From: Clostridiales bacterium
GTDB taxonomy: Bacteria > Bacillota > Clostridia > Christensenellales > CAG-138
DNA: 64,000 bases
Direction: 5' to 3'
Assembly: GCA_012517905.1 (NCBI GenBank)
Contig: JAAYUE010000034.1
Coordinates: 6,752-70,751 of the forward strand
This document shows positions 1 through 64,000 of this stretch, piece by piece. The translations under genes and the position numbers were made by a program. The notes under the pieces were generated by a model that was given only the letters and a program-made list of their open reading frames with translations, did no database searches and had not been told where the DNA came from. Positions within the stretch are counted from its first letter, which is position 1. Every line of letters starts with the position of its first letter.

Positions 1-1
1 G

Positions 2-3000
2 TGGTACACGATGGATGCCGAGGGGAACGCGACGTCCGCCGGCAGCGTGGACGTGTCCGCCTATTCGCCCGTCTACCTTGGCAAGACCGTCGAGGCGGAC
101 AAGGAAACCGGCGATGTGGACGGCATGGACGAGGATACCTATGAGGACACCGTGGCGGATACGACGCCGAGCTCCTCCTCGTTCCAGTCCGCCAGCAAGG
201 ACGGCACCTCCGCGATCGTACAGTCCGGCTCCGCGCTGGTTGCGGGCGTGGACATCAACGTGCTCGCGGGCGACGTGCTGAATGCAAACCTCATCGGCGG
301 CACGCTGGCCATCGGCGGCACCGCGGGCGTGGGCGTCGGCCTCGCCGTCATGGTGCTCTTCTCCGATGTGTACGCGACCGTCAAGGACGGATCGACGCTT
401 TCGGCCGGCGGAGACGTGAACATTACCGCCATCAGCGGTTCGAACGTCAAGCCGGTGCTCAATAATGTCGATACGCTGACCGATTCGGACGGCGTCAAAT
501 ACATCCACTACAAGGGCGCGGACGGCAACGACTACTACATCAGCCAGGACAACGGAAAGCTCTATACGATCAGCGGCGGCACGGCGACGGAGTCGAGCTA
601 CGACGGCGAGCTGACGCTCGTGACCACCGGCGACGAAGGCGACGCGCGCGGCGAGCAGGCTTCCCTGATCAACGAAATCGCAAACAGCAAGACCAATGCC
701 GGCGGCAGCAGCACGATCCGCCTCATCGGCGTGACCGCGGCGGGCGGCACGGTCGGCGTGGCGGTTACGCTCGGCGCGCTGTTCGTGTTCAGCAACGTCG
801 AAGCCATGCTGGAAGGCGACGTGCTCGACGCGGATGCGGTCAACGTAGACGCCGAGATGAACTACGGCGAAGTGCTCACGGTCACGGTCGGCATCGGCGC
901 GGGCGCGGTCGGCGTGAGCGTATCGGCGGGCCTTGCGTTCTTCCTCGGCACGGTGACCTCCGCCATTGCGGGCGACGCGAAGATCGGCTCTGCCGGCAAC
1001 AGCGTCGGCAGCGTGAATGTCACGTCCTTTGGCACCACGAAGGCGCGCACCGCGGCAGCGGGCATCGCGGCGGGCGCCGTGGGCGTCGGCGTGAATATCG
1101 CGCTGGCCGTCAACGTCACCAAGATTCGCACCTATATCGGACAGGGCGTCACGGTCTACAGCGTGGGCGCCGTCGCCGTCGATTCGCAATTTGACACGCA
1201 TGCTGAGGGATACATCCTCTCGATCGCGGCGGGCGCCGTGGGCGTCGGCGTTTCGGTGGTCATCGTCGTGGCCTATGCCGAGAGCCTCGCCTATATCGGA
1301 CGCACGCCGGACGGGTACCTTGCGGATACGAAAGCCTCCGCGAGCACAATCGGCGCGATCCACGCGGGCAGCGTGCGCGTGAAAAACGAGCTCTTTGCCG
1401 AGGTGTTCATCGTAGGCTTCAGCCTTGCGGCGGGCGGCGTCGCGGTCAACGGCCTCGTCACGCTCGGTTTTAACTATGCAACCGCGCTCGCGGCGATCAA
1501 CCGCATCAACGTCTATACCCCCGGCAGCGTGCTTGTGGAGTCCGCGCTGGACGGCGACACGACCATCATCACGACCGCGCTGGTCGGCGGCGGGGTCGCC
1601 GTCGGCGCGACGGTCGCGGTTTCGGTGCTCGCGGCGCAGAATCTGGCGCTGATCGACATCACAAACGTCATGTTCAACGCGGGCAGCGTTGCCGTCAACG
1701 CGGGAAGCGCGGCGAAACCCTTTGACGCGGAGGCGCGGACCGTCGCCGTTACCGGCGCGGCGGGCGGCGTCGCGGTTGCCGTCAACTTCGCCATCGCCAT
1801 CAACATTACGAAGAATTTCGCCCGCTTGCAGGGCACGAACGGGACGCTGGATATCACCGGCGCGCTCGCGGTCCTCGCGGTTGGCAACACGCGCGCCTAC
1901 GCCGTGATTGCAAACGTCGCGGTCGGCGGCGTTGCGGCGAATGTTTCGCTCGCCATCGCGGTGATCCGCAGCGAGCAGGAAGCCGTCGTCAATCTCCCGT
2001 CCGGCACGGCCACGGCGGGCACGGTCACCGTGACCTCCGAGCAGAACACGACGAACGACATCACTGGCGGCGCGTTCGGCTCCTTTACGCTGACGGATAC
2101 CGGCACGGACGATCGCAGCATTCTCTTCCACTCCATGGCGTGCGCGTTCATCTTCTCCGCGTCGGCGGGGTGTGTCTCCATCAACGCGAATATGGCAATC
2201 GCCGTTGCGGACGCGAAGGGCACGGCGCTGCTCGACGCGGCGCATTTCACGAGCGGCGCGATCTCGGTCGTCAGCAACGGTTCCTCCATCGCAAACATCG
2301 TCGTCGATAATTTGACCATCGCCGCGATCTCCGTTGGCGTGATGGTCGGCTCCGCCACCGCGGCGGGCGAGTTTACCGCCGCCGTCGTCAGCCGGGGCGG
2401 CATCGTCCCTGCCGGCGATCTGACCATTCGCACCGACTACAACAGCATCGCGAACGCCGAAATCGTACCGGCGGCTGCCGGCGTCAGCCTGGGGCTTGCC
2501 AGCATCGGCGTGAACCTTGCGCTCTCCGTCGCCTGTACCAAGGCGTACGCCTACCTCTCCGGCGACGGCATTTCCAGCACGATGAATGCAGACGAAGTGA
2601 CCGTATCGGCGATCGGCCTCGTCCAGGCAGATTCCTCCGTCGGCGCGCCGTACTTCACGATCGCGCTGGTCACGGTGACGGCGAACTTCGCCACCGCCAT
2701 CCTGAGCGCGGAGCAGAACGCGTCGATTGAGAACATCAGCCTCACGGCGGGCGGGGACGTGACCGTCGAATCGAAGTTTAATCTCAATGGTGAAGGCGCG
2801 GAAGCGACCCTCGGCAAGAATAAAAACCTCGTCACGCAGGTGCTCGGCGACGGGGATGCGCCGACCATCAGCGTTACGCTCGCGCTGTACTGCGTCAACG
2901 CCAACACGGCCGTCGCGACGAGCGACGTCACGAGCCGCGCGTTTATCTCCGGCGCCGCGCTGGACACCAGCGGCGCGCTGAACGTGACCGCGGCCGGCAA

Positions 3001-6000
3001 CGCGCTGGCAAACGCCAACGTAACGACCACCTCGGCGGTCGGCTATATCGCCGTCGGCGTGACGACGACGTTCGCCTACGCCAACGGCACGTTTGAAGCG
3101 TACATCGCAAGCGCGAGCGGCGCGGATATCGAGGCTTCCTCCATCGAGGTTTCCAATACCTATACGGCCAACGCGCAGGCGGTCACCATGCAGCCCAACG
3201 CCGGCGTCGGGTTCACCATCGCGCTCGGCGCGTTCAGCTCCAACATCGCCACGGCAATCGTGGGGACGATCGCAAAGGTATATATCAGCGGCAGCGGCAA
3301 CGTGACTTCGACCGGATCGATCGATATCCTGGTGGACGGCCTGGCGCACGCGATCGCCTCCAACGAAAAGCCGCTGTTCCAGCTGACAGCCGTCAGCATC
3401 GCGGCGAATATTCTCACGGCGACGCTCGCGGCGGGACAGTCCGCCTATGTCAGCGGCGCGAACGTGACGGCAAGCAGCCTGAGCGTCAACGCCCGCTTCA
3501 ACGACGACCGGCTGATCGGCTATCAGGTCGGCGACGCAGGCATGTTCATCGATACGATTCACGACAGCGGCGTTCTCGTGGGCACGGTGACCGTCGGTGG
3601 ACTCGATTATACGGTTTATAACTTCAACGACCGCGACTACTACGTCCGCGGCGGCGAGGTGTTCGTGCGTCCGGGCGCGATTGCGAGCCTCGGCGGCAAC
3701 GGCGCGACGGGCAGCGGCACCACCAGCGTCTCGCTCGTCTCCGTCAACGTGGATACGGCGGTCGCGACCGCCGATACGTCCAGCATGGCGTATCTCTCTG
3801 GCGGCAACATCACGATCACAAACGACCTCGTCGTGCGGAGCGTGGCTCGCTCGCTCGCGGAGGCGCTGATTACGAACGATTCGTTCAGCATGGGCCTCGT
3901 GGGCATGGGCATGGCGCTCATGTATGCCAACGCCGACGGCGACTATCGCTCCTATATCAAGGGCGGCTCGGTGCGCGCGCGCGGCGTGCTCGTCGAGACG
4001 CGCTACTATACCAACGCGCGGGCAAAGACCACGCAGCCTTCCAACGGCGCGGCGGTCACCGGCATTTCGGTTGAGACGAATATCGCAACGGCGATCTCCG
4101 GAACGGAAGCTTCGGCACAGCTCTCCGGCAGCGGCGAAATCACCGCGACCGGCATGCTGAGCCAGTGTTCGCTGGACAGCGAGGATCCTGATTCACCTTC
4201 GGCAAGCTCCATCGTCGTTCGTGTGATCGGCAGCGGGCATGCGGACGCGGGCGTCGCCATGCCGCTCGTGAGCGTCAGCGCGATCAGCATCGCGGCAAAC
4301 GTGCTGACCGCGCAGATGAGCGCTTCGCAGGCGGCGACCATCGACGGCGCAAGCGTCAAGGGCGGCTCGATCCTGGTCACCTCCACATTCAACCAAAACG
4401 ATGCTTCGCCCGCGGCGACGGCGATCCTCGGCGGCAATCTGAGCGGCGAAGGCATCTCCTTCTCGCTCATCAACGCGTCCGTCAACAGCGCGGTCGCGCT
4501 GAGCAACGTCGCAAGCCGCGTCTACATCAGCGGCGGCTCGATTTCCGGCCCGACGGCGGGCAGCAGAGCGATTTTGAGCGCGTTCAGCGGCGGCAACTCC
4601 GTGGCGTACGCGAATATCGCGCAGAATTCCAGCGTCGGCCTTGCGTCGATCGGCCTCAACCTGCTCTACGCCTACGCGGACGGCACGTTCGAAGCGCTCG
4701 CGGGCGGAAACATGGAGCTTGTGAGCCTCGACGTCGGCGTCGAATACACCTCCCGCGCCATCGCGTACACCGGCGCTTCCAGCTTCTCCGGCAATCTTGC
4801 GAGCCTGGACGTCAACGTCGCCATCGCCGACAGCGGCACGGTTGCGACGGCGGGCGTGATCGGCGGGTTCCTCTACGAGGTTTACACCGACGGCGTCAGC
4901 AACTATTACACGAAAGACGACGGAGCTACGTTTGTCGACGCCGCGCTGAACCCCGTAACAAACGCGGCGATCCTGAGTAGCCTCACGCCCGTGATGGCGC
5001 AAAAGACCGTCACCACCGCGCGTGAAGAGCTGACAAACGCCACCTACGACGAATACCGCAAACCCACCGCCTACCTCTACACGCCGGACGACGGCAAGAC
5101 CTGGTATACCTACGGCGGCGGCGTGCTCACGCCGTACTATGGCGGCACGCGCGGCTATGAGCAGTCCACGGCGGGCGACGAGGCGAACACCGCGATTACG
5201 CAGACGATCGGCTCGGTCAGTTATCTGCGGTATGAGCTGGACGACGCTTGCCTCTATACGCCGGACAACGGACAGACCTGGTACACCTATCAGGATGCGG
5301 CGCTGACGCCGTATTCCGGCAGCACGGCGGGCTATGTCGCCGGCGATGAGGGCGTTACGCTCACGCTCGCAAACGAGAGCGAAGGCGAAAAGGTATACGC
5401 CGTCTACGAAAAGGCGGGCGAACTGGAAAAGACCGACCGCATCACGCTGGAAGCGCTGGCGCGGGCCGATTCGACCAGCCTCGTCATTGGCGGCAAGACC
5501 TATCAGGTCTATCAATACGGCGGCAGCACCTACTATGTGCTGGACGACGCGATCTATCTGCTCGGAGACACGCAGTATCTCTACAAAAACAGTGGGATCT
5601 ATTATCAGCTCGTCAACGGGCGCATGGAGCAGGTTGACGACGCGAGCGGCTTCCTCCCCGTGATGGAGCGCGTGAGCGCGCGCTTTGGCGGCACGATCAA
5701 CGTCACCGGGGACATCGACGTGACGGCCGTCGGCACGGGCGACGCGATTGCGGGCGTGCAGGCGCCTTTGATCAGCCTCGCGCTGATCGACATCGCCGCG
5801 AACGTCGTGTATGCGTCCCTCTCCGGTGTGCAGGAAGCGTATATGCAGGATGCGGACGTAACGGTCAGTCTCCTGAGCGAAATCAACATCCTCTCCGAAT
5901 ACAATAAGATTGTTTCGGGCGATCCGGAACATGGCGCGTTTGCCACAATCGGCAACTCCGACGTGAGCGCCTCGCTCGTGAGCGTGGTCGCCAACAGCGC

Positions 6001-9000
6001 GGTCGCCACCAGCGACACCAAGGTGCGCGCCTATACGCGCGGCGTGTCCGTGATCGGTTATCACGGCGTGCTGAACGTCAGCGCCGCGGGCTCCTCGCTG
6101 GCGAACGCAACCGTGGAAAGCGGCAGCAGCGTCAGCTATGTGGGCGTCGGCCTCGTGGTGCTGTTTGCCTACGCAAAGGGTACGTTCGAAGCCTTCATCG
6201 ACACCAACGGCTACAACACCGCGGGCACTGTCACCGGAACCTCCGCGGTTCGTGCCTATTCCATCACGGTGGCAACGAACTATACGGCGCGCGCAGGCGC
6301 GGTGGTCTCCGCGCCGAACGGCGGCGTGAACGCCGGCGTATACGGCTTTAACGTCAATCCCGGCGTCGCGATCGTCACCACGAACGCGCTTGCGGGCATC
6401 CTCGGCGGCGGCATCGTCGGGTCCGTTGCTACGCAGGATATGACGGTGACCGCGACGGGAGACACGAACGCCACGGCGCGGGTGGAAACCCCGACGCTGG
6501 ACGTGCACGCCGTGTCCATCGCGGCGAACGTGCTTGTTGCGATTCTGCGTTCGAGCCAGCTTGCGCTCGTTTCGGATGTAACCATCGAACAGGCGAAGTC
6601 CCTCAGCGTAGTCTCCTATCTGAACATCCTCGACGACGCCAGCAATCCCGGCGCAAGCGCCTATCTCGGCGGCACGGGGAACGGGACGTCGATCAGTCTC
6701 CTGAGCGCGAGCGCCAGCGTCGCAATTGCGAAGAACGACGCACGCGGGCTCGCCAGAACGCAGAACATCACGATCGGCTCGAGCGGAAATCCCGCGTCGC
6801 TGACGGTCTACAGCGTCGGCCGCGCGTACGCGAAGGCGGACATCATCCAGCCGAGCGGCGTCGGCCTGATTTCGCTGTCCCTCAACGTGCTCTACGCCTA
6901 CGCAAACGGCACATTTGAAGCGCTGGCGGGCTTCGGCTCCGGCGGCTCGTATCTGAATCAGCTCTCCACAACCGCGGATTACGCGGCGTATGCGGAGGCG
7001 TTCACCGGCTCCGGCCCGGTGAATGTGGGCGCTGCGAGCTTTGCGGCCAACGTCGCCTACGCCGAGACCGGCACAATCGTAAACGTCGGCCTCATCGGCG
7101 GCACGCTCCACTACGTCGGCACAGCGGATCTTTCGCTCTCCGCGGACGGCTCGGGTAAGGCGTATGCGGGCGTGCGCGCGGCGGAGGTCTCCCTCCACGG
7201 CATCGAGGTTGCGGCAAACGTCGTCATCGCGAAGCTGACCGCGGAGCAGAACGTATTTATCCTCGATACCGACCTGACGACCAGCGGAAACGTCAGCGTG
7301 ACATCCATCTATAACAAGAACAGCAACAACACGGCGAGCACCCCCTGCGGCGCCGTCGCGGCGATCACGAGCCCGGATGTGGATGCTTCGCTCGTCGGCC
7401 TGCAGATCAGCTCCGCCACGGCGATTACGGACGCAAAAGTGCGCGCCTACACGCGCGCGTCCTCGATCGCGGCGAACCAGCTGACGATCCGGGCGTCCGG
7501 CAAGTCCATCGCGGTGCCGACCTACACGCTCGGAACAAAGCTCGGCGCGGTGCTGATCGGCGTGGTCACCCTGTACGGCGACAGCGCGGGACTCTTTGAA
7601 GCCTACGCGGACGTGAGCAACAATAAGACCATCACGGTCAACAGTCTCGATATCGACACGGACTACACCGCCTCCTCCGACGTCACCCTTGCGGTGCCGG
7701 AAGGCGGCGTGCAGGCGGCGCTCGTCAGCGGAACGACGAACTTTGGCTATGCGCATGTGACGACGAAGTCCAACGCCGGCGTACAGGGGAACGGCACCAT
7801 CGTTGCCGCGCTGGTCGACGTGCTGGCAAAGGGCGTCGCGACCGCGTTTGCAACCGTGCAGACGCCGAGCGCTTCGCTCACCGCCATCAACGTGACCGCA
7901 AACGTCATCATCGCGGCGGCGGAGGCGGTACAGGAAGCGTTCCTGCGCGATGCGACGTTCCGCTGCGGCAGCGTCAGCGTGGTTTCGAAGATCAACGAAA
8001 CCAACACGGAAGCGAGCCCCGCCGCGAAGGCGACGCTCGGCGGCACGGGCAGCGGCGTTTCGCTGAGTCTGTACAGCGCGTCGGCGAGCTCCGCCACCGC
8101 GACGAATAACGTCGTGGGCCGCGCGGTCGTCGAGAACATCACGATTCCGCAGGGCACGACCGGCAACACGCTGACGGTGCAGAGCTACGGCAACTCCTAC
8201 GCGCTCGCCGACATCGTGCAGGCAAGCGGCGTCGGCCTCGCGACGCTGACGGTCAACGAAGTTTACGCCAACGCAAACGGCAGATTTGAGGCGCTCCTTG
8301 GCGTCAACGACGTCTATGTGGAGACGCTGAACCTGCTCGTGAGCTATAACGCGAAGTCCGTCGCGCACACCGGCACGGGCAGCAACAGCATTCAGATTTC
8401 CGTCGAAAAGGTGACCTCCAACGTCGCAATCGCGCAGACGAACGTGATTGCGAGCGCGGGCCTTACGGGCGGCAATACCTACGAAGTTTACAAAAACGGC
8501 GCGAGCTATCTGTACAAGCTGCCTGGAAGCAGCGCGTGGTACGCGCTTGACGGCAACCAGATGACGCTCTACACGGGCACGGTCAACGCGTCGCAGTATG
8601 TGAAGACCGGCACCACCGTCCGCACGGGCGGCACGATCCACTTCACCGGCGCAAGCGCAAATCGCACGGTTTCCGTGCTCGGCAATGTCTACGCGCTGGC
8701 AGGGGAGACCGCGCCGTTGGTCGACCTTGGCGCAATTTCCATCGCGGCGAGCGAGATTACCGCGGAACTCAACAGCGTGCAGAACGCCTTTGTGGAGAAT
8801 CTGACCATCGATCTGCCGAACGCAAACGGCACATTTACCGTGAAATCCATCCTTAATATGGACGACGGCGTCCTCAACGACTATTCCCACGCCGGAAAAG
8901 GCGGAGCGACGGCGTATGTCGGCGCGTCCGACGTCAGCGTCCAGCTGCTCGGCGTCGATATCAGCAGCGCCACGGCGTTCGCGAACGCCGCCAGTAACGC

Positions 9001-12000
9001 GTATATCGCGGGCACCGTGATCAACAGGGGCAACATCAGCGTGCTCTCGCAGGGCGCATCGATTGCGGACGCGACCATCGGTACCGGCTCCAGCGCGGAG
9101 TTCATCGGCGTGGGGGTCGCGCAGGTGGAGGCGCAAGCCGGCGGCTTCTTCCGCGCGTATATCGATACCGACGTGCGCGACAGCGAAGGCAATACGCTCG
9201 ACAGCGTCGTCATGACGCCGGCGGACGTGCAGGTGAACGTGTTCTATTATGCGGCGGCGCGCGCGAGCGTGGCGAGCCCTGACGGCGGCGTTACGTTGTC
9301 CGGCAGCGCGTTTTCTAAGGAAGTCAACACAGCGCACAGCAAAGTGACGACGGAAGCGAGCGCCGCGATTAAGGGCAGCGGCGCCATCGGCACCTCTTCT
9401 GCGCGCGCAGGAAATATTACCCTCAAGGTGCAGGGCTATACGCTGGCGCTCGCGGGTGTCGCGGCTTCCAATATCAATTTCTCGGTCGTGGAGATCGTGG
9501 CAAATCAGCTGACCGCCGAACTCGATTCGGTCCAGCAGGCATATGTGGCGGATACGACGATCTATGCATCCGCGCTGACCATCTCCTCCGTACTCAACGA
9601 CCATACTTACCTGATCGATACGTTATGGTTTACCCTGACCAAGACAGTCGGCGAATACACGCGCTACGGCGGCGCATACGCGATTCACGCCGGAAACGGC
9701 GTCAACGTTACGCTCGTCAGCGCCGGTGTCAACGAGGCAACCGCAACGAGCAACGCGAAGGGCTATGCTTATACCGACAGCGCAATCACCGACCTGACCG
9801 GCACGCTGAGCGTGACGAGCACGGGCTTCTCCACGGCGCTCGCGAAGAACGACGAGGGCGTTTCGTTCAGTGCGGTCGCCGTCGGCGCTGCGACGATGAC
9901 AGCCACGGCAAGCGGCGAGTTTAAGGCGTATGTCAAGAGCGGCAAAGGCAACCGCACCGCCGCGAAGAATATCGTGATTTCGACGACCTACGGCGCGGAC
10001 GCGACCGCCAGAACCGCGCAGTCGGGCACGAAGGTTTCGGCTGCGACCGTGAGCGTCAACACGGCGTCTTCGGATGTGACGACGGTGGCCTTTGCGGGGC
10101 TCGACGGAGACGGAACCGGCACGGTGGATGCCACGGGGGACGCCGATACAGACGGGATAACGATCACCGTCACGGGCAACGTCGATTCCTCGGCGTCCGT
10201 GGCGGCTACCACCATCGTAGCGCTCTTCGACTGCGCGCTGAATCAGCTGTCGGCTTCTCTGACCTCCGCGCAGAGCGCGGCGATACTGAACACCGCCGTC
10301 GGCAAGGCCAAGACGATCCGCATCAACAGCTATCTCAACGTGGTACCGGCGCAGGCCGACGCGGGCGTCATCGATAACACGGGCTACGGCACGGCGAACG
10401 CGACCATGTCCGCAGGCGGCGGCGCATCCGGCATTGGCGTCACCGCGAACATCGCCACGGCGACGAACGACGCAAAGGGCTATGCCTACATCAAGGACGC
10501 GTCCATCGGCAGCGCGAGCGAGCGCGCCCGCATCCTGATCAACAGCTACGGTTGCTCGATTGCGGACGCTCTCGTGAAGCAGGGCAGCACGGTCAGCATC
10601 GTCGGCGCGGGCGTCAACGCGATCTCCTCCAATGCAAGCGGCGTGTTCGACGCATACATCGATACGCCTTATGCAATCTACGCTACTGGCGTGGACGTCA
10701 ACGCGCGCTACACCGCCGCAAGCACAGCGGTGGTCACCGACGGCACCGCGAGCGTTTCGGCGATTTCTATCAAAGTCAACACGGCCTATTCGGATACACA
10801 CTCCGAAAGCAGCGCCTATATCAAGGGCGACGGAAAACTGAACACCACCGACGTGGTCAACGTTGCGAGCACGGGCAATGTCACCTCGCTCGCTTATTAC
10901 CGTACGCCGACGGTGGCGCTCAGCGGCATCTCGATTGCCTACAACGAAATTACCGCAAGCCTGCACTCTGAACAAAGCGCATATATCGACCTTGCGTCGC
11001 TCAACACCAGCGGCAAGGCGGTCAACATCACGTCGAGCTACAATTTGAACAAGAGCCTTTCTTCGCCCTCCGCCTGGGCCTATCTGCAGGACACCGGCGT
11101 GAAGCTGAACCTCGCGGAAGCCAAGGTTCATAAGCTGACTGCGACGGACGAGTCCATCGTCAACGCGTACTACAACGCACGCTACGACGCGACCGGCACG
11201 AACTCCAATATCGGCGCGATGAGCGTGAAGGCCGAAGGCAAGAGCTGCGCGCTGGCCGGCAATAAGGTGACAAACAGCAGCACGACGGTTTCGCTGAGCC
11301 TCTTAAGCTGCGGTTCCATTCAGGCGATTGCGACCGCGAGCGCTTCCTTCAACGCCTTTGCAAGCGCGGACGAAGGAGCAATTGCGACGATGGCGTCCCT
11401 TTCCATCAGCGCGCCGTACACCGTGAACGCGTACGCGTACTTCGCGCCGCCGACATATGGCGTAAACTTCGTCTCCATGGACGTGAACTCCGCCACGGCG
11501 CAGGTCAAGGGCATCTTTAACGGAGATACGTTGGAATATTACAACGCGCAGGTTGGTCTCAGAAGCGGCGTAAACGGCGGTAACGGCACGCTGCATATCG
11601 CCTCCGGCGATGTAACCATCACGGCATCCGGCGTTACGGGGGCCGAGGCGATCATATTCGGCTCGCAGATGGCTGCCAATGTTGCGCATGTCAGCAGCAG
11701 CACGGCGACGGCAACGATGCAGATTGCGCAGCGGGCGAACATCGGCGGCACGCAGCTCGTGATGGACGGCGGCGGCAGCGTGAAGCTGCACGCCGACATC
11801 GGCAGCGCGAGCGCGCCCGTTCTCTCCAACGCGCGCGTCGGTTCCTCCGGCGGCACGAGCCTCAGCCTCGTCGGCGCGGATACGAATAAGGCATATGCCT
11901 ACAGCCGCGTGTACAACGAATCTTCCATCACGGGCGGCGCGATTACGACGACCGGCGCGGTTGAAGTCTTCGCCAATACCAACACGAAAGCGAACACCGA

Positions 12001-15000
12001 AAGCGTCGGCGCGTTCGCCATCGGCATCGCCGTGATCGGAAAGCTTTATGCGGCGTCGATTTCCTGCGACAACACCATCGCGAATATCACCGGCGCAGAA
12101 GTAAACGCCGCCAGCGTCAATATCGACGCCAAGGGCAATACGATCTGCCGCACCTACAGCGGTCAACCCGGCTCGGTCAATCTGGCCGACGTGAGTACGC
12201 TGCAGGGCGTTGCGGCGATCGGCTCTACCGACAACTCTGCGCAGAATACGGTAAAAGCGTACGTCGGCAGCGGGGCGGCCATCGTCACGAGCGGGGACGT
12301 CACCATATCGGCCTATAACGCGGGCGACGTGCAGATGCTCGCAAAACAGGGGGTCAGCGTCAATGGCGTTCATGTTGCAAACGCTTCGCTGACAAGCTAC
12401 GCCTTCATGGTGACACAGGCCGGCGTCTACGCGGGGGCTTCCGTGACCACAAACACCAAGAACGGCGACGTAGAGATCTACGCGCACGATTATCTGCACG
12501 AATATGAATATGTCGGCGGCGGCACAAACGTCAGCCTCCTCGGCAGTTCGGATCACACTTATGCTCAGAACAACGGCAACCAGAAGGTTACCGTCACGAT
12601 CGACGGCAGGATCGACGCCATGGGTTCGGTCTATATCCACACCGATTCCGACGCGTACCAGTACGCCAAGAGCGGCAGTTCGAGTGTCAGCATCTTCTAC
12701 GGCGGAACAAAAGTTTACGCTTACAATTACCTGACGCGCACTGTGAACATCGATTTCGGAGCGGCGGCTCGCGTTTCCGCGGATTACGGCACGCTGACTG
12801 TTCTCGCCCTCTCCGGTCAGAACGACAATATCTATGGAACGGTTTCCGGTTACTCCGGTGCCGCGGTTGCCGTTGTCGACGGCGAAGTGACCAACAGCTT
12901 CAACGGCACGACGCAGGTGAATATTGCGGGCGGCGCGGTGATTACGAATACGTTCGGTACGATTCGGCTGACCGCGACGGGCGGCAACAAGAGCAACGGT
13001 GCGTACCTCGACTTCTCCGGCTATGGCCTCGGCAGCGATACGGACGTCCATACCAATGTTACAAGCGACAACACTTCCAAGGTCAACATCGGCATGACGG
13101 GCACCGCGCAGGCGATCATCACCGGTAAAAACGTCTATATCAGCGCCACGATGGGCGCCTTGAAGGTGATGTCCAACTGCCGCGGCAAGAGCTCCGGCCT
13201 CTATGCGGAGTCTACGGTTTACGCCTACGTATGGTCGGATATCATCAGTGAAATCAACGCCGCAAAAGCCTACATCGCGGCTTACGACGACCTGAATCTC
13301 ACGGCCAATCCCACGCCGACCAGTTCGGGCGATCATCTCTCCGCCATCTCCTATTCCCGTGTGACGGGGCTGTTCGGATATGTGCTGTCGCACTCCAAAG
13401 TGTCCGGCGTCGGCAGAACGACCATGAACTTTACGGCCGATACCGACATCGTCGGCGACGACGTGACCGTTACGCTCACGAAGTTCGCCGGGCGCGTCAA
13501 CATCCGCGCCACCGGCGTGCGCCGTGCGCTCGCGAAGAAAGACGTTTACGAAGACGCATACTTTACGCGCACGATCACGGGCAGCGTCTCGGCGGCGGTC
13601 TATCACATCGGCGACGCGGCGGCGGGCATCGCGCTCGATATCGCGGCGGACGGTACCGTTCGCAGCGTCGGGCTCAGAACCGATTATAACGGCACGCAGA
13701 TGCTCACCACGCTGCCGACGCTCTCCAACAACCTCGGCGGCACGCTGACGATGCGCGGCATCACGCTGAGCTCCGCAACGAAGGTGTACTCCGTGCAGTA
13801 CGTGCCGTATGTGACCATTACGATCCACCGCATGGACGATGCGGAGATCACGATCGGCATGATCGACATCTACAACGAGGACGTCATCCGCGCGCTCGTG
13901 TATAATTCCCCGGCGAATATTCTCTCGGTCAGCGAATCGAAGACCCCGGCGATCACCATCACGAACTACAGCGCGGGCAATATCCGGCTCAGCGGCCTGA
14001 TTGCGAACGAAAACGGTTCGGTTACGATCGAGTGGGTCGGCGAAACCGGCGGCGCGCTGACCGGAACCTCCGTGGTGCGCGGCCTTGCGCAGGGCGAACC
14101 GCGCGTCGCGCCGATCTGGACGAATGCGCTGACGATCACCGGCGCGGCGACGGTCGGCACGGCGCTGGAAGCGCTGCCCGTCTACCTCAACGCGTATGAG
14201 CCGACCACGAACTCCTTCATCGATCCGAGCGTGATCATCACGGCGTCCGGCGATATCAATGTGGAGCTCACGATTGTGGATATCACGCTCGTCGGCACCC
14301 TTCCGGCAACGGTTGACACGAGCGCGGTGCCCGGCAGCCTGCGGCTGAACAACATCACCTCCGCCGGCGGCGACGTTGCCGTCGATCTGCCCGTTGCCAT
14401 GCGGCTCGTCTACACGGCAAACGGATCGTCGTATGTCATGTGCGTGCCGGGTTCGTTCCAGCTCACGTCCGATATGGTGAACACCACGGGCATCACGCTG
14501 AGCCTGACCGACCTCGTCAAGTTCCGGATGTCCCAGTCGAACACGACAAGCCGCGTGGAACTCAACCGCAACGGCATCATCTATTACGGCTATGTGCTGG
14601 ATACCGGCAGCGGAACGGTCTACCTCTACGCGGTGAACGGCGGAACCGACTATTACACGCTGGACAGCGCAACCTCGACGCTGGTGCTGTATACCGATAC
14701 CTTCGACGCCAGCACGCTGACCAACTGGATGACCACAAGCAGCGAATCCATCTACCTGTTGCCCAACGGCGCGACGCTCTATATCACCGACGGACGCGTT
14801 TCCCGCGTGACGGCCTATGCCGCTGGCAGCGACGGCGCGGAATTCCTCGCCTATCTCTACGGATACGATTCGGCCACCAATTCGCTGCTGCTGGAGGACG
14901 GCCTCGTCCGGCTCGACCTCGATACGGGCGTCATCACCATGAGCTCCGATTACGAGGGCGATTATCTGTGGTATCTGGATTATAACGGCGGCTGGCTGAT

Positions 15001-18000
15001 CGGCGCGGATTCCACGGTAACCTCAAAGGGCATCTACGACATTCTCAAGCTGACGTCGAATACGTCGAACGAGCTGGAAGAAACGTCCGTAACCGATCAA
15101 AACTGGTTCACGCAGGTTGTCGGCGCGTATACCTATCGGTTTGACTTCGTGTATGCGCAGACCAACTACCTCGTGAACCGTCCCGACGGCGCGATCTTTA
15201 TCAACATTGCGCTGCGCTTCGGCGATACCGCCGCGCGCAACTACGTGATCGTAACGCGCGAAAAGGACGGCGTCTCCGAGATGGTCGGCCTGTATCCGCT
15301 TGAGCAAAGCTATACGCTTTTCAATGCGAAGGCATCGTATTATCTGAACCAGACCGACAGTACCAGCTCGGAAATCGTGCCCCTGCCCAACTATAACCCG
15401 AGCGATACCGAGCATACGTACCAGAACTACGTCGTCTACCACAACGTCACGCAGAACCGGTATTATACGATCGCCATTCCCAATACCGATTACTCGCTGT
15501 GCACGGTGTATGTGTTTACGTACAGCTATTACGTGACGCAGCTGCAAATCGCGCCGGTTGGTTCTTCCACCTATACGGACCAGGGCAGCCCCGTCACGAG
15601 CACGTCTGTCTGGGTCAGCCCCAGCACATATGACAGCAGCTTCGCGCTGTTGACCGCCAATACGACCGGATCGACGGACGCGGATGTCATTGCGAACATC
15701 AACTCCGCAGTGAAGTACCAGTGCGCGGCGGATCTGAACACCGTCGGCGCGTATAACTATCACTATTACACCGCTTCCTGGCCGGATGTGCTGCAGATAA
15801 TGGGATTCCAGTACCGGATCGCCGCCGGCCCGCTCGCTATTCCGGGGGACTCGGTTTACTACAGCGCGGTCATGCTGAGCCTCGGCAGCGCGATTACCCT
15901 GCAAACCTGGCTCGAGAACGTTACGGGCGACGACGGCAGTCCGCGAACCGTGCCTGTGTATGGGTATACGCTGCAGGTTGGATCGGTTGCCGATCGGCTC
16001 GCGACGCCTGATCTGAACTCCGTTACGCGCAAGATCTATATCAGCGTCGAATATCTCTATACGTACAGCAGCCAGACTTACCGCATGGAGATCGTCGGCA
16101 CCACCGCGAATGAGACCAACGTCGTTTATCAGACCGCGTCGTCGTCGTCGACCTCGGCACGCAATCTGGTCTTTACCCGCCAGATCTATACGCTGAGCGA
16201 TATCGACTACGCCGTGATTGCGATGAATGCCTCCAGCGGCCTGACGAGCGCGCAGATCGGCGTCAACGGCTCCGGCGAATACTTCATCAGCCCGCTCGTG
16301 ATCAAAGATACGGATAACGGACAGATCTTCATCAGCCCGTACGTCAGCGTGGTCAAGAATACGGGCGTGCTGAAATCGACCGCCTATGGCAACACCGTAA
16401 CCGGCGATGAAGATACGGGTTACACCTATTCGACGACCGGGCCGGAATATTTCACGATGAACCTTGCTACCGGCGTGTTCTCTTGGGTGGGCAGGATGAC
16501 CACGACCGTAGACGGCGGCGGCCAGTTTAACGGGGTTACGCTCACGACGCAGCCGATGTATATGCAGGTCATCACCGAAAACGTCGCGCAGGCGTTTGAC
16601 GGAACCTACTGGTATAACAACGCTGGCACCTGGGTTGTGGCGCAGAAATCCAGCGGAAGCATCTCCGACAGCACCGGCATTACGATCTCCTACAACGGCC
16701 ATCCGCTCGTTCGCATCTACACCGATTCCGCCTCGGGCATGCTCGCGCACGACGTGTACAATTCCAGCGACGTTGTGATCTACACCGTCTTTGAGGACGG
16801 CAGCTATACGCTGCCCGGCAGCAGCACGGCGGTGCTCACCTCGAAGGTGGCGGACGTGACCGGCAGCGCCGAAACCTATTATATCGGCACGATCAACGCC
16901 CCCTCGTCGGGTAAAACCGTTTGGCTGACCATGCACGACGCCGGCGGCAGTCTGCTGGATATCGACAGCGTCGTTTCGGGCAACACGGCGGTCAACATCA
17001 CCGCGGGCGGCGCCGTGACTCTCGCGGCGGACAGCGCCGGCTCGTTCGGTTCGGCATCCGATCCGATCGTGATCAATACGCCGGAGATCCGCTTCCGCAC
17101 GCCGGCGGATGCCGACACGGCGGCCGTTGCGATCAACGCGTATCTTGAGCTGCCGGACGGCGTCACGCTCTCCATGGAAGCCGGAACGCCGATCAAATCC
17201 ACCCTTGAGATCACGGGCGACGGCGATCTTGCCGTCAGCGGCGGCATCACCGTCGGCACCACGGGCGCCGGCGCAAGAGCGGGGCATCTGACCATTTCGC
17301 TCAACAGCGTGTCGCTCGAAGGCCTGATGGTCCGCAACGGCTCCGCCGCGATTCACTCGGCGGCCGATCTGATCCTGAGCGGCGTATCCTGCCTGAGCGG
17401 CACGACGCTGACGCTGGAATCCGACGAAGACATCACCGTCAACGGCACGCTGACGGCGAGCGGCGACACGACGATCGACGCTTCGGGCGACGTCACCGTG
17501 ACGGGCACGATTTCGGGCGTCTTCACGCAGACGGACGACGGGCTCACCATCAGCGGCGGGAATATCCTGCTTGCCGATATTGTTCTTACGAACAACTCCT
17601 CCACGGCAAAGACGCTGACCATCACCGCGCTTGGAACGCTGACGACGGGGAACCTGACGCTCATCGGCATCGACTTTGAGCCCACGAGCGCAGGCGATAC
17701 GACGATCGGCGGCGATATTCTGATCGATCCTTCGACCGTCACGCAGACCGTGACGGACGGTGACCTGACGCTGAACGGAACCGTGACGGTGACCGACGGC
17801 AGCAGCTTCATCATCGTCGTCACCGGCGGCAACGTGATCTTCAATCAAAACGTACTCTCCGCCGGCGGCGCGACGCTGGACATCACCGCGACGGCCGGTT
17901 CCCTTGCGGGCGCGGTCGGTTCGGTGTCGTTCAACGCGCTGATGGAGATTGCCGCCGCGACGCTGAATGTCTCCGCGGACGGGGATATCGCGTTTGCCGA

Positions 18001-21000
18001 GGGCATGACCGCGGCGGATACCTTTACCTTCGGCGGAATTACCTATAACGTATACAGCGACGGCGACCAGAAGACGTACTTCGAACACGGCGGCGTCTAC
18101 TATGTGTTCGACGGCGCGATGACCCCGGCCGTGCCGACCGGCTCGGTGACGAAGCTCAGCGGAAGCACGGTTTCGCTCGACAGCACGTCCGGCGGGCTGA
18201 CGCTGGCATCCGGCAGCGGCGACTACAAACTGACCGCGCAAAACACCGCGCTCTCGATTACGGTCTACGGCGACATCTTGATCGATACGCTCGTGGTTAC
18301 CGGCGAGGATGCGACGATCGGCACCACGACGGGCAATATTTCGGGCGGCAACTGGACGGCGACGAACGCCGACATGACGATCTCCGCCGGCGGCGATCTG
18401 ACCGGCGACAACTGGACCTTTACGAATAATGCGACGACGGTGACCGCGGGCGGCGCGATCAGCGGCGACACGTGGCGCTTTGTCAACGCCGCGCTGACGA
18501 TGACCGCGGTGCAGGATATCACGCTGACCACCCTGCTGACGGTGAACAACAAACTCGCTTCGACGGCAAAGGCCGTCTCGATCACGAGCACCGGCGGCGG
18601 ATTTACGAGCCCGGTCTTCACGATCATCGGCAGCGACACCGCGGGCGGAAGCTATACGGTGAGCACCGAAACCGACATCTCGATCGGCACGCTGACCGCG
18701 ACGAACGCGGACGGCGCGATCACCACGGCTAGCGGCAAACTCGACGGCGGCGCGTGGAGCGTAACGGGCGGCGCGCTGATCGTGGAAGCGGAACAAGACA
18801 TTGCGCTGACCGTCGGATTGACGGTGGATAACGCGAGCGCCGCGACGAAAGCCGTCTCCTTCACGAGCGTGAGCGGCGGGTTTACCAGCCCGAGCGTCGT
18901 CGTGACGGGCGGCAGTTACGCCATCGATACCGAGACGGATATCGCCATCGACACGCTGACCGCGACAGGCGCGGACGGCACGATCACCACGCAAAACGGC
19001 AAACTCGACGGCGAGACCTGGAGTATCACCGGCGGCGCGCTCACGGCGGAAGCGAAGAACGACATCACCCTGACGGACGGCCTCGTCGTGGACAACGCAT
19101 TGGCAACCGCAAAGGCAGTGTCGCTCACGAGCAGGCTTGGCGGCGTTACCGCAGGGCGGGTCGAACTCACGGGCGGCGCGCTCGCCATCGTGGCGGCGGC
19201 GGATATCGCCATCGACACGCTGACCGCGACGGGCTACGAGAGCCTCGCCATCTCCTCGTTGCGGGATGCGTCGGGCGCAGTTACCTATGACAACGAAGCG
19301 CTCGCGACCGGCGGCGGTTCCATCTCGGGCGGCACATGGTCGCTCAGCAACGCCGCGCAAAAGGATGCGAACATCGTCGGATATGCGGATATCCACTTGA
19401 CTGACGGCATCACGCTCGACAGCGCGAGGCTGAATCTGGTCTCGACGACGAAGGGCTTCGCCGCGCAGGCCGTCAACGTGTTCAACGGCAGCAGCCTGAC
19501 GGTCCGCACCGCGACCGATATCGCGATCGCTCAGCTCAAGGGCAAGAACAGCAGGCTCTACCTGACCTCCCTGCACCAGAACGGCCGGTCGGTCGGAACG
19601 CGGAATACCGCGACGGGCGGCGGCAAACTTGCCGCGTCGAGCGTCGAGCTGACGAGCTGCGACACGACGGTCACCGTTTGGGACGACGTCACGGTGAGCG
19701 AAACGCTTGAGGCGTCCGAAGACGACGCCGACCCAGACCCAGACCCGAGTATTTTAACGATCACATCCGTACACGGCGGCTTCACGCTGGCGGATCATGA
19801 CGCAGCGGAAACGTTCCTCAGCGTCACCGATACGCAGTTCGGCCTGCATGTGGCGGCGGATATCGTCATCGATCATCTGATCATCACCGACAGCAACGCA
19901 ACGATCACCGCGCTGGCCGACGCAAACGGGCTCGCGGTTGATTCGCTTGCGTCCGCGGCGGGCGGCGGCGACTTTACCGCCAAGACCGTCACCGTAACCA
20001 ACGGCACGGCGGACGATCTCGTCACGGCGATCCTTGCCTGGATGGATCTGACCATCGCGAGCGACGAAAACGACGACGGAAACGGCCTGCCGGACAACAA
20101 CGTGCTCTCGGCCGTGAACGCCGGGGCGGGCGCGCTTACCCTGACGCTTCGCGCGGCGAACGGCAACCTGCTCTCGAACAGCTGGTTTGACGGCTGGTAT
20201 TTCGACAACGTGACGGCACAGATCACGGCGGGCGGGTTTATTGTGGCGCAGGATTCCGTCACCGTGGTCAACGGCTCGGATGTCACGATCACCGCGAATG
20301 TCGACGCATACGCTTCCGTCGATTTCGGCGACGGCACGCGCTACGCGATCTATGAAGACGGCGACGGATTGCGCTACTATACGGCGGATCCGAGCGTGGA
20401 CGGCGACTGGTACACGATGTCCGTCACGCTGCCGTTCCATCTCGAAAAAGTATTCATGACGACCTGGACGCCGTCCGGCGCGGCGGCGGGTTCGCTGTAT
20501 CTCGTGGTCAGCACCGAAACCATCGCGCTGACGCGAGTATTCGGCGGCACGTTTACCTGCGCGGACTATATTTGGGATTCCGACGGCGACCGCGTGGTGA
20601 CGGACGCCGACGCGCGCGAGGAAAGCGCGGTCACGGTCGATTCCGGCAGCGCGCTGACCGTCCATACGGCGCACGACGCCACGCTGGAGCACCTGAGCAT
20701 CACCGACGGCAGCGAAGCTGTCGTCACCTCCGACGCGGGCAGCGCGTTCTTCCGCACGGTTGCCGTCAACGACGGCACGCTCGGCGTGACCGCGTACGAA
20801 GACATCGAAATCTGGGACGCCCTGACGCTGGAAAACGACAGCGAGGCGACGCTGATTGCGCAGCAGGGCGGCGTTTACAGCACGGACAGCGCGAACAACG
20901 AGCTGGGCATCTGCCAGTTCTTCCTGCTGACGGATTCCGTGCTGACGATCCTCGCGCATACCAACGTCGCGATCAGCCACCTGACGGCGACGAGCAGCAC

Positions 21001-24000
21001 GATCGACATCACCGCGCAAACCGGCAGCTTTACCGGAAAGACGATCGTCCTCGACCAGACCACGGCAACCTATACGATCTATGGCGATATCATTCTGGAA
21101 AGCGACGAGAACGATTCGCCTGATTTCCATAGCTCCGGCAACGAGGTGCTCACGGCCACCGACAGCACGGTGACTTTCGTAAGCGCGAGCGGGGACATGC
21201 GCTCCGACAGCATCCACGATTCCTGGGTGATCACGCGCAGCACGCTCGATATCACGCTCGCGGCGGGCAGTCTGATCGTGCGCGATTCCGTATCGATCAC
21301 CGACCAGAGCACCGTGACGATCCTGACGCAGTCCGGCGGCGCGGCTATGCGGACGTTCGGCGGGGATACCTATTATGCCTACACCGACGGAACGCGCGAA
21401 TTCTATACGCTCGACGCGATTCTGACCGGCAGCTCCGTGTTCTACATCGAGTCCGCGCTGACGGCGGGCCTGCTGCTCGAGTACGACGTTTCCGAACTGA
21501 CGCTTACGCAGCTGTTCAACGGCCGCGTGATCACCGCCGACTATCGCAAGGGCGACATCCCGCTCTGCCCCGTTGAGATCATTCCGGGCCGCGAGGAGAC
21601 GTTCTGGCTCGTGGTCGACAGCGCGCTGACGATTCACGCGGCGTCCGAGGTGGAGATCAGCCACTTCACGGCGCAGAATTCCGACGTGGTCATCACCTCC
21701 CTGACGACGGGCGGCGCCATGACGACGACGGGAACCGGCGCAAACGGCGGCGGCGGATACACCGGCAAGACGCTTCGCTTCATCGGCGGCGAGGATCGCG
21801 GAAGCTTTGAACTGACGGTCTGGGGCGACATCGTCATCCTCAACGACGAAAACGACAACGACGAGGTCCACGGAGCGGATGTGTTTACGCTCACGGACGC
21901 CGAGGCCGCGCTGACCTCCGTCAACGGCGGCGTGAATTCCGGCAGCGTTCACGATCTCTGGACGATTACCAACAGCGCGCTGATCGTTACGGCGCAGCTC
22001 GGCGCCGACATCGGCGAGGGCGGTACGATCACCGACAGCGACGTCGTCTTTATCCTCCACACCGGCGGATTTACCGCCAACGATTCCGAAACGAACAAGG
22101 ACACCTGCAGCGGCGACAGCGTCGTTGCCGGCAGGGACGAAAGCGAACTCAATCTGGTCCACAGCACGCTGATCGTACAGGCGGCGGCGGATATCGACAT
22201 CAGCCACCTGGTTCTGACGGATTCCGTCGCGACGATCTCCAGTCTGGCTAACGCCGCGGGCGAGAGTCTCGCCTACGGCAGCACCGCCGTGGCGGGCGGC
22301 GCGCTGACGGCGCGCACGATCCTGGTCGTCAACAGCGCGTTGATGATGGATATCTGGGGCGATCTCACCATCGCAAACGACGAAAACGACGGCGCGGCGT
22401 TCCACGACGACGGAAACGTGCTGACCGTTTACAGCGACGGTGCGAGCGCGAAGGTCGACTGGGCGTCTACGCTTGCCCTTCCGATCTATCGCGGCGTGAC
22501 CATCACAAGCCACGTCGGCGGCGTGTATTCGAACACCGATCACGACAGCTGGTATATCGAGTCCTCCGTCGTGACCATTCAGGTCAGAGAGGACGTGGTC
22601 ATCCGCGACACCGTGCGGGTGCTGGCGAGGCAGGAGACCCTGAGTCTCAACGGAAAGACCTACACCGTCTACGATTACGACGGCATCACCTGCTACTATG
22701 ACGGCGAGAATTATTACCTGCTGGAAGGCGGCGCGCTGGCGCTCTTCAGCGAGACGGCGAACTTCTACGAAACGCATCTGATCAGCCAGAGCGATTATCA
22801 GATCGTGCAGGATGCAGATACGTATTATTACCACAAGCTCACCGGCGTCGGCGGGTATTATGTCATGGCGGACGGCGACCTGACGGCGGTTACGGACGCG
22901 GTCCTGCTTGCGCGGCTTGTTTCCGCATCCCCGGTTACGCTCGGCGGCGAGGCGACGTTTGAGCTGTTTGAGAATCCCAGCGGCGGCGTGTACCTCAAGC
23001 TGAACGGCTTCTTCTACATGTTCCAGGACGGCAGCTTCGCGCCGGTCATCGATTTCTCGAGAATGAAGCCGGTGGACGGCTCCGTATTGACCATCACGAG
23101 CACCGTCGGCGGGCTGACGAACGCGGACTATGACGCCGTGTCCTGCAACAAGGATTCGAATTACCCCGGCCGCGAGGAGAGCGCGTGGATCATCGATGGC
23201 TCCACGGTCACGGCGCAGATGGGCGGATCTATCGAGATCAGCCACCTGACGATCGACAACTCCGTCGTCACGCTGAGCAGTCTGACCATCGGCGGCGAGT
23301 CCGTGCCAGTCGGCACGGGCAGCTACACCGTTTGGCTCCACAGCGACGAAACCACCGGACAAACGCTCTATTACTTCCAGAACGGCAAGTATTATCTCTA
23401 CGTTTCCGGCGCGCTGGTCGAGGCGGCCAAGCCGGACACCGGAGATTTCATCGCCGTCAACGAAGGAACGAGCTACATCCTTTACAAGTATGCCGGCACG
23501 CTGTACTACCGCAGCGGGGATACGTATTATCTGTTTACCGAAGCGAACTACGTGATGAACCGCGAGGTGCTCTCCGACGAGTCGAAGGAAGAGCTGGTCG
23601 CCATATCGTCCGGAAACGAATACGCGGCGTTCGTCAGCTGGGACGAAGCCAACCAGATTTCGTGGATGTACTATACGATGACCGGCAGCGACTGGTACAA
23701 GCTCGAACTCACCATGGACGTGGACAACGTCTTCCACGCGGTGCTGAAGGCGATCGACCTGGCGTATGTGCCGACGAACGTCGTACAGGTGAAGGACGGC
23801 AGCACGGGCCTGTATCACGCCTACAAGCTCTTTATGGACGAGAGCGACGGCAGGCTCTACTACGTCTACGACAACAGCTATTACGCCTACGAGCGCGAAA
23901 CCTTCACCATGGAAGCGCAGACCGCCACCAGCATGGCGGCGATTCACGGCGACACGGCAAATCCGATGCAGCTGGTCGATCCGCAGTACGTCTCGGGCGG

Positions 24001-27000
24001 CGGCGGATATACTGGCAAGACCGTGGATGTGAACGCGAGCAGGCTGACCATCGACGTATACGACGACATCACGATTACGAGCGACGAAAACGACGCGTAC
24101 GATCCGCAGCGCGGCGACTATTACGACATCATACTGAGCCTGACGGAGTGCAAAGCGGAGGACGAGGTATACGATACCGCGAGCGGCGCGACCGTCTCCC
24201 GCGGCGTGTCGTTTACGAGCCGGAACGGCGGACTGGATTCCACGGACGACGATTACGCCGTCTATGTGGACGACGCGACGGGCAAGCTCTACTTTGAGAA
24301 GAACGGCGTCTGGTACGCCTACGACAGCAACGTCGTGCTCACGCCGGTCGGCGGCGTGGACGAAACGCTGCTTACGAGCGCCTATTACGTCGTCAACGGC
24401 GTCACCGTCTATGTCGACGCGGTGATCGAAGGCTATACGGTCCTGCAGGACGCGGACGGCAACCGCTATGTCAAGATCGGCGACGACTGGTATGCGTTTG
24501 GCTACGATCCGGCGTTTGAGCAGATCGAGACCCCGACGGGCACGCTCAGCCGCGTGGACAACGCGAGCGATAACTACGCCGCCGCGGAAGAAGGCACGAT
24601 CTACGATCGGAACGAAGTGACCTACAGCCTCCGCCTCGGCAGCAACCACCTCGACAGCACCTCGTACAATCCGGCGTATGAAGGGAAGCTCTACTTCGAA
24701 AAGAGCGGCGTGTACTATTACTACGACGCAGCCACCGGCAAGCTCGTCAAGGCCGATACGCTCAATGCGGACTTCATCGGCATTGCGGCGCTGCTCGACG
24801 TCGGGGCGACGAACTATTACGATTCGTGGCTCGTGGACAACAGCACATTCTATGCGGACGTGTACGACGACATCGACATTCGCGATTCCGCGTTCTTCAC
24901 GAACTGGACGGTCGCGTATCTGGGCTCCAGCGCGGGCGGCCTGACCAACGCGGACTACTTCATCGACCACGACGGCGACGGCATCGGCGATACGCTGGAG
25001 CGCTCTAAGTGGAGCATCAACAGCAGCTACGTCGACATGAAGATCCACGGCAACATCCGCATCGACCATCTGTTTGCCGAGATCAGCTACGTGGCGCTCT
25101 CCAGCGAGTTTGGCGAGATTCTGTCCAAGACCTGGTATGTCCTCGGCGTCCGGCTCGAAGTCGAATCCGGCGGCAAGATTCAGGTCATCAACATGGATGA
25201 CACCGGCGTTGTGCCGGCGCCCGCCGTACAGATCATCTGGTGCCAGGACGATCTGATGATCGTCAGCGCGAAAGCCTCCGAAACCAGCACGCCCGCCCAG
25301 AAGTTCATCGGACTGATGGTGAGCATCTACTCGCGGCTCGGCGGGTTCACGGCCTCCACCTGCGACGGGTATGTCTCCAACTCCAACACGATCGACTTCT
25401 ACGGCACGGCGAGCACCATCGATATCGAGGTCAACGGGCAGGTTTCGATGGCCGAAACCGAGATCAACGTGGAAGACCCGAACGTCGTCTTCCAGAGCGT
25501 CGGCCGGACGGCGAGCAGCACCTCGGGGCAGATGATTACGGACACCGTGACCCACGGCGACATCTACCAGTATGACGAAGCCAAGGGCAAGCCGCGCGTG
25601 ATGATCGACGCGAACTTCCCGGATCATCACGACCGCGCGTACGGCTCGGAGATCAACATCAAGAGCCACAATGGCGATTTCCCGGCGAACACCTGGCAGA
25701 TTGCGGGCGCGAAGGTCGTCAGCGACGTGACCGGCACCGAAGTGCTCAACGTCAAGAAGGGCATCACCAACGTCAACATCATCGTGCTCCACGACATCGA
25801 CCTGATCTACAACCTGTCGGATCGGACGGCGGAGCATATCGAAAAATACGGCGAGAACATCACGAGCCGCGCGCTGACGATTCTGGACGGTTCCATCGTC
25901 GAGCTGACCAGCACGCAGGGCAGCGTCGACGTACTCTACAACCCCGCCGGATCGAACTACTCCACGCAGAACATCCTCGTCTCCGGCGCGGAACTGCCCG
26001 CCTGGGAGCTGATCTGGCTTGGCAGAGCGCAGGACGCGGTGGTGGCATCGTTGATCATCCATGCGCTCGGCGACATCCGCACGGATGTGACGCAGGCAAG
26101 CTGCGCGATGCTCGACTGGTACTCCCTGGGCGGCAGCCTCTACTTCGACCGCATCGAAGGCTACCACACCGGCGTAAGGCTGGAAGCGTCGGGCGATATC
26201 TTCGCGCTCAACAACAGCACGGAGGAAGGGCTCGTCCTGCACAACATCATCCGGCTGACGGGCAGGGCGGGAGCCGACTGGAGCACGGACGCGAGCCTGA
26301 CGCTCAACGCGGGTGGCGATATCGGCAAGACCGGCGCCTGGACGTATCTGGACGTTGACTGCGACGTGACCATCGAACACGTCCATAACCTCTTTATCGA
26401 CCTGCAGAAGCGCGACGCGCAGGATATGCTCGCGACCATCCGCAGCTACCTGATCTCCTACGGCTACACGGAAGCCGCCGCGGGGCTCTTGGCGCAGTAT
26501 CTCATCGAAACCTACGACGACCGCGACTACCTGAGCTACAGCGACGAGTATTTCTACACCGTCATGCTGAATATCCTCTCGGAGTCTCAGTTGAAGGATT
26601 GGCTCTATGCGCGCGCCAACGTCGTGTATGCGGGCGGCGACTATGAATACGGCTGGGTCTACACGATTCGCCACGACGGCGCGCTGTCCGATACGCTCTG
26701 GCAGACAGTGCTCTCGATGGCGCGCGGCAGCGCAAGCACGGCGTCGATCGCCACGATCCGCGCGGCGTTCGGCAGCGCGATCGCAAACGAGATCGCGGCG
26801 CTGCTGGCCAACACGGCGGACCCGTACGGATATATCGCGAACCATGCGACGGCGGAAGACATCTTTAAGGATATCTACGAAAAATCGTTCCTGACCTCCA
26901 GCTCGAATGCCTATGCGGGCACGGTTCGGATCGATTCCACGCATGCGCGCGCGGTGTTCGACAAGTTCTACGGCGGCGGCAAGGTCGCCTATGTGCAGGA

Positions 27001-30000
27001 TATCTCCGGCAACGCGGCGACGAACGGAACGGTCTACGACCTCGTGAACTACCTGTTCAACATGGACGAGGCGTACCGCGAGGCGACGCTGACCGAGCTC
27101 TACAGCCGCGCGGTCATCGCGAGCACGAGCGGGCTCTCCGATCTGATTCAGCAACGAACGGCGCAGCAGGCGAACTACGACAAGGCCGCTGCCGACAAGC
27201 TCGCCGCCGAAGCGAAGATCAAGGCGGCGCAGCAGGTCATCCGTGAGACGGAGCAGAAGCAGGCATACTTGCAGGCGCAAATCGATGCGCTGTTATTGCA
27301 AACCCCGCTGCAAACGAGCCGGATCAACTCGCTCAACACGCAGATTGCCGCGCTTAACTCGATCTACACCGCGCAAAACGCCCTGATCGCGGCCGGCGAA
27401 ACCGCGGTCACCGACGCGAATGCGCGCATGGAAAGCGCGCAGCAGCAGATGGACGCGCTCAACACACGCATCGCGCAGATCAACGACGCGTACGCAACAT
27501 ACAGCAAGGACGGCGGGCTGAGCGCGATCGTCCACACCGAGGCGAACCTGAAGAAAGCGTACGTCTCGCAGGCGACGCTGACGCAGCTTTATACCAATAC
27601 CTACGATATCTTCGACGTGTCCGGGCGCGCGTACTATTCCGACGGCTCCGGCATGTATGCGCTGAACGACTGCATCCTCTACAAGGCGTATTTCGTTAAC
27701 GGCGAGCTGCTCTTTGACGGCTTAGACGGCTGGTATACGCTGACCGACGGCGCGTTTGCCCGCACAGGGACGCCGGGCGACACCGACGTAACGGAGGCCG
27801 CGACGCAGCTGACGCTGGGCGCGGTGCTGCTGGGCGAAGGATATACGCTCTGGATCGACGAAGCGGACGGCGCGCGCACCGTCTACTACACGCAGGACGG
27901 CGCGAGCTTCAGCACCTATGCCGCCGGTCGCACCAGCGTCGAGCAGGATATGCACGAGGCCGAGGAGCAGATCGCAGATGCGGCGCAGGCAATCGGCGAG
28001 GCGGAAGCGGCGCTTGCGCTGGCCAACGCCGCGCTGATCGTAGCGCCCGACCTTGCGGCGCGCACCGCGGCGTATGCCGCGCTCCTGCTCGCAAAAGCAA
28101 ACCTGAACGCGGCGCTACTTAACGGGCAAGCCGTGCTCGCCGCCGTCAACGCCATGCTGAGCACGCTCAACGGCGAAGACACCTATTCCGAACAGTCCCT
28201 GACCGACGCGGTCGATCAGGCGGCGCTGCTGCTCAACGAGCTCGACGCTTCCGGCCTGTACGGCGCGTCCGCCGGCGAGAGCATCGCCGCCGCCGAGGAC
28301 TTCCTGAGCGCCTCCCAGAACCTCCTGAGCAAGGAGCAGGCCGCGTGGGCCGCCGCCAAGGTGGATTACGAAGCCAAGCTCGCCGTCTACAACGCGAAGC
28401 TGGCCGCCGTGAAGAAGCTCACGCCCGGCACGCCGCAGTATATCGCGGCCGATCTGGAGCGCGCCGACGCAGAGGCGCAAAAGGACGCCGCGCTGACGCT
28501 CTTAACGACGTTTACCTCGGATATCACGAAGGAGATCAACACGGCGGGAACCGGCTCGCTCGATCGTGCCTGGAAGATGGTGGCGGACGCGCAGGCCGCG
28601 CTGGAATCCGCGCGGGTGAACGCCATGGCGCTTAGCAGCGCGGCGGACACCGCTTATGAAACCCGTGAGAAGCTGATCAACACGCATGTGGACGAGGATG
28701 CACGCGTGGCGAATCTGAGCATCGGCGAGATCACCGGCGAAGCGTACGTCTATAACGAAGGCGATATCGTTATCACCGTGGACCGCTCGATCGACGTGCC
28801 GTCCCATGTGGAGCTCGACGAGGGCGATATCACGCTGGGCAACATCTATTCCGAGCGCGGCGATATCACGATTACGAACCGCACGCTGTATCAGGTTTAC
28901 GAATACGAGTACACGGACCCCGTCAGCTTGGTTGCGACCGTCAGCGAATACTATCTGGCCGCAAACGGCACCGTGCACGTTCTCGACGCGCTGGGCCGCC
29001 TGACGGCGCAGACGGCGGTGAAAGAGGCCGACCTGCTGGCGGACGGCACGCTGCTTGGCACCTACATCGGCGGCGGCAGCATCCTCGCAGCTCAGCTTGA
29101 CGACACCAATCCGCTCTATCGCGACCAGGAGAGCACGCAGCCCGGCGCGAACAATTACAAGAATGACGCGATCAACGACGAGGGACAGGATGAGACCGTG
29201 CATGTCAACGGCAACCTCTTGACCTTCGTTGCCAAGGGCGATATCGGCACCGCCGCGCATCCGCTCCTGATCGAGCAGCGCGACAACGCGCCGGTCAAGG
29301 TCGTCAACGCCGACGAGGATCTGTATCTGAACCAGGGCACAAGCGAAACGGTGCACGAGACCGCGTTTGGCACCGCGTTCGGCGAGCGCTTCGAAGAGCT
29401 CCTCGATCCGCTGCGGAACCTCCTCCTGACCGGAGAGACGCAGCCCACGCCGGCGGATATCGCGTTCCTGATCGCAGCGGGCGCAAAGCTGAACGCGGGC
29501 TGGACGATGGAAGACCTCCGTACCGCGCTCAAGACCGCGAACGACACGGACGGATACTGGTACAACCTGCTGAACATCGGCAGCCTGCCGTACCTGCTCG
29601 CGCTGGAGGTTGCGGTTCGCTACGACTGGCTGCGCGTGGACGACAGGACGGTTGGCACCGACCTGAACGCGCGCTCCGAGATGGGCGGCGTGTACATCGG
29701 CGAACTGACGGGCGATCTGAACATCGGCGAAATCTACGCGCGCGGCGACATTTCTCTCACAGCTCCGGGCAGCGTCTACAGCACGCTGACGGCGGACGAA
29801 CTGAGCCAGAACAAGCTGAACATCGAGACGGACGGCTCGGCCAGCGTAACGGCGACGACCGGCACCGTTGGCACGGGCGCGAAGCCGCTCTACGTGAACA
29901 TCGGCAACTTCGACGCCGCCGACTACGCGAGCTATCGCGACACGGCGCCCACGGGATTTGCGCAGGGCGCGTACATGGGCGGCGAAATGAATACGGTCAG

Positions 30001-33000
30001 CCACGGCGGCGTGTATCTCAGAAGCGAGGACAACCTCGTGCTGAATATGGACAGCGACGCGCGTCACGTGGAGGTCGAGACCGTTCGTCTCACGAACACC
30101 ACTGCGTACGCAACCGGCGATATCGCCGTGCACGACATCAACGCGGGCGCGACCGCGGCGCTGAGCGGCTATGCAAACAGCCTCGGCAGCGTGACCGTGA
30201 CGAGCACGGCGGACATCGGCACCAGGACGCATCCGTTTACGATCGTCTCGGTGGTCAATCCGGACAACGCGATCTACGGCACCGTGACGCTCGAAGGCGG
30301 CAACGTCTACGTCAACCAGCAAAACGGCGACGCGATTCTACTGTCCGTGATCGCGCGCGGCGAGCTCGTGCTGACCGTGCCGAACGGCAGCATCATCGAC
30401 GCGGGCGCGAGCGGCATCAACGAGCTCCTCGAGCGTCTGCGCGACGCGCTGCTGCGCGCAAACGATACGCAGAACATACTCGACGAGCTGCTGGCGCTGA
30501 AGGATTCGCTCACCAACAGCGGCAGATCCCGTCAGACAGCCGAGGACGAATACGACGCGGCAAATCTCGCGCTCTCGGCGGCTGAGGCGGCGCGCGACGC
30601 AGCGGCATTGGCAGCCGCGGCGGCGGACGCAGCGTATGAAGCCGCGCTGGCGGCGTACCTGCTGGATCCGGACAACGCGGCCAGCTATACGGCGCTGTAC
30701 GACGCGTACGAGGCGGCGCAGGTTGCCGCCCGCAGCGCGGCGGAGGCGGAGGACGCGCTGAATGCCGCGCAGGCGCGCTTCGACACGGCGGATGCGATCC
30801 GTCAGCTGTTTATCGACTTTGACGACGCCAACGCGGCGCTCGCGCAGGCGGTGCTGGATCGCCGCAGCGCGGCGGAGACGGAGATAGACGCGCAAAACGA
30901 CGTACAGACCGCGCAGGCGGCCTATGACGCGGCGTTGCTGCTGGCAGGCGGCAACACCAAGGACCCGACGGTCGTCGCGGCAAAAGCCGCGCTGAACGCC
31001 GCCATTGCGGCGAAGGCCGCGGCCACCGCGCAGTTGCGGCAGATGCAGGCGGCGGAGACGGCGGCGCAGACGGCGTACAAGGCCGCGTTTACCGCGATGA
31101 AGTACTACAGCAACTTCGACGAACGCGGCAAGATTCATATTGAAGAAGCGCAGGAAGCGTACGACGACCTCGCGAAGGACAACGGCTACGCCTCCGGCGA
31201 CGATGCGCTTGCCGCGGAAGCCGCGAAGCTCGGCCTTGCACAGGCAACGCTCAGCGCGGCGCAGAGCGCGTACGATCTTGCGCTTGCAAACGCGACCGCC
31301 AATCCGGGAGACGCCGGGTTCGCCGCGGCGCTGGTTGCGGCCCAGGCGGCGCTCGATCAGGCGCAGAAGGCTTACGATCAGCAGTACGTCGTCTGGAACG
31401 GTTACAATACGCTCAAGAACAACCTCGTGTCCGTACAGGATGCGGTTGCCGCCGCCGCGCTCCGGCTCAGCGAAGTAAACGTGGCGTTGATCGACGCCGG
31501 AATCGCGAACGAAAACGCGAAGACGGCGCAGCAGCTCGCGAGCGACGCGCTCGCGGCGCAGATGGCGGTCAACGACGCGCAGGACCAGATCGATCAATAC
31601 GCGGCGAAGGCCAACGAGGCAAAGCTCGCAAGAGACGCAGCCGTCTCCGGCAGCGCGGCGTACTTTGCCGCGCAGAAGGCGCTGGACGACGCGATCCGGC
31701 GCGGGACACAGGCGCAGCACACGTTCGACGCCGCAGCTTACCTTGCGAGCGCGACGCTGGCCGCGATGGATGCGTATGACGCGTATCTGGCCGCGCTTGC
31801 GGCGGACAGCGTCACCACCGAAGAGGACGAATACAACAAAGCCGCCGCCGCCGTCCAGGAGGCGCAGGCGATACTCGACAAGATCAACGAAACCAACGCG
31901 GCGCAGGATGCGCTGGACGACTTTAACGCTGAACACGGTCTGGAAGCGGGAACGACGGAAGAAATCGACCTCGCGATTGCGGATACGATCGCAAGCCTGG
32001 CGAACGCCGAAAACGACGCGCTGCTGGCCCAGGCGGCACTGGACGCCGCAAATGACGCCTACGCGTTGGAGGCGGCGCGCCTTGCGACGCTGGGCCTGAC
32101 GGCGAAACAGCAGCAGCAAGCGCTCGCCGGACTGCTTGCGGACGTGCAGCTGAAAGAGCAGATGTTGTCGGCGGCGCAGGCGGAGGTCACGCGCCTTGAG
32201 ACTCTGCGCGACACGCTGATTCAGCAGCGCGCGCTGACGGCGGATCTCGAGCTCAAGCAGAGCGACGAGCGTAAACCCGGCACGCAGCAGCTGGCCGTGG
32301 ACGTGCTGGCGGCGCTGAAACAGTCCTACGAGCTGAACAACGCCTCGTCGCCGTATGCGGACGAAGCGGACGATATCCTCAAGACCGCGAAGTATGCGTT
32401 TGAACAGCAGTTGATTCTGGACGCCGCCGTGCAGGCCGCCGGCGATGCGGCCGAAGCGCTGCAAAAAGCGATCGACGATCTCAACCGCGCCGAATCCGCC
32501 TACGACGACGCGTTTGCCGTGTATACGCAGGCGGAGGAGACGCTGGCGCAGGCCGAGGCGGACTACAACGCGCTGATCAGCAGCGGCGCGTCGACGGCAA
32601 CCGCGCGCAAGAAGGCGCTGGCGGCGGTCAATCTCGCCAAGGCCAGTCGCGATGCGGCGGACGAAATCTGCGCCGCGGCGGCGCTGGCGCTGTACGACGC
32701 CCAGACAGCAAAGGCCGAAGCGGAAGCCGAAGCGATTCTGGCGGCGGCGGTTCCCGGCGTGGACGACGATCCCGAAACCGTGCCGGACGAGTCGACGCAG
32801 CTCTATCGCAACTTCTACGACGCGCTTCGTCTGCTCGACCAGGCTGAAGAAGCCGACCGGACGGCGAGAGCCGCGGACGAAGCGCTGGCGGCGGATCAAG
32901 CGCTGCGCGATGCCGCGGACGAAATTGCCGCTTTCATCACCAAACTCGACGCCGCAAACGAAGTCGTGTACGGCGAAGACGGGCTGCAGGGCATCGTGGA

Positions 33001-42321: not shown

Positions 42322-43593
42322 TCATAATGACATAATCTTTTGTTTCACTTGGGAGATGTCTTCATCTTTTTTCAACAGCAGATGCGGGTTCGCCCGAATC
42401 AAACGACGTTCCCGCGCAAGCGCATCCATTCCTCCGCCGGTGACGTTCAGCATGACAGCCGCATTTTTTTCGATCGATCCTTCCTTTGCTTTCCGAATCA
42501 GCGATGCGAGCGCTACGCCTGCCTCGGGGCAGATATCCCGCCCTTCCAGCGTTAAAAACAGATCCTGTGCCTCCCGCGCCTCGCTGTTTTCGACAGCGAC
42601 GACGTCCCCGCCCGAATCCATCAGCGCGTCGTACAGCCCGCCGATGATGCCATACGGCGGCTGCCGATTGGAAAGCACCTTGGCGTCGATCGCGTCGATC
42701 TGCTGCCGCGCTTCCTGCTCGTCCAGCGGGTCCAGCGCGCGGCTTTTCTTCGCCCACGCTCGGGCAATCGGCACAAACGGCAGGTTCTGAGATACGATGA
42801 GCCGCATCTTCTTGGGGGCGAAGACGCCGCACGCGTTCAGCCGCAGGTTCGCTTCATGCGCCGCGATCGCGCCCGTACCGCTGCCGACCGCCTGAAAATA
42901 GTAGTCGGGAATCTCGCCGATGGCGGCCGCCGCGGAAAGCACCGTCGTTCCCATGCCGTCCCGCCGGCCGACATTCTTGGCGCCGCCCTCGTTGACAAAC
43001 CCGTCCAGGCGCGCGATCGCGCCTGCCATGCGGATCGCGTCCAGATAGTCCGCGCCGTCGCCGACCGCGATGATTTTGACGCACGGGTGGAGGTCTTCCA
43101 GAGACCACAGGCTGTCAAGGTTCGCCTCGGGCACCACGATCACGGCCTGAATATGGTTTTCGGATGCCACTTTCATGAACGCCCGCGCGGTATTTCCGGC
43201 GGAGGCGACCACGAGTGTGCCGCTGTTTATCGGCATTCTGGCGCAGACGGAATACGCCTCGCATTCCTTAAAGGTCCCCGTCATCATATTCGCGCCGATT
43301 TCGGGCCAGAAGCCGTTAAATGTGACATAGAGTCGATTCAGTCCCAGCGCGCGGCCGAGTTTCGTGCTCAGGTAGGTTACCGGCGCGCCGTCCGACTTGA
43401 TAATCCGGCTGACGGGAAGCCAGTCGGAATATCGGAATATCCCGGGCTGCGTTTCCCGAATGCGAAACTTCTCTTGCGGATAGATCGCGCGCATCAGCGC
43501 CAGATTTGGCGACTCCGGGTTTTCCAGCAGCAGACCGTTGTCCGCAAATTCACGATATGTGCCAAGGCATACCAGCTTGTTATAATTCAGCAT
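42322..43593 (-). CDS. threonine-synthase-like fold-type II PLP enzyme, cysteate synthase-like
   Basis: The probable start is ATG at 43593 (GGAGG 8 nt upstream); TTG at 43608 is an alternative. The PLP-lysine context is MMTGTFKECEA and the Gly-rich loop is AVGSGTGAIAA. The ~420-aa length and the lack of a Thr-synthase SFKDRG signature fit cysteate synthase. Adjacency to an alpha-oxoamine synthase and an SDR supports this call. Confidence 0.55.
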   Translation of the reverse strand: MLNYNKLVCLGTYREFADNGLLLENPESPNLALMRAIYPQEKFRIRETQPGIFRYSDWLPVSRIIKSDGAPVTYLSTKLGRALGLNRLYVTFNGFWPEIGANMMTGTFKECEAYSVCARMPINSGTLVVASAGNTARAFMKVASENHIQAVIVVPEANLDSLWSLEDLHPCVKIIAVGDGADYLDAIRMAGAIARLDGFVNEGGAKNVGRRDGMGTTVLSAAAAIGEIPDYYFQAVGSGTGAIAAHEANLRLNACGVFAPKKMRLIVSQNLPFVPIARAWAKKSRALDPLDEQEARQQIDAIDAKVLSNRQPPYGIIGGLYDALMDSGGDVVAVENSEAREAQDLFLTLEGRDICPEAGVALASLIRKAKEGSIEKNAAVMLNVTGGGMDALARERRLIRANPHLLLKKDEDISQVKQKIMSL

Positions 43594-43626
43594 ACGCATT
43601 TCCTCCAATCATCCGGCTCCGCTAAA

Positions 43627-44292
43627 TCAGACGGGTGGCGCCCATACCTTTAAATCGATCCCTTCGATGATCGCGCGGTCGCCCACCATCTGAACGACCA
43701 CGCCGCTATGCACCTTTCGCATCATGCAATGGCGCGGCAAAAACCGTACTGTCTGTCCGACGAACGGATGCGGCCCTTCGACGATGCCTTCGAACCCGCC
43801 GACCAGACACACGCCGATATCCTGAAACGAAAACTCGCCGCCGGCGTCAACGCGGTTTCTCGGCCCGATCATATGGACGGTGATCAGGCCGTGCGCCTCT
43901 TCGATGATCTTCGCAAAATGGATCATCGGACAGCCGAGCGGCCGGTAGCGGATGATGTCGCCGGCCTGCAGCGCCGCCCTCGAAAACGGGAACAGCACCT
44001 CGCGGCAGGACGGCTCGCCCGGAAGCGGCAACAGCTCGAAATCCGCCTGATATCCGTCGATCAGCCCGATTTCCGCTCTCGCTGTTTCGCCTTCCGGCTT
44101 TACCAGCAACTGCTCCAGCGATGTTCTGTTCTGAGAAAATCGTTCCTGCGCCATGTGCGGACATTGATCGATGCGCGCTTGCCCGCGGCTGAGCTTCTGC
44201 GCGAACGCTTCGCATCGCTTTTCGCCGCATGCGCCGCAGTTGAATCCAGGGAGAAGCGTAAGTACCGACTGACGATTCGTCTCGCTGTTCAT
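43627..44292 (-). CDS. Fe-S cluster-binding protein (RnfB-N-terminal-type Cx2Cx4Cx16C domain) with uncharacterised C-terminal domain
   Basis: NCGACGEKRCEAFAQKLSRGQARIDQCPH gives an exact C-x2-C-x4-C-x16-C motif. I prefer the start at ATG 44292 (GGAGAA 7 nt upstream); ATG 44310 is possible. I did not recognise the ~150-aa C-terminal part. Confidence 0.65.
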   Translation of the reverse strand: MNSETNRQSVLTLLPGFNCGACGEKRCEAFAQKLSRGQARIDQCPHMAQERFSQNRTSLEQLLVKPEGETARAEIGLIDGYQADFELLPLPGEPSCREVLFPFSRAALQAGDIIRYRPLGCPMIHFAKIIEEAHGLITVHMIGPRNRVDAGGEFSFQDIGVCLVGGFEGIVEGPHPFVGQTVRFLPRHCMMRKVHSGVVVQMVGDRAIIEGIDLKVWAPPV

Positions 44293-44296
44293 GCCG

Positions 44297-44998
44297 CTAT
44301 TCTCCGACATACGTCTGAAATCCGTCGATTCTGCGAAGAACGCCGCGGTGGAATTCCTTTTTGATCCGCGTTTCCCCCACGCAGAGCGTGCAAATCGCCA
44401 ACGGAGCGGAGTGCCTCAGCTTGTCCTCCCCGTTCGATAGATCCCGCGCCTTCATCATGGCCTCGGAACACGCCGCGCAGCCTTGGCCGCTTAATCCGTT
44501 GGCTTCGATAATGGCGCATTTGGGATTGACTTCCAGTATTTTTTCCCTGAAAATCTCACGCTCGGCCTGCGAAATCATATCGCCCTTGGTAACGATCACA
44601 AAATCGGCCGTGCTTAAAAAGGGCCCGAGTTTCAGCGGTGTGTTGGGCCCCGCCGTGGCGTCCGCAACACACACGCCCAGGCATTCCTGACTGTATGGCG
44701 CGCAGCGGTGGCATAGGCCGGCCGTTTCAAGAATCAGAAAGTCCGACTGGTTCTCTTCCGCCCACTCCAGCATTTCGTTCAAATTATAGATTGCAAAATG
44801 ATCGGGGCACATGTCCTTTGAAAGCCCGACCATTACCGGAATACCCAGTTTTGAAAACCGCTTGTCGTCGTCCGTATAGAGACAATCCACCTTGGCGACG
44901 GAGCAGTTCTTTCCGGCCTCGCCGAGGATTCTGAGCGCATGCACCAGAACCGCTGTTTTCCCCGAGCCGGGGGTCCCTGCCACAACGATCAGCTTCAT
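44297..44998 (-). CDS. G3E-family-like P-loop GTPase (HypB/UreG/CobW-like metallochaperone type), Cys-rich
   Basis: Walker A is [19 protein letters not shown] is the ExxG motif typical of the G3E family, and VTKGD is an NKxD variant. Cys motifs are CHRC, GQGCAAC and CTLC. The start ATG at 44998 overlaps the upstream stop (ATGA). Confidence 0.65.
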
Positions 44999-45816
44999 GC
45001 GGATTCCTCGCTTCTGTATTTCGTATACAGAGACTGCATCAGCGCGCCCTGCGTCTGGCCGCATCGTTCAAAACTTTCGCCTTTTCTGACCTTTTCGCGC
45101 AGCTGCAGCAATAAGCCGTCGATGTTCATCAAATCCTCAAGCAACTCCGTTTCGTCTTGCGTTGTGTCGATGATCTTTCTCATGCCGCCGTTTTTCATGA
45201 CGATCCGCTTCTCCGTCATCAGCGCAAGCACCGGATCGTGCGTTACCACCATCACGATTTTGCCGTTGCCGATCAGCGCTTTCAGCGCCTCATGCTTTCT
45301 GATGCCCGCATTCTCCACTTCGTCGATGAGTACGATGGGGGAATCGCTGATGACGGCGACGTCCGCCACCATAAGCGCGCGCGACTGGCCGCCGCTGAGG
45401 ATCGTCAGGTTATAGTCCTTTTTGATGGGCTCGCCGGTCAGCGTGTTGGCAAGGCGCAATACTTCCTGCACATGGGAATCCCGCACGCCGCGGCATTTGG
45501 CGTGCAGACACAAAAATTCTCCGACCGACATATCGGCAAGAAAGCTCATGTTCTGCGATATCTGCGCGATCATTTTCTTTCTTGGATCGGTGCGGGTCTG
45601 ATAATCGGGAACCGCATCATCCAGCAAAATCCGTCTCCGTGAGAAAGTGTCTCCCTGCGCCATCTGCTCGATATCGCTGATCAGAGAACTTTTTCCGCTG
45701 CCCGTCGGGCCGACTACGCCAAACATCTCGCCCGGTCTGATGTCGATTTGCTCGACGGGCTCTTTGATGCCGATCTTGTCGTAGCCCCCAAGAATCGTAA
45801 TCTTTCTGATGTCCAT
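44995..45816 (-). CDS. ABC-type ATPase without cognate permease in the operon
   Basis: Walker A is GPTGSGKSS, the signature is LSGGQ, Walker B is VLIDEVEN and the H-loop is VTHD. The start is ATG at 45816, after AAGGAGAG. No membrane-protein gene lies in this operon. Confidence 0.8.
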
Positions 45817-45845
45817 ACGCTCTCCTTGATAAAAATGATCAGGCA

Positions 45846-45881
45846 ATAAAAAACATCCTGACAGCTTAAACTATCAGGATG
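45846..45881 (-). terminator. strong rho-independent terminator (minus strand) between two-component genes and ABC-ATPase start
   Basis: The minus-strand RNA reads CAUCCUGAUAG-UUUAAG-CUGUCAGGAUG-UUUUUUAU: an 11-bp stem with one G-U pair, a 6-nt loop and a U6 tract. The U tract exists only in the minus orientation. Confidence 0.75.
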
Positions 45882-45899
45882 AGGATCGTTCTTTCATTT

Positions 45900-45928
45900 A
45901 TTATAACAAGCAGGGACATTGAAAAATG
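45900..45928 (-). promoter_or_regulatory. extended -10 promoter candidate (minus strand) with poor -35, i.e. activator-dependent type
   Basis: The minus strand reads CTTGtTATAAT (TATAAT = 45905-45900, TG = 45908-45907). The -35 position reads CATTTT. The element lies 5 nt downstream of the promoter-proximal 9-bp repeat. Confidence 0.5.
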
Positions 45929-45933
45929 ACGTA

Positions 45934-46004
45934 TTCACGACGAAACCGATGCCGTTTGCGACAGCCCGAAACCGATTCGCGACAAAAAAAGCTCATTCGC
46001 GACA
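45934..46004 (-). promoter_or_regulatory. four 9-bp direct repeats in 21-bp phase: candidate LytTR response-regulator binding array
   Basis: On the plus strand: TTCACGACG (45934), TTTGCGACA (45955), TTCGCGACA (45976) and TTCGCGACA (45996). Start-to-start spacing is 21, 21 and 20 bp. The last copy overlaps the final three codons of the kinase gene. Confidence 0.5.
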
Positions 46005-47342
46005 AGCCGATGAAATGTTTAATTCCTGAACGAAAAATCCGTTGTCGATCACGGTGTTGAGTGTGACGTGTTCGTAGTCCTTGAGGATGTTTTGGAGCGT
46101 GAAGAGCCCGGTTCCCCGTCCTTCGCCCTTTGTGGAGTACCCTTCCTGAAACAGCAGGTTCATCATGGGTCTGTCGGAAAACGAATTGGCGACGACGATG
46201 CTGATGTTTTGATTGTCGTCTCTGGTTGCCGAAAGAGACAGCACCTTGTCCTCGGAGTCCTTCGCCGCCTCTATGGCGTTATCCAGAAAAATGCCCATCA
46301 CCCGGCATAGATCGATTGCTTGCATCCCAGTTTCATCCAGATAGTCGTCGATCGAGACGGATATTTTGATGTCGCGATCCAGAGCGCGTTGAAACGCGGT
46401 GGTGAGCAGCCCTTTCAGCGAGACACACTTGATATACTCGATATATAAAAACACGCTGTTTTTATCAAGGATGGCGGATTGGTTTTTCAGGATTTCCCGG
46501 TAATAATACGTCCTCAGCCCCTCGATATCGTTTTGCTCGATATAACTCCTTAACGTCAGCAGGATGTTGTTGTAGTCATGCCGGAAGGCGCGGATATCCT
46601 TGGTGAGCTTTTCAATGATGCCCGTATAGATGAGCAGCTGTTCGTACTTTTCTTTTTGTTCTTCCAGTTGAATCTTGTTCCGGATCGCAAGCTTATACAG
46701 CAGATATCCGATCAGATTGAGCACCGGCAAAAGCAGGAAGGGAATGTATAACGAAAACCGGTCCTTGTCCAGAATGCCGCGATAGATCCAGAGCAGGCCG
46801 ATCACGGACATCACGACCATCAGCACAAGCGTGAGGTGCACATAAAGCGAAGGCGATGTGTTGGCCAGCCGCTTATACAGGACGCGATACAGTTTTCTCA
46901 GCGAATTGCGGGACAAGAAATTCCATGTCAGCAGGAACACGGCGCAGAGTGCCGCCAGAATCAATATTCCGAAGAATCCGACCAGCCACTCCATGCGGCT
47001 GTTCTTCAACAGAGGGATGTAATGCGCGTTGAGCAATTCCTGCGTGATAACGCCGACGACGTTCAGCAGTATGAATGCCGATAAGTACAGGATGTTTTTT
47101 GTGATCTCCATACGGTAAAACAATATGACCAACAGCGTCACGATAAGCGCCCAGAATACGATCCGAACGGCCAGCATCGGGACCCGCTCCAAAAACAGAT
47201 ACCCCAATATCGTGAACAGCAGATAGACAAGAAAGCGGCGGGGCTCCAGGCGGGCCTTTCTTCCAACCATCAATTGCATGGTAAACGAAAAAACGGTTCC
47301 CGTCAGAATTGCTTCCGAAATATTATAGATGATCCCGTTCAT
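45993..47342 (-). CDS. AgrC/ComD-type (HPK10) membrane sensor histidine kinase
   Basis: The N-terminal half has ~6 hydrophobic TM segments. The H-box is AFRHDYNNILLTL, the N-box is LDNAIEA and the G-box is GEGRGTGL. Confidence 0.85.
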   Translation of the reverse strand: MNGIIYNISEAILTGTVFSFTMQLMVGRKARLEPRRFLVYLLFTILGYLFLERVPMLAVRIVFWALIVTLLVILFYRMEITKNILYLSAFILLNVVGVITQELLNAHYIPLLKNSRMEWLVGFFGILILAALCAVFLLTWNFLSRNSLRKLYRVLYKRLANTSPSLYVHLTLVLMVVMSVIGLLWIYRGILDKDRFSLYIPFLLLPVLNLIGYLLYKLAIRNKIQLEEQKEKYEQLLIYTGIIEKLTKDIRAFRHDYNNILLTLRSYIEQNDIEGLRTYYYREILKNQSAILDKNSVFLYIEYIKCVSLKGLLTTAFQRALDRDIKISVSIDDYLDETGMQAIDLCRVMGIFLDNAIEAAKDSEDKVLSLSATRDDNQNISIVVANSFSDRPMMNLLFQEGYSTKGEGRGTGLFTLQNILKDYEHVTLNTVIDNGFFVQELNISSACRE

Positions 47343-48090
47343 ATCGTAACAATCCTTTTAAGTATCTGGGGGAAATCAGGCATTTATACCCGTGACTCAA
47401 CGTAACATACATGTCGTTTCGGCTCTTGGAAATCGACTGGACGTGCTGCAAATTGATCAAAAAGGAACGATGGCATCGGTAAAAAAAGCTGTCGAGGTGG
47501 TTCTGAAGCTCGTCCAGCGTGTCCCGAAACTCAATGCTTTTATCCTGCGTATGCAATATGATGCTTCGTTTGGCGGTATTGGTCTCAAAATAGATGATGT
47601 CCTTCACAGGGATGATAAAGTCCGTTCCGCTCGTTCGGACCAGCAGCGCCCGCTCTTCCTGCCGCGTGTCCTGGCCGGATATTTCGCGCTGGATCGTATT
47701 CATGCATTGAAAGATTTTTTGTTTGATTTCCTCGTCGCCTTTTAAGATGTAGTCCAGCGCTCTGATTTTATACTGTATCGCCGGAAACGCAAATTCCATG
47801 TGGCTGGTGATAAAGATGATGTATCCAAACGTGTCTTTCCTTCGGATCTTCTGCGCCAGCTGAAGCCCGTTTGAAGAATCTCCGAGGATAATATCTAAAA
47901 AGAAAATATTGAAAACGCCCGAGGCGATATCGATCCTGTCCAAAACGCTTTCATAGTTTTCCGTGACGGCCTGAACATCCCAGTTCAGCTTGTGGGCGGA
48001 CAAATACTCGCCGATACACTGACGGATTTGTCTCGAAATCTGTATATCATCCTCAATGACGTATATCTGATTGTTTTTTCCCATTTTCAT
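47323..48090 (-). CDS. LytTR-family (AgrA/ComE-like) response regulator
   Basis: The receiver N-terminus reads IYVIEDD...FFLDI. The C-terminal LytTR domain reads IPVKDIIYFETNTAKRSIILHT...FFYRCHRSFLINLQHV. The gene overlaps the kinase start by 20 nt. Confidence 0.85.
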   Translation of the reverse strand: MKMGKNNQIYVIEDDIQISRQIRQCIGEYLSAHKLNWDVQAVTENYESVLDRIDIASGVFNIFFLDIILGDSSNGLQLAQKIRRKDTFGYIIFITSHMEFAFPAIQYKIRALDYILKGDEEIKQKIFQCMNTIQREISGQDTRQEERALLVRTSGTDFIIPVKDIIYFETNTAKRSIILHTQDKSIEFRDTLDELQNHLDSFFYRCHRSFLINLQHVQSISKSRNDMYVTLSHGYKCLISPRYLKGLLRYERDHL

Positions 48091-48805
48091 GCCATCCTGA
48101 TTCTATTGCGGCGAACATGCCGCGTTTCGGATCGTTTGTCGAGCGGAATATGGAAAGATCGATTTTCACGAAAAAGCCGTTTGCTTCAAACCGAAGCACT
48201 CATCCATCTTGCGCGCGTTGCATGTTGCCACATTCTTCGGGATAAGAGGAGTGCCTTGCCCGGGTTTGCCCATGCGTCAAAACCTGCTTCGATGCTTTCC
48301 GTGCATTTAACCACGCCCGGCAAAAGAGCAATGCTATTCTCACTATTTTAGCACAGATCGCCGAATACTCACTAGCGAGTATCTTACCGATATCGCATAC
48401 GCAAACCGGAATGGGTGCATCGGAGCACTTTTTTACTCATATTATATCGAATGAAGACCAAACCGCGTTAAGAACATGTAAATTATCTACGGGATGCTAT
48501 ATACGTCTGACAACGATGTAATTCCCGATATGTTGTTTGCTCCATAGAGAGTTCCGGGGGTGACCGCTATATTCTGATCATCGTGCGTTATTTGGAGGGA
48601 TTGCAGAAACAGGAATGAATGATGCGGAATTGGTGTTAGCGCGTTGCGTGGATGAAACGCGTTGCAGCTCTTACGCCAGCGGCTATTTTGATCAGAGGCG
48701 AAAAGACATGAATAGCATGTTGATTAAAAGCTGGACATAGAATTCGCGTTTTGCACACCTTTTGGCGAGAGGGGAGGAATTTTCACACAGCATTGCGGGT
48801 TCCGT

Positions 48806-48949
48806 GTGGCGCAGCCACGCGGCGGCGTTCTCGGGGCGGAGAAACTGTCCCAGAACGTTTTTGCTCGACCCAATTGAATCGAAACAAAAACAAGAGCTCA
48901 TCAAAGATGAACTCTTGTTTTTGGCTAAACCCTCACGAAATGATACAAT
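48806..48949 (+). repeat. intergenic repeat copy 2 (same orientation as copy 1)
   Basis: See copy 1. The 77-nt core at 48853-48929 differs from copy 1 at one position. TTGGCT (48921-48926), a 17-nt spacer and TACAAT (48944-48949) are conserved. Confidence 0.9.
48886..48922. terminator. rho-independent terminator inside repeat copy 2 (can serve the minus-strand DUF364 gene)
   Basis: This is the same hairpin as at 35516-35552, with one stem mismatch (48911). A/T runs lie on both sides. It sits ~180 nt downstream of the DUF364 stop. Confidence 0.65.
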
Positions 48950-49100
48950 CGCGCGAAACGAGAGGGTGGGTGCAGGTGGGTGCAAATCAGCAGAAAAATG
49001 GCAAAGTGATGATTTAATTGGTTCGAGAAACGGTGTTTTCTGTTTCGCTAATTCAGCTAAAGGCAATCTGATGCTATGCGGAATTAGTCTTTTCTATGCT

Positions 49101-49844
49101 CTAAACACGTAATAAGCATTGACTTATTGCAGGTTCCATTGACATGATGCCGCCACCCTGACTGATGATTTCCAAAATAGAATCTGCGTTCTTTACAATG
49201 CTCCCGGCTAGCAGACTTACACCATATCGGCGAAATACCGCTGGACATAATGGCGTTGACGGTCCGATGATGCAAACTTCTCTTGCATTTTTACAGTATA
49301 ACAATACTTTATCTAAGGTATGGTTCATAATGCATGTAGCTTTTATGAAAACCACATTGCACTCCGGAAGACGGATCGATATACTGTTTTCGTAGTATAT
49401 ATCACCACACTTCATCACGTTTTCTTCAAATATGTAGATATTTCGGGTCACATTCTCCAATGCTTGAAAAACAGGTTTTACCATGCCAACCATACCGATG
49501 GTATCGGAAGGCGAAACAGTAGTGGCATCTAAAACATTACCAACATTCAGTTTTTCTTGCGTATTATTGAGAACCGCATTGATGGTGGCAAGCCCAATAG
49601 CAGATTTCAGGCAGTTACTGTCTTTCAACCACGGAATTATTTCCTCGCCACTTTTACCAATAAGGCTACCGGCGATACTTAAAGCATCACAGTTTTCACC
49701 CAAAGCATTTCGAAAACTGTATGCCAGCCCGCAATCGTTATTATCGAGCATAACACAAGTATAACCAAGTCCAGCTCGTACGTCCTTGATTTTTCTATGC
49801 TGTACCTTCAAAAGCGAAAATTCAATTAACTCGTCGATAATCAT
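49101..49844 (-). CDS. DUF4213/DUF364-type protein (putative heavy-metal chelation / Rossmann-like domain family)
   Basis: The start is ATG at 49844, after AGGAGA. The 247-aa length and the pattern VRAGLGYTCVML...GLA...ATINA...IGMVG...KATCIMNHTL...CIIGPSTPL fit this family as I remember it. The gene is AT-rich and divergent from a Fur-family gene. Confidence 0.55.
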   Translation of the reverse strand: MIIDELIEFSLLKVQHRKIKDVRAGLGYTCVMLDNNDCGLAYSFRNALGENCDALSIAGSLIGKSGEEIIPWLKDSNCLKSAIGLATINAVLNNTQEKLNVGNVLDATTVSPSDTIGMVGMVKPVFQALENVTRNIYIFEENVMKCGDIYYENSISIRLPECNVVFIKATCIMNHTLDKVLLYCKNAREVCIIGPSTPLCPAVFRRYGVSLLAGSIVKNADSILEIISQGGGIMSMEPAISQCLLRV

Positions 49845-50225
49845 GTTCTTCTCCTATCTGAAAAATTTGTAAACTTGGGCTTGTGTCCTCAATACTCATT
49901 GTAGTTACATTAATGGCATAAGTCAATAACTATGCATTCGAAGAAAAGAACGCCGATTTACCTGCAATAAGGTTTTCGAACGCAGAATGTTCCTTCGCTT
50001 TGTAGATAAACTTGGATCAATATATTTTTTCGTCGAGTTTGATTCAGAAAGAATTAGAAATTTCGCAATCACTAGCGAAAAAACTAATAGAAAAGTGGAG
50101 TTTATCTTTGCTTTTACTGCATGTGTGTTATTTTACTTATGTAATTACTGTTATATACTAATCAATTATGAGAAGTTGCAATTTCAATAAAGTCTAGTCT
50201 TGCTAAAGATGTTTGGAGAAAAAAC

Positions 50226-50660
50226 ATGCAGAGCATTCATGAACTCTATGCGCTTTTAAAACAGAAGGGATTTCGCTTCACCGCGCCCAAGCGGGAGCTG
50301 CTGGATATTTTTCTTGCGAATCAGGATCGCATGCTCTCCGTCAGCGATGTGTTCCATCTGCTTCCGGAGAACAGCGGGATCGACAACGCGACGGTATACC
50401 GCAACATGCAAAAATTTTCCGAGCTTGGCGTTTTGGAGTCCATGGTCGATGATCGGGGCGTCAGCCGGTATACCCTTCAAGAGAAGGAGCACCACCACTA
50501 CTTGATCTGCACACAGTGCGGTCGCATCATCCGCTTTCCCTGTACCACCCATTATTGGAATTCCTTTGCTGAGGGTGCAGATTTCACAGAAACGATGCAC
50601 AAGCTTGAGGTATATGGAATCTGCGCCAGCTGCAAAAAAGCTGCGCTGGAACATAGTTAA
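50226..50660 (+). CDS. Fur-family metalloregulator (Zur/PerR-like)
   Basis: The 144-aa protein has a winged-helix N-terminus, an HHHY motif and two CxxC pairs (CTQCG...CASC). It lies immediately upstream of a metal ABC importer. Confidence 0.8.
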   Translation: MQSIHELYALLKQKGFRFTAPKRELLDIFLANQDRMLSVSDVFHLLPENSGIDNATVYRNMQKFSELGVLESMVDDRGVSRYTLQEKEHHHYLICTQCGRIIRFPCTTHYWNSFAEGADFTETMHKLEVYGICASCKKAALEHS

Positions 50661-50773
50661 GTCTTTCTCTGCAGTTCCTCGAATGGCTAGTAATCAACTT
50701 GCCTATTGACAAACAGAATCTGTCCGTGATACCCTTCTTATTGCAATTCATTTGCATTAAGGAGGTTTGCACC

Positions 50774-51685
50774 ATGAAAAAAATCCTACTTGTTGTCGTT
50801 TCTGCAGTCATGTTGCTCTCATTGGCTGCCTGTCAGTCAACGGATGTTGCCGCGGAGTCTTCCGAAACTGCGTCTGCGCCCGCGCTAACGGTGGCCGTTG
50901 GCATCGTGCCGGAGGCTGCGTTTGTCCAAGCCGTCGGCGGCGATCTTGTCTCGGTGGTCACCATGGTTCCGCCGGGATCGAGCCCCGCGAACTACCAGCC
51001 AACCGCTGCGGAAATGCAGGCGCTCTCGGACGCTTCCATCTATTTTACGCTGCAGATGCCAACCGAGAAGGCTAATATTCTGCCAAAGGTTGCCGAGTTT
51101 AATGAGAATATTCAGATTGTCGACCTGCGCGCGGCTGCAGCCGCCGTCTATCCGCTGCTGAGCGGGGACGGCGAGGAGCTCGACGCCAGCGCAACCGACT
51201 CCGTCGATCCGCATCTGTGGCTTTCCCCCAAGCGCGCGGTGGTCATGGTGCAGACGATTGCCGACCAGCTCAGCGCGGTTGACGCGGCAAACAAGGACAC
51301 CTATCAGGCAAATGCCGCGGACTACATTGCGCAGCTGACGGCGCTGGACACCGAAATTCAAACAGCCGTTTCAGCGCTGACCAACAAGTCGTTTCTGATC
51401 TATCATGCGGCCTACGGCTACTTTGCGCATGATTACGGTCTCACGATGATTGCGCTCGAAAACGAGGGTAAGCAGGCCACCGCCGAGGATTTGCAGTCCG
51501 TCATCGACTATGCCAAGCAGAACCAGATTACAACCGTATTTTATCAGGAAGAGTTTGACGACAGTCAGGCCGCGACCGTTGCCGAAGAAATCGGCGGCGT
51601 GGTACAGAAGGCCGCCCCGCTCTCCAGCGACTATATACAAGGACTGAAGGATTTTGTCTCAGCCTTGTCAAAATCCGGGGAGTAA
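50774..51685 (+). CDS. metal (Zn/Mn-type) ABC transporter substrate-binding lipoprotein, ZnuA/TroA family
   Basis: The start is ATG at 50774, after AAGGAGG. The lipobox reads LLSLAAC-QS. Cluster-9 SBP motifs are VDPHLWLSP and YHAAYGYFA. There is no long His-rich loop, so metal specificity is uncertain. Confidence 0.8.
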   Translation: MKKILLVVVSAVMLLSLAACQSTDVAAESSETASAPALTVAVGIVPEAAFVQAVGGDLVSVVTMVPPGSSPANYQPTAAEMQALSDASIYFTLQMPTEKANILPKVAEFNENIQIVDLRAAAAAVYPLLSGDGEELDASATDSVDPHLWLSPKRAVVMVQTIADQLSAVDAANKDTYQANAADYIAQLTALDTEIQTAVSALTNKSFLIYHAAYGYFAHDYGLTMIALENEGKQATAEDLQSVIDYAKQNQITTVFYQEEFDDSQAATVAEEIGGVVQKAAPLSSDYIQGLKDFVSALSKSGE

Positions 51686-51686
51686 C

Positions 51687-52370
51687 ATGGTTCGAGATAT
51701 CACATTTCAGAATGTTCGATATTGCTATGGAGAGGTTTGCGCCATCATCGGCGCAAACTTCTCTTTGCCCGAAAAGCAGCTCACCGTACTGGTCGGCCCA
51801 AACGGGGGCGGCAAGAGCACGCTGATCAAACTGAGGGCTGGGCTGATGAAGCCGGACGACGGCACCATCGACATCCGCGCAGGTGTCAATATCGGCTATG
51901 TTCCGCAGAGCAATTCCTTCGACGCCTCCTTTCCGCTGACGGTACGCGATTTGGTCTTGCAGGGCACGCTTCCAAACGCGATCAAGCCTTTCCAGCGTTA
52001 CTCCCCCTCTCAGCGGGAGAAGGCCGCTCGCGCGATTCAACGCGTCGGTCTGGAAGGGTTGGAATCACGCGGGCTTAGCCAGCTCTCCGGCGGCCAGCTC
52101 AAGCGCGCGGTTATCGGCAGACTGCTCGCCTCGGATACGAGCATGATCGTGCTGGATGAACCGGACGCCAGTCTCGACGTAGCGGCGGCGAAGGATCTCT
52201 ATGCGATGCTATACAAGCTGAAAGCGGAAAAAACGATTGTGCTGGCCAGTCACAATCTGGATGTCGCGCTCGATCTGGCGGATCACGCGATCTATGTCAG
52301 CAAGACCGTGACCGCTTTCCCCTCCGCCCGGATGCTAAAAGAAACTCTGAAAGGCGGAATCCAGCTTTGA
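51687..52370 (+). CDS. metal ABC transporter ATP-binding protein (ZnuC-like)
   Basis: Motifs are GPNGGGKST, LSGGQ, VLDEPDA and SHN. The start ATG at 51687 is 2 nt after the SBP stop. Confidence 0.85.
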   Translation: MVRDITFQNVRYCYGEVCAIIGANFSLPEKQLTVLVGPNGGGKSTLIKLRAGLMKPDDGTIDIRAGVNIGYVPQSNSFDASFPLTVRDLVLQGTLPNAIKPFQRYSPSQREKAARAIQRVGLEGLESRGLSQLSGGQLKRAVIGRLLASDTSMIVLDEPDASLDVAAAKDLYAMLYKLKAEKTIVLASHNLDVALDLADHAIYVSKTVTAFPSARMLKETLKGGIQL

Positions 52371-53215
52371 TCGACGCAATTTTACACTATTCTTTTATGC
52401 GAAATGCGTTGTTTGCTGCATTTCTCGCGAGCATTGTGACCGGCATCATTGGAACCATCGCCATCGAAAAAAAACTCGTCAGCATGTCCGGCGGTATTGC
52501 GCATGCGTCGTTTGGCGGAATCGGGCTGGGCTATCTGTTGGGGTTTGAGCCAATCTGGGGCGGATTGCTCTTCGCCGTCGGCGCGTCCTGCGCCGTTTGC
52601 AAGCTGCCCGAGCAGAGCCGCCTCAAAGCGGATACCATGATCGGCATTCTCTGGTCTTTTGGCATGGCGTTGGGCATTCTGTTTATCTCGCTCTCACCCG
52701 GGTATATGCCGGATATGACGAGCTATCTCTTTGGCGATATCCTCACGGTATCCCGTGGTGCCTTATGGACAATGGCGGGATTCACCATCGTCGTTGTGCT
52801 TGTGTTTGTTCTTTTTTATCACCATCTGGTGCTTTATCTCTTCGATGAGGAATATATGCGCGCGCGCGGCATGCGCGCAGGCCTCATGGAATGGATCGTG
52901 TACCTGATTATTCCGATTGGGATCATCGTGCTGGTAAAAGTGGTTGGTATCATTTTGACCATCGCGCTATTGACCATCCCCGTATCGATTGCCAAGATGC
53001 GGTTTCGTTCCATCGGTAAGGTGATCGTGTCCTCCATGATCGTGAGTTTTCTATTTTGCCTGACCGGGATCACGTTGGCATATTATCTCAACATTCCCTC
53101 CGGCGTCAGCATCGTCATCATCAGCGCAACGGTTTATTTTTTGATGGCAATCCTGCGGGATCGCGTTCGAAAATGGAAGCACCGGCGCATGAAGCACATG
53201 CGCTCGTCAATCTAG
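52367..53215 (+). CDS. metal ABC transporter permease (ZnuB-like)
   Basis: The start is TTG at 52367, overlapping the ATPase stop. The protein has ~8 hydrophobic segments and the conserved N-terminus LHYSFMRNAL. Confidence 0.8.
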   Translation: MIDAILHYSFMRNALFAAFLASIVTGIIGTIAIEKKLVSMSGGIAHASFGGIGLGYLLGFEPIWGGLLFAVGASCAVCKLPEQSRLKADTMIGILWSFGMALGILFISLSPGYMPDMTSYLFGDILTVSRGALWTMAGFTIVVVLVFVLFYHHLVLYLFDEEYMRARGMRAGLMEWIVYLIIPIGIIVLVKVVGIILTIALLTIPVSIAKMRFRSIGKVIVSSMIVSFLFCLTGITLAYYLNIPSGVSIVIISATVYFLMAILRDRVRKWKHRRMKHMRSSI

Positions 53216-53221
53216 TCCGTC

Positions 53222-53264
53222 AAAAACACGCGGCGCTCCGGATTTGGAACGCCGCGTGTTTTGT
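53222..53264. terminator. bidirectional rho-independent terminator between convergent znuB-like and Mo-hydroxylase operons
   Basis: The sequence is caaaaACACGCGGCG-(14-nt loop)-CGCCGCGTGTtttg, with a GC-rich 11-bp stem. Confidence 0.75.
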
Positions 53265-53374
53265 CGCAAAGACATTTGACTATAATGGTTTTCATGTTGT
53301 TGTCAGTATCAAATGCTTATTGATTCAAAGTAAATATTGTTTCAGAAATTGTCGGATTAATAAAGAGCCATTAA

Positions 53375-54193
53375 CTATATTTCATAATGATTGAGAAAGT
53401 CCAGCAGCAGATTAAGACAAACCGCCTTACGATACTCTGAGGAAACACGCCCGCGCGTTGGGACGATCGCTTTGTCGTAGGCTGCTAGATAGTCAGATCG
53501 GATCGCCTTTACCTGCTCAACCGATTTACCGATGAGCATGGAATCGATCTCCGGGCGGCGGATGACCACGTCGCTGACCGCGCCAAAGGCGGTCGCGCAG
53601 TGTGCAATCACGCCGTTATCCAGCGTGAGCAATCCCACAAACGAGATACGGGAGATGGCGAGCGCTTTTCGCGCGGCAACTTTCTGATAGACATATCCAT
53701 CGAGCCAGCGCAGCGGCAGTAGTACTTCCGTGATCAACTCATCAGGATGCAGCGCGAGCTGTTTACGGCCAATGTAAAAATCCCGAATCGGCAGAATCCG
53801 TGTGCCCGTGCTGCTCTCAAGCTTGAGCGAGGCATCTGCGACGAAGAAAATCAGTGCGCTGTCCGCCTTGGCGCTGCCGTTTCCGATGTTACCTCCGATT
53901 GTGCCCTCATTTCGAATCGCGGGGGCGGCAATTTGGGAGAGTGCCTCTTTGAGCAGAGCGGGGGTGAGCGGGTGCTCCAGAAGCTCGGTAAAGGTGCAGC
54001 CCGCGCCGAGATGCAGAATCCCATCCTCTAGATAGACCCGCTTGAGCTCCGGCACGGCGTGCAGAAACAGATAGCTTCCGGGGTGCTGTTCGCCGATCAT
54101 CAAATCGGTGCCGCCGGCATAGGGGATCACGTCGTTTGCCGCGCGGATTTCCAGTGCCTGCCGGAGCGAATTTGGGTTGAATCCGTTTACCAT
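53375..54193 (-). CDS. xanthine dehydrogenase-family FAD-binding subunit (CoxM/XdhB-like)
   Basis: The N-terminus AANDVIPYAGGTDLMI is the FAD_binding_5 hallmark, and GTIGGNIGNGS is also present. The gene overlaps the upstream 2Fe-2S gene by 7 nt. Confidence 0.8.
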   Translation of the reverse strand: MVNGFNPNSLRQALEIRAANDVIPYAGGTDLMIGEQHPGSYLFLHAVPELKRVYLEDGILHLGAGCTFTELLEHPLTPALLKEALSQIAAPAIRNEGTIGGNIGNGSAKADSALIFFVADASLKLESSTGTRILPIRDFYIGRKQLALHPDELITEVLLPLRWLDGYVYQKVAARKALAISRISFVGLLTLDNGVIAHCATAFGAVSDVVIRRPEIDSMLIGKSVEQVKAIRSDYLAAYDKAIVPTRGRVSSEYRKAVCLNLLLDFLNHYEI

Positions 54194-54663
54194 AATCCGT
54201 TGCCCTCCTTTGCGGCAGATTGAATCGCGGTGACAATCGCGTTATAACCCGTGCAGCGGCAGAGATTGCCGGAGATTCCCGCGCGAATCTCTTCCTCGGT
54301 GGGATGTGGGGTTTTCGCTAGGATGGCTTCGCTTGCGAGGATCATGCCGGGAGTGCAAAAGCCACACTGTACAGCGGAGACGGCTGCATATGCAGCATTG
54401 AGCGCGGCAAAGCGTGCGGTCTTGCTGTAGCCTTCGATGGTGACGATGCTTGCCCCCGCGACACGTCCCATGGCGACCATACAGCTATTGACAAGCTTGC
54501 CGTCAAGTAACACGCTGCAAGCACCGCATTCGCCTTCCTTACAACCGCACTTAACGCCCGTTAAGGCGAAGTTGTCGCGCAGCACGTCGAGCAGCCGTGT
54601 AGTCGCGCTGCCGGTATACGAAACGCGCTCACCATTGAGTTGAAATTCAATTCCTTGATCCAT
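54187..54663 (-). CDS. (2Fe-2S)-binding small subunit of Mo-hydroxylase (CoxS/XdhC-type)
   Basis: Motifs are [25 protein letters not shown] and CRCTGY. The RBS AAGGAGGA precedes the ATG at 54663. Confidence 0.88.
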
Positions 54664-54677
54664 ATGCGTATTCCTCC

Positions 54678-56792
54678 TTATTCTTGAGTTGCGCCAAGCA
54701 GCGCGTCTTCCGCAGAGAACGGAATGTGCTGAATCTTGCGGTTCAGCGCCTGCTCCATGGCGGCCATATATGCGCCCGGCATTCCGACGAGCGGCAGCTC
54801 ACCCGCGCCTTTTGCACCATACGGCCCAAGGGGATATTCCTCAACGTGCATCTTGACCTCTAGCACGGGAACATCCATTGAGGTCGGGATGAGATAATCC
54901 GAAAAGCTGTTATTACGGATACGTCCATTATTATCAGTAGCCATCTGCTCCATGCTTGCGTAGCCAAGCCCCTGCATCAGGCCGCCTTCCATCTGACCGA
55001 CCACGATGTTGTAATCAATCGGGGTGCCGACATCGAAACTCGCCCAAGCGCCGAGGACCTTGTTCACACCCGTGAGGGTGTCTACCTCGACCTCGACAGC
55101 GCTTGCCGCCCAGGCGTAGGTCGGGTAGGCATCGCCTTGGAATTTTTCGATGTCAAACGGAATGACAAAATCCGGCTCGACGAAGCGCTCCTCCACGGTC
55201 TGATCCTCACCTTCCTTCCATTCACTGCGCAGGTGAATCGCTGCGCGGCGCAATAACTCGCCAACCGTCATGAGACTGCGCGAGGCGACAGTGGGGCCGG
55301 AATCTGGCACGCGGTCGGTATCGGGATTGTTGTAGGTGACGCGCTCCAGCGGAAGGTTGAGCTCATTTGCGACGATCTTGCAGAGCGTCGTCTTAATACC
55401 CTGACCAATATCGGACTGGCTCGCGAGAATTTCGACGTACCCACTCGTTGTTTTATGCAGACGGGTGACGGCCTTGATGTGATCCCGTTCGCCGCTGCCG
55501 GTAAAGCCTGCGCCGTGGAACCAGATACTGATCCCGATGCCTCGCTGAAACCGCTCCGGTTTTGCGGTGTTATACGTTGCGCGTTTCTGGCTATATCCGC
55601 TCATCTGCTCGACTTCGGCAATCATGTCCGGAAGTGGAACGGGAAAATGGTAAATGCCTCCAGTGGAGGTTGCGTCGCCCTGCTTCACGAGATGTCGCTG
55701 TTTAAAGGGGAGCGGTTCCTCGCCAAGGTCGCGTGCGATATGGTTCATCATCATTTCAACGGCAAAGAATGTTTGCGGTCCGCCAAATCCGCGATAAGCG
55801 CCGTTTGGGACGGTATTGGTCTTCATCGCTCTACCGCGCACGCGCAGGTTTTCCACGTTGTAGACGCCTGGCGCGGCGATGAGACCGCGTTGGAGCACAA
55901 CGGCGGAGAGCGTAGTGTATCCGCCCGCGTTAAAGATTACGTCAATGTCCATCGCGGTGACACGCCTGTCTTTCACGGCGACACGATAGGTGGAAAGTGA
56001 TGGGTGCCGTTTGGAGGTAAACTCCATGTCCTCTCTGCGGTCAAAGATCACACGCACGGGTTTGCCGCCCGCGTGATAAGCCGCAACTGCAACTTCGCAC
56101 GCAAGGATGGAGGGATACGCCTCTTTTCCCCCAAAGCCGCCCCCCGTTATATCCTGCACTACGCGGACGCGATCGGGTGTGAGACCGAGTGCCTTTGCAA
56201 TTGCACCGTGCACATAATAGGGACACTGCATGCTGCCGTGAATGCTGAGTTTTCCATCGGCAAACGTGGCGATCATGCCCTGTGTTTCTAGATACGCCTG
56301 CTCCTGATAGCCGGTTTCAAACTCTTCTTGATAGACTTTATCCGCGTTAGCAAACGCACTATCAGGATCGCCTTTTCCGAAGTTATAGTCAAAAAAGGTG
56401 GTTATGGAATCCCGGACGTCCAGCGTGGCGGGCAATGGCTCATAGACCACTTCGATTTCGCCCGCAATGCGCAGTACGGTGTTTTCGTCGGGACCTACGA
56501 CCATCAGCACCGGATCACCGATGTATTCCACGGTTTCGACGGCGAACACTGGCGTATCGTCCTTGACAATATGCACCTCATTGATGCCCGGCACGTCGCG
56601 GTGGTCTACGATGAAATATCCCTCCGGCAGGGCGTAGGGTTTAATTTCGATGATGCGCGCGTGCGGGTGCGGTGAGCGGACAATCCGCCCGTGGAGCATG
56701 CCCGCCTGCGGATAGTCGCCGACATACCATGCGGTGCCATCGATCTTCGTCTGGTGATCCTTCTTGACGACGGATTTGCTGATTTTTTTCAC
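54678..56792 (-). CDS. molybdopterin-binding large subunit of xanthine dehydrogenase/aldehyde oxidase family
   Basis: The start is GTG at 56792, after AGGAGG. Motifs include GGGFGGKE, the hammerhead N-terminus (KIDGTAWYVGDY...HARI) and GAGELPLVG near the C-terminus. Confidence 0.88.
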   Translation of the reverse strand: MKKISKSVVKKDHQTKIDGTAWYVGDYPQAGMLHGRIVRSPHPHARIIEIKPYALPEGYFIVDHRDVPGINEVHIVKDDTPVFAVETVEYIGDPVLMVVGPDENTVLRIAGEIEVVYEPLPATLDVRDSITTFFDYNFGKGDPDSAFANADKVYQEEFETGYQEQAYLETQGMIATFADGKLSIHGSMQCPYYVHGAIAKALGLTPDRVRVVQDITGGGFGGKEAYPSILACEVAVAAYHAGGKPVRVIFDRREDMEFTSKRHPSLSTYRVAVKDRRVTAMDIDVIFNAGGYTTLSAVVLQRGLIAAPGVYNVENLRVRGRAMKTNTVPNGAYRGFGGPQTFFAVEMMMNHIARDLGEEPLPFKQRHLVKQGDATSTGGIYHFPVPLPDMIAEVEQMSGYSQKRATYNTAKPERFQRGIGISIWFHGAGFTGSGERDHIKAVTRLHKTTSGYVEILASQSDIGQGIKTTLCKIVANELNLPLERVTYNNPDTDRVPDSGPTVASRSLMTVGELLRRAAIHLRSEWKEGEDQTVEERFVEPDFVIPFDIEKFQGDAYPTYAWAASAVEVEVDTLTGVNKVLGAWASFDVGTPIDYNIVVGQMEGGLMQGLGYASMEQMATDNNGRIRNNSFSDYLIPTSMDVPVLEVKMHVEEYPLGPYGAKGAGELPLVGMPGAYMAAMEQALNRKIQHIPFSAEDALLGATQE

Positions 56793-56815
56793 GACGAATT
56801 CCTCCTAAATCAATG

Positions 56816-57469
56816 TTACGAGTGTCCAATCACCACGCGCTCCGGCGCGGTGGGTTGCGGGTTTCGTAGCGCCAGATAGCGCGCGAGCCGCTCAAAATCC
56901 AACAGTGTGTCCGCGTCCATCAGGCAGCCTTCATCAGTAACCGGAACCTCCGCAATAGCTCCTTCCAGCACACTCCATACGCCGCGCAGGCCGCTCGTTC
57001 CGCGATAGTTGAGGATGTTCTTCCTGCAAGTAGCGCCAATGAGCGGCGGGTGCTTGCGATAGCCTTCCACGGTAGGAAACGTAACGGCTGGTAACTGTTC
57101 TTCCATCATCTGCCGAAGACGAAGAAATGTGTCCTGATTCACGGCTGGCATATCACCTGGAAGCAGAAAGAATGCGTCGCATGGGGGAAGGGCTGCAACG
57201 CCAACTTTGACGGAGGTGAGCATATCGCTCTCGGAAAACGCCGGGTTAAAGGCGATTTGCACTTGCCCGGGCGGAAACAGCTCTTCCAGCTCCAATGCTA
57301 CCTCCCGCGCGCGATACCCCAGCACGACGGTAATCTCCGTTGCACCGCCTGTCAGCAGGCTCTCTACACTCAGCGCCAGCAAGGATTGTCCACGGATACG
57401 CATCAGTGGTTTAAACGCACCCATACGGCTGGAGAGTCCCGCCGCGAGGATCAATCCGTGGATGTTCAA
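56816..57469 (-). CDS. MobA/MocA-like molybdenum cofactor nucleotidyltransferase
   Basis: The N-terminal signature GLILAAGLSSRMGAFKPL is present. The start is TTG at 57469, overlapping the upstream TGA. Confidence 0.75.
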   Translation of the reverse strand: MNIHGLILAAGLSSRMGAFKPLMRIRGQSLLALSVESLLTGGATEITVVLGYRAREVALELEELFPPGQVQIAFNPAFSESDMLTSVKVGVAALPPCDAFFLLPGDMPAVNQDTFLRLRQMMEEQLPAVTFPTVEGYRKHPPLIGATCRKNILNYRGTSGLRGVWSVLEGAIAEVPVTDEGCLMDADTLLDFERLARYLALRNPQPTAPERVVIGHS

Positions 57470-60030
57470 GTGTTCTCCTTTTTATAGAAGGTGTTCTTCA
57501 ACGGAAGTGAGGTGCGGAATTGCCCATCCAGCCGATAATACGCATGCGAGCAGGCGGGGGAGGTTGGAATCAAGCAGAGTTCGCCAACGCCCTTTGCGCC
57601 GAAAGCGAGCGGGAGCTTGTTCGGCGACTGCACCAACCGCACTTCGATTTCGGGTATGTCCGTTGCGCGCATGAGTCCAAGCTTGCCAAACTTCACTTGC
57701 GGATAGCCACCTTCGGTCTTGTAATCCTCTGTGAGTGCAAAGCCAAGACCCATGACGATACCGCCCTCAATCTGACCCTCGACACTCTGAATGTTGACGG
57801 GGGTGCCGACATCGTAAGCCGCGACCACGCGTTCAACCTTGCCGGTTTTATGAAGCACGACCACCTGCGCGCCATAGCTGTAGCTCACGTGGCTCACGGG
57901 ATTTGGTTTGTTTGTGCCCATGGGGTCGGTGATCGGGACATACTCGCCATAAAACTCCTGCCCTTCCAGGTCGGCCAGCGTTTTGCCGGAGTCGAGCGCC
58001 GTGCACAGCGCCTCGCCGGCCTTTCGCGCCGCTTCTCCGGTGATGACCGTTTGGCGTGAGGCAGTGCTCGTTCCGCTGTCCGGCGTGCGGACAGTGTCCG
58101 CTCGCTCGTGAAGCAATAGTTTTGGGTCAAGACCCGTCTGCTCGCAGATTATCTGGGTGCAAACCGTCGCGATGCCCTGCCCCATGCAGGCGGCACTGGT
58201 GCGGATGTGTACAAGGCCGCTTTCAATCGAGAGCTTGCATCGCCCCGTGTCACGAATGCCGATGCCTTTTCCACTGTTCTTGAAAGCGCAGGCAATTCCT
58301 GCGTACGGACTGGATTCGTAGACGTCCTTGATGGCGAGGAGGCATTCTGCCAGTGCGCAATCCCCGTCCGCGAGCTGTCCGTTTGGCAGCTCCTGCCCCG
58401 GACGGACTGCGTTTTTGTAGCGGATTTCCCAGGGCGAGATGCCGACCATCTCCGCGAGCAGGTTGAGGTTGTTCTCGGTGGCAAAGCAGCTCTGCGTGAC
58501 GCCAAAGCCGCGGTATGCGCCCGCAACAACGTTGTTGGTGTATACGCTGATGCCAAGGATGTCGATGTTTTGATAGTTATAAGGCCCAGCCGCGTGCGTG
58601 CAGGCACGCTGAAGCACAGGCCCGCCAAGGCTGGCGTATGCACCACTGTCCGCGATGAGAACTGCCTTCATTGCGGTGAGTTTGCCTGTTTCGTCACAGG
58701 CGGTGGTGAATTCCATGTGCATTGGGTGCCGTTTGGTATGGTATTCCAGACTCTCTTGCCGCGAGAACTGCACCTTGACCGGGGCTTTGACGTGCCAGGC
58801 CATGAGCGCGGCGTGGTGCTGCACGCTCATGTCCTCCTTGCCGCCAAAGCCGCCGCCGACGAGCATGCTGTGGCAATGCACCTTTTCTTCTGGAATGCGC
58901 AGCATAGCCGCGACCTCGTGCTTTTCGTCATAGACACTCTGAGCGCCGCTGTAGAGCAGGATGCCATCCTCGCCTTCCGGAAGGGCGATGGCGCACTCTG
59001 GCTCCATAAATGCATGATCATTGAGTGGGGTGTAGTATTTTTTTGTGACGACATATTTCGAATTACGAATCGCCGCATCCGCGTCGCCGCGCTTGAGTGT
59101 TTCCCGGCGGACGATGTTACCGCCTTTGTGTAGGAGCGGCGCATCCGCCGCGAGCGCGTCAAGCGGGGAGCTTACAGGCGTGAGTTCGGTGTAATCCACG
59201 TCGATGAGTGCAAGCACCTCGTCCAGCGCGCGCTCGGTTCTGGTACAGACGAGCGCAATCGCGTCGCCGATGTACCGCGTGATATCGCCTTCGGCAATCA
59301 TCACATCCCAATCCGGCACGATATGCCCCGTTTTGTTGTAGGGGACGTCCTTTGCTGTAAGGATGCGGACGCAGTTGGGATGCTGCTCGGCGCGACTCAA
59401 GTCGATGCGGTTAACCCGTGCGCGCGGGTAACGCGAACGAAGCGCCTTTGCAAACAGCATGTTCGGCAAATGCAGATCACCGACGAATTGTCCGGTGCCA
59501 AGCACCTTCTCTGCCACGTCGGGGCGAATTAAGCGGCGATTCACGCCCGTGCTGTCCGGCAGGGCGGGAATGGGCAGTTCTTCTCGGAAAAAGCGCGCTG
59601 CCAAGAGAATTGCTTCTTCAATTTTTTTATAACCCGTGCAACGGCAAATATTGCCTCGAATAGCGGCTTTGACCTCTTCGCGCGTTGGCGTCAGCGTGCT
59701 ATCCAAAAGCGCTTTGGCGCAAATAACCATGCCAGGAGTGCAAAAGCCGCATTGCACCGCGCCCGCTTCACCAAAACAGTACACATAGACTTCTTTTTCG
59801 CGCGGGGATAATCCCTCAACGGTCTGGACGGACTTTCCTTCAAAGCGAGAGAGCGTCTGCGTGCAGGCCTTCACCTTTTTTCCGTCCACGAGAACGGTGC
59901 AAGTACCACAAACGCCTTCGCTGCATCCATCTTTTGCGGCGGTTAAGCCGAGCGAGTCCCGCAAAAACGAGAGCAGGGTAATGTCCTCTTCCGATTGAAC
60001 TGGGATTCCGTTTACGGTTAATGCAATCAC
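57466..60030 (-). CDS. fused 2Fe-2S / molybdopterin aldehyde-oxidoreductase-like enzyme (Mop-type, no FAD domain)
   Basis: N-terminal motifs are LTVNG...[24 protein letters not shown] and CRCTGY. They are followed by a Mo-binding domain (GGGFGGKED, GVGELCLIP). I prefer the GTG start at 60030 (AAAGGAGA 7 nt upstream); ATG at 60060 has no RBS. Confidence 0.85.
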   Translation of the reverse strand: MIALTVNGIPVQSEEDITLLSFLRDSLGLTAAKDGCSEGVCGTCTVLVDGKKVKACTQTLSRFEGKSVQTVEGLSPREKEVYVYCFGEAGAVQCGFCTPGMVICAKALLDSTLTPTREEVKAAIRGNICRCTGYKKIEEAILLAARFFREELPIPALPDSTGVNRRLIRPDVAEKVLGTGQFVGDLHLPNMLFAKALRSRYPRARVNRIDLSRAEQHPNCVRILTAKDVPYNKTGHIVPDWDVMIAEGDITRYIGDAIALVCTRTERALDEVLALIDVDYTELTPVSSPLDALAADAPLLHKGGNIVRRETLKRGDADAAIRNSKYVVTKKYYTPLNDHAFMEPECAIALPEGEDGILLYSGAQSVYDEKHEVAAMLRIPEEKVHCHSMLVGGGFGGKEDMSVQHHAALMAWHVKAPVKVQFSRQESLEYHTKRHPMHMEFTTACDETGKLTAMKAVLIADSGAYASLGGPVLQRACTHAAGPYNYQNIDILGISVYTNNVVAGAYRGFGVTQSCFATENNLNLLAEMVGISPWEIRYKNAVRPGQELPNGQLADGDCALAECLLAIKDVYESSPYAGIACAFKNSGKGIGIRDTGRCKLSIESGLVHIRTSAACMGQGIATVCTQIICEQTGLDPKLLLHERADTVRTPDSGTSTASRQTVITGEAARKAGEALCTALDSGKTLADLEGQEFYGEYVPITDPMGTNKPNPVSHVSYSYGAQVVVLHKTGKVERVVAAYDVGTPVNIQSVEGQIEGGIVMGLGFALTEDYKTEGGYPQVKFGKLGLMRATDIPEIEVRLVQSPNKLPLAFGAKGVGELCLIPTSPACSHAYYRLDGQFRTSLPLKNTFYKKENT

Positions 60031-60130
60031 AGGCAGATCTCCTTTCAAAGAGAAAAGCATAGGCGATGGTTTGGCGCGCGAGTTGATGTTTTACGCGGCG
60101 CATCTGACTAATGACAGGTGGACAAAATGC

Positions 60131-60151
60131 GTTATATTAACATATGATAAC
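60131..60151. promoter_or_regulatory. T-N11-A type inverted repeat (candidate operator) upstream of the Mop-like gene
   Basis: GTTAT-attaacatatg-ATAAC lies 70-120 nt upstream of the possible starts at 60030/60060. Confidence 0.3.
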
Positions 60152-60318
60152 GCTACACATTCAGTATAGGAGTAATGCGCGGAAACTGCCAAATACTTCT
60201 TCAGCGGAACACGCTTTTCCCTTTCTTCTAATAGGCCGTATTTCGGGAACAACTAAAACGCCTCTCCCGCACGATTTAGGTGCAAAGAGAGGCATTCGTT
60301 TGCTTTGTGGTGTTTGCG

Positions 60319-61251
60319 TTAGGGCTTTAGATATCCGGGGGAGAGCAAAAGCTCCTCATAAACGAGATTGCTTTGTGCCAGCGCGCGCTCCTCATATTGT
60401 TGAAACGCCTGTAAGAATGCCTGCCCGCGCGGGGTCAGGTCACTTCCGCTGCCCTTTGTGCCACCCTGCCTGCGTAGAATTAGCGGATAGCCGAGCGCGG
60501 CTTCGAGTTTGTTCAGCGTGTCCCAAGCTTTGCTTATGGACATGGCCATCATATCGCTTGCGGTGCGGACGGAGTGCGTCTCTCCGATGAGCAGCAACAA
60601 GAGCTTTGCGCGGACGCTAAAGATCGTGTCCTCCTGCTCCAGCGTAAATTGAAGGTTTGGCTGAATGAAGCTGGATTGATGCGCCAGAAGGTGCGCCTCC
60701 AGCTGTGTTTGTTCGTGAAAAGTCAGCCGGATACCTTCGTCTGCAACATCCACGCGGGTGCGGCTGCATCGCATCTGCGCCATTGCGCCGCGCAGGCCGC
60801 CGCTGCCGATATAGGAGAGGATATCCGGAATTACGCGATTGCTCAATATGATGGGATGCCCGCCCTTTCCGCCCACGGCGGGTGTGACAAAGTCTCCACC
60901 CTGATTGAGGAGTGCGCGCAGCGTAGACGGCGCAAACAGTGGCACGTTGACCGGCGCAAACGCGACTCTCTCGCACTTGTCCTGTAAAAAAGCGAGTCCA
61001 AGACGGATGGAGTCCAATAGTTCGGGATCCTGAAACTCGGTGTTGTGTAGAAACACAACACCGCGGCCGGAAAGGCGATATTTTACCTCATCTGCTTCCA
61101 CGCCGGTGACAACCGCGATAGGGAAAATACCCGCCTGTTGAAAGGTCAGCACAATGCGCTGCACGGCGGTGATTGAACCAAGCTGAAGTGTCGGACGCGC
61201 TGCCTTCTGGCTTGCGGCCGCGATAAGTCCTCCCACACGACTGATTTTCAT
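60319..61251 (-). CDS. fusion protein: degenerate MobA-like nucleotidyltransferase-fold domain + ModE/LysR-type winged-helix DNA-binding domain (putative regulator)
   Basis: The N-terminus is collinear with the MocA-like protein, but the LAAGxSxRMG signature reads LIAAASQKAAR. The C-terminus, SVRTASDMMAMSISKAWDTLNKLEAALGYPLILRRQGGTKGSGSDLTPRGQAF, matches the ModE N-terminal HTH pattern. Confidence 0.65.
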   Translation of the reverse strand: MKISRVGGLIAAASQKAARPTLQLGSITAVQRIVLTFQQAGIFPIAVVTGVEADEVKYRLSGRGVVFLHNTEFQDPELLDSIRLGLAFLQDKCERVAFAPVNVPLFAPSTLRALLNQGGDFVTPAVGGKGGHPIILSNRVIPDILSYIGSGGLRGAMAQMRCSRTRVDVADEGIRLTFHEQTQLEAHLLAHQSSFIQPNLQFTLEQEDTIFSVRAKLLLLLIGETHSVRTASDMMAMSISKAWDTLNKLEAALGYPLILRRQGGTKGSGSDLTPRGQAFLQAFQQYEERALAQSNLVYEELLLSPGYLKP

Positions 61252-61633
61252 GATTTTGCCTCCAAGTTTTTAGCGACAGGATTCTTCTACCTTTCTAGGA
61301 TAGTACGACAACCTAACAAATAAATCGTTTCTTACCCGGGGTTGTTAAAGATCGTCTTGCGTGATTTGTTATTAAAAGAGCCTGTATAGTTTGTACGCAC
61401 ATATGCAAGTTGGACTTTTAGCGAGGGATCAACTGATTGCAACGATAACTGACAAAAATTTCATATAATGCTGGCACACACTTAAATATGAGCTGCAAAG
61501 CGAAAACCATGAGAAATAGATAGCAATATTCGAGGTCTCACAGTGTTACATATCGTTTATTATAATAAGCTTTTTATGACGCGCGTAAAAATTTCTTATT
61601 TAGGAATGAATCTTATAAAAAATATAGTAATTG

Positions 61634-61662
61634 TTGACATATGCCAATAATCGGCATAATAT
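61634..61662 (+). promoter_or_regulatory. sigma-70 promoter candidate in AT-rich intergenic region
   Basis: TTGACA (61634-61639), a 17-nt spacer and TAATAT (61657-61662). The spacer contains the inverted repeat ATGCC-N7-GGCAT. The element is ~285 nt upstream of the radical SAM ATG. Confidence 0.5.
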
Positions 61663-61944
61663 TGTTATGGTCATAAGCCAATAACCGAGTGAAAATATCT
61701 ATATAAATTCGGATAGTATTTTAGTGACTGCTGTGCTTTAAATAAAAGCACAAAACAATATCTTTGCATGAACGAAGACAATCAAGCAGGAACACCAAAG
61801 AACATTTATTGAAAACGAGGGGTGCGGACTATTAGTTCTTGCATTCAGTTATGAGTTCAATCATTTGAACGGAGTTTTTTGATTGACAAGGTGATACTAG
61901 ATTCAATTATCAGCTGAGACAATTTACTAAAGGAGGATTTTGAA

Positions 61945-62883
61945 ATGATTTTATACGGGCCAGTACCTTCAAGACGATTGGGGCAAAGTATTGGGATTAA
62001 CAATATCCCGCCTAAAACCTGTTCCTACTCCTGCATCTATTGTCAGCTTGGCAGGACAGATAGAATGCAGATTAAAAGACAAGAGTTCTATAAACCCGAG
62101 GATATTTACCTCGAAGCCGAAGTTAAACTGGAACAACTAAAAGCGGAAAACAGGACTGCCGATTACTTTTCTTTTGTCCCTGATGGGGAGCCGACCCTTG
62201 ACATCAATTTGGGAGCGGAAATCGATCTGCTCAAGCCATTCAAGGTAAGAATTGCAGTCATCACCAATGCATCTCTTCTTTGGATGGACGATGTCAAGGA
62301 AGATTTAATGAAGGCGGATTGGGTATCGGTCAGCATTGATGCCGCAGATGAAGATGTTTGGCGCAGAATTGACAGGCCGCATGGCGCATTACGGCATATA
62401 GATATTCTGAATGGTATAATCGAGTTTTCAAAAAAATATCGGGGTACGCTGGTTACCGAGACAATGCTTGTAGAGGGGGTGAACGATCACGATACATGCG
62501 TTGGGAAGATCGCAGATCAGTTATCTCTGATACAACCGAGTAAGGCTTATATTTTGGTTCCTACCCGTCCCCCTGCTGAAAGCAGCGTAAAGAGAGCTGC
62601 AAAGTCCAGTCTTTCTAGCGCTGTTCGAATGATTCGACGCGTATCTGGAATAGACGTTGAGTGTATCACCGGAGATGAGAATGAGGAAGGGTTTTTCTTT
62701 ACGGAATCTGTCGCAGAAGACATATTAAGCATAGCATCTGTGCATCCAATTAGAGAAGATATCATTGATGGGTTATTGAAGAAAAGAAATGCGGATAAGA
62801 CGATTATTAGTGAGATGGTAAAAAATGGTGAGCTGTGCGAGTTTCAATACGAAGGCAAACGATTTTACCGAAAGAAAATTTAG
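61945..62883 (+). CDS. radical SAM protein (CxxxCxxC; function unknown)
   Basis: The RBS AAAGGAGG precedes the ATG. The N-terminus reads GPVPSRRLGQSIGINNIPPKTCSYSCIYCQLG, with C-x3-C-x2-C. Confidence 0.8.
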   Translation: MILYGPVPSRRLGQSIGINNIPPKTCSYSCIYCQLGRTDRMQIKRQEFYKPEDIYLEAEVKLEQLKAENRTADYFSFVPDGEPTLDINLGAEIDLLKPFKVRIAVITNASLLWMDDVKEDLMKADWVSVSIDAADEDVWRRIDRPHGALRHIDILNGIIEFSKKYRGTLVTETMLVEGVNDHDTCVGKIADQLSLIQPSKAYILVPTRPPAESSVKRAAKSSLSSAVRMIRRVSGIDVECITGDENEEGFFFTESVAEDILSIASVHPIREDIIDGLLKKRNADKTIISEMVKNGELCEFQYEGKRFYRKKI

Positions 62884-62984
62884 AAGAGCAAAGACAGTCA
62901 CCGTGCCTACTGGATCCACTGAAACATTACCCAGAAATATTATTGTGGAACAGCATAAGACATGAAGGTCGAGGGGAAGAGATT

Positions 62985-63860
62985 ATGTGTCAGCAAAAAC
63001 GGATTTTAGCAATACATGACATATCCTGCTTTGGTAGATGCTCCTTAACGGTGGCGCTTCCTATCATATCAGCAGTGGGTATTGAAGTCAGCGTAATCCC
63101 AACGGCCTTACTTTCTACGCATACGGGCGGCATTCCGGGATATACCTATCGCGACTTATCGGACGATATGCTTGTTATCACGAACCACTGGCAGTCGCTC
63201 GATATTAAATTCGATGCGATTTACTCGGGCTTTTTAGGATCGAGCAAACAACTAGATATCGTATCGAAGATATTTGATACATTTGCAATGTCAGGGCAAT
63301 TGATCATTGTTGACCCCGTTATGGCCGATAATGGTTTGCTGTACAAGAGCATTCCGGATACCTTTCCGCTAGAAATGAGAAAACTCTGTCAAAAAGCAGA
63401 CATTATTTTACCAAATATGACGGAAGCGATGCTTCTTTTAGGAGAACCATATCAGAAAGGCCCCTATACGAAGCGTTACATCAAAGAACTGCTGAAGCGA
63501 TTGACCGCTTTAGGACCCAAACAAATCGTGATTACAGGTGTTTATTTTGACAATAAAACGATTGGCGCCGCAAGTTATGATGCCGTATCGGATAAAACCG
63601 AATTTTCCTTTTCCTATTTTGTAGAAGGATATTATCCTGGTACTGGAGACGTGTTCGGAAGCGTGCTAGTCGGTTCTTTACTGGTAGGAAAAAGCCTAAC
63701 GGAATCTGTCAGAAACGCTGTGGATTTTACGTCGGCTAGCATAGTTCGTACGAATAAAGCTGGTACAGACATGAGGTTTGGAGTTCATTTTGAAATGGAA
63801 CTTCCATCTTTGATCCAACGGCTCGGGCGTAACAAAACGGAGTTCCTTCAAACGAACTAA
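62985..63860 (+). CDS. pyridoxal/pyridoxamine kinase (PdxK/PdxY family, ribokinase fold)
   Basis: The start is ATG at 62985, after GAGGGGAAGA. Diagnostic segments are ILAIHDISCFGRCSLTVALPIISAVG, FDAIYSGFLGS, VDPVMADNG and GTGDVFGS. Confidence 0.8.
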   Translation: MCQQKRILAIHDISCFGRCSLTVALPIISAVGIEVSVIPTALLSTHTGGIPGYTYRDLSDDMLVITNHWQSLDIKFDAIYSGFLGSSKQLDIVSKIFDTFAMSGQLIIVDPVMADNGLLYKSIPDTFPLEMRKLCQKADIILPNMTEAMLLLGEPYQKGPYTKRYIKELLKRLTALGPKQIVITGVYFDNKTIGAASYDAVSDKTEFSFSYFVEGYYPGTGDVFGSVLVGSLLVGKSLTESVRNAVDFTSASIVRTNKAGTDMRFGVHFEMELPSLIQRLGRNKTEFLQTN

Positions 63861-64000
63861 ATTTCAGCGGGAGTTTGTAATTTCGTATAGGTACAGTCGC
63901 TTTTCGGGCGGCAGTAAAATGAAGCAATCTTACGTGCTGGTTCCAAACGTACGGTTTCATGCTGGCTTCTTGTTATTGACATATGCTTTTAACTGAATTA

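Follow-up and report, generated by a model that had tools for sequence, protein, structure and literature searches.

The window that we analysed, a stretch of 64,000 nucleotides, opens inside a giant gene. Frame +2 is open from base 2 to base 35275, that is for 11,758 sense codons, and closes with a TAA codon (Table 1), which confirms the uninterrupted frame of more than 35 kb described in the sequence-only reading. The 11,755 codons without an N-terminus given there were counted from the earliest in-frame ATG, at base 11. Judging from the orthologous contig L001, which has a valine at this position and remains open for a further 10 kb upstream, this ATG is an internal codon. At the base composition of the window we estimate that about 3.5% of random codons would be stops, and a run of 11,758 codons is therefore impossible by chance. 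GC3 lies between 0.74 and 0.86 in each 3-kb block of the frame and exceeds that of the neighbouring genes. It also keeps the antisense strand open for up to 2,512 codons, a feature that could be taken as a sign of an artefact. The spurious ORFs on the antisense strand reach ~2,500 codons. ORFs of this type exist as deposited genes, and protein databases miss the giant gene or contain fragments of it, a warning for annotation pipelines. The composition of the protein (0.3% Cys, net charge of about -700) is typical of extracellular proteins.

The DNA behind the stop codon contains a hairpin that is likely the terminator of the giant gene and that belongs to a 129-nt element repeated at 48806-48932. 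The next gene downstream encodes a separately promoted GH5-like lipoprotein, and no small immunity-like gene was seen downstream in the window. Scans of the window gave no Rfam or tRNA match, and an exact look-up of the neighbouring aminotransferase returned no record.

Table 1. Features of the giant gene and of the DNA that follows it, in window coordinates
Feature	Position	Strand	Evidence
ORF, C-terminal 11,758 codons of the giant gene, start upstream of the window	2..35275	+	GC3, dN/dS
LktA-type hydrophobic Gly/Ala/Val-rich repeats (GGxAGVGVxLAV...), aa ~60-660, every ~58 aa; NF012206 match at nt 317-448	179..1981	+	NCBIfam, hydropathy
Twelve ~240-aa super-repeats, aa 615-3860, each of four 55-60-aa sub-repeats	1844..11581	+	self-BLAST (25-45% identity), own HMM, alignments A2 and A3
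Aromatic module, largest of ~20, aa 1625-1895, consensus GGxTYxVYxDGxxxYYxxDG..YY	4874..5686	+	regex, alignment A5
AlphaFold2-modelled segment, aa 1900-2380, all-beta	5699..7141	+	pLDDT 87.8, pTM 0.88
Beta-rich module, aa 4001-4750; 25-34% identical in as many as 17 further family members	12002..14251	+	
Non-repeated Tyr/Thr-rich centre, aa 4751-5650	14252..16951	+	self-BLAST, composition
Second repeat system, aa 5651-8400, ~90-110-aa units ending ..TSxxGGFT	16952..25201	+	self-BLAST (up to 50% identity)
Non-repeated beta module, then helix-rich module, aa 8401-9040	25202..27121	+	
Helical/coiled-coil region 1, aa 9041-9560, broken by an aromatic module (aa 9201-9300)	27122..28681	+	composition, 3.5-residue periodicity
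Beta-helix-like module by sequence, aa 9561-10130	28682..30391	+	
Ala-rich helical region, aa 10131-11240 (1,110 aa; Ala 29%, Gly 2.9%)	30392..33721	+	composition, periodicity
Beta-rich C-terminal region, aa 11241-11758 (518 aa)	33722..35275	+	
Stop codon TAA; C-terminal peptide ...VTLEPNA* also in orthologues L012 and L011	35276..35278	+	
Perfect 18-bp-stem hairpin with T-run, ~240 nt after the stop	35515..35553	.	

Orthologues, selection and full length

In other metagenomes the gene has orthologues that are collinear with the window and almost free of indels. Identity to L001 is 75% across 3,939 columns, 9 of them with gaps (dN/dS 0.13 for aa 1-3936), and identity to L012 is 83% across 4,195 columns, of which 3 are gapped (dN/dS 0.19); across aa 6277-11758 the comparison with L012 gives a dN/dS of 0.19-0.24 and 3-4 gap columns. 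Judged from these alignments, purifying selection is acting on the product in the comparable parts (aa 1-3936 and 6277-11758), in agreement with the earlier argument for selection on the full-length protein. Collinearity with the window was seen in four independent assemblies, three of which (L001, L003 and L012) are free of frame breaks in the stretches that they cover.

Two further observations would fit an assembly artefact or a decaying gene. The L011 contig, 96.8% identical to the window, has 33 one-base gaps that break the frame, so that the gene is called in six pieces, and the paralogue in L014 is divided into three ORFs. The L011 gaps are, however, clustered one-base deletions (13 of them within 170 nt) that also affect intergenic DNA and therefore have the pattern of read errors, and 56 of the 85 mismatches between L011 and the window fall at codon position 3. 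The many internal repeats noted previously are present, with the qualification that they are not near-identical: they share 25-50% identity as protein and at most 68% as DNA. DNA self-BLAST found four matches only, the best 68% over 484 nt, and DNA self-comparison found no exact repeat of 40 nt or longer in the giant gene. The repeats are ancient, and none is long or similar enough at the DNA level to mislead an assembler; collapse or expansion of the assembly is therefore unlikely, and we regard it as a small risk.

As had been proposed, the N-terminus is missing from the window. Orthologous contigs extend the frame upstream by 3,997 aa (L003) and ~865 aa (L004), or ~4,860 residues, to an ATG. 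The L004 protein starts with MIWQTVRDFTHSKLMRAMFALLLVFLMVFFMPWGRSALA, a Sec-type signal peptide, followed by EVD, and its start codon is preceded by a 430-nt AT-rich intergenic region. The composite of the window part and the orthologues' upstream part is ~16,620 aa long, roughly 1.7 MDa. Its first 4,860 aa, signal peptide included, were taken from orthologues with 76-87% identity, in genomes other than that of the window. From these sequences the gene probably encodes a secreted protein of ~16,600 residues. InlB-B-repeat-like Flg_new_2 domains occur near the N-terminus in the upstream parts (in L004, and also in L014); in L004 they are the sole Pfam match in 1,443 aa, and NCBIfam gave nothing in 880 aa. 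The TPS secretion domain (Pfam Haemagg_act) is absent from the L004 N-terminal part by Pfam and NCBIfam, and a two-partner-secretion reading was rejected on this ground. The bacterium is an uncultured gut-type Clostridia lineage, with MAGs labelled Christensenellaceae or Oscillospiraceae, and is probably monoderm, judged by sortase signals in relatives.

Repeats, modules and relatives

The architecture outlined in the sequence-only reading (several repeat systems, coiled coils and a unique centre) holds, and five zones can be distinguished: diverged repeats (aa 1-4000), a non-repeated centre (aa 4100-5650), the second repeats (aa 5650-8400), two helical Ala-rich regions (aa 9041-9560 and 10131-11240) and the beta-rich C-terminus. 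Pfam gave nothing credible on any tile (3,000-aa tiles at E<=0.01; 525-1,100-aa tiles at E<=5); weak matches to DnaJ_C, fn3_5 and DUF5649, the last in the C-terminal region at E 0.0044, were discarded as noise. A PDB sequence search of the window protein had no match at E<=0.2, and PHROGs had none on aa 1-2000 and 4001-11758. NCBIfam, searched in large tiles over aa 1-9000 and 9001-11758 and in 400-aa tiles over aa 1-4000, returned a single curated match, LktA_tand_53 (NF012206), at aa 106-149 with 35.2 bits and E 1.1e-8 against a cut-off of 50 bits; a PRK10199 aminopeptidase match (E 0.017) was rejected. These searches of Pfam, PDB sequences, NCBIfam and PHROGs revealed no enzyme, catalytic or toxin domain and leave ~11,700 consecutive residues without an annotated domain. 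The view that the protein cannot be placed in one known adhesin family is borne out. Two kinds of model had been proposed for a check, and the LktA type provided the sole productive lead; filamentous-haemagglutinin models had no match. Two upstream tiles of L001 also matched LktA_tand_53, with 18.7 and 32.3 bits and four stretches each. A significant E-value with a score below 50 bits suggests a homologous repeat type, not membership by the NCBI rule. In the window, hydropathy revealed hydrophobic 19-aa segments every ~58 aa across aa 101-656.

The super-repeats are built from sub-repeats, ~55 of which lie between aa ~300 and ~4000, with the core [VL]S[LA]VS[IV]xxNxAxAx7AYIxGx7GxLxVxS. An HMM was built from a seed alignment of the sub-repeats, and the internal-repeat alignment A2 was made from non-overlapping windows. 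Profile-profile comparison links the sub-repeats to the LktA-type copies (P 4.9e-5). The repeats in the upstream part of the orthologues are a separate, more canonical LktA flavour and escape our sub-repeat HMM. The structure prediction that had been suggested succeeded for aa 1900-2380, modelled confidently as an all-beta structure in which the strands are 17-30 residues long and each sub-repeat supplies about two long ones, from an MSA of six rows, all internal repeats; the two-sheet geometry is inferred. Foldseek found no structural match to this model in PDB or BFVD. The weak matches, with TM-scores of at most 0.15, were almost all to beta-solenoid or beta-arcade proteins (CsgA, FapC, TPS domains, tapirins). 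The main repeat is thus predicted to adopt a fold without a solved counterpart.

Aromatic modules sit between the repeat blocks, the others being at aa 1203, 6015, 6781, 7124, 7554-8100, 9201-9300 and 11439. They had no Pfam match on the covering tiles, and the best E-value of the A5 profile against PDB was 1; an assignment to choline-binding or glucan-binding repeats, a likeness by eye only, was not supported. The centre (aa 4751-5650) had no match among the related proteins compared, and the orthologous contigs compared end outside it. The second repeat system, 81-84% identical in L012, has beta-helix-like sub-periods of ~22 aa and a net charge of -252, with aromatic modules interspersed. 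Residues 8268-9208 are 30% identical in the paralogue P0011/L014. Helical region 1 contains 21% Ala and 11.5% Leu, with Gly plus Pro at 3-5% in the helical stretches, and has weak matches to helix-rich families. Of the non-repeat parts of the family, the core of the following module (aa ~9860-10175, nt 29579-30526) is conserved most widely, with 25-40% identity in at least 18 members; a homologue search with aa 9560-10200 returned one orthologue only. The Ala-rich region at aa 10131-11240 carries diverged internal repeats of its own, as found by self-BLAST.

Matches to the C-terminal region (aa 11241-11758) are confined to orthologues, among which it is 77-81% identical with a dN/dS of 0.15-0.32. 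An AlphaFold2 model of the C-terminal 519 aa from a three-row MSA was unusable (pLDDT 38). The protein ends in ...SLRNVACEINVTLEPNA*, and the L012 orthologue ends identically. This C-terminus has no LPXTG motif, hydrophobic helix or membrane anchor, basic tail or recognised wall-binding domain, unlike that of the relatives, and retention on the cell is therefore unexplained. The giant protein could be released from the cell.

A profile of the 240-aa super-repeat (A3) identified 180 representatives among 1.84 billion proteins, with E-values down to 0. Those with a named source are all Clostridia MAG entries labelled 'hypothetical protein' (for example NCB91906.1, HPK15755.1 and HOS17739.1), and there is no characterised close homologue, every named relative being a 'hypothetical protein [Clostridia bacterium]'. 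The relatives have 2-10 matched stretches and the window has 12 copies, although a match of the window to a profile built from it is a given, and the test of family membership is meaningful for the relatives only. The family is defined by multiple super-repeats together with modules equal to aa 4001-4750 and 9860-10175, in that order, and relatives share these modules. P0011/L014 is collinear, with Flg_new_2, repeats and then modules equal to aa 8268-9208 and 9692-10192; this Flg_new_2 is the sole precomputed Pfam match seen in the family, and P0163 and P0091, scanned in full, had no Pfam match. Several relatives have N-terminal Sec signal peptides, and those with complete ends (P0079, P0163 and P0011 among them) finish in LPQTG, IPKTG, or a membrane helix with a basic tail; P0015 (7,587 aa) carries both a signal peptide and a C-terminal anchor. 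From these signals and anchors we place the family at the cell surface. Lengths among the relatives seen run from 4,700 aa to 8,000 aa or more, compared with ~16,600 aa for our protein. The latter adds a unique centre, a second repeat system of 2,700 aa, helical regions that total 1,600 aa and a C-terminus without an anchor. The giant protein belongs to a small, unannotated family of giant cell-surface proteins.

Possible roles of the giant protein

We think it rather probable that the locus carries an intact gene under purifying selection for a Sec-exported, extracellular and very acidic surface fibre or adhesin of ~16,600 aa. The function is putative, as is expression, and its assignment draws on the sequence and the models. 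After Sec-dependent export, the ~58-aa LktA-like repeats would stack as two beta-sheets in a wide, flattened body. Beta-helical shafts would be formed by the second repeat system and by the conserved module (aa 9860-10175), and long helical stalks by the two Ala-rich regions. The assembled, surface-exposed fibre might be hundreds of nm long and might attach the producer to a surface, for example that of host material, plant particles or other cells. Perhaps the non-repeated centre and the aromatic modules are the binding parts, although this is a guess. A fibre-type structure is favoured by the all-beta AlphaFold2 model, the beta-solenoid-like weak Foldseek matches, the helical Ala-rich composition and the case of Cag_665 from the green sulfur epibiont of 'Chlorochromatium aggregatum', the N-terminal 5,100 aa of which, LktA-like repeats included, were modelled with AlphaFold3 as a two-layer 'laminated plate' without a solved analogue (Kuzyk et al., bioRxiv 10.64898/2026.03.19.712371).

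Plates of this kind might also tile or laminate, with the coiled coils linking them to the wall, and the protein would then be a structural component of the envelope, for example in a sheath, in an S-layer-like plate or in a scaffold between cells, and not an adhesin. The LktA-like regions are predicted to be plate-like two-layer sheets whose hydrophobic surfaces could self-associate, purifying selection is strong and uniform across the compared modules, and the GC3 above that of the neighbouring genes could reflect codon optimisation of a costly, abundant product. We nevertheless consider this role unlikely. Pfam found no S-layer anchoring domain, SLH and CWB2 included, the family with its 180 representatives is very rare, unlike general envelope parts, and one 1.7-MDa chain per unit would be a costly way of tiling, for which abundance is hypothetical.

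A secreted, membrane-active cytotoxin like LktA, released from the cell and inserting its hydrophobic repeats into target membranes, would account for the only database family that matched (E 1e-8 in the window, and the stretches in L001), for the regularly spaced hydrophobic segments and, through release, for the missing anchor. Every LktA match is below the 50-bit cut-off, however, and LktA is a protein of ~3,200 aa exported by two-partner secretion in a diderm, whereas the orthologue here has a Sec signal and no TPS domain. Most of the repeats (aa 700-4000) are not strongly hydrophobic and were modelled as a regular soluble beta assembly, a further 7,700 residues of shaft-like and helical modules have no LktA counterpart, and the relatives are wall- or membrane-anchored surface proteins. 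We find a cytotoxin distinctly improbable.

A further, equally doubtful proposal is that the ~58-aa LktA-like repeat represents an unsolved fold class, a wide two-layer parallel beta 'plank' with strands of 17-30 residues. Some 7,000 plank residues, joined to the beta-helical shafts and to a helical stalk of 1,100 residues, would in that case make up a released or loosely held intercellular device in monoderm gut Clostridia, membrane-active or transferred between cells as proposed for Cag_665, and not a passive adhesin. If this were true, the LktA repeat would be a widespread, mechanistically unexplored module for contact between bacteria or between bacterium and host.

Cag_663 and Cag_665 are giant haemagglutinin-like symbiosis proteins for which contact-dependent delivery or transfer has been proposed (bioRxiv 10.64898/2026.03.19.712371). 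With these and CdiA-type polymorphic toxins in mind, the giant protein might serve in contact-dependent delivery, as a giant filament that either bears a variable cargo at its C-terminus or is itself injected into a neighbouring cell. The layout with LktA-like N-terminal repeats and beta-helical repeats further on is common to Cag_665, and a C-terminal 518 aa found in the orthogroup only, behind family-wide modules, is the pattern expected of a variable end. The conservation of this end described above shows instead that it is not hypervariable, signatures of a toxin, a pre-toxin (VENN, PT) or an immunity gene were not found, the downstream gene is the separately promoted lipoprotein gene, and the producer is probably monoderm, with no T5SS or T6SS parts seen; we regard delivery as very improbable. 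Hardly credible is a non-functional locus, whether misassembled, as an artefact or a chimera of repeats, or a pseudogene in decay that its composition keeps open by chance, which we rejected on the GC3, the collinear orthologues, the dN/dS of 0.13-0.24 and the read-error-like L011 gaps.

If the composite length holds, the fibre or adhesin that we favour is among the largest bacterial proteins and comes from gut-associated Clostridia without a cultured model. An unannotated frame has become a defined family, the 180 representatives of which come from Clostridia MAGs wherever the source is named. The family is tied to the poorly understood LktA repeat and has a confident repeat model without a solved counterpart. 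The LktA-type repeat and its proposed 'plank' fold are a concrete target for structural biology, and the family offers a microbiome marker for a surface structure that could govern the attachment of Christensenellaceae- and Oscillospiraceae-like bacteria.

Comparison with known systems

Both LktA of Fusobacterium necrophorum (NF012206, 'tandem repeat-containing filamentous protein') and our protein contain tandem repeats of ~53-58 aa with a hydrophobic Gly/Ala/Val-rich segment. LktA is ~3,241 aa long. It is exported by the type Vb two-partner route from the lktBAC operon of a diderm, whereas the window family has a Sec signal, known from the orthologue, and no TPS domain. The repeats of our protein score 19-35 bits against the cut-off of 50, and the protein is ~5 times longer with many modules absent from LktA. 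Cag_665, compared by description only, is likewise giant and Ca-binding or acidic, with LktA-like repeats near the N-terminus and then many beta-helical repeats. It differs in belonging to a diderm phototroph, in having InterPro-recognisable filamentous-haemagglutinin motifs (none is recognisable here) and in lacking long Ala-rich helical regions.

The TpsA/FhaB haemagglutinins and CdiA are likewise secreted proteins of great length that combine beta-helical shafts with non-repeated inserts, and the weak Foldseek matches to the window repeat include the TPS domains of EtpA, HMW1 and HxuA (TM-scores of at most 0.15). Fil_haemagg and Fil_haemagg_2 repeats were not found in the Pfam tiles at either threshold, and no adjacent TpsB (Omp85-type) gene was seen: in the ~1.9 kb of L004 that lie upstream the neighbouring gene encodes a TPR protein, and the lipoprotein gene lies downstream in the window. 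Pfam and NCBIfam gave no matches to BIg-type extenders, RTX nonapeptides or T1SS signals as in proteins of the LapA, SiiE and MpIBP type, and Pfam gave no RHS_repeat match of the WapA type. From the sortase-anchored class the protein is set apart by the absence of a C-terminal LPXTG, helix and basic tail; a Sec signal peptide was seen in the L004 orthologue and in paralogues, the 5' end of the gene lying outside the window.

Clostridia genes of 10,000-30,000 codons have been noted in mammalian gut metagenomes (West-Roberts et al., bioRxiv 10.1101/2023.11.21.568195), and size alone is therefore not new. The Listeria-Bacteroides, YG, dockerin, LRR and ShdA domains of that survey were not found in the 11,758 aa of the window. 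Our protein resembles those genes in size class, taxon, presumed adhesion role and Listeria-type repeat domains, here the Flg_new_2 domains in the upstream part of the orthologue.

Integrity of the giant frame and its upstream extension

Six-frame translation of the window gave, in phase 2 of the + strand, a frame open from 2 to 35275 (11,758 sense codons) and closed by a TAA at 35276-35278. This agrees with the single giant frame, open at the window edge, of the sequence-only reading, in which 11,755 codons had been counted from the first in-frame ATG, at base 11, and nothing there was held to look like a start. That ATG is indeed internal, because the orthologue from a Christensenellaceae MAG with a complete chromosome of 3.9 Mb (L001, OY762278.1) has Val at this position and its frame extends upstream. 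On OY762278.1 the orthologous gene occupies at least 2,443,480-2,465,279 and extends past both ends of this interval. GC3 of the giant frame is 0.74-0.86 in all 3-kb blocks, and the coding signal is therefore unbroken along it. GC content is 59-66% in the giant gene versus 43-59% over the 29 kb downstream, an excess for which the Ala/Gly-rich composition accounts in part; GC3 of the neighbouring genes (35279-64000) is 0.43-0.74, and the orthologous stretch of OY762278.1 has a GC content of just 54.7%.

Within the giant gene, stretches of 559-2,512 codons are also open on the opposite, minus strand, in the codon-aligned frame (for example 19757-27292, 4196-9622 and 30341-35527; region 2-35527). 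These are a by-product of codon usage, since TTA, CTA and TCA, the reverse complements of stops, make up 10 of the 11,758 codons. Matching antisense ORFs are annotated as genes (1-2226, 2238-2537 and others) on the ENA metagenome scaffold L012, and public annotation of giant-gene loci therefore contains spurious proteins.

Three orthologous loci were found in one scan of GTDB representative genomes, and L012 was reached via the cluster member P0009. L001 aligns with aa 1-3936 (numbered from the first residue of the window) at 75% identity with 9 gap positions; by the Nei-Gojobori method its dN/dS comes to 0.13 overall, with values of 0.06-0.16 in blocks of 500 codons. L012 is 81% identical to aa 6277-7411 (dN/dS 0.24) and 83% identical, with 3 gap positions, to aa 7566-11758 (dN/dS 0.19), and it has the same C-terminal peptide and stop. 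Selection on the product, argued earlier from the intactness of the frame, is thus supported by dN/dS values of 0.13-0.24 and few gaps: the giant gene is real and under selection, and its 3' 35 kb alone lies within the window.

The earlier reading had also pointed to internal repeats and to the attendant risk of assembly collapse or expansion. The repeats are present, but the risk was not borne out, as DNA self-similarity is almost nil: self-BLASTN of the giant gene gave four matches, the best at 68% over 484 nt, and no exact repeats of at least 40 nt were found in its DNA. Being 25-50% identical at the protein level, the repeats are ancient, and such diverged copies make assembly collapse or expansion unlikely. 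A locus that might speak for decay is L011 (GCA_030153525.1, JASEKR010031915.1), which corresponds to window 31068-36612 at 96.8% nucleotide identity and has 33 one-base gaps, so that the 3' end of the giant gene is called as six pieces. The gaps look like assembly errors from noisy reads: each is a deletion of one base, they come in clusters (13 of them in a stretch of about 170 nt) and intergenic DNA has some too, while 56 of the 85 substitutions inside the ORF fall at codon position 3. True gene decay in that strain is the less likely alternative. For the window gene itself, an artefact or pseudogene is scarcely credible.

The N-terminus was rightly described as missing, and orthologous contigs extend upstream to a start with a signal peptide. 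In L001 no stop interrupts the frame in the 10 kb that precede the first residue of the window, and in L003, a contig of an Oscillospiraceae-labelled MAG, it stays open for 3,997 residues upstream. Scanning JGI metagenome contigs with the most upstream 700 aa of L003 yielded L004 (Ga0209373_10010817; 76% identity), in which the frame opens just past a stop codon, after a 430-nt AT-rich intergenic region. Its protein begins with MIWQTVRDFTHSKLMRAMFALLLVFLMVFFMPWGRSALA followed by EVDT, and the basic n-region, 17-residue hydrophobic core and A-x-A cleavage site together predict a Sec-type signal peptide. Residue 1 of L003 is residue 866 of the L004 protein, and the full-length product would therefore comprise 865 + 3,997 + 11,758 = about 16,620 aa, a composite joined from orthologues 76-87% identical. 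Upstream of the window, the orthologues have LktA-type repeats of a more canonical form as well as divergent InlB B-repeat domains (Flg_new_2).

Module anatomy and the LktA-type repeat

The modules of the window protein are listed in the table together with terminal signals of its relatives and features of the downstream region. Between the blocks lie about 20 aromatic modules with the consensus GGxTYxVYxDGxxxYYxxDG..YY, and the window part of the protein has 0.3% Cys and a net charge of about -700.

Features of the window and of proteins related to the giant protein
Feature	Position or proteins	Remark
Hydrophobic Gly/Ala/Val-rich repeats	aa ~60-660	every ~58 aa
Super-repeats of ~240 aa, n=12	aa 615-3860	each of four 55-60-aa sub-repeats; ~55 sub-repeats by purpose-built HMM
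Beta-rich module	aa 4001-4750	kept across the family
Tyr/Thr-rich centre without repeats	aa 4751-5650	no match in any related protein fetched
Second repeat system	aa 5651-8400	very acidic
Mixed beta/alpha module	aa 8401-9040	
Ala-rich helical regions	aa 9041-9560 and 10131-11240	helical stretches with 55-60% helix formers, 3-5% Gly+Pro, 3.5-residue periodicity
Beta-helix-like module	aa 9561-10130	of the non-repeat parts, its core (aa 9860-10175) is conserved most widely
Beta-rich C-terminal region	aa 11241-11758	without LPXTG or membrane helix
N-terminal signal peptides in the family	P0015, P0021, P0034, P0036, P0046, P0048, P0049, P0072	
C-terminal LPQTG or IPKTG sorting signals in the family	P0079, P0163, P0011	
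C-terminal membrane helix and basic tail in the family	P0014, P0015, P0064, P0071, P0091	
129-nt element, two copies	35434-35562 and 48806-48932	90% identical
Sigma-70 promoter of the next gene	35955-35982	perfect consensus, TTGACA-16-TATAAT
Next gene, lipoprotein of ~880 aa	35955-38775 (+)	MKKISSLILLLTVLCLMFVAC..., start near 36127; GH5 cellulase-like domain; GC 47%
Minus-strand gene cluster	39168-48090 (-)	glyoxalase-fold protein, SDR, class I/II aminotransferase, PALP enzyme, Fe-S protein, CobW-type GTPase, ABC ATPase
AgrC-like GHKL histidine kinase	45993-47342	ahead of the minus-strand cluster
LytTR response regulator	47323-48090	ahead of the minus-strand cluster
DUF364/DUF4213 'heavy-metal chelation' genes	within 49101-60060	
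ZnuABC-type metal transporter	50699-53215	
Xanthine-dehydrogenase-family molybdoenzyme set	53375-60060	

Tiled HMM searches, suggested at the outset, returned a sub-threshold LktA-type repeat as the lone match and no FHA repeats. Over the full 11,758 aa Pfam gave no match at E<=0.01, and when aa 4001-11758 were rescanned in smaller tiles at E<=5 no credible match appeared; there was also no match in a PDB sequence search or with PHROGs on tiles of aa 1-2000 and 4001-11758. NCBIfam yielded a single model: aa 106-149 match NF012206 LktA_tand_53 ("tandem repeat-containing filamentous protein") with 35 bits (E 1e-8), which falls below the family cut-off of 50 bits. The upstream part of L001 has four LktA_tand_53 stretches in each of two tiles, and profile-profile comparison matched canonical LktA-type copies with the less hydrophobic copies of aa 1900-3700 over the full repeat length (P 4.9e-5). 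A word-indexed search of 5.8 billion proteins found fragments only: aa 1-1000 had four matches, aa 9560-10200 one, and the C-terminus two, both orthologous.

AlphaFold2 was run on aa 1900-2380 with an alignment of the internal repeats themselves, cut into six two-unit windows that do not overlap, and returned a model with mean pLDDT 87.8 and pTM 0.88. The model consists of beta structure throughout; its strands run for 17-30 residues, each 58-aa sub-repeat supplying about two long ones, and the repeat may form a flattened two-sheet stack. Foldseek with this model found no analogue in the PDB (best E 0.1, TM <=0.15) or in BFVD (best E 1e-3, TM 0.13); nearly all of the weak PDB matches were to proteins of the beta-solenoid or beta-arcade type (curli CsgA, FapC, TPS domains, tapirins and pectate-lyase-like enzymes). 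For Cag_665, the giant haemagglutinin-like protein of the 'Chlorochromatium aggregatum' epibiont, a published AlphaFold3 model shows the N-terminal region, which includes LktA-like repeats, as a 'laminated plate' with two beta-sheets in layers, and no structural homologue is reported for it either (bioRxiv 10.64898/2026.03.19.712371). A model of the C-terminal 519 aa from a 3-row alignment was unusable (pLDDT 38).

Relatives of the super-repeat and the downstream region

Exhaustive HMMER searching of 1.84 billion representatives with the 12-unit super-repeat profile found 180 proteins at E<=1e-3, of which 71 reached E<=1e-30. No characterised close homologue turned up: all named relatives are "hypothetical protein [Clostridia bacterium]", and Pfam gave no match on two family members of 4,700 aa. 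The family is very small, almost without recognised domains and confined by source names to uncultured Clostridia. Many representatives are 7,300-7,984 aa long (a pile-up from P0014 to P0059), and several have a signal peptide at the start but break off within the protein. A length cap near 8,000 aa seems to apply to the protein libraries, with the very largest proteins systematically missing or shortened, which would account for the absence of the giant protein from the representatives.

The signal peptides and C-terminal anchors of these relatives are, as known from sortase substrates, hallmarks of monoderm surface proteins, anchored by the C-terminus with the N-terminus outwards; Sec export together with surface anchoring is shown in relatives only. 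The paralogue P0011, on the 50-kb long-read contig L014, is collinear with the window protein at 30-40% identity, with Flg_new_2 domains, repeats and then the modules of aa 8268-9208 and 9692-10192, but is shorter and has a terminal sorting signal. On L014 (ENA ERZ21869602 ctg90234l, 1-30772) the annotation splits it into three successive ORFs on one strand (>1,198, 2,973 and 6,923 aa), with a change of frame where they meet and the IPKTG signal at the end; this reflects either assembly frameshift errors or a truly split locus. Downstream are a gene for an Rce1-like CPBP protease and a YoeB/RelB toxin-antitoxin pair.

In the window, a perfect hairpin with an 18-bp stem, likely a terminator, lies about 240 nt past the stop of the giant gene. 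One copy of the 129-nt element begins 156 nt past this stop and the other is intergenic, 13 kb off; both end in the same 39-nt perfect hairpin, CAAAAACAAGAGCTCATCAAAGATGAGCTCTTGTTTTTG. An Rfam scan of the element at the gathering threshold gave no match, and it may represent a small RNA or a mobile element that bears a terminator. The GH5-like lipoprotein gene is a transcription unit separate from the giant gene. The minus-strand cluster may encode a small-molecule or quorum-regulated pathway, and those of 49101-60060 are ordinary metabolic genes, which help to assign the window to a Clostridia-type chromosome of an anaerobe.

Nature of the product and comparison with known systems

On balance we favour, with somewhat better than even confidence, an exported product that would form a very long extracellular fibre for attachment. 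Its LktA-like repeats would make a wide beta "plank", combined with helical stalks and with shafts of beta-helical structure. Candidates for the binding parts are the aromatic modules and the centre that has no repeats. The main weakness of an attachment fibre is that the window orthogroup is without the C-terminal anchor of its relatives, which leaves retention on the cell unexplained. Among known catalytic, toxin and binding domains, none could be detected in the window protein. An envelope scaffold or sheath is an unlikely use of such a product. Slightly less likely again is a released, LktA-like, membrane-active toxin, although the missing anchor is compatible with release. A device for contact-dependent delivery, in the manner of Cag_665 or CdiA, we consider improbable.

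The giant protein is not readily placed among described proteins. Giant Clostridia genes of 10-30 thousand codons have been noted, uncharacterised, in gut metagenomes (West-Roberts et al., bioRxiv 10.1101/2023.11.21.568195), and size by itself is therefore not new. Membership of the TpsA/FhaB family is ruled out, there being no TPS domain and no FHA repeats, and so is that of the RTX adhesins and of the Rhs proteins, whose defining features were looked for and are absent; the window orthogroup likewise falls outside the LPXTG class. Membership of the choline- or glucan-binding repeat proteins is ruled out by the lack of Pfam matches on aromatic-module tiles and of PDB matches to the aromatic-module profile. 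The opinion that no single known adhesin family fits thus stood for each class compared.

What emerges is a presumably secreted, giant fibrous surface protein built on an LktA-type repeat, the rest of its module set being unannotated. With LktA, the Fusobacterium necrophorum leukotoxin, it has a homologous repeat in common, at a score under the NCBI family cut-off. It stands out by a repeat fold that is predicted with confidence and has no counterpart among solved structures and, in difference from LktA, by the occurrence of the LktA-type repeat in a Sec-dependent setting with sortase-anchored relatives.

What the first reader, a model, noticed from the sequence alone, without database searches (positions are those of the whole stretch)
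45934..46004. Four 9-bp direct repeats in 21-bp phase between the LytTR regulator genes and the operon
TTCACGACG, TTTGCGACA, TTCGCGACA and TTCGCGACA start at 45934, 45955, 45976 and 45996, with spacing 21/21/20 bp. A 9-bp direct repeat separated by 12 bp is the classic binding-site layout of LytTR regulators (AgrA, ComE, PlnC). The promoter-proximal repeat ends 5 nt upstream of the -35 position of an extended -10 promoter (TGtTATAAT, minus strand, 45908-45900) with a poor -35, as expected for activator-dependent promoters. The adjacent operon encodes exactly such a regulator. This predicts signal- or peptide-dependent control of the sulfonolipid-like operon. Related half-sites (ttcacga, gccgtttgc) recur at ~48165-48188 upstream of the regulator gene, but not in 21-bp phase.
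Basis: partly seen in the sequence, partly recalled or inferred. Interest (0 to 1): 0.65.

Follow-up and report, generated by a model that had tools for sequence, protein, structure and literature searches.

The report
LytTR operator before a sulfonolipid operon
Four short DNA repeats spaced two helical turns apart are very probably where the neighbouring LytTR regulator binds to switch on a cysteate/sulfonolipid operon; the switch type is ordinary, but it gives a first predicted regulatory handle on bacterial sulfonolipid genes.

Summary
On the minus strand, TGTCGCGAA, TGTCGCGAA, TGTCGCAAA and CGTCGTGAA start 20, 21 and 21 bp apart at 46004-45934. The last repeat ends 28 nt upstream of TGtTATAAT (45908-45900).

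The array is not chance. It is the top phased pair in the 2.99-Mb genome, and only one other place, a 21-bp tandem repeat, reaches the same model-free score.

Nine further contigs carry an orthologous AgrC-like kinase and LytTR regulator (49-82% kinase identity, including a Treponema MAG). All have TGTCGYGAA repeats in 20-22-bp phase directly after the kinase gene. In the eight that face a co-directional gene, the proximal repeat lies 27-29 nt upstream of an extended -10. Repeats are 78% identical between loci and spacers 36%.

The genes behind the promoter vary but always concern cysteate: cysteate synthase, the acyltransferase, or transporters. About 30 acyltransferase loci without this kinase and regulator lack the array. 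So do unrelated LytTR systems.

I read it as the operator of an activator-dependent promoter (confidence 0.85). Binding, the transcription start and the signal are untested. No AgrB or peptide gene exists, and no conserved site precedes the regulator gene. A strong terminator-like hairpin in the leader remains unexplained. This is a new member of a known kind.

The parts
45996..46004 (-). Repeat 1 (distal), TGTCGCGAA. It overlaps the last three codons (Cys-Arg-Glu) of the kinase gene.
   Evidence: It is the best conserved repeat, with 84% pairwise identity among seven loci in a first pass that had one locus (L007) mis-registered at R3/R4. In L003, L004, L006 and L008 it likewise encodes C-R-E or C-R-Q followed by the stop. 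In L005, L007, L012 and L013 it lies after the stop.
45976..45984 (-). Repeat 2, TGTCGCGAA, 20 bp after repeat 1 and preceded by a T-run.
   Evidence: The T-run just upstream of it is conserved in nearly all loci.
45955..45963 (-). Repeat 3, TGTCGCAAA, 21 bp after repeat 2.
45934..45942 (-). Repeat 4 (promoter-proximal), CGTCGTGAA. It spans about -49 to -41 relative to the predicted start.
   Evidence: The proximal repeat ends 28 nt before the -10 hexamer in 8 of the 10 four-repeat arrays tabulated, 27 nt in L013 and 29 nt in L007. The two-repeat array of L006 also has 28 nt.
45923..45933 (-). T-rich stretch where a -35 hexamer would lie (CATTTT with a 17-bp spacer). There is no TTGACA-like hexamer.
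   Evidence: No conserved -35 appears in any orthologue. The consensus promoter scan did not report this promoter.
45900..45908 (-). Extended -10, TGtTATAAT.
   Evidence: A TGnTAnnnT element stands at the same distance in 8 of the 10 four-repeat arrays; L004 and L015 have the hexamer but lack the T of TGn. Pairwise identity is 79%.
45891..45895 (-). Predicted transcription start, 5-9 nt after the -10.
   Evidence: Inference from promoter geometry only.
45846..45881 (-). Terminator-like leader hairpin (12-pair stem, 4-nt loop) followed by TTTTTTATT. It lies between the promoter and the start codon.
   Evidence: It is strong only in this genome. L008 and L004/L015 have leader hairpins with weaker T-runs, and L005 and L012 have short leaders with none. 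No Rfam family matches.
45814..45827 (-). Shine-Dalgarno sequence AAGGAGAG (45827-45820) and the ATG (45816-45814) of the first operon gene, an ABC-type ATPase.
45993..47342 (-). AgrC-like (HPK10, GHKL) membrane histidine kinase, 449 aa.
   Evidence: Pfam HATPase_c_5 at 3e-17. NCBIfam AgrC scores 189 bits against a cut-off of 500. His255 in the FRHD motif is invariant in 10 orthologues.
47323..48090 (-). LytTR response regulator, 255 aa. Its gene overlaps the kinase gene by 20 nt.
   Evidence: Pfam LytTR at 5e-24 and Response_reg at 1e-8. The closest solved structures are ComE 4cbv (3e-16) and the AgrA LytTR domain 3bs1 (1e-11). The acceptor Asp66 and the predicted base-reading residues Arg175 and Arg208 are invariant in eight orthologues; Arg242 is Lys in the Treponema locus L005.
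39168..45816 (-). Target operon: ABC ATPase, CobW-like GTPase, Fe-S protein, cysteate synthase, alpha-oxoamine synthase (cysteate acyltransferase-like), short-chain dehydrogenase, and a glyoxalase-fold protein.
   Evidence: Pfam. Cysteate synthase TIGR03844 scores 437 bits against a cut-off of 325.

Best explanation
The four TGTCGYGAA repeats are the operator of the LytTR response regulator encoded immediately upstream (47323-48090).

Proposed mechanism: the AgrC-like kinase (45993-47342) phosphorylates the regulator at Asp66. Phosphorylated regulator then binds the repeats as two dimers, R1-R2 and R3-R4. A 21-bp phase puts all four sites on one face of the helix. The protomer on R4, at about -49 to -41, recruits RNA polymerase to a promoter that has an extended -10 (TGtTATAAT) but no usable -35. 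Transcription of the seven-gene cysteate-synthase/sulfonolipid-like operon starts near 45893.

This is a dedicated local switch. The array is the only such site in the genome, and nothing comparable precedes the regulator gene, so there is no Agr-style positive feedback.

What is shown: the sequence anatomy, its conservation, its exclusive association with this kinase-regulator family, and its uniqueness in the genome.

What is inferred: binding by this regulator, activation rather than repression, the start site, and the stoichiometry. The signal is unknown and is probably not a peptide.
For: 1. Anatomy. Four 9-bp direct repeats at 20/21/21-bp spacing end 28 nt before TGtTATAAT, with no -35. 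This matches the published LytTR layout. AgrA repeats are separated by 12-13 bp and lie upstream of the -35 (PMC5600425). PlnC and PlnD bind two 9-bp repeats with a 12-bp spacer directly upstream of the -35 (PMC2714321). RcoM and CoxC use three repeats at 12-13-bp spacing (PMC11347149).

2. Cognate proteins. The adjacent genes encode a LytTR response regulator and a GHKL kinase. The catalytic residues are intact and invariant.

3. Phylogenetic footprint. Kinase orthologues of 49-82% identity were traced to nine further contigs, one of them from a Treponema MAG. All carry TGTCGYGAA repeats in 20-22-bp phase directly after the kinase gene. Eight of them have TGnTAnnnT 27-29 nt after the proximal repeat. 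Pairwise identity is 0.78 in repeats, 0.79 in the -10, 0.36 in spacers and 0.34 between R4 and the -10.

4. The array follows the kinase and regulator, not the operon. The gene behind the promoter is an ABC ATPase, a cysteate synthase, the acyltransferase, a YeiH-like transporter or an SDF transporter, depending on the locus. About 30 acyltransferase loci without the kinase and regulator score at most 15.8 bits, against 25.9-30.1 bits for all loci that have them. Unrelated HPK10/LytTR loci score at most 10.6 bits.

5. Uniqueness. This is the top-scoring site in the genome with a matrix built from other loci. It is one of only two places that reach the maximum in the model-free scan.

6. Specificity logic. 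The positions that read bases in AgrA are His169, Asn201 and Arg233 (PMC5600425). Here they are Arg175, Arg208 and Arg242; the first two are invariant in the family and the third is Lys in one orthologue. This fits a conserved but non-AgrA, G/C-rich motif.
Against: - No binding or expression data exist.
- A strong terminator-like hairpin with a T-run (45881-45846) sits inside the predicted leader. Taken at face value it would stop most transcripts about 47 nt after the start. The simple 'activator turns the operon on' picture is therefore incomplete for this genome.
- One orthologous locus, seen on two contigs (L010 and L011), keeps two phased repeats after the kinase gene. It has no -10 at the expected distance and the next gene is convergent. 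The repeats can therefore persist without the promoter.
- Inner repeats are degenerate in some loci (R2 in L012 and L013, R3 in L007), so four occupied sites are not universal.
- Several orthologous contigs come from related metagenomes. The window, L004, L015 and L003 are close relatives, and the two arrays in L005 are copies of each other. The number of truly independent lineages is about six to seven, not ten.
Confidence: 0.85

Rival explanations
1. The neighbouring LytTR regulator binds the repeats, but the effect is repression, a roadblock to read-through from the kinase gene, or a mix of activation and repression as with PlnC and PlnD. It is not plain activation.
For: Repeat 1 sits on the kinase stop codon. 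In most loci no terminator separates the kinase gene from the operon, so read-through must be handled somehow. CoxC is a LytTR repressor with a three-repeat operator (PMC11347149). PlnD represses from the same repeats that PlnC activates (PMC2714321).
Against: CoxC's operator overlaps the -35. Here the array ends 5 nt upstream of where a -35 would be, and no -35 consensus exists in any orthologue. That is the signature of activator dependence. The fixed 27-29-nt distance to the -10 argues for a contact with RNA polymerase rather than a mere block.
Confidence: 0.07
2. The repeats are the site of a different transcription factor, for example a sulfur-metabolism regulator that belongs to the operon, and lie next to the LytTR genes only by synteny.
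For: No binding data exist. The motif does not match the AgrA consensus. The regulated genes all concern cysteate or sulfur.
Against: About 30 acyltransferase or cysteate-synthase loci without the kinase and regulator lack the array. Loci that have them keep the array whatever the first downstream gene is. No other regulator gene is shared by these loci. The direct-repeat layout at 21-bp phase is that of LytTR domains.
Confidence: 0.04
3. The repeats act as RNA. They would lie in the 3' untranslated region of the kinase transcript, for example as protein-binding sites or part of a terminator or attenuator, rather than as DNA sites.
For: In this genome the only convincing terminator after the kinase gene lies downstream of the array, so the repeats are probably also transcribed as the tail of the kinase mRNA. 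A conserved T-run precedes repeat 2.
Against: No consistent hairpin forms around repeat 1 and the T-run in 11 arrays. No Rfam family matches. A 21-nt phase and a fixed distance to a -10 element have a meaning on the DNA helix and none for known RNA-binding repeats.
Confidence: 0.02
4. The array is a functionless leftover of a local 21- or 42-bp duplication, or chance similarity.
For: Repeats 1 and 2 are identical. L006 has only two repeats, so a 42-bp duplication or deletion did occur in the family. The two arrays in L005 are copies of each other, spacers included.
Against: Within one array only the 9-mers are alike, not the spacers. The 9-mers are conserved across loci whose spacers have randomised (0.78 against 0.36). 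Genome-wide statistics are against chance.
Confidence: 0.02

Closest known systems
AgrA operators at agr P2/P3 of Staphylococcus aureus (with the AgrC kinase)
   Same: Imperfect 9-bp direct repeats separated by 12-13 bp lie upstream of a weak -35 (PMC5600425). The regulator is a receiver plus LytTR protein and the kinase is a polytopic HPK10/GHKL protein. These are the best NCBIfam matches for both proteins. The cysteines that align with AgrA Cys199 and Cys228 are conserved.
   Different: The motif is TGTCGYGAA, not [TA][AC][CA]GTTN[AG][TG]. There are four repeats instead of two. There is no AgrB or AgrD, no operator in front of the regulator genes and no RNAIII-like target. Two of the three base-reading residues differ (His169 to Arg, Asn201 to Arg). 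Both proteins score far below the AgrA and AgrC cut-offs (128 of 400 bits and 189 of 500 bits).
ComE boxes of Streptococcus pneumoniae and the PlnC/PlnD repeats of Lactobacillus plantarum
   Same: Two 9-bp repeats with a 12-bp spacer lie directly upstream of the promoter and are bound cooperatively by a dimer. One repeat is often degenerate (PMC2714321). ComE (4cbv) is the closest solved full-length structure.
   Different: Those systems are peptide-pheromone circuits that activate their own operons and bacteriocin or competence genes. Here the target is a lipid and cysteate pathway, with no peptide, transporter or self-activation. The repeat sequence is unrelated (TACGTTAAT against TGTCGYGAA).
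RcoM and CoxC LytTR operators (carbon-monoxide regulators)
   Same: These arrays have more than two direct repeats: three 8-bp repeats, TTCNNGCA, at 12-13-bp spacing (PMC11347149). Read on the other strand, the present repeat is TTCGCGACA, which loosely resembles TTCNNGCA.
   Different: Those are one-component regulators with haem or MHYT sensor domains, not two-component systems. CoxC represses from a site that overlaps the -35. The resemblance of the motifs is one base out of register and may mean nothing.
Sulfonolipid (capnine) pathway of Alistipes and Bacteroidota
   Same: The regulated operon has the same enzyme logic of cysteate synthase, cysteate acyltransferase and ketoreductase (PMC9304779, PMC11211663, PMC13692747).
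   Different: The papers held here describe enzymes in Bacteroidota. No held paper contains both 'LytTR' and 'sulfonolipid', and the most recent acyltransferase paper mentions neither transcription, two-component systems nor Clostridia. The present loci are in Bacillota and a Treponema MAG.

Membership tests
LytTR-type direct-repeat operator (AgrA/ComE/PlnC class) | Direct, not inverted, repeats of about 9 bp | tested here: met
   There are four same-strand 9-mers, TGTCG[CT][GA]AA. The consensus holds over 32 sites from nine loci.
LytTR-type direct-repeat operator (AgrA/ComE/PlnC class) | Spacer of 12-13 bp, that is about 21 bp start to start, which puts the sites on one face of the helix | tested here: met
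   Spacing is 20, 21 and 21 bp here and 20-22 bp in all orthologous arrays. The literature layout is given.
LytTR-type direct-repeat operator (AgrA/ComE/PlnC class) | [quoted passage not shown] | tested here: met
   The proximal repeat ends 28 nt before the -10 hexamer, which is 5 nt before a nominal -35. The distance is 27-29 nt in all 11 arrays that have a promoter, counting the two-repeat array of L006. The promoter itself is predicted, not mapped.
LytTR-type direct-repeat operator (AgrA/ComE/PlnC class) | A LytTR-domain regulator is encoded in the same locus | tested here: met
   Pfam LytTR at 5e-24. The regulator is present in every orthologous locus that is not cut off by a contig end.
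LytTR-type direct-repeat operator (AgrA/ComE/PlnC class) | The regulator binds the repeats, shown by gel shift or footprint | not testable with these tools
   This needs purified protein. The only indirect support is that the array co-occurs exclusively with this regulator family.
AgrA box (Staphylococcus-type specificity) | Match to the consensus [TA][AC][CA]GTTN[AG][TG] | tested here: not met
   Both TGTCGCGAA and its complement TTCGCGACA fail from position 2 onward (consensus from PMC5600425). Two of the three base-reading residues differ.
Agr-type peptide quorum-sensing system | AgrB processing protein and AgrD peptide precursor | tested here: not met
   PF04647 has no match in the whole genome. 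There is no plausible small ORF in 48091-49100. The orthologous loci share no upstream gene.
Agr-type peptide quorum-sensing system | Autoinduction: an operator in front of the regulator and kinase genes | tested here: not met
   No phased repeats lie upstream of the regulator gene here or in six orthologues.
Agr-type peptide quorum-sensing system | Regulator and kinase reach the AgrA and AgrC equivalog scores | tested here: not met
   The scores are 128 bits against a cut-off of 400, and 189 bits against a cut-off of 500.
Phosphorylation-dependent two-component system | Conserved acceptor Asp, acidic pocket and Lys in the receiver, and the H-box His in the kinase | tested here: met
   Glu13, Asp14, Asp66, Thr95/Ser96 and Lys117 are invariant in eight regulators. 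His255 (FRHD), Asn355 and the G-box glycines are invariant in ten kinases.

The most novel reading that the evidence does not exclude
This kinase-regulator pair defines a small, horizontally mobile family of Agr-type (HPK10/LytTR) systems that has left peptide quorum sensing. It would sense a non-peptide cue tied to cysteate or sulfonolipid metabolism, such as cysteate, sulfite, the lipid itself or a membrane state. It would travel as a 'sensor + operator + cysteate gene' module between Bacillota and Spirochaetota. That would make it the first known regulator of bacterial sulfonolipid synthesis. The strong leader terminator in this genome would then be a second, still unknown, control layer.
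Probability: 0.35. Interest if true: 0.7.

Novelty: new member of a known kind. Interest (0 to 1): 0.45.

Why it matters
Sulfonolipids and capnine are bioactive bacterial lipids. They act as gut immune modulators and as cues for choanoflagellate development. Their enzymes have only recently been identified, and in Bacteroidota. In the library searched here, no paper contains both 'LytTR' and 'sulfonolipid'.

This finding gives a concrete, testable regulatory element: a 9-bp motif, its phase, and its distance to the promoter. It also names the two-component system that most likely reads it, in organisms where the pathway itself is unexpected.

It adds a defined recognition motif, with conserved arginines at two of the three base-reading positions, to the few LytTR specificities known. 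It also gives an example of an AgrC/AgrA-like pair that is not part of a peptide circuit.

In practice, the operator plus a phosphomimetic regulator could serve as a reporter to screen for the signal that induces sulfonolipid genes.

Tried and rejected
- Autoregulatory site upstream of the regulator gene: the half-sites at 48165-48188 are 15 bp apart and nothing similar is conserved in six orthologues. Rejected.
- Other regulon members in this genome: consensus and matrix scans find no second credible phased pair. The next best (22.9 bits) has no -10 at the conserved distance in the sequence shown.
- Known RNA element in the leader: Rfam gives only a chance-level match (25 bits against a gathering score of 60) here and nothing in the 230-nt leader of L008.
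- Repeat 1 plus the T-run as the terminator of the kinase operon: folds are weak and inconsistent across 11 arrays. Rejected.
- Leader peptide for the hairpin: the only ATG (45897-45895) begins 3 nt after the -10, so it would not be fully transcribed. Rejected on geometry.
- Conservation within the genus: neither the kinase nor the first operon gene occurs in 35 same-genus genomes or in 24 further genomes of the same order. Close relatives therefore could not be used.
- Phylum-wide pattern scan of 400 genomes: six hits against seven control hits, and none lies next to an orthologous kinase or regulator. This added no instances.
I replaced it with tblastn in the Python box.
- A degenerate H-box DNA pattern for spotting kinases in loci missed known orthologues and was dropped.

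Full report
**1. The observation**

| Repeat (plus strand) | Coordinates |
|---|---|
| TTCACGACG | 45934-45942 |
| TTTGCGACA | 45955-45963 |
| TTCGCGACA | 45976-45984 |
| TTCGCGACA | 45996-46004 |

All genes here are on the minus strand. In the direction of transcription the array reads R1 TGTCGCGAA, R2 TGTCGCGAA, R3 TGTCGCAAA and R4 CGTCGTGAA, with starts 20, 21 and 21 bp apart.

R4 is followed by 28 nt and then TATAAT (45905-45900), which is preceded by TGt. This gives the extended -10 TGTTATAAT at 45908-45900. With a 17-bp spacer the -35 would be CATTTT, and the consensus promoter scan did not report this promoter at all.

R1 overlaps the last three codons (Cys-Arg-Glu) of the 449-aa ORF whose stop codon is at 45995-45993.

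**2. Is it more than chance?**

- TGTCGCGAA occurs 35 times on both strands of the 2.99-Mb, 58.7% G+C assembly. The only two exact copies within 60 bp of each other are R1 and R2.
- A weight matrix built only from sites in other loci ranks this array's three pairs first, second and third in the genome (30.1, 29.7 and 24.8 bits). The next best is 22.9 bits.
- I also ran a model-free scan for any 9-mer present four times at 20-22-bp spacing. It reaches its maximum (33 of 36 columns) at two places in 2.98 million positions: here, and at a 21-bp tandem repeat on another contig.

**3. The genes around it**

Upstream, in transcription order:
- A 255-aa receiver plus LytTR response regulator (Pfam LytTR 5e-24).
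- Overlapping it by 20 nt, a 449-aa polytopic GHKL (HATPase_c_5) kinase.

Their best curated matches are AgrA and AgrC, but far below the cut-offs: 128 of 400 bits and 189 of 500 bits. The closest solved structures are ComE (4cbv) and the AgrA LytTR domain (3bs1).

Downstream lies a seven-gene operon: ABC-type ATPase, CobW-like GTPase, Fe-S protein, cysteate synthase (TIGR03844, 437 bits against a cut-off of 325), an alpha-oxoamine synthase, a short-chain dehydrogenase and a glyoxalase-fold protein. Earlier notes of this scan read it as a capnine or sulfonolipid-base operon.

**4. Comparative test**

The kinase and the first operon gene are absent from 35 genomes of the same genus and from 24 further genomes of the same order. 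The block is therefore accessory.

A search of the large protein collection found a sharply bounded group of nine orthologous kinases at 49-82% identity. After that, identity drops to 45% or less.

I fetched their contigs. In every one the LytTR gene immediately precedes and overlaps the kinase gene. In every one, TGTCGYGAA-like repeats in 20-22-bp phase begin at or just after the kinase stop codon.

Eight loci show a promoter. They are L003, L004 and its cut relative L015, L005 from a Treponema MAG, L006, L007, L008, L012 and L013. Their features:
- The proximal repeat is followed by 28 nt (27 in L013, 29 in L007) and then TGnTAnnnT.
- L006 has only two repeats, yet keeps the 28-nt distance.
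- L005 has a second, copied array in front of a transporter gene.

Among seven loci taken as independent, pairwise identities are:

| Region | Pairwise identity |
|---|---|
| Repeats | 0.78 |
| Extended -10 | 0.79 |
| Spacers between repeats | 0.36 |
| Between R4 and the -10 | 0.34 |

Over 32 sites from nine loci the consensus is T28 G31 T28 C31 G30 (C19/T12) (G17/A8/C6) A31 A32.

**5. Does the array belong to the regulator or to the operon?**

The first gene behind the promoter differs between loci:
- ABC ATPase: window, L003, L004, L015 and L006.
- Cysteate synthase: L007.
- The acyltransferase: L008.
- A YeiH-like transporter followed by cysteate synthase: L005.
- An SDF-family transporter: L012 and the second array of L005.

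As a control I scanned metagenomes with an alignment of the acyltransferase and obtained 47 loci. I mapped their genes with tblastn.
- Loci without the kinase and regulator have best phased-pair scores of at most 15.8 bits. Many of them include 3-8 kb of upstream sequence.
- All loci with the kinase and regulator score 25.9-30.1 bits.
- Three unrelated HPK10/LytTR loci score at most 10.6 bits.

The array therefore follows this kinase-regulator family and nothing else. What the regulated genes share is cysteate: making it, moving it, or using it.

**6. Mechanism**

The layout is that of known LytTR operators:
- AgrA: 9-bp imperfect direct repeats, 12-13 bp apart, upstream of the -35 (PMC5600425).
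- PlnC/PlnD: two 9-bp repeats with a 12-bp spacer, bound cooperatively by a dimer. One repeat is often degenerate (PMC2714321).
- RcoM and CoxC: three repeats (PMC11347149).

The receiver has the acidic pocket, Asp66, Thr95/Ser96 and Lys117. The kinase has His255 and the ATP-lid motifs. All are invariant in the family, so this is a working phosphorelay.

I therefore propose that phosphorylated regulator occupies R3-R4 and R1-R2 as two dimers on one face of the DNA. It would recruit RNA polymerase to a promoter that relies on its extended -10 and lacks a -35.

The positions that read bases in AgrA are His169, Asn201 and Arg233 (PMC5600425). Here they are Arg175, Arg208 and Arg242. The first two are invariant in the family; the third is Lys in the Treponema locus. 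This fits a conserved but different, G/C-rich motif.

Binding, activation, stoichiometry and the start near 45893 are all inferences.

**7. What it is not**

It is not an Agr-type quorum-sensing circuit:
- AgrB is absent from the genome.
- No plausible peptide gene lies upstream.
- The orthologous loci share no neighbour besides the target genes.
- No operator precedes the regulator genes.

The sensor half of the kinase diverges faster than the kinase half (mean pairwise identity 0.43 against 0.64) but stays alignable with invariant residues. This does not settle what the signal is.

**8. Unexplained: the leader**

A 12-pair hairpin followed by TTTTTTATT (45881-45846) lies about 12-47 nt after the predicted start and 30 nt before the ATG. 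It looks like an efficient intrinsic terminator. There is no room for an aptamer or a second promoter, and no Rfam family matches.

Among the orthologues, L008 and L004/L015 have leader hairpins with weaker T-runs. L003 and L006 have only weak ones. L005 and L012 have short leaders with none. It is therefore not part of the conserved switch.

One possibility rests on the fact that R1 sits on the kinase stop codon, which leaves no space for a terminator upstream of the operator. The hairpin may insulate the operon from read-through out of the kinase gene, at the cost of damping induced transcripts. This is speculation.

L010 and L011 keep two repeats but have no promoter and face a convergent gene. 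That is a second loose end.

**9. Novelty and verdict**

The kind of element is well known, and this scan has already met several comparable LytTR operators in other genomes.

What is new here:
- The motif.
- The four-site array anchored on the kinase stop codon.
- The absence of self-activation and of a peptide.
- The target, a cysteate/sulfonolipid pathway. No held paper contains both 'LytTR' and 'sulfonolipid', and the most recent acyltransferase paper mentions no regulation.

The module is rare. A pattern scan of 400 genomes across the phylum found no further instance.

I rate it a new member of a known kind, of moderate interest, with 0.85 confidence in the operator reading.

Noticed in passing
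L005:12154-12259 (Treponema MAG contig WRLF01000005): A second four-repeat array lies between the cysteate synthase-like gene and an SDF-family transporter gene. It is a near copy of the first array, spacers included. TGtTATCGT stands at the conserved 28-nt distance and a TATAAT at 18 nt. In this lineage the regulon therefore has two promoters and includes a possible cysteate or amino-acid transporter.
   Followed up: partly
L010:3184-3262 and L011:2433-2462: An orthologous kinase and regulator (49% identity) are followed by TGTCGTGAA-N12-GGTCGCGAA. There is no -10 at the conserved distance, and the next gene is convergent (485 aa, no Pfam match). This is either a decayed operator or a use of the repeats that needs no promoter.
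   Followed up: partly
window 45993-46004, and the same place in L003, L004, L006 and L008: Repeat 1 doubles as the last three codons of the kinase gene (TGT CGC GAA or CAA, giving Cys-Arg-Glu or Cys-Arg-Gln, then stop). In orthologues where the repeat lies after the stop, the kinase ends differently (INE, IEE, IVE). The operator appears to dictate the C-terminus of the protein.
   Followed up: yes
window 45985-45992, and the aligned columns in A1: A run of 5-8 T immediately 5' of repeat 2 is conserved in nearly all arrays, although the rest of that spacer is not. It does not form a consistent terminator with repeat 1. It may be a bend or part of an extended site.
   Followed up: partly
window 47323-48090 (regulator residues Cys206 and Cys237): The two cysteines that align with AgrA Cys199 and Cys228 are invariant in all eight orthologous regulators. 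From my own knowledge, that pair forms a redox-sensitive disulfide in S. aureus AgrA. A redox input into DNA binding is conceivable.
   Followed up: no
window 45817-48090 compared with 39168-45816: The regulator and kinase genes are 45% and 49% G+C and the intergenic region is 41%. The operon genes are 54-60% and the genome is 58.7%. The kinase and the first operon gene are missing from 35 same-genus genomes. The sensor module and the operon may have different histories.
   Followed up: partly
L008:9464-9698: A 230-nt leader lies between the conserved promoter and the acyltransferase gene. It has a long hairpin followed by TATTTTTGTG and no Rfam match, so it may be an attenuator or an undescribed leader RNA.
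   Followed up: partly
genome contig C56:20262-20360 (outside the window): A G+C-rich 21-bp tandem repeat (units such as GCTTCGGGCGTTTCTACTGCA) is the only other place in the genome that reaches the top score in the phased-repeat scan.
   Followed up: no
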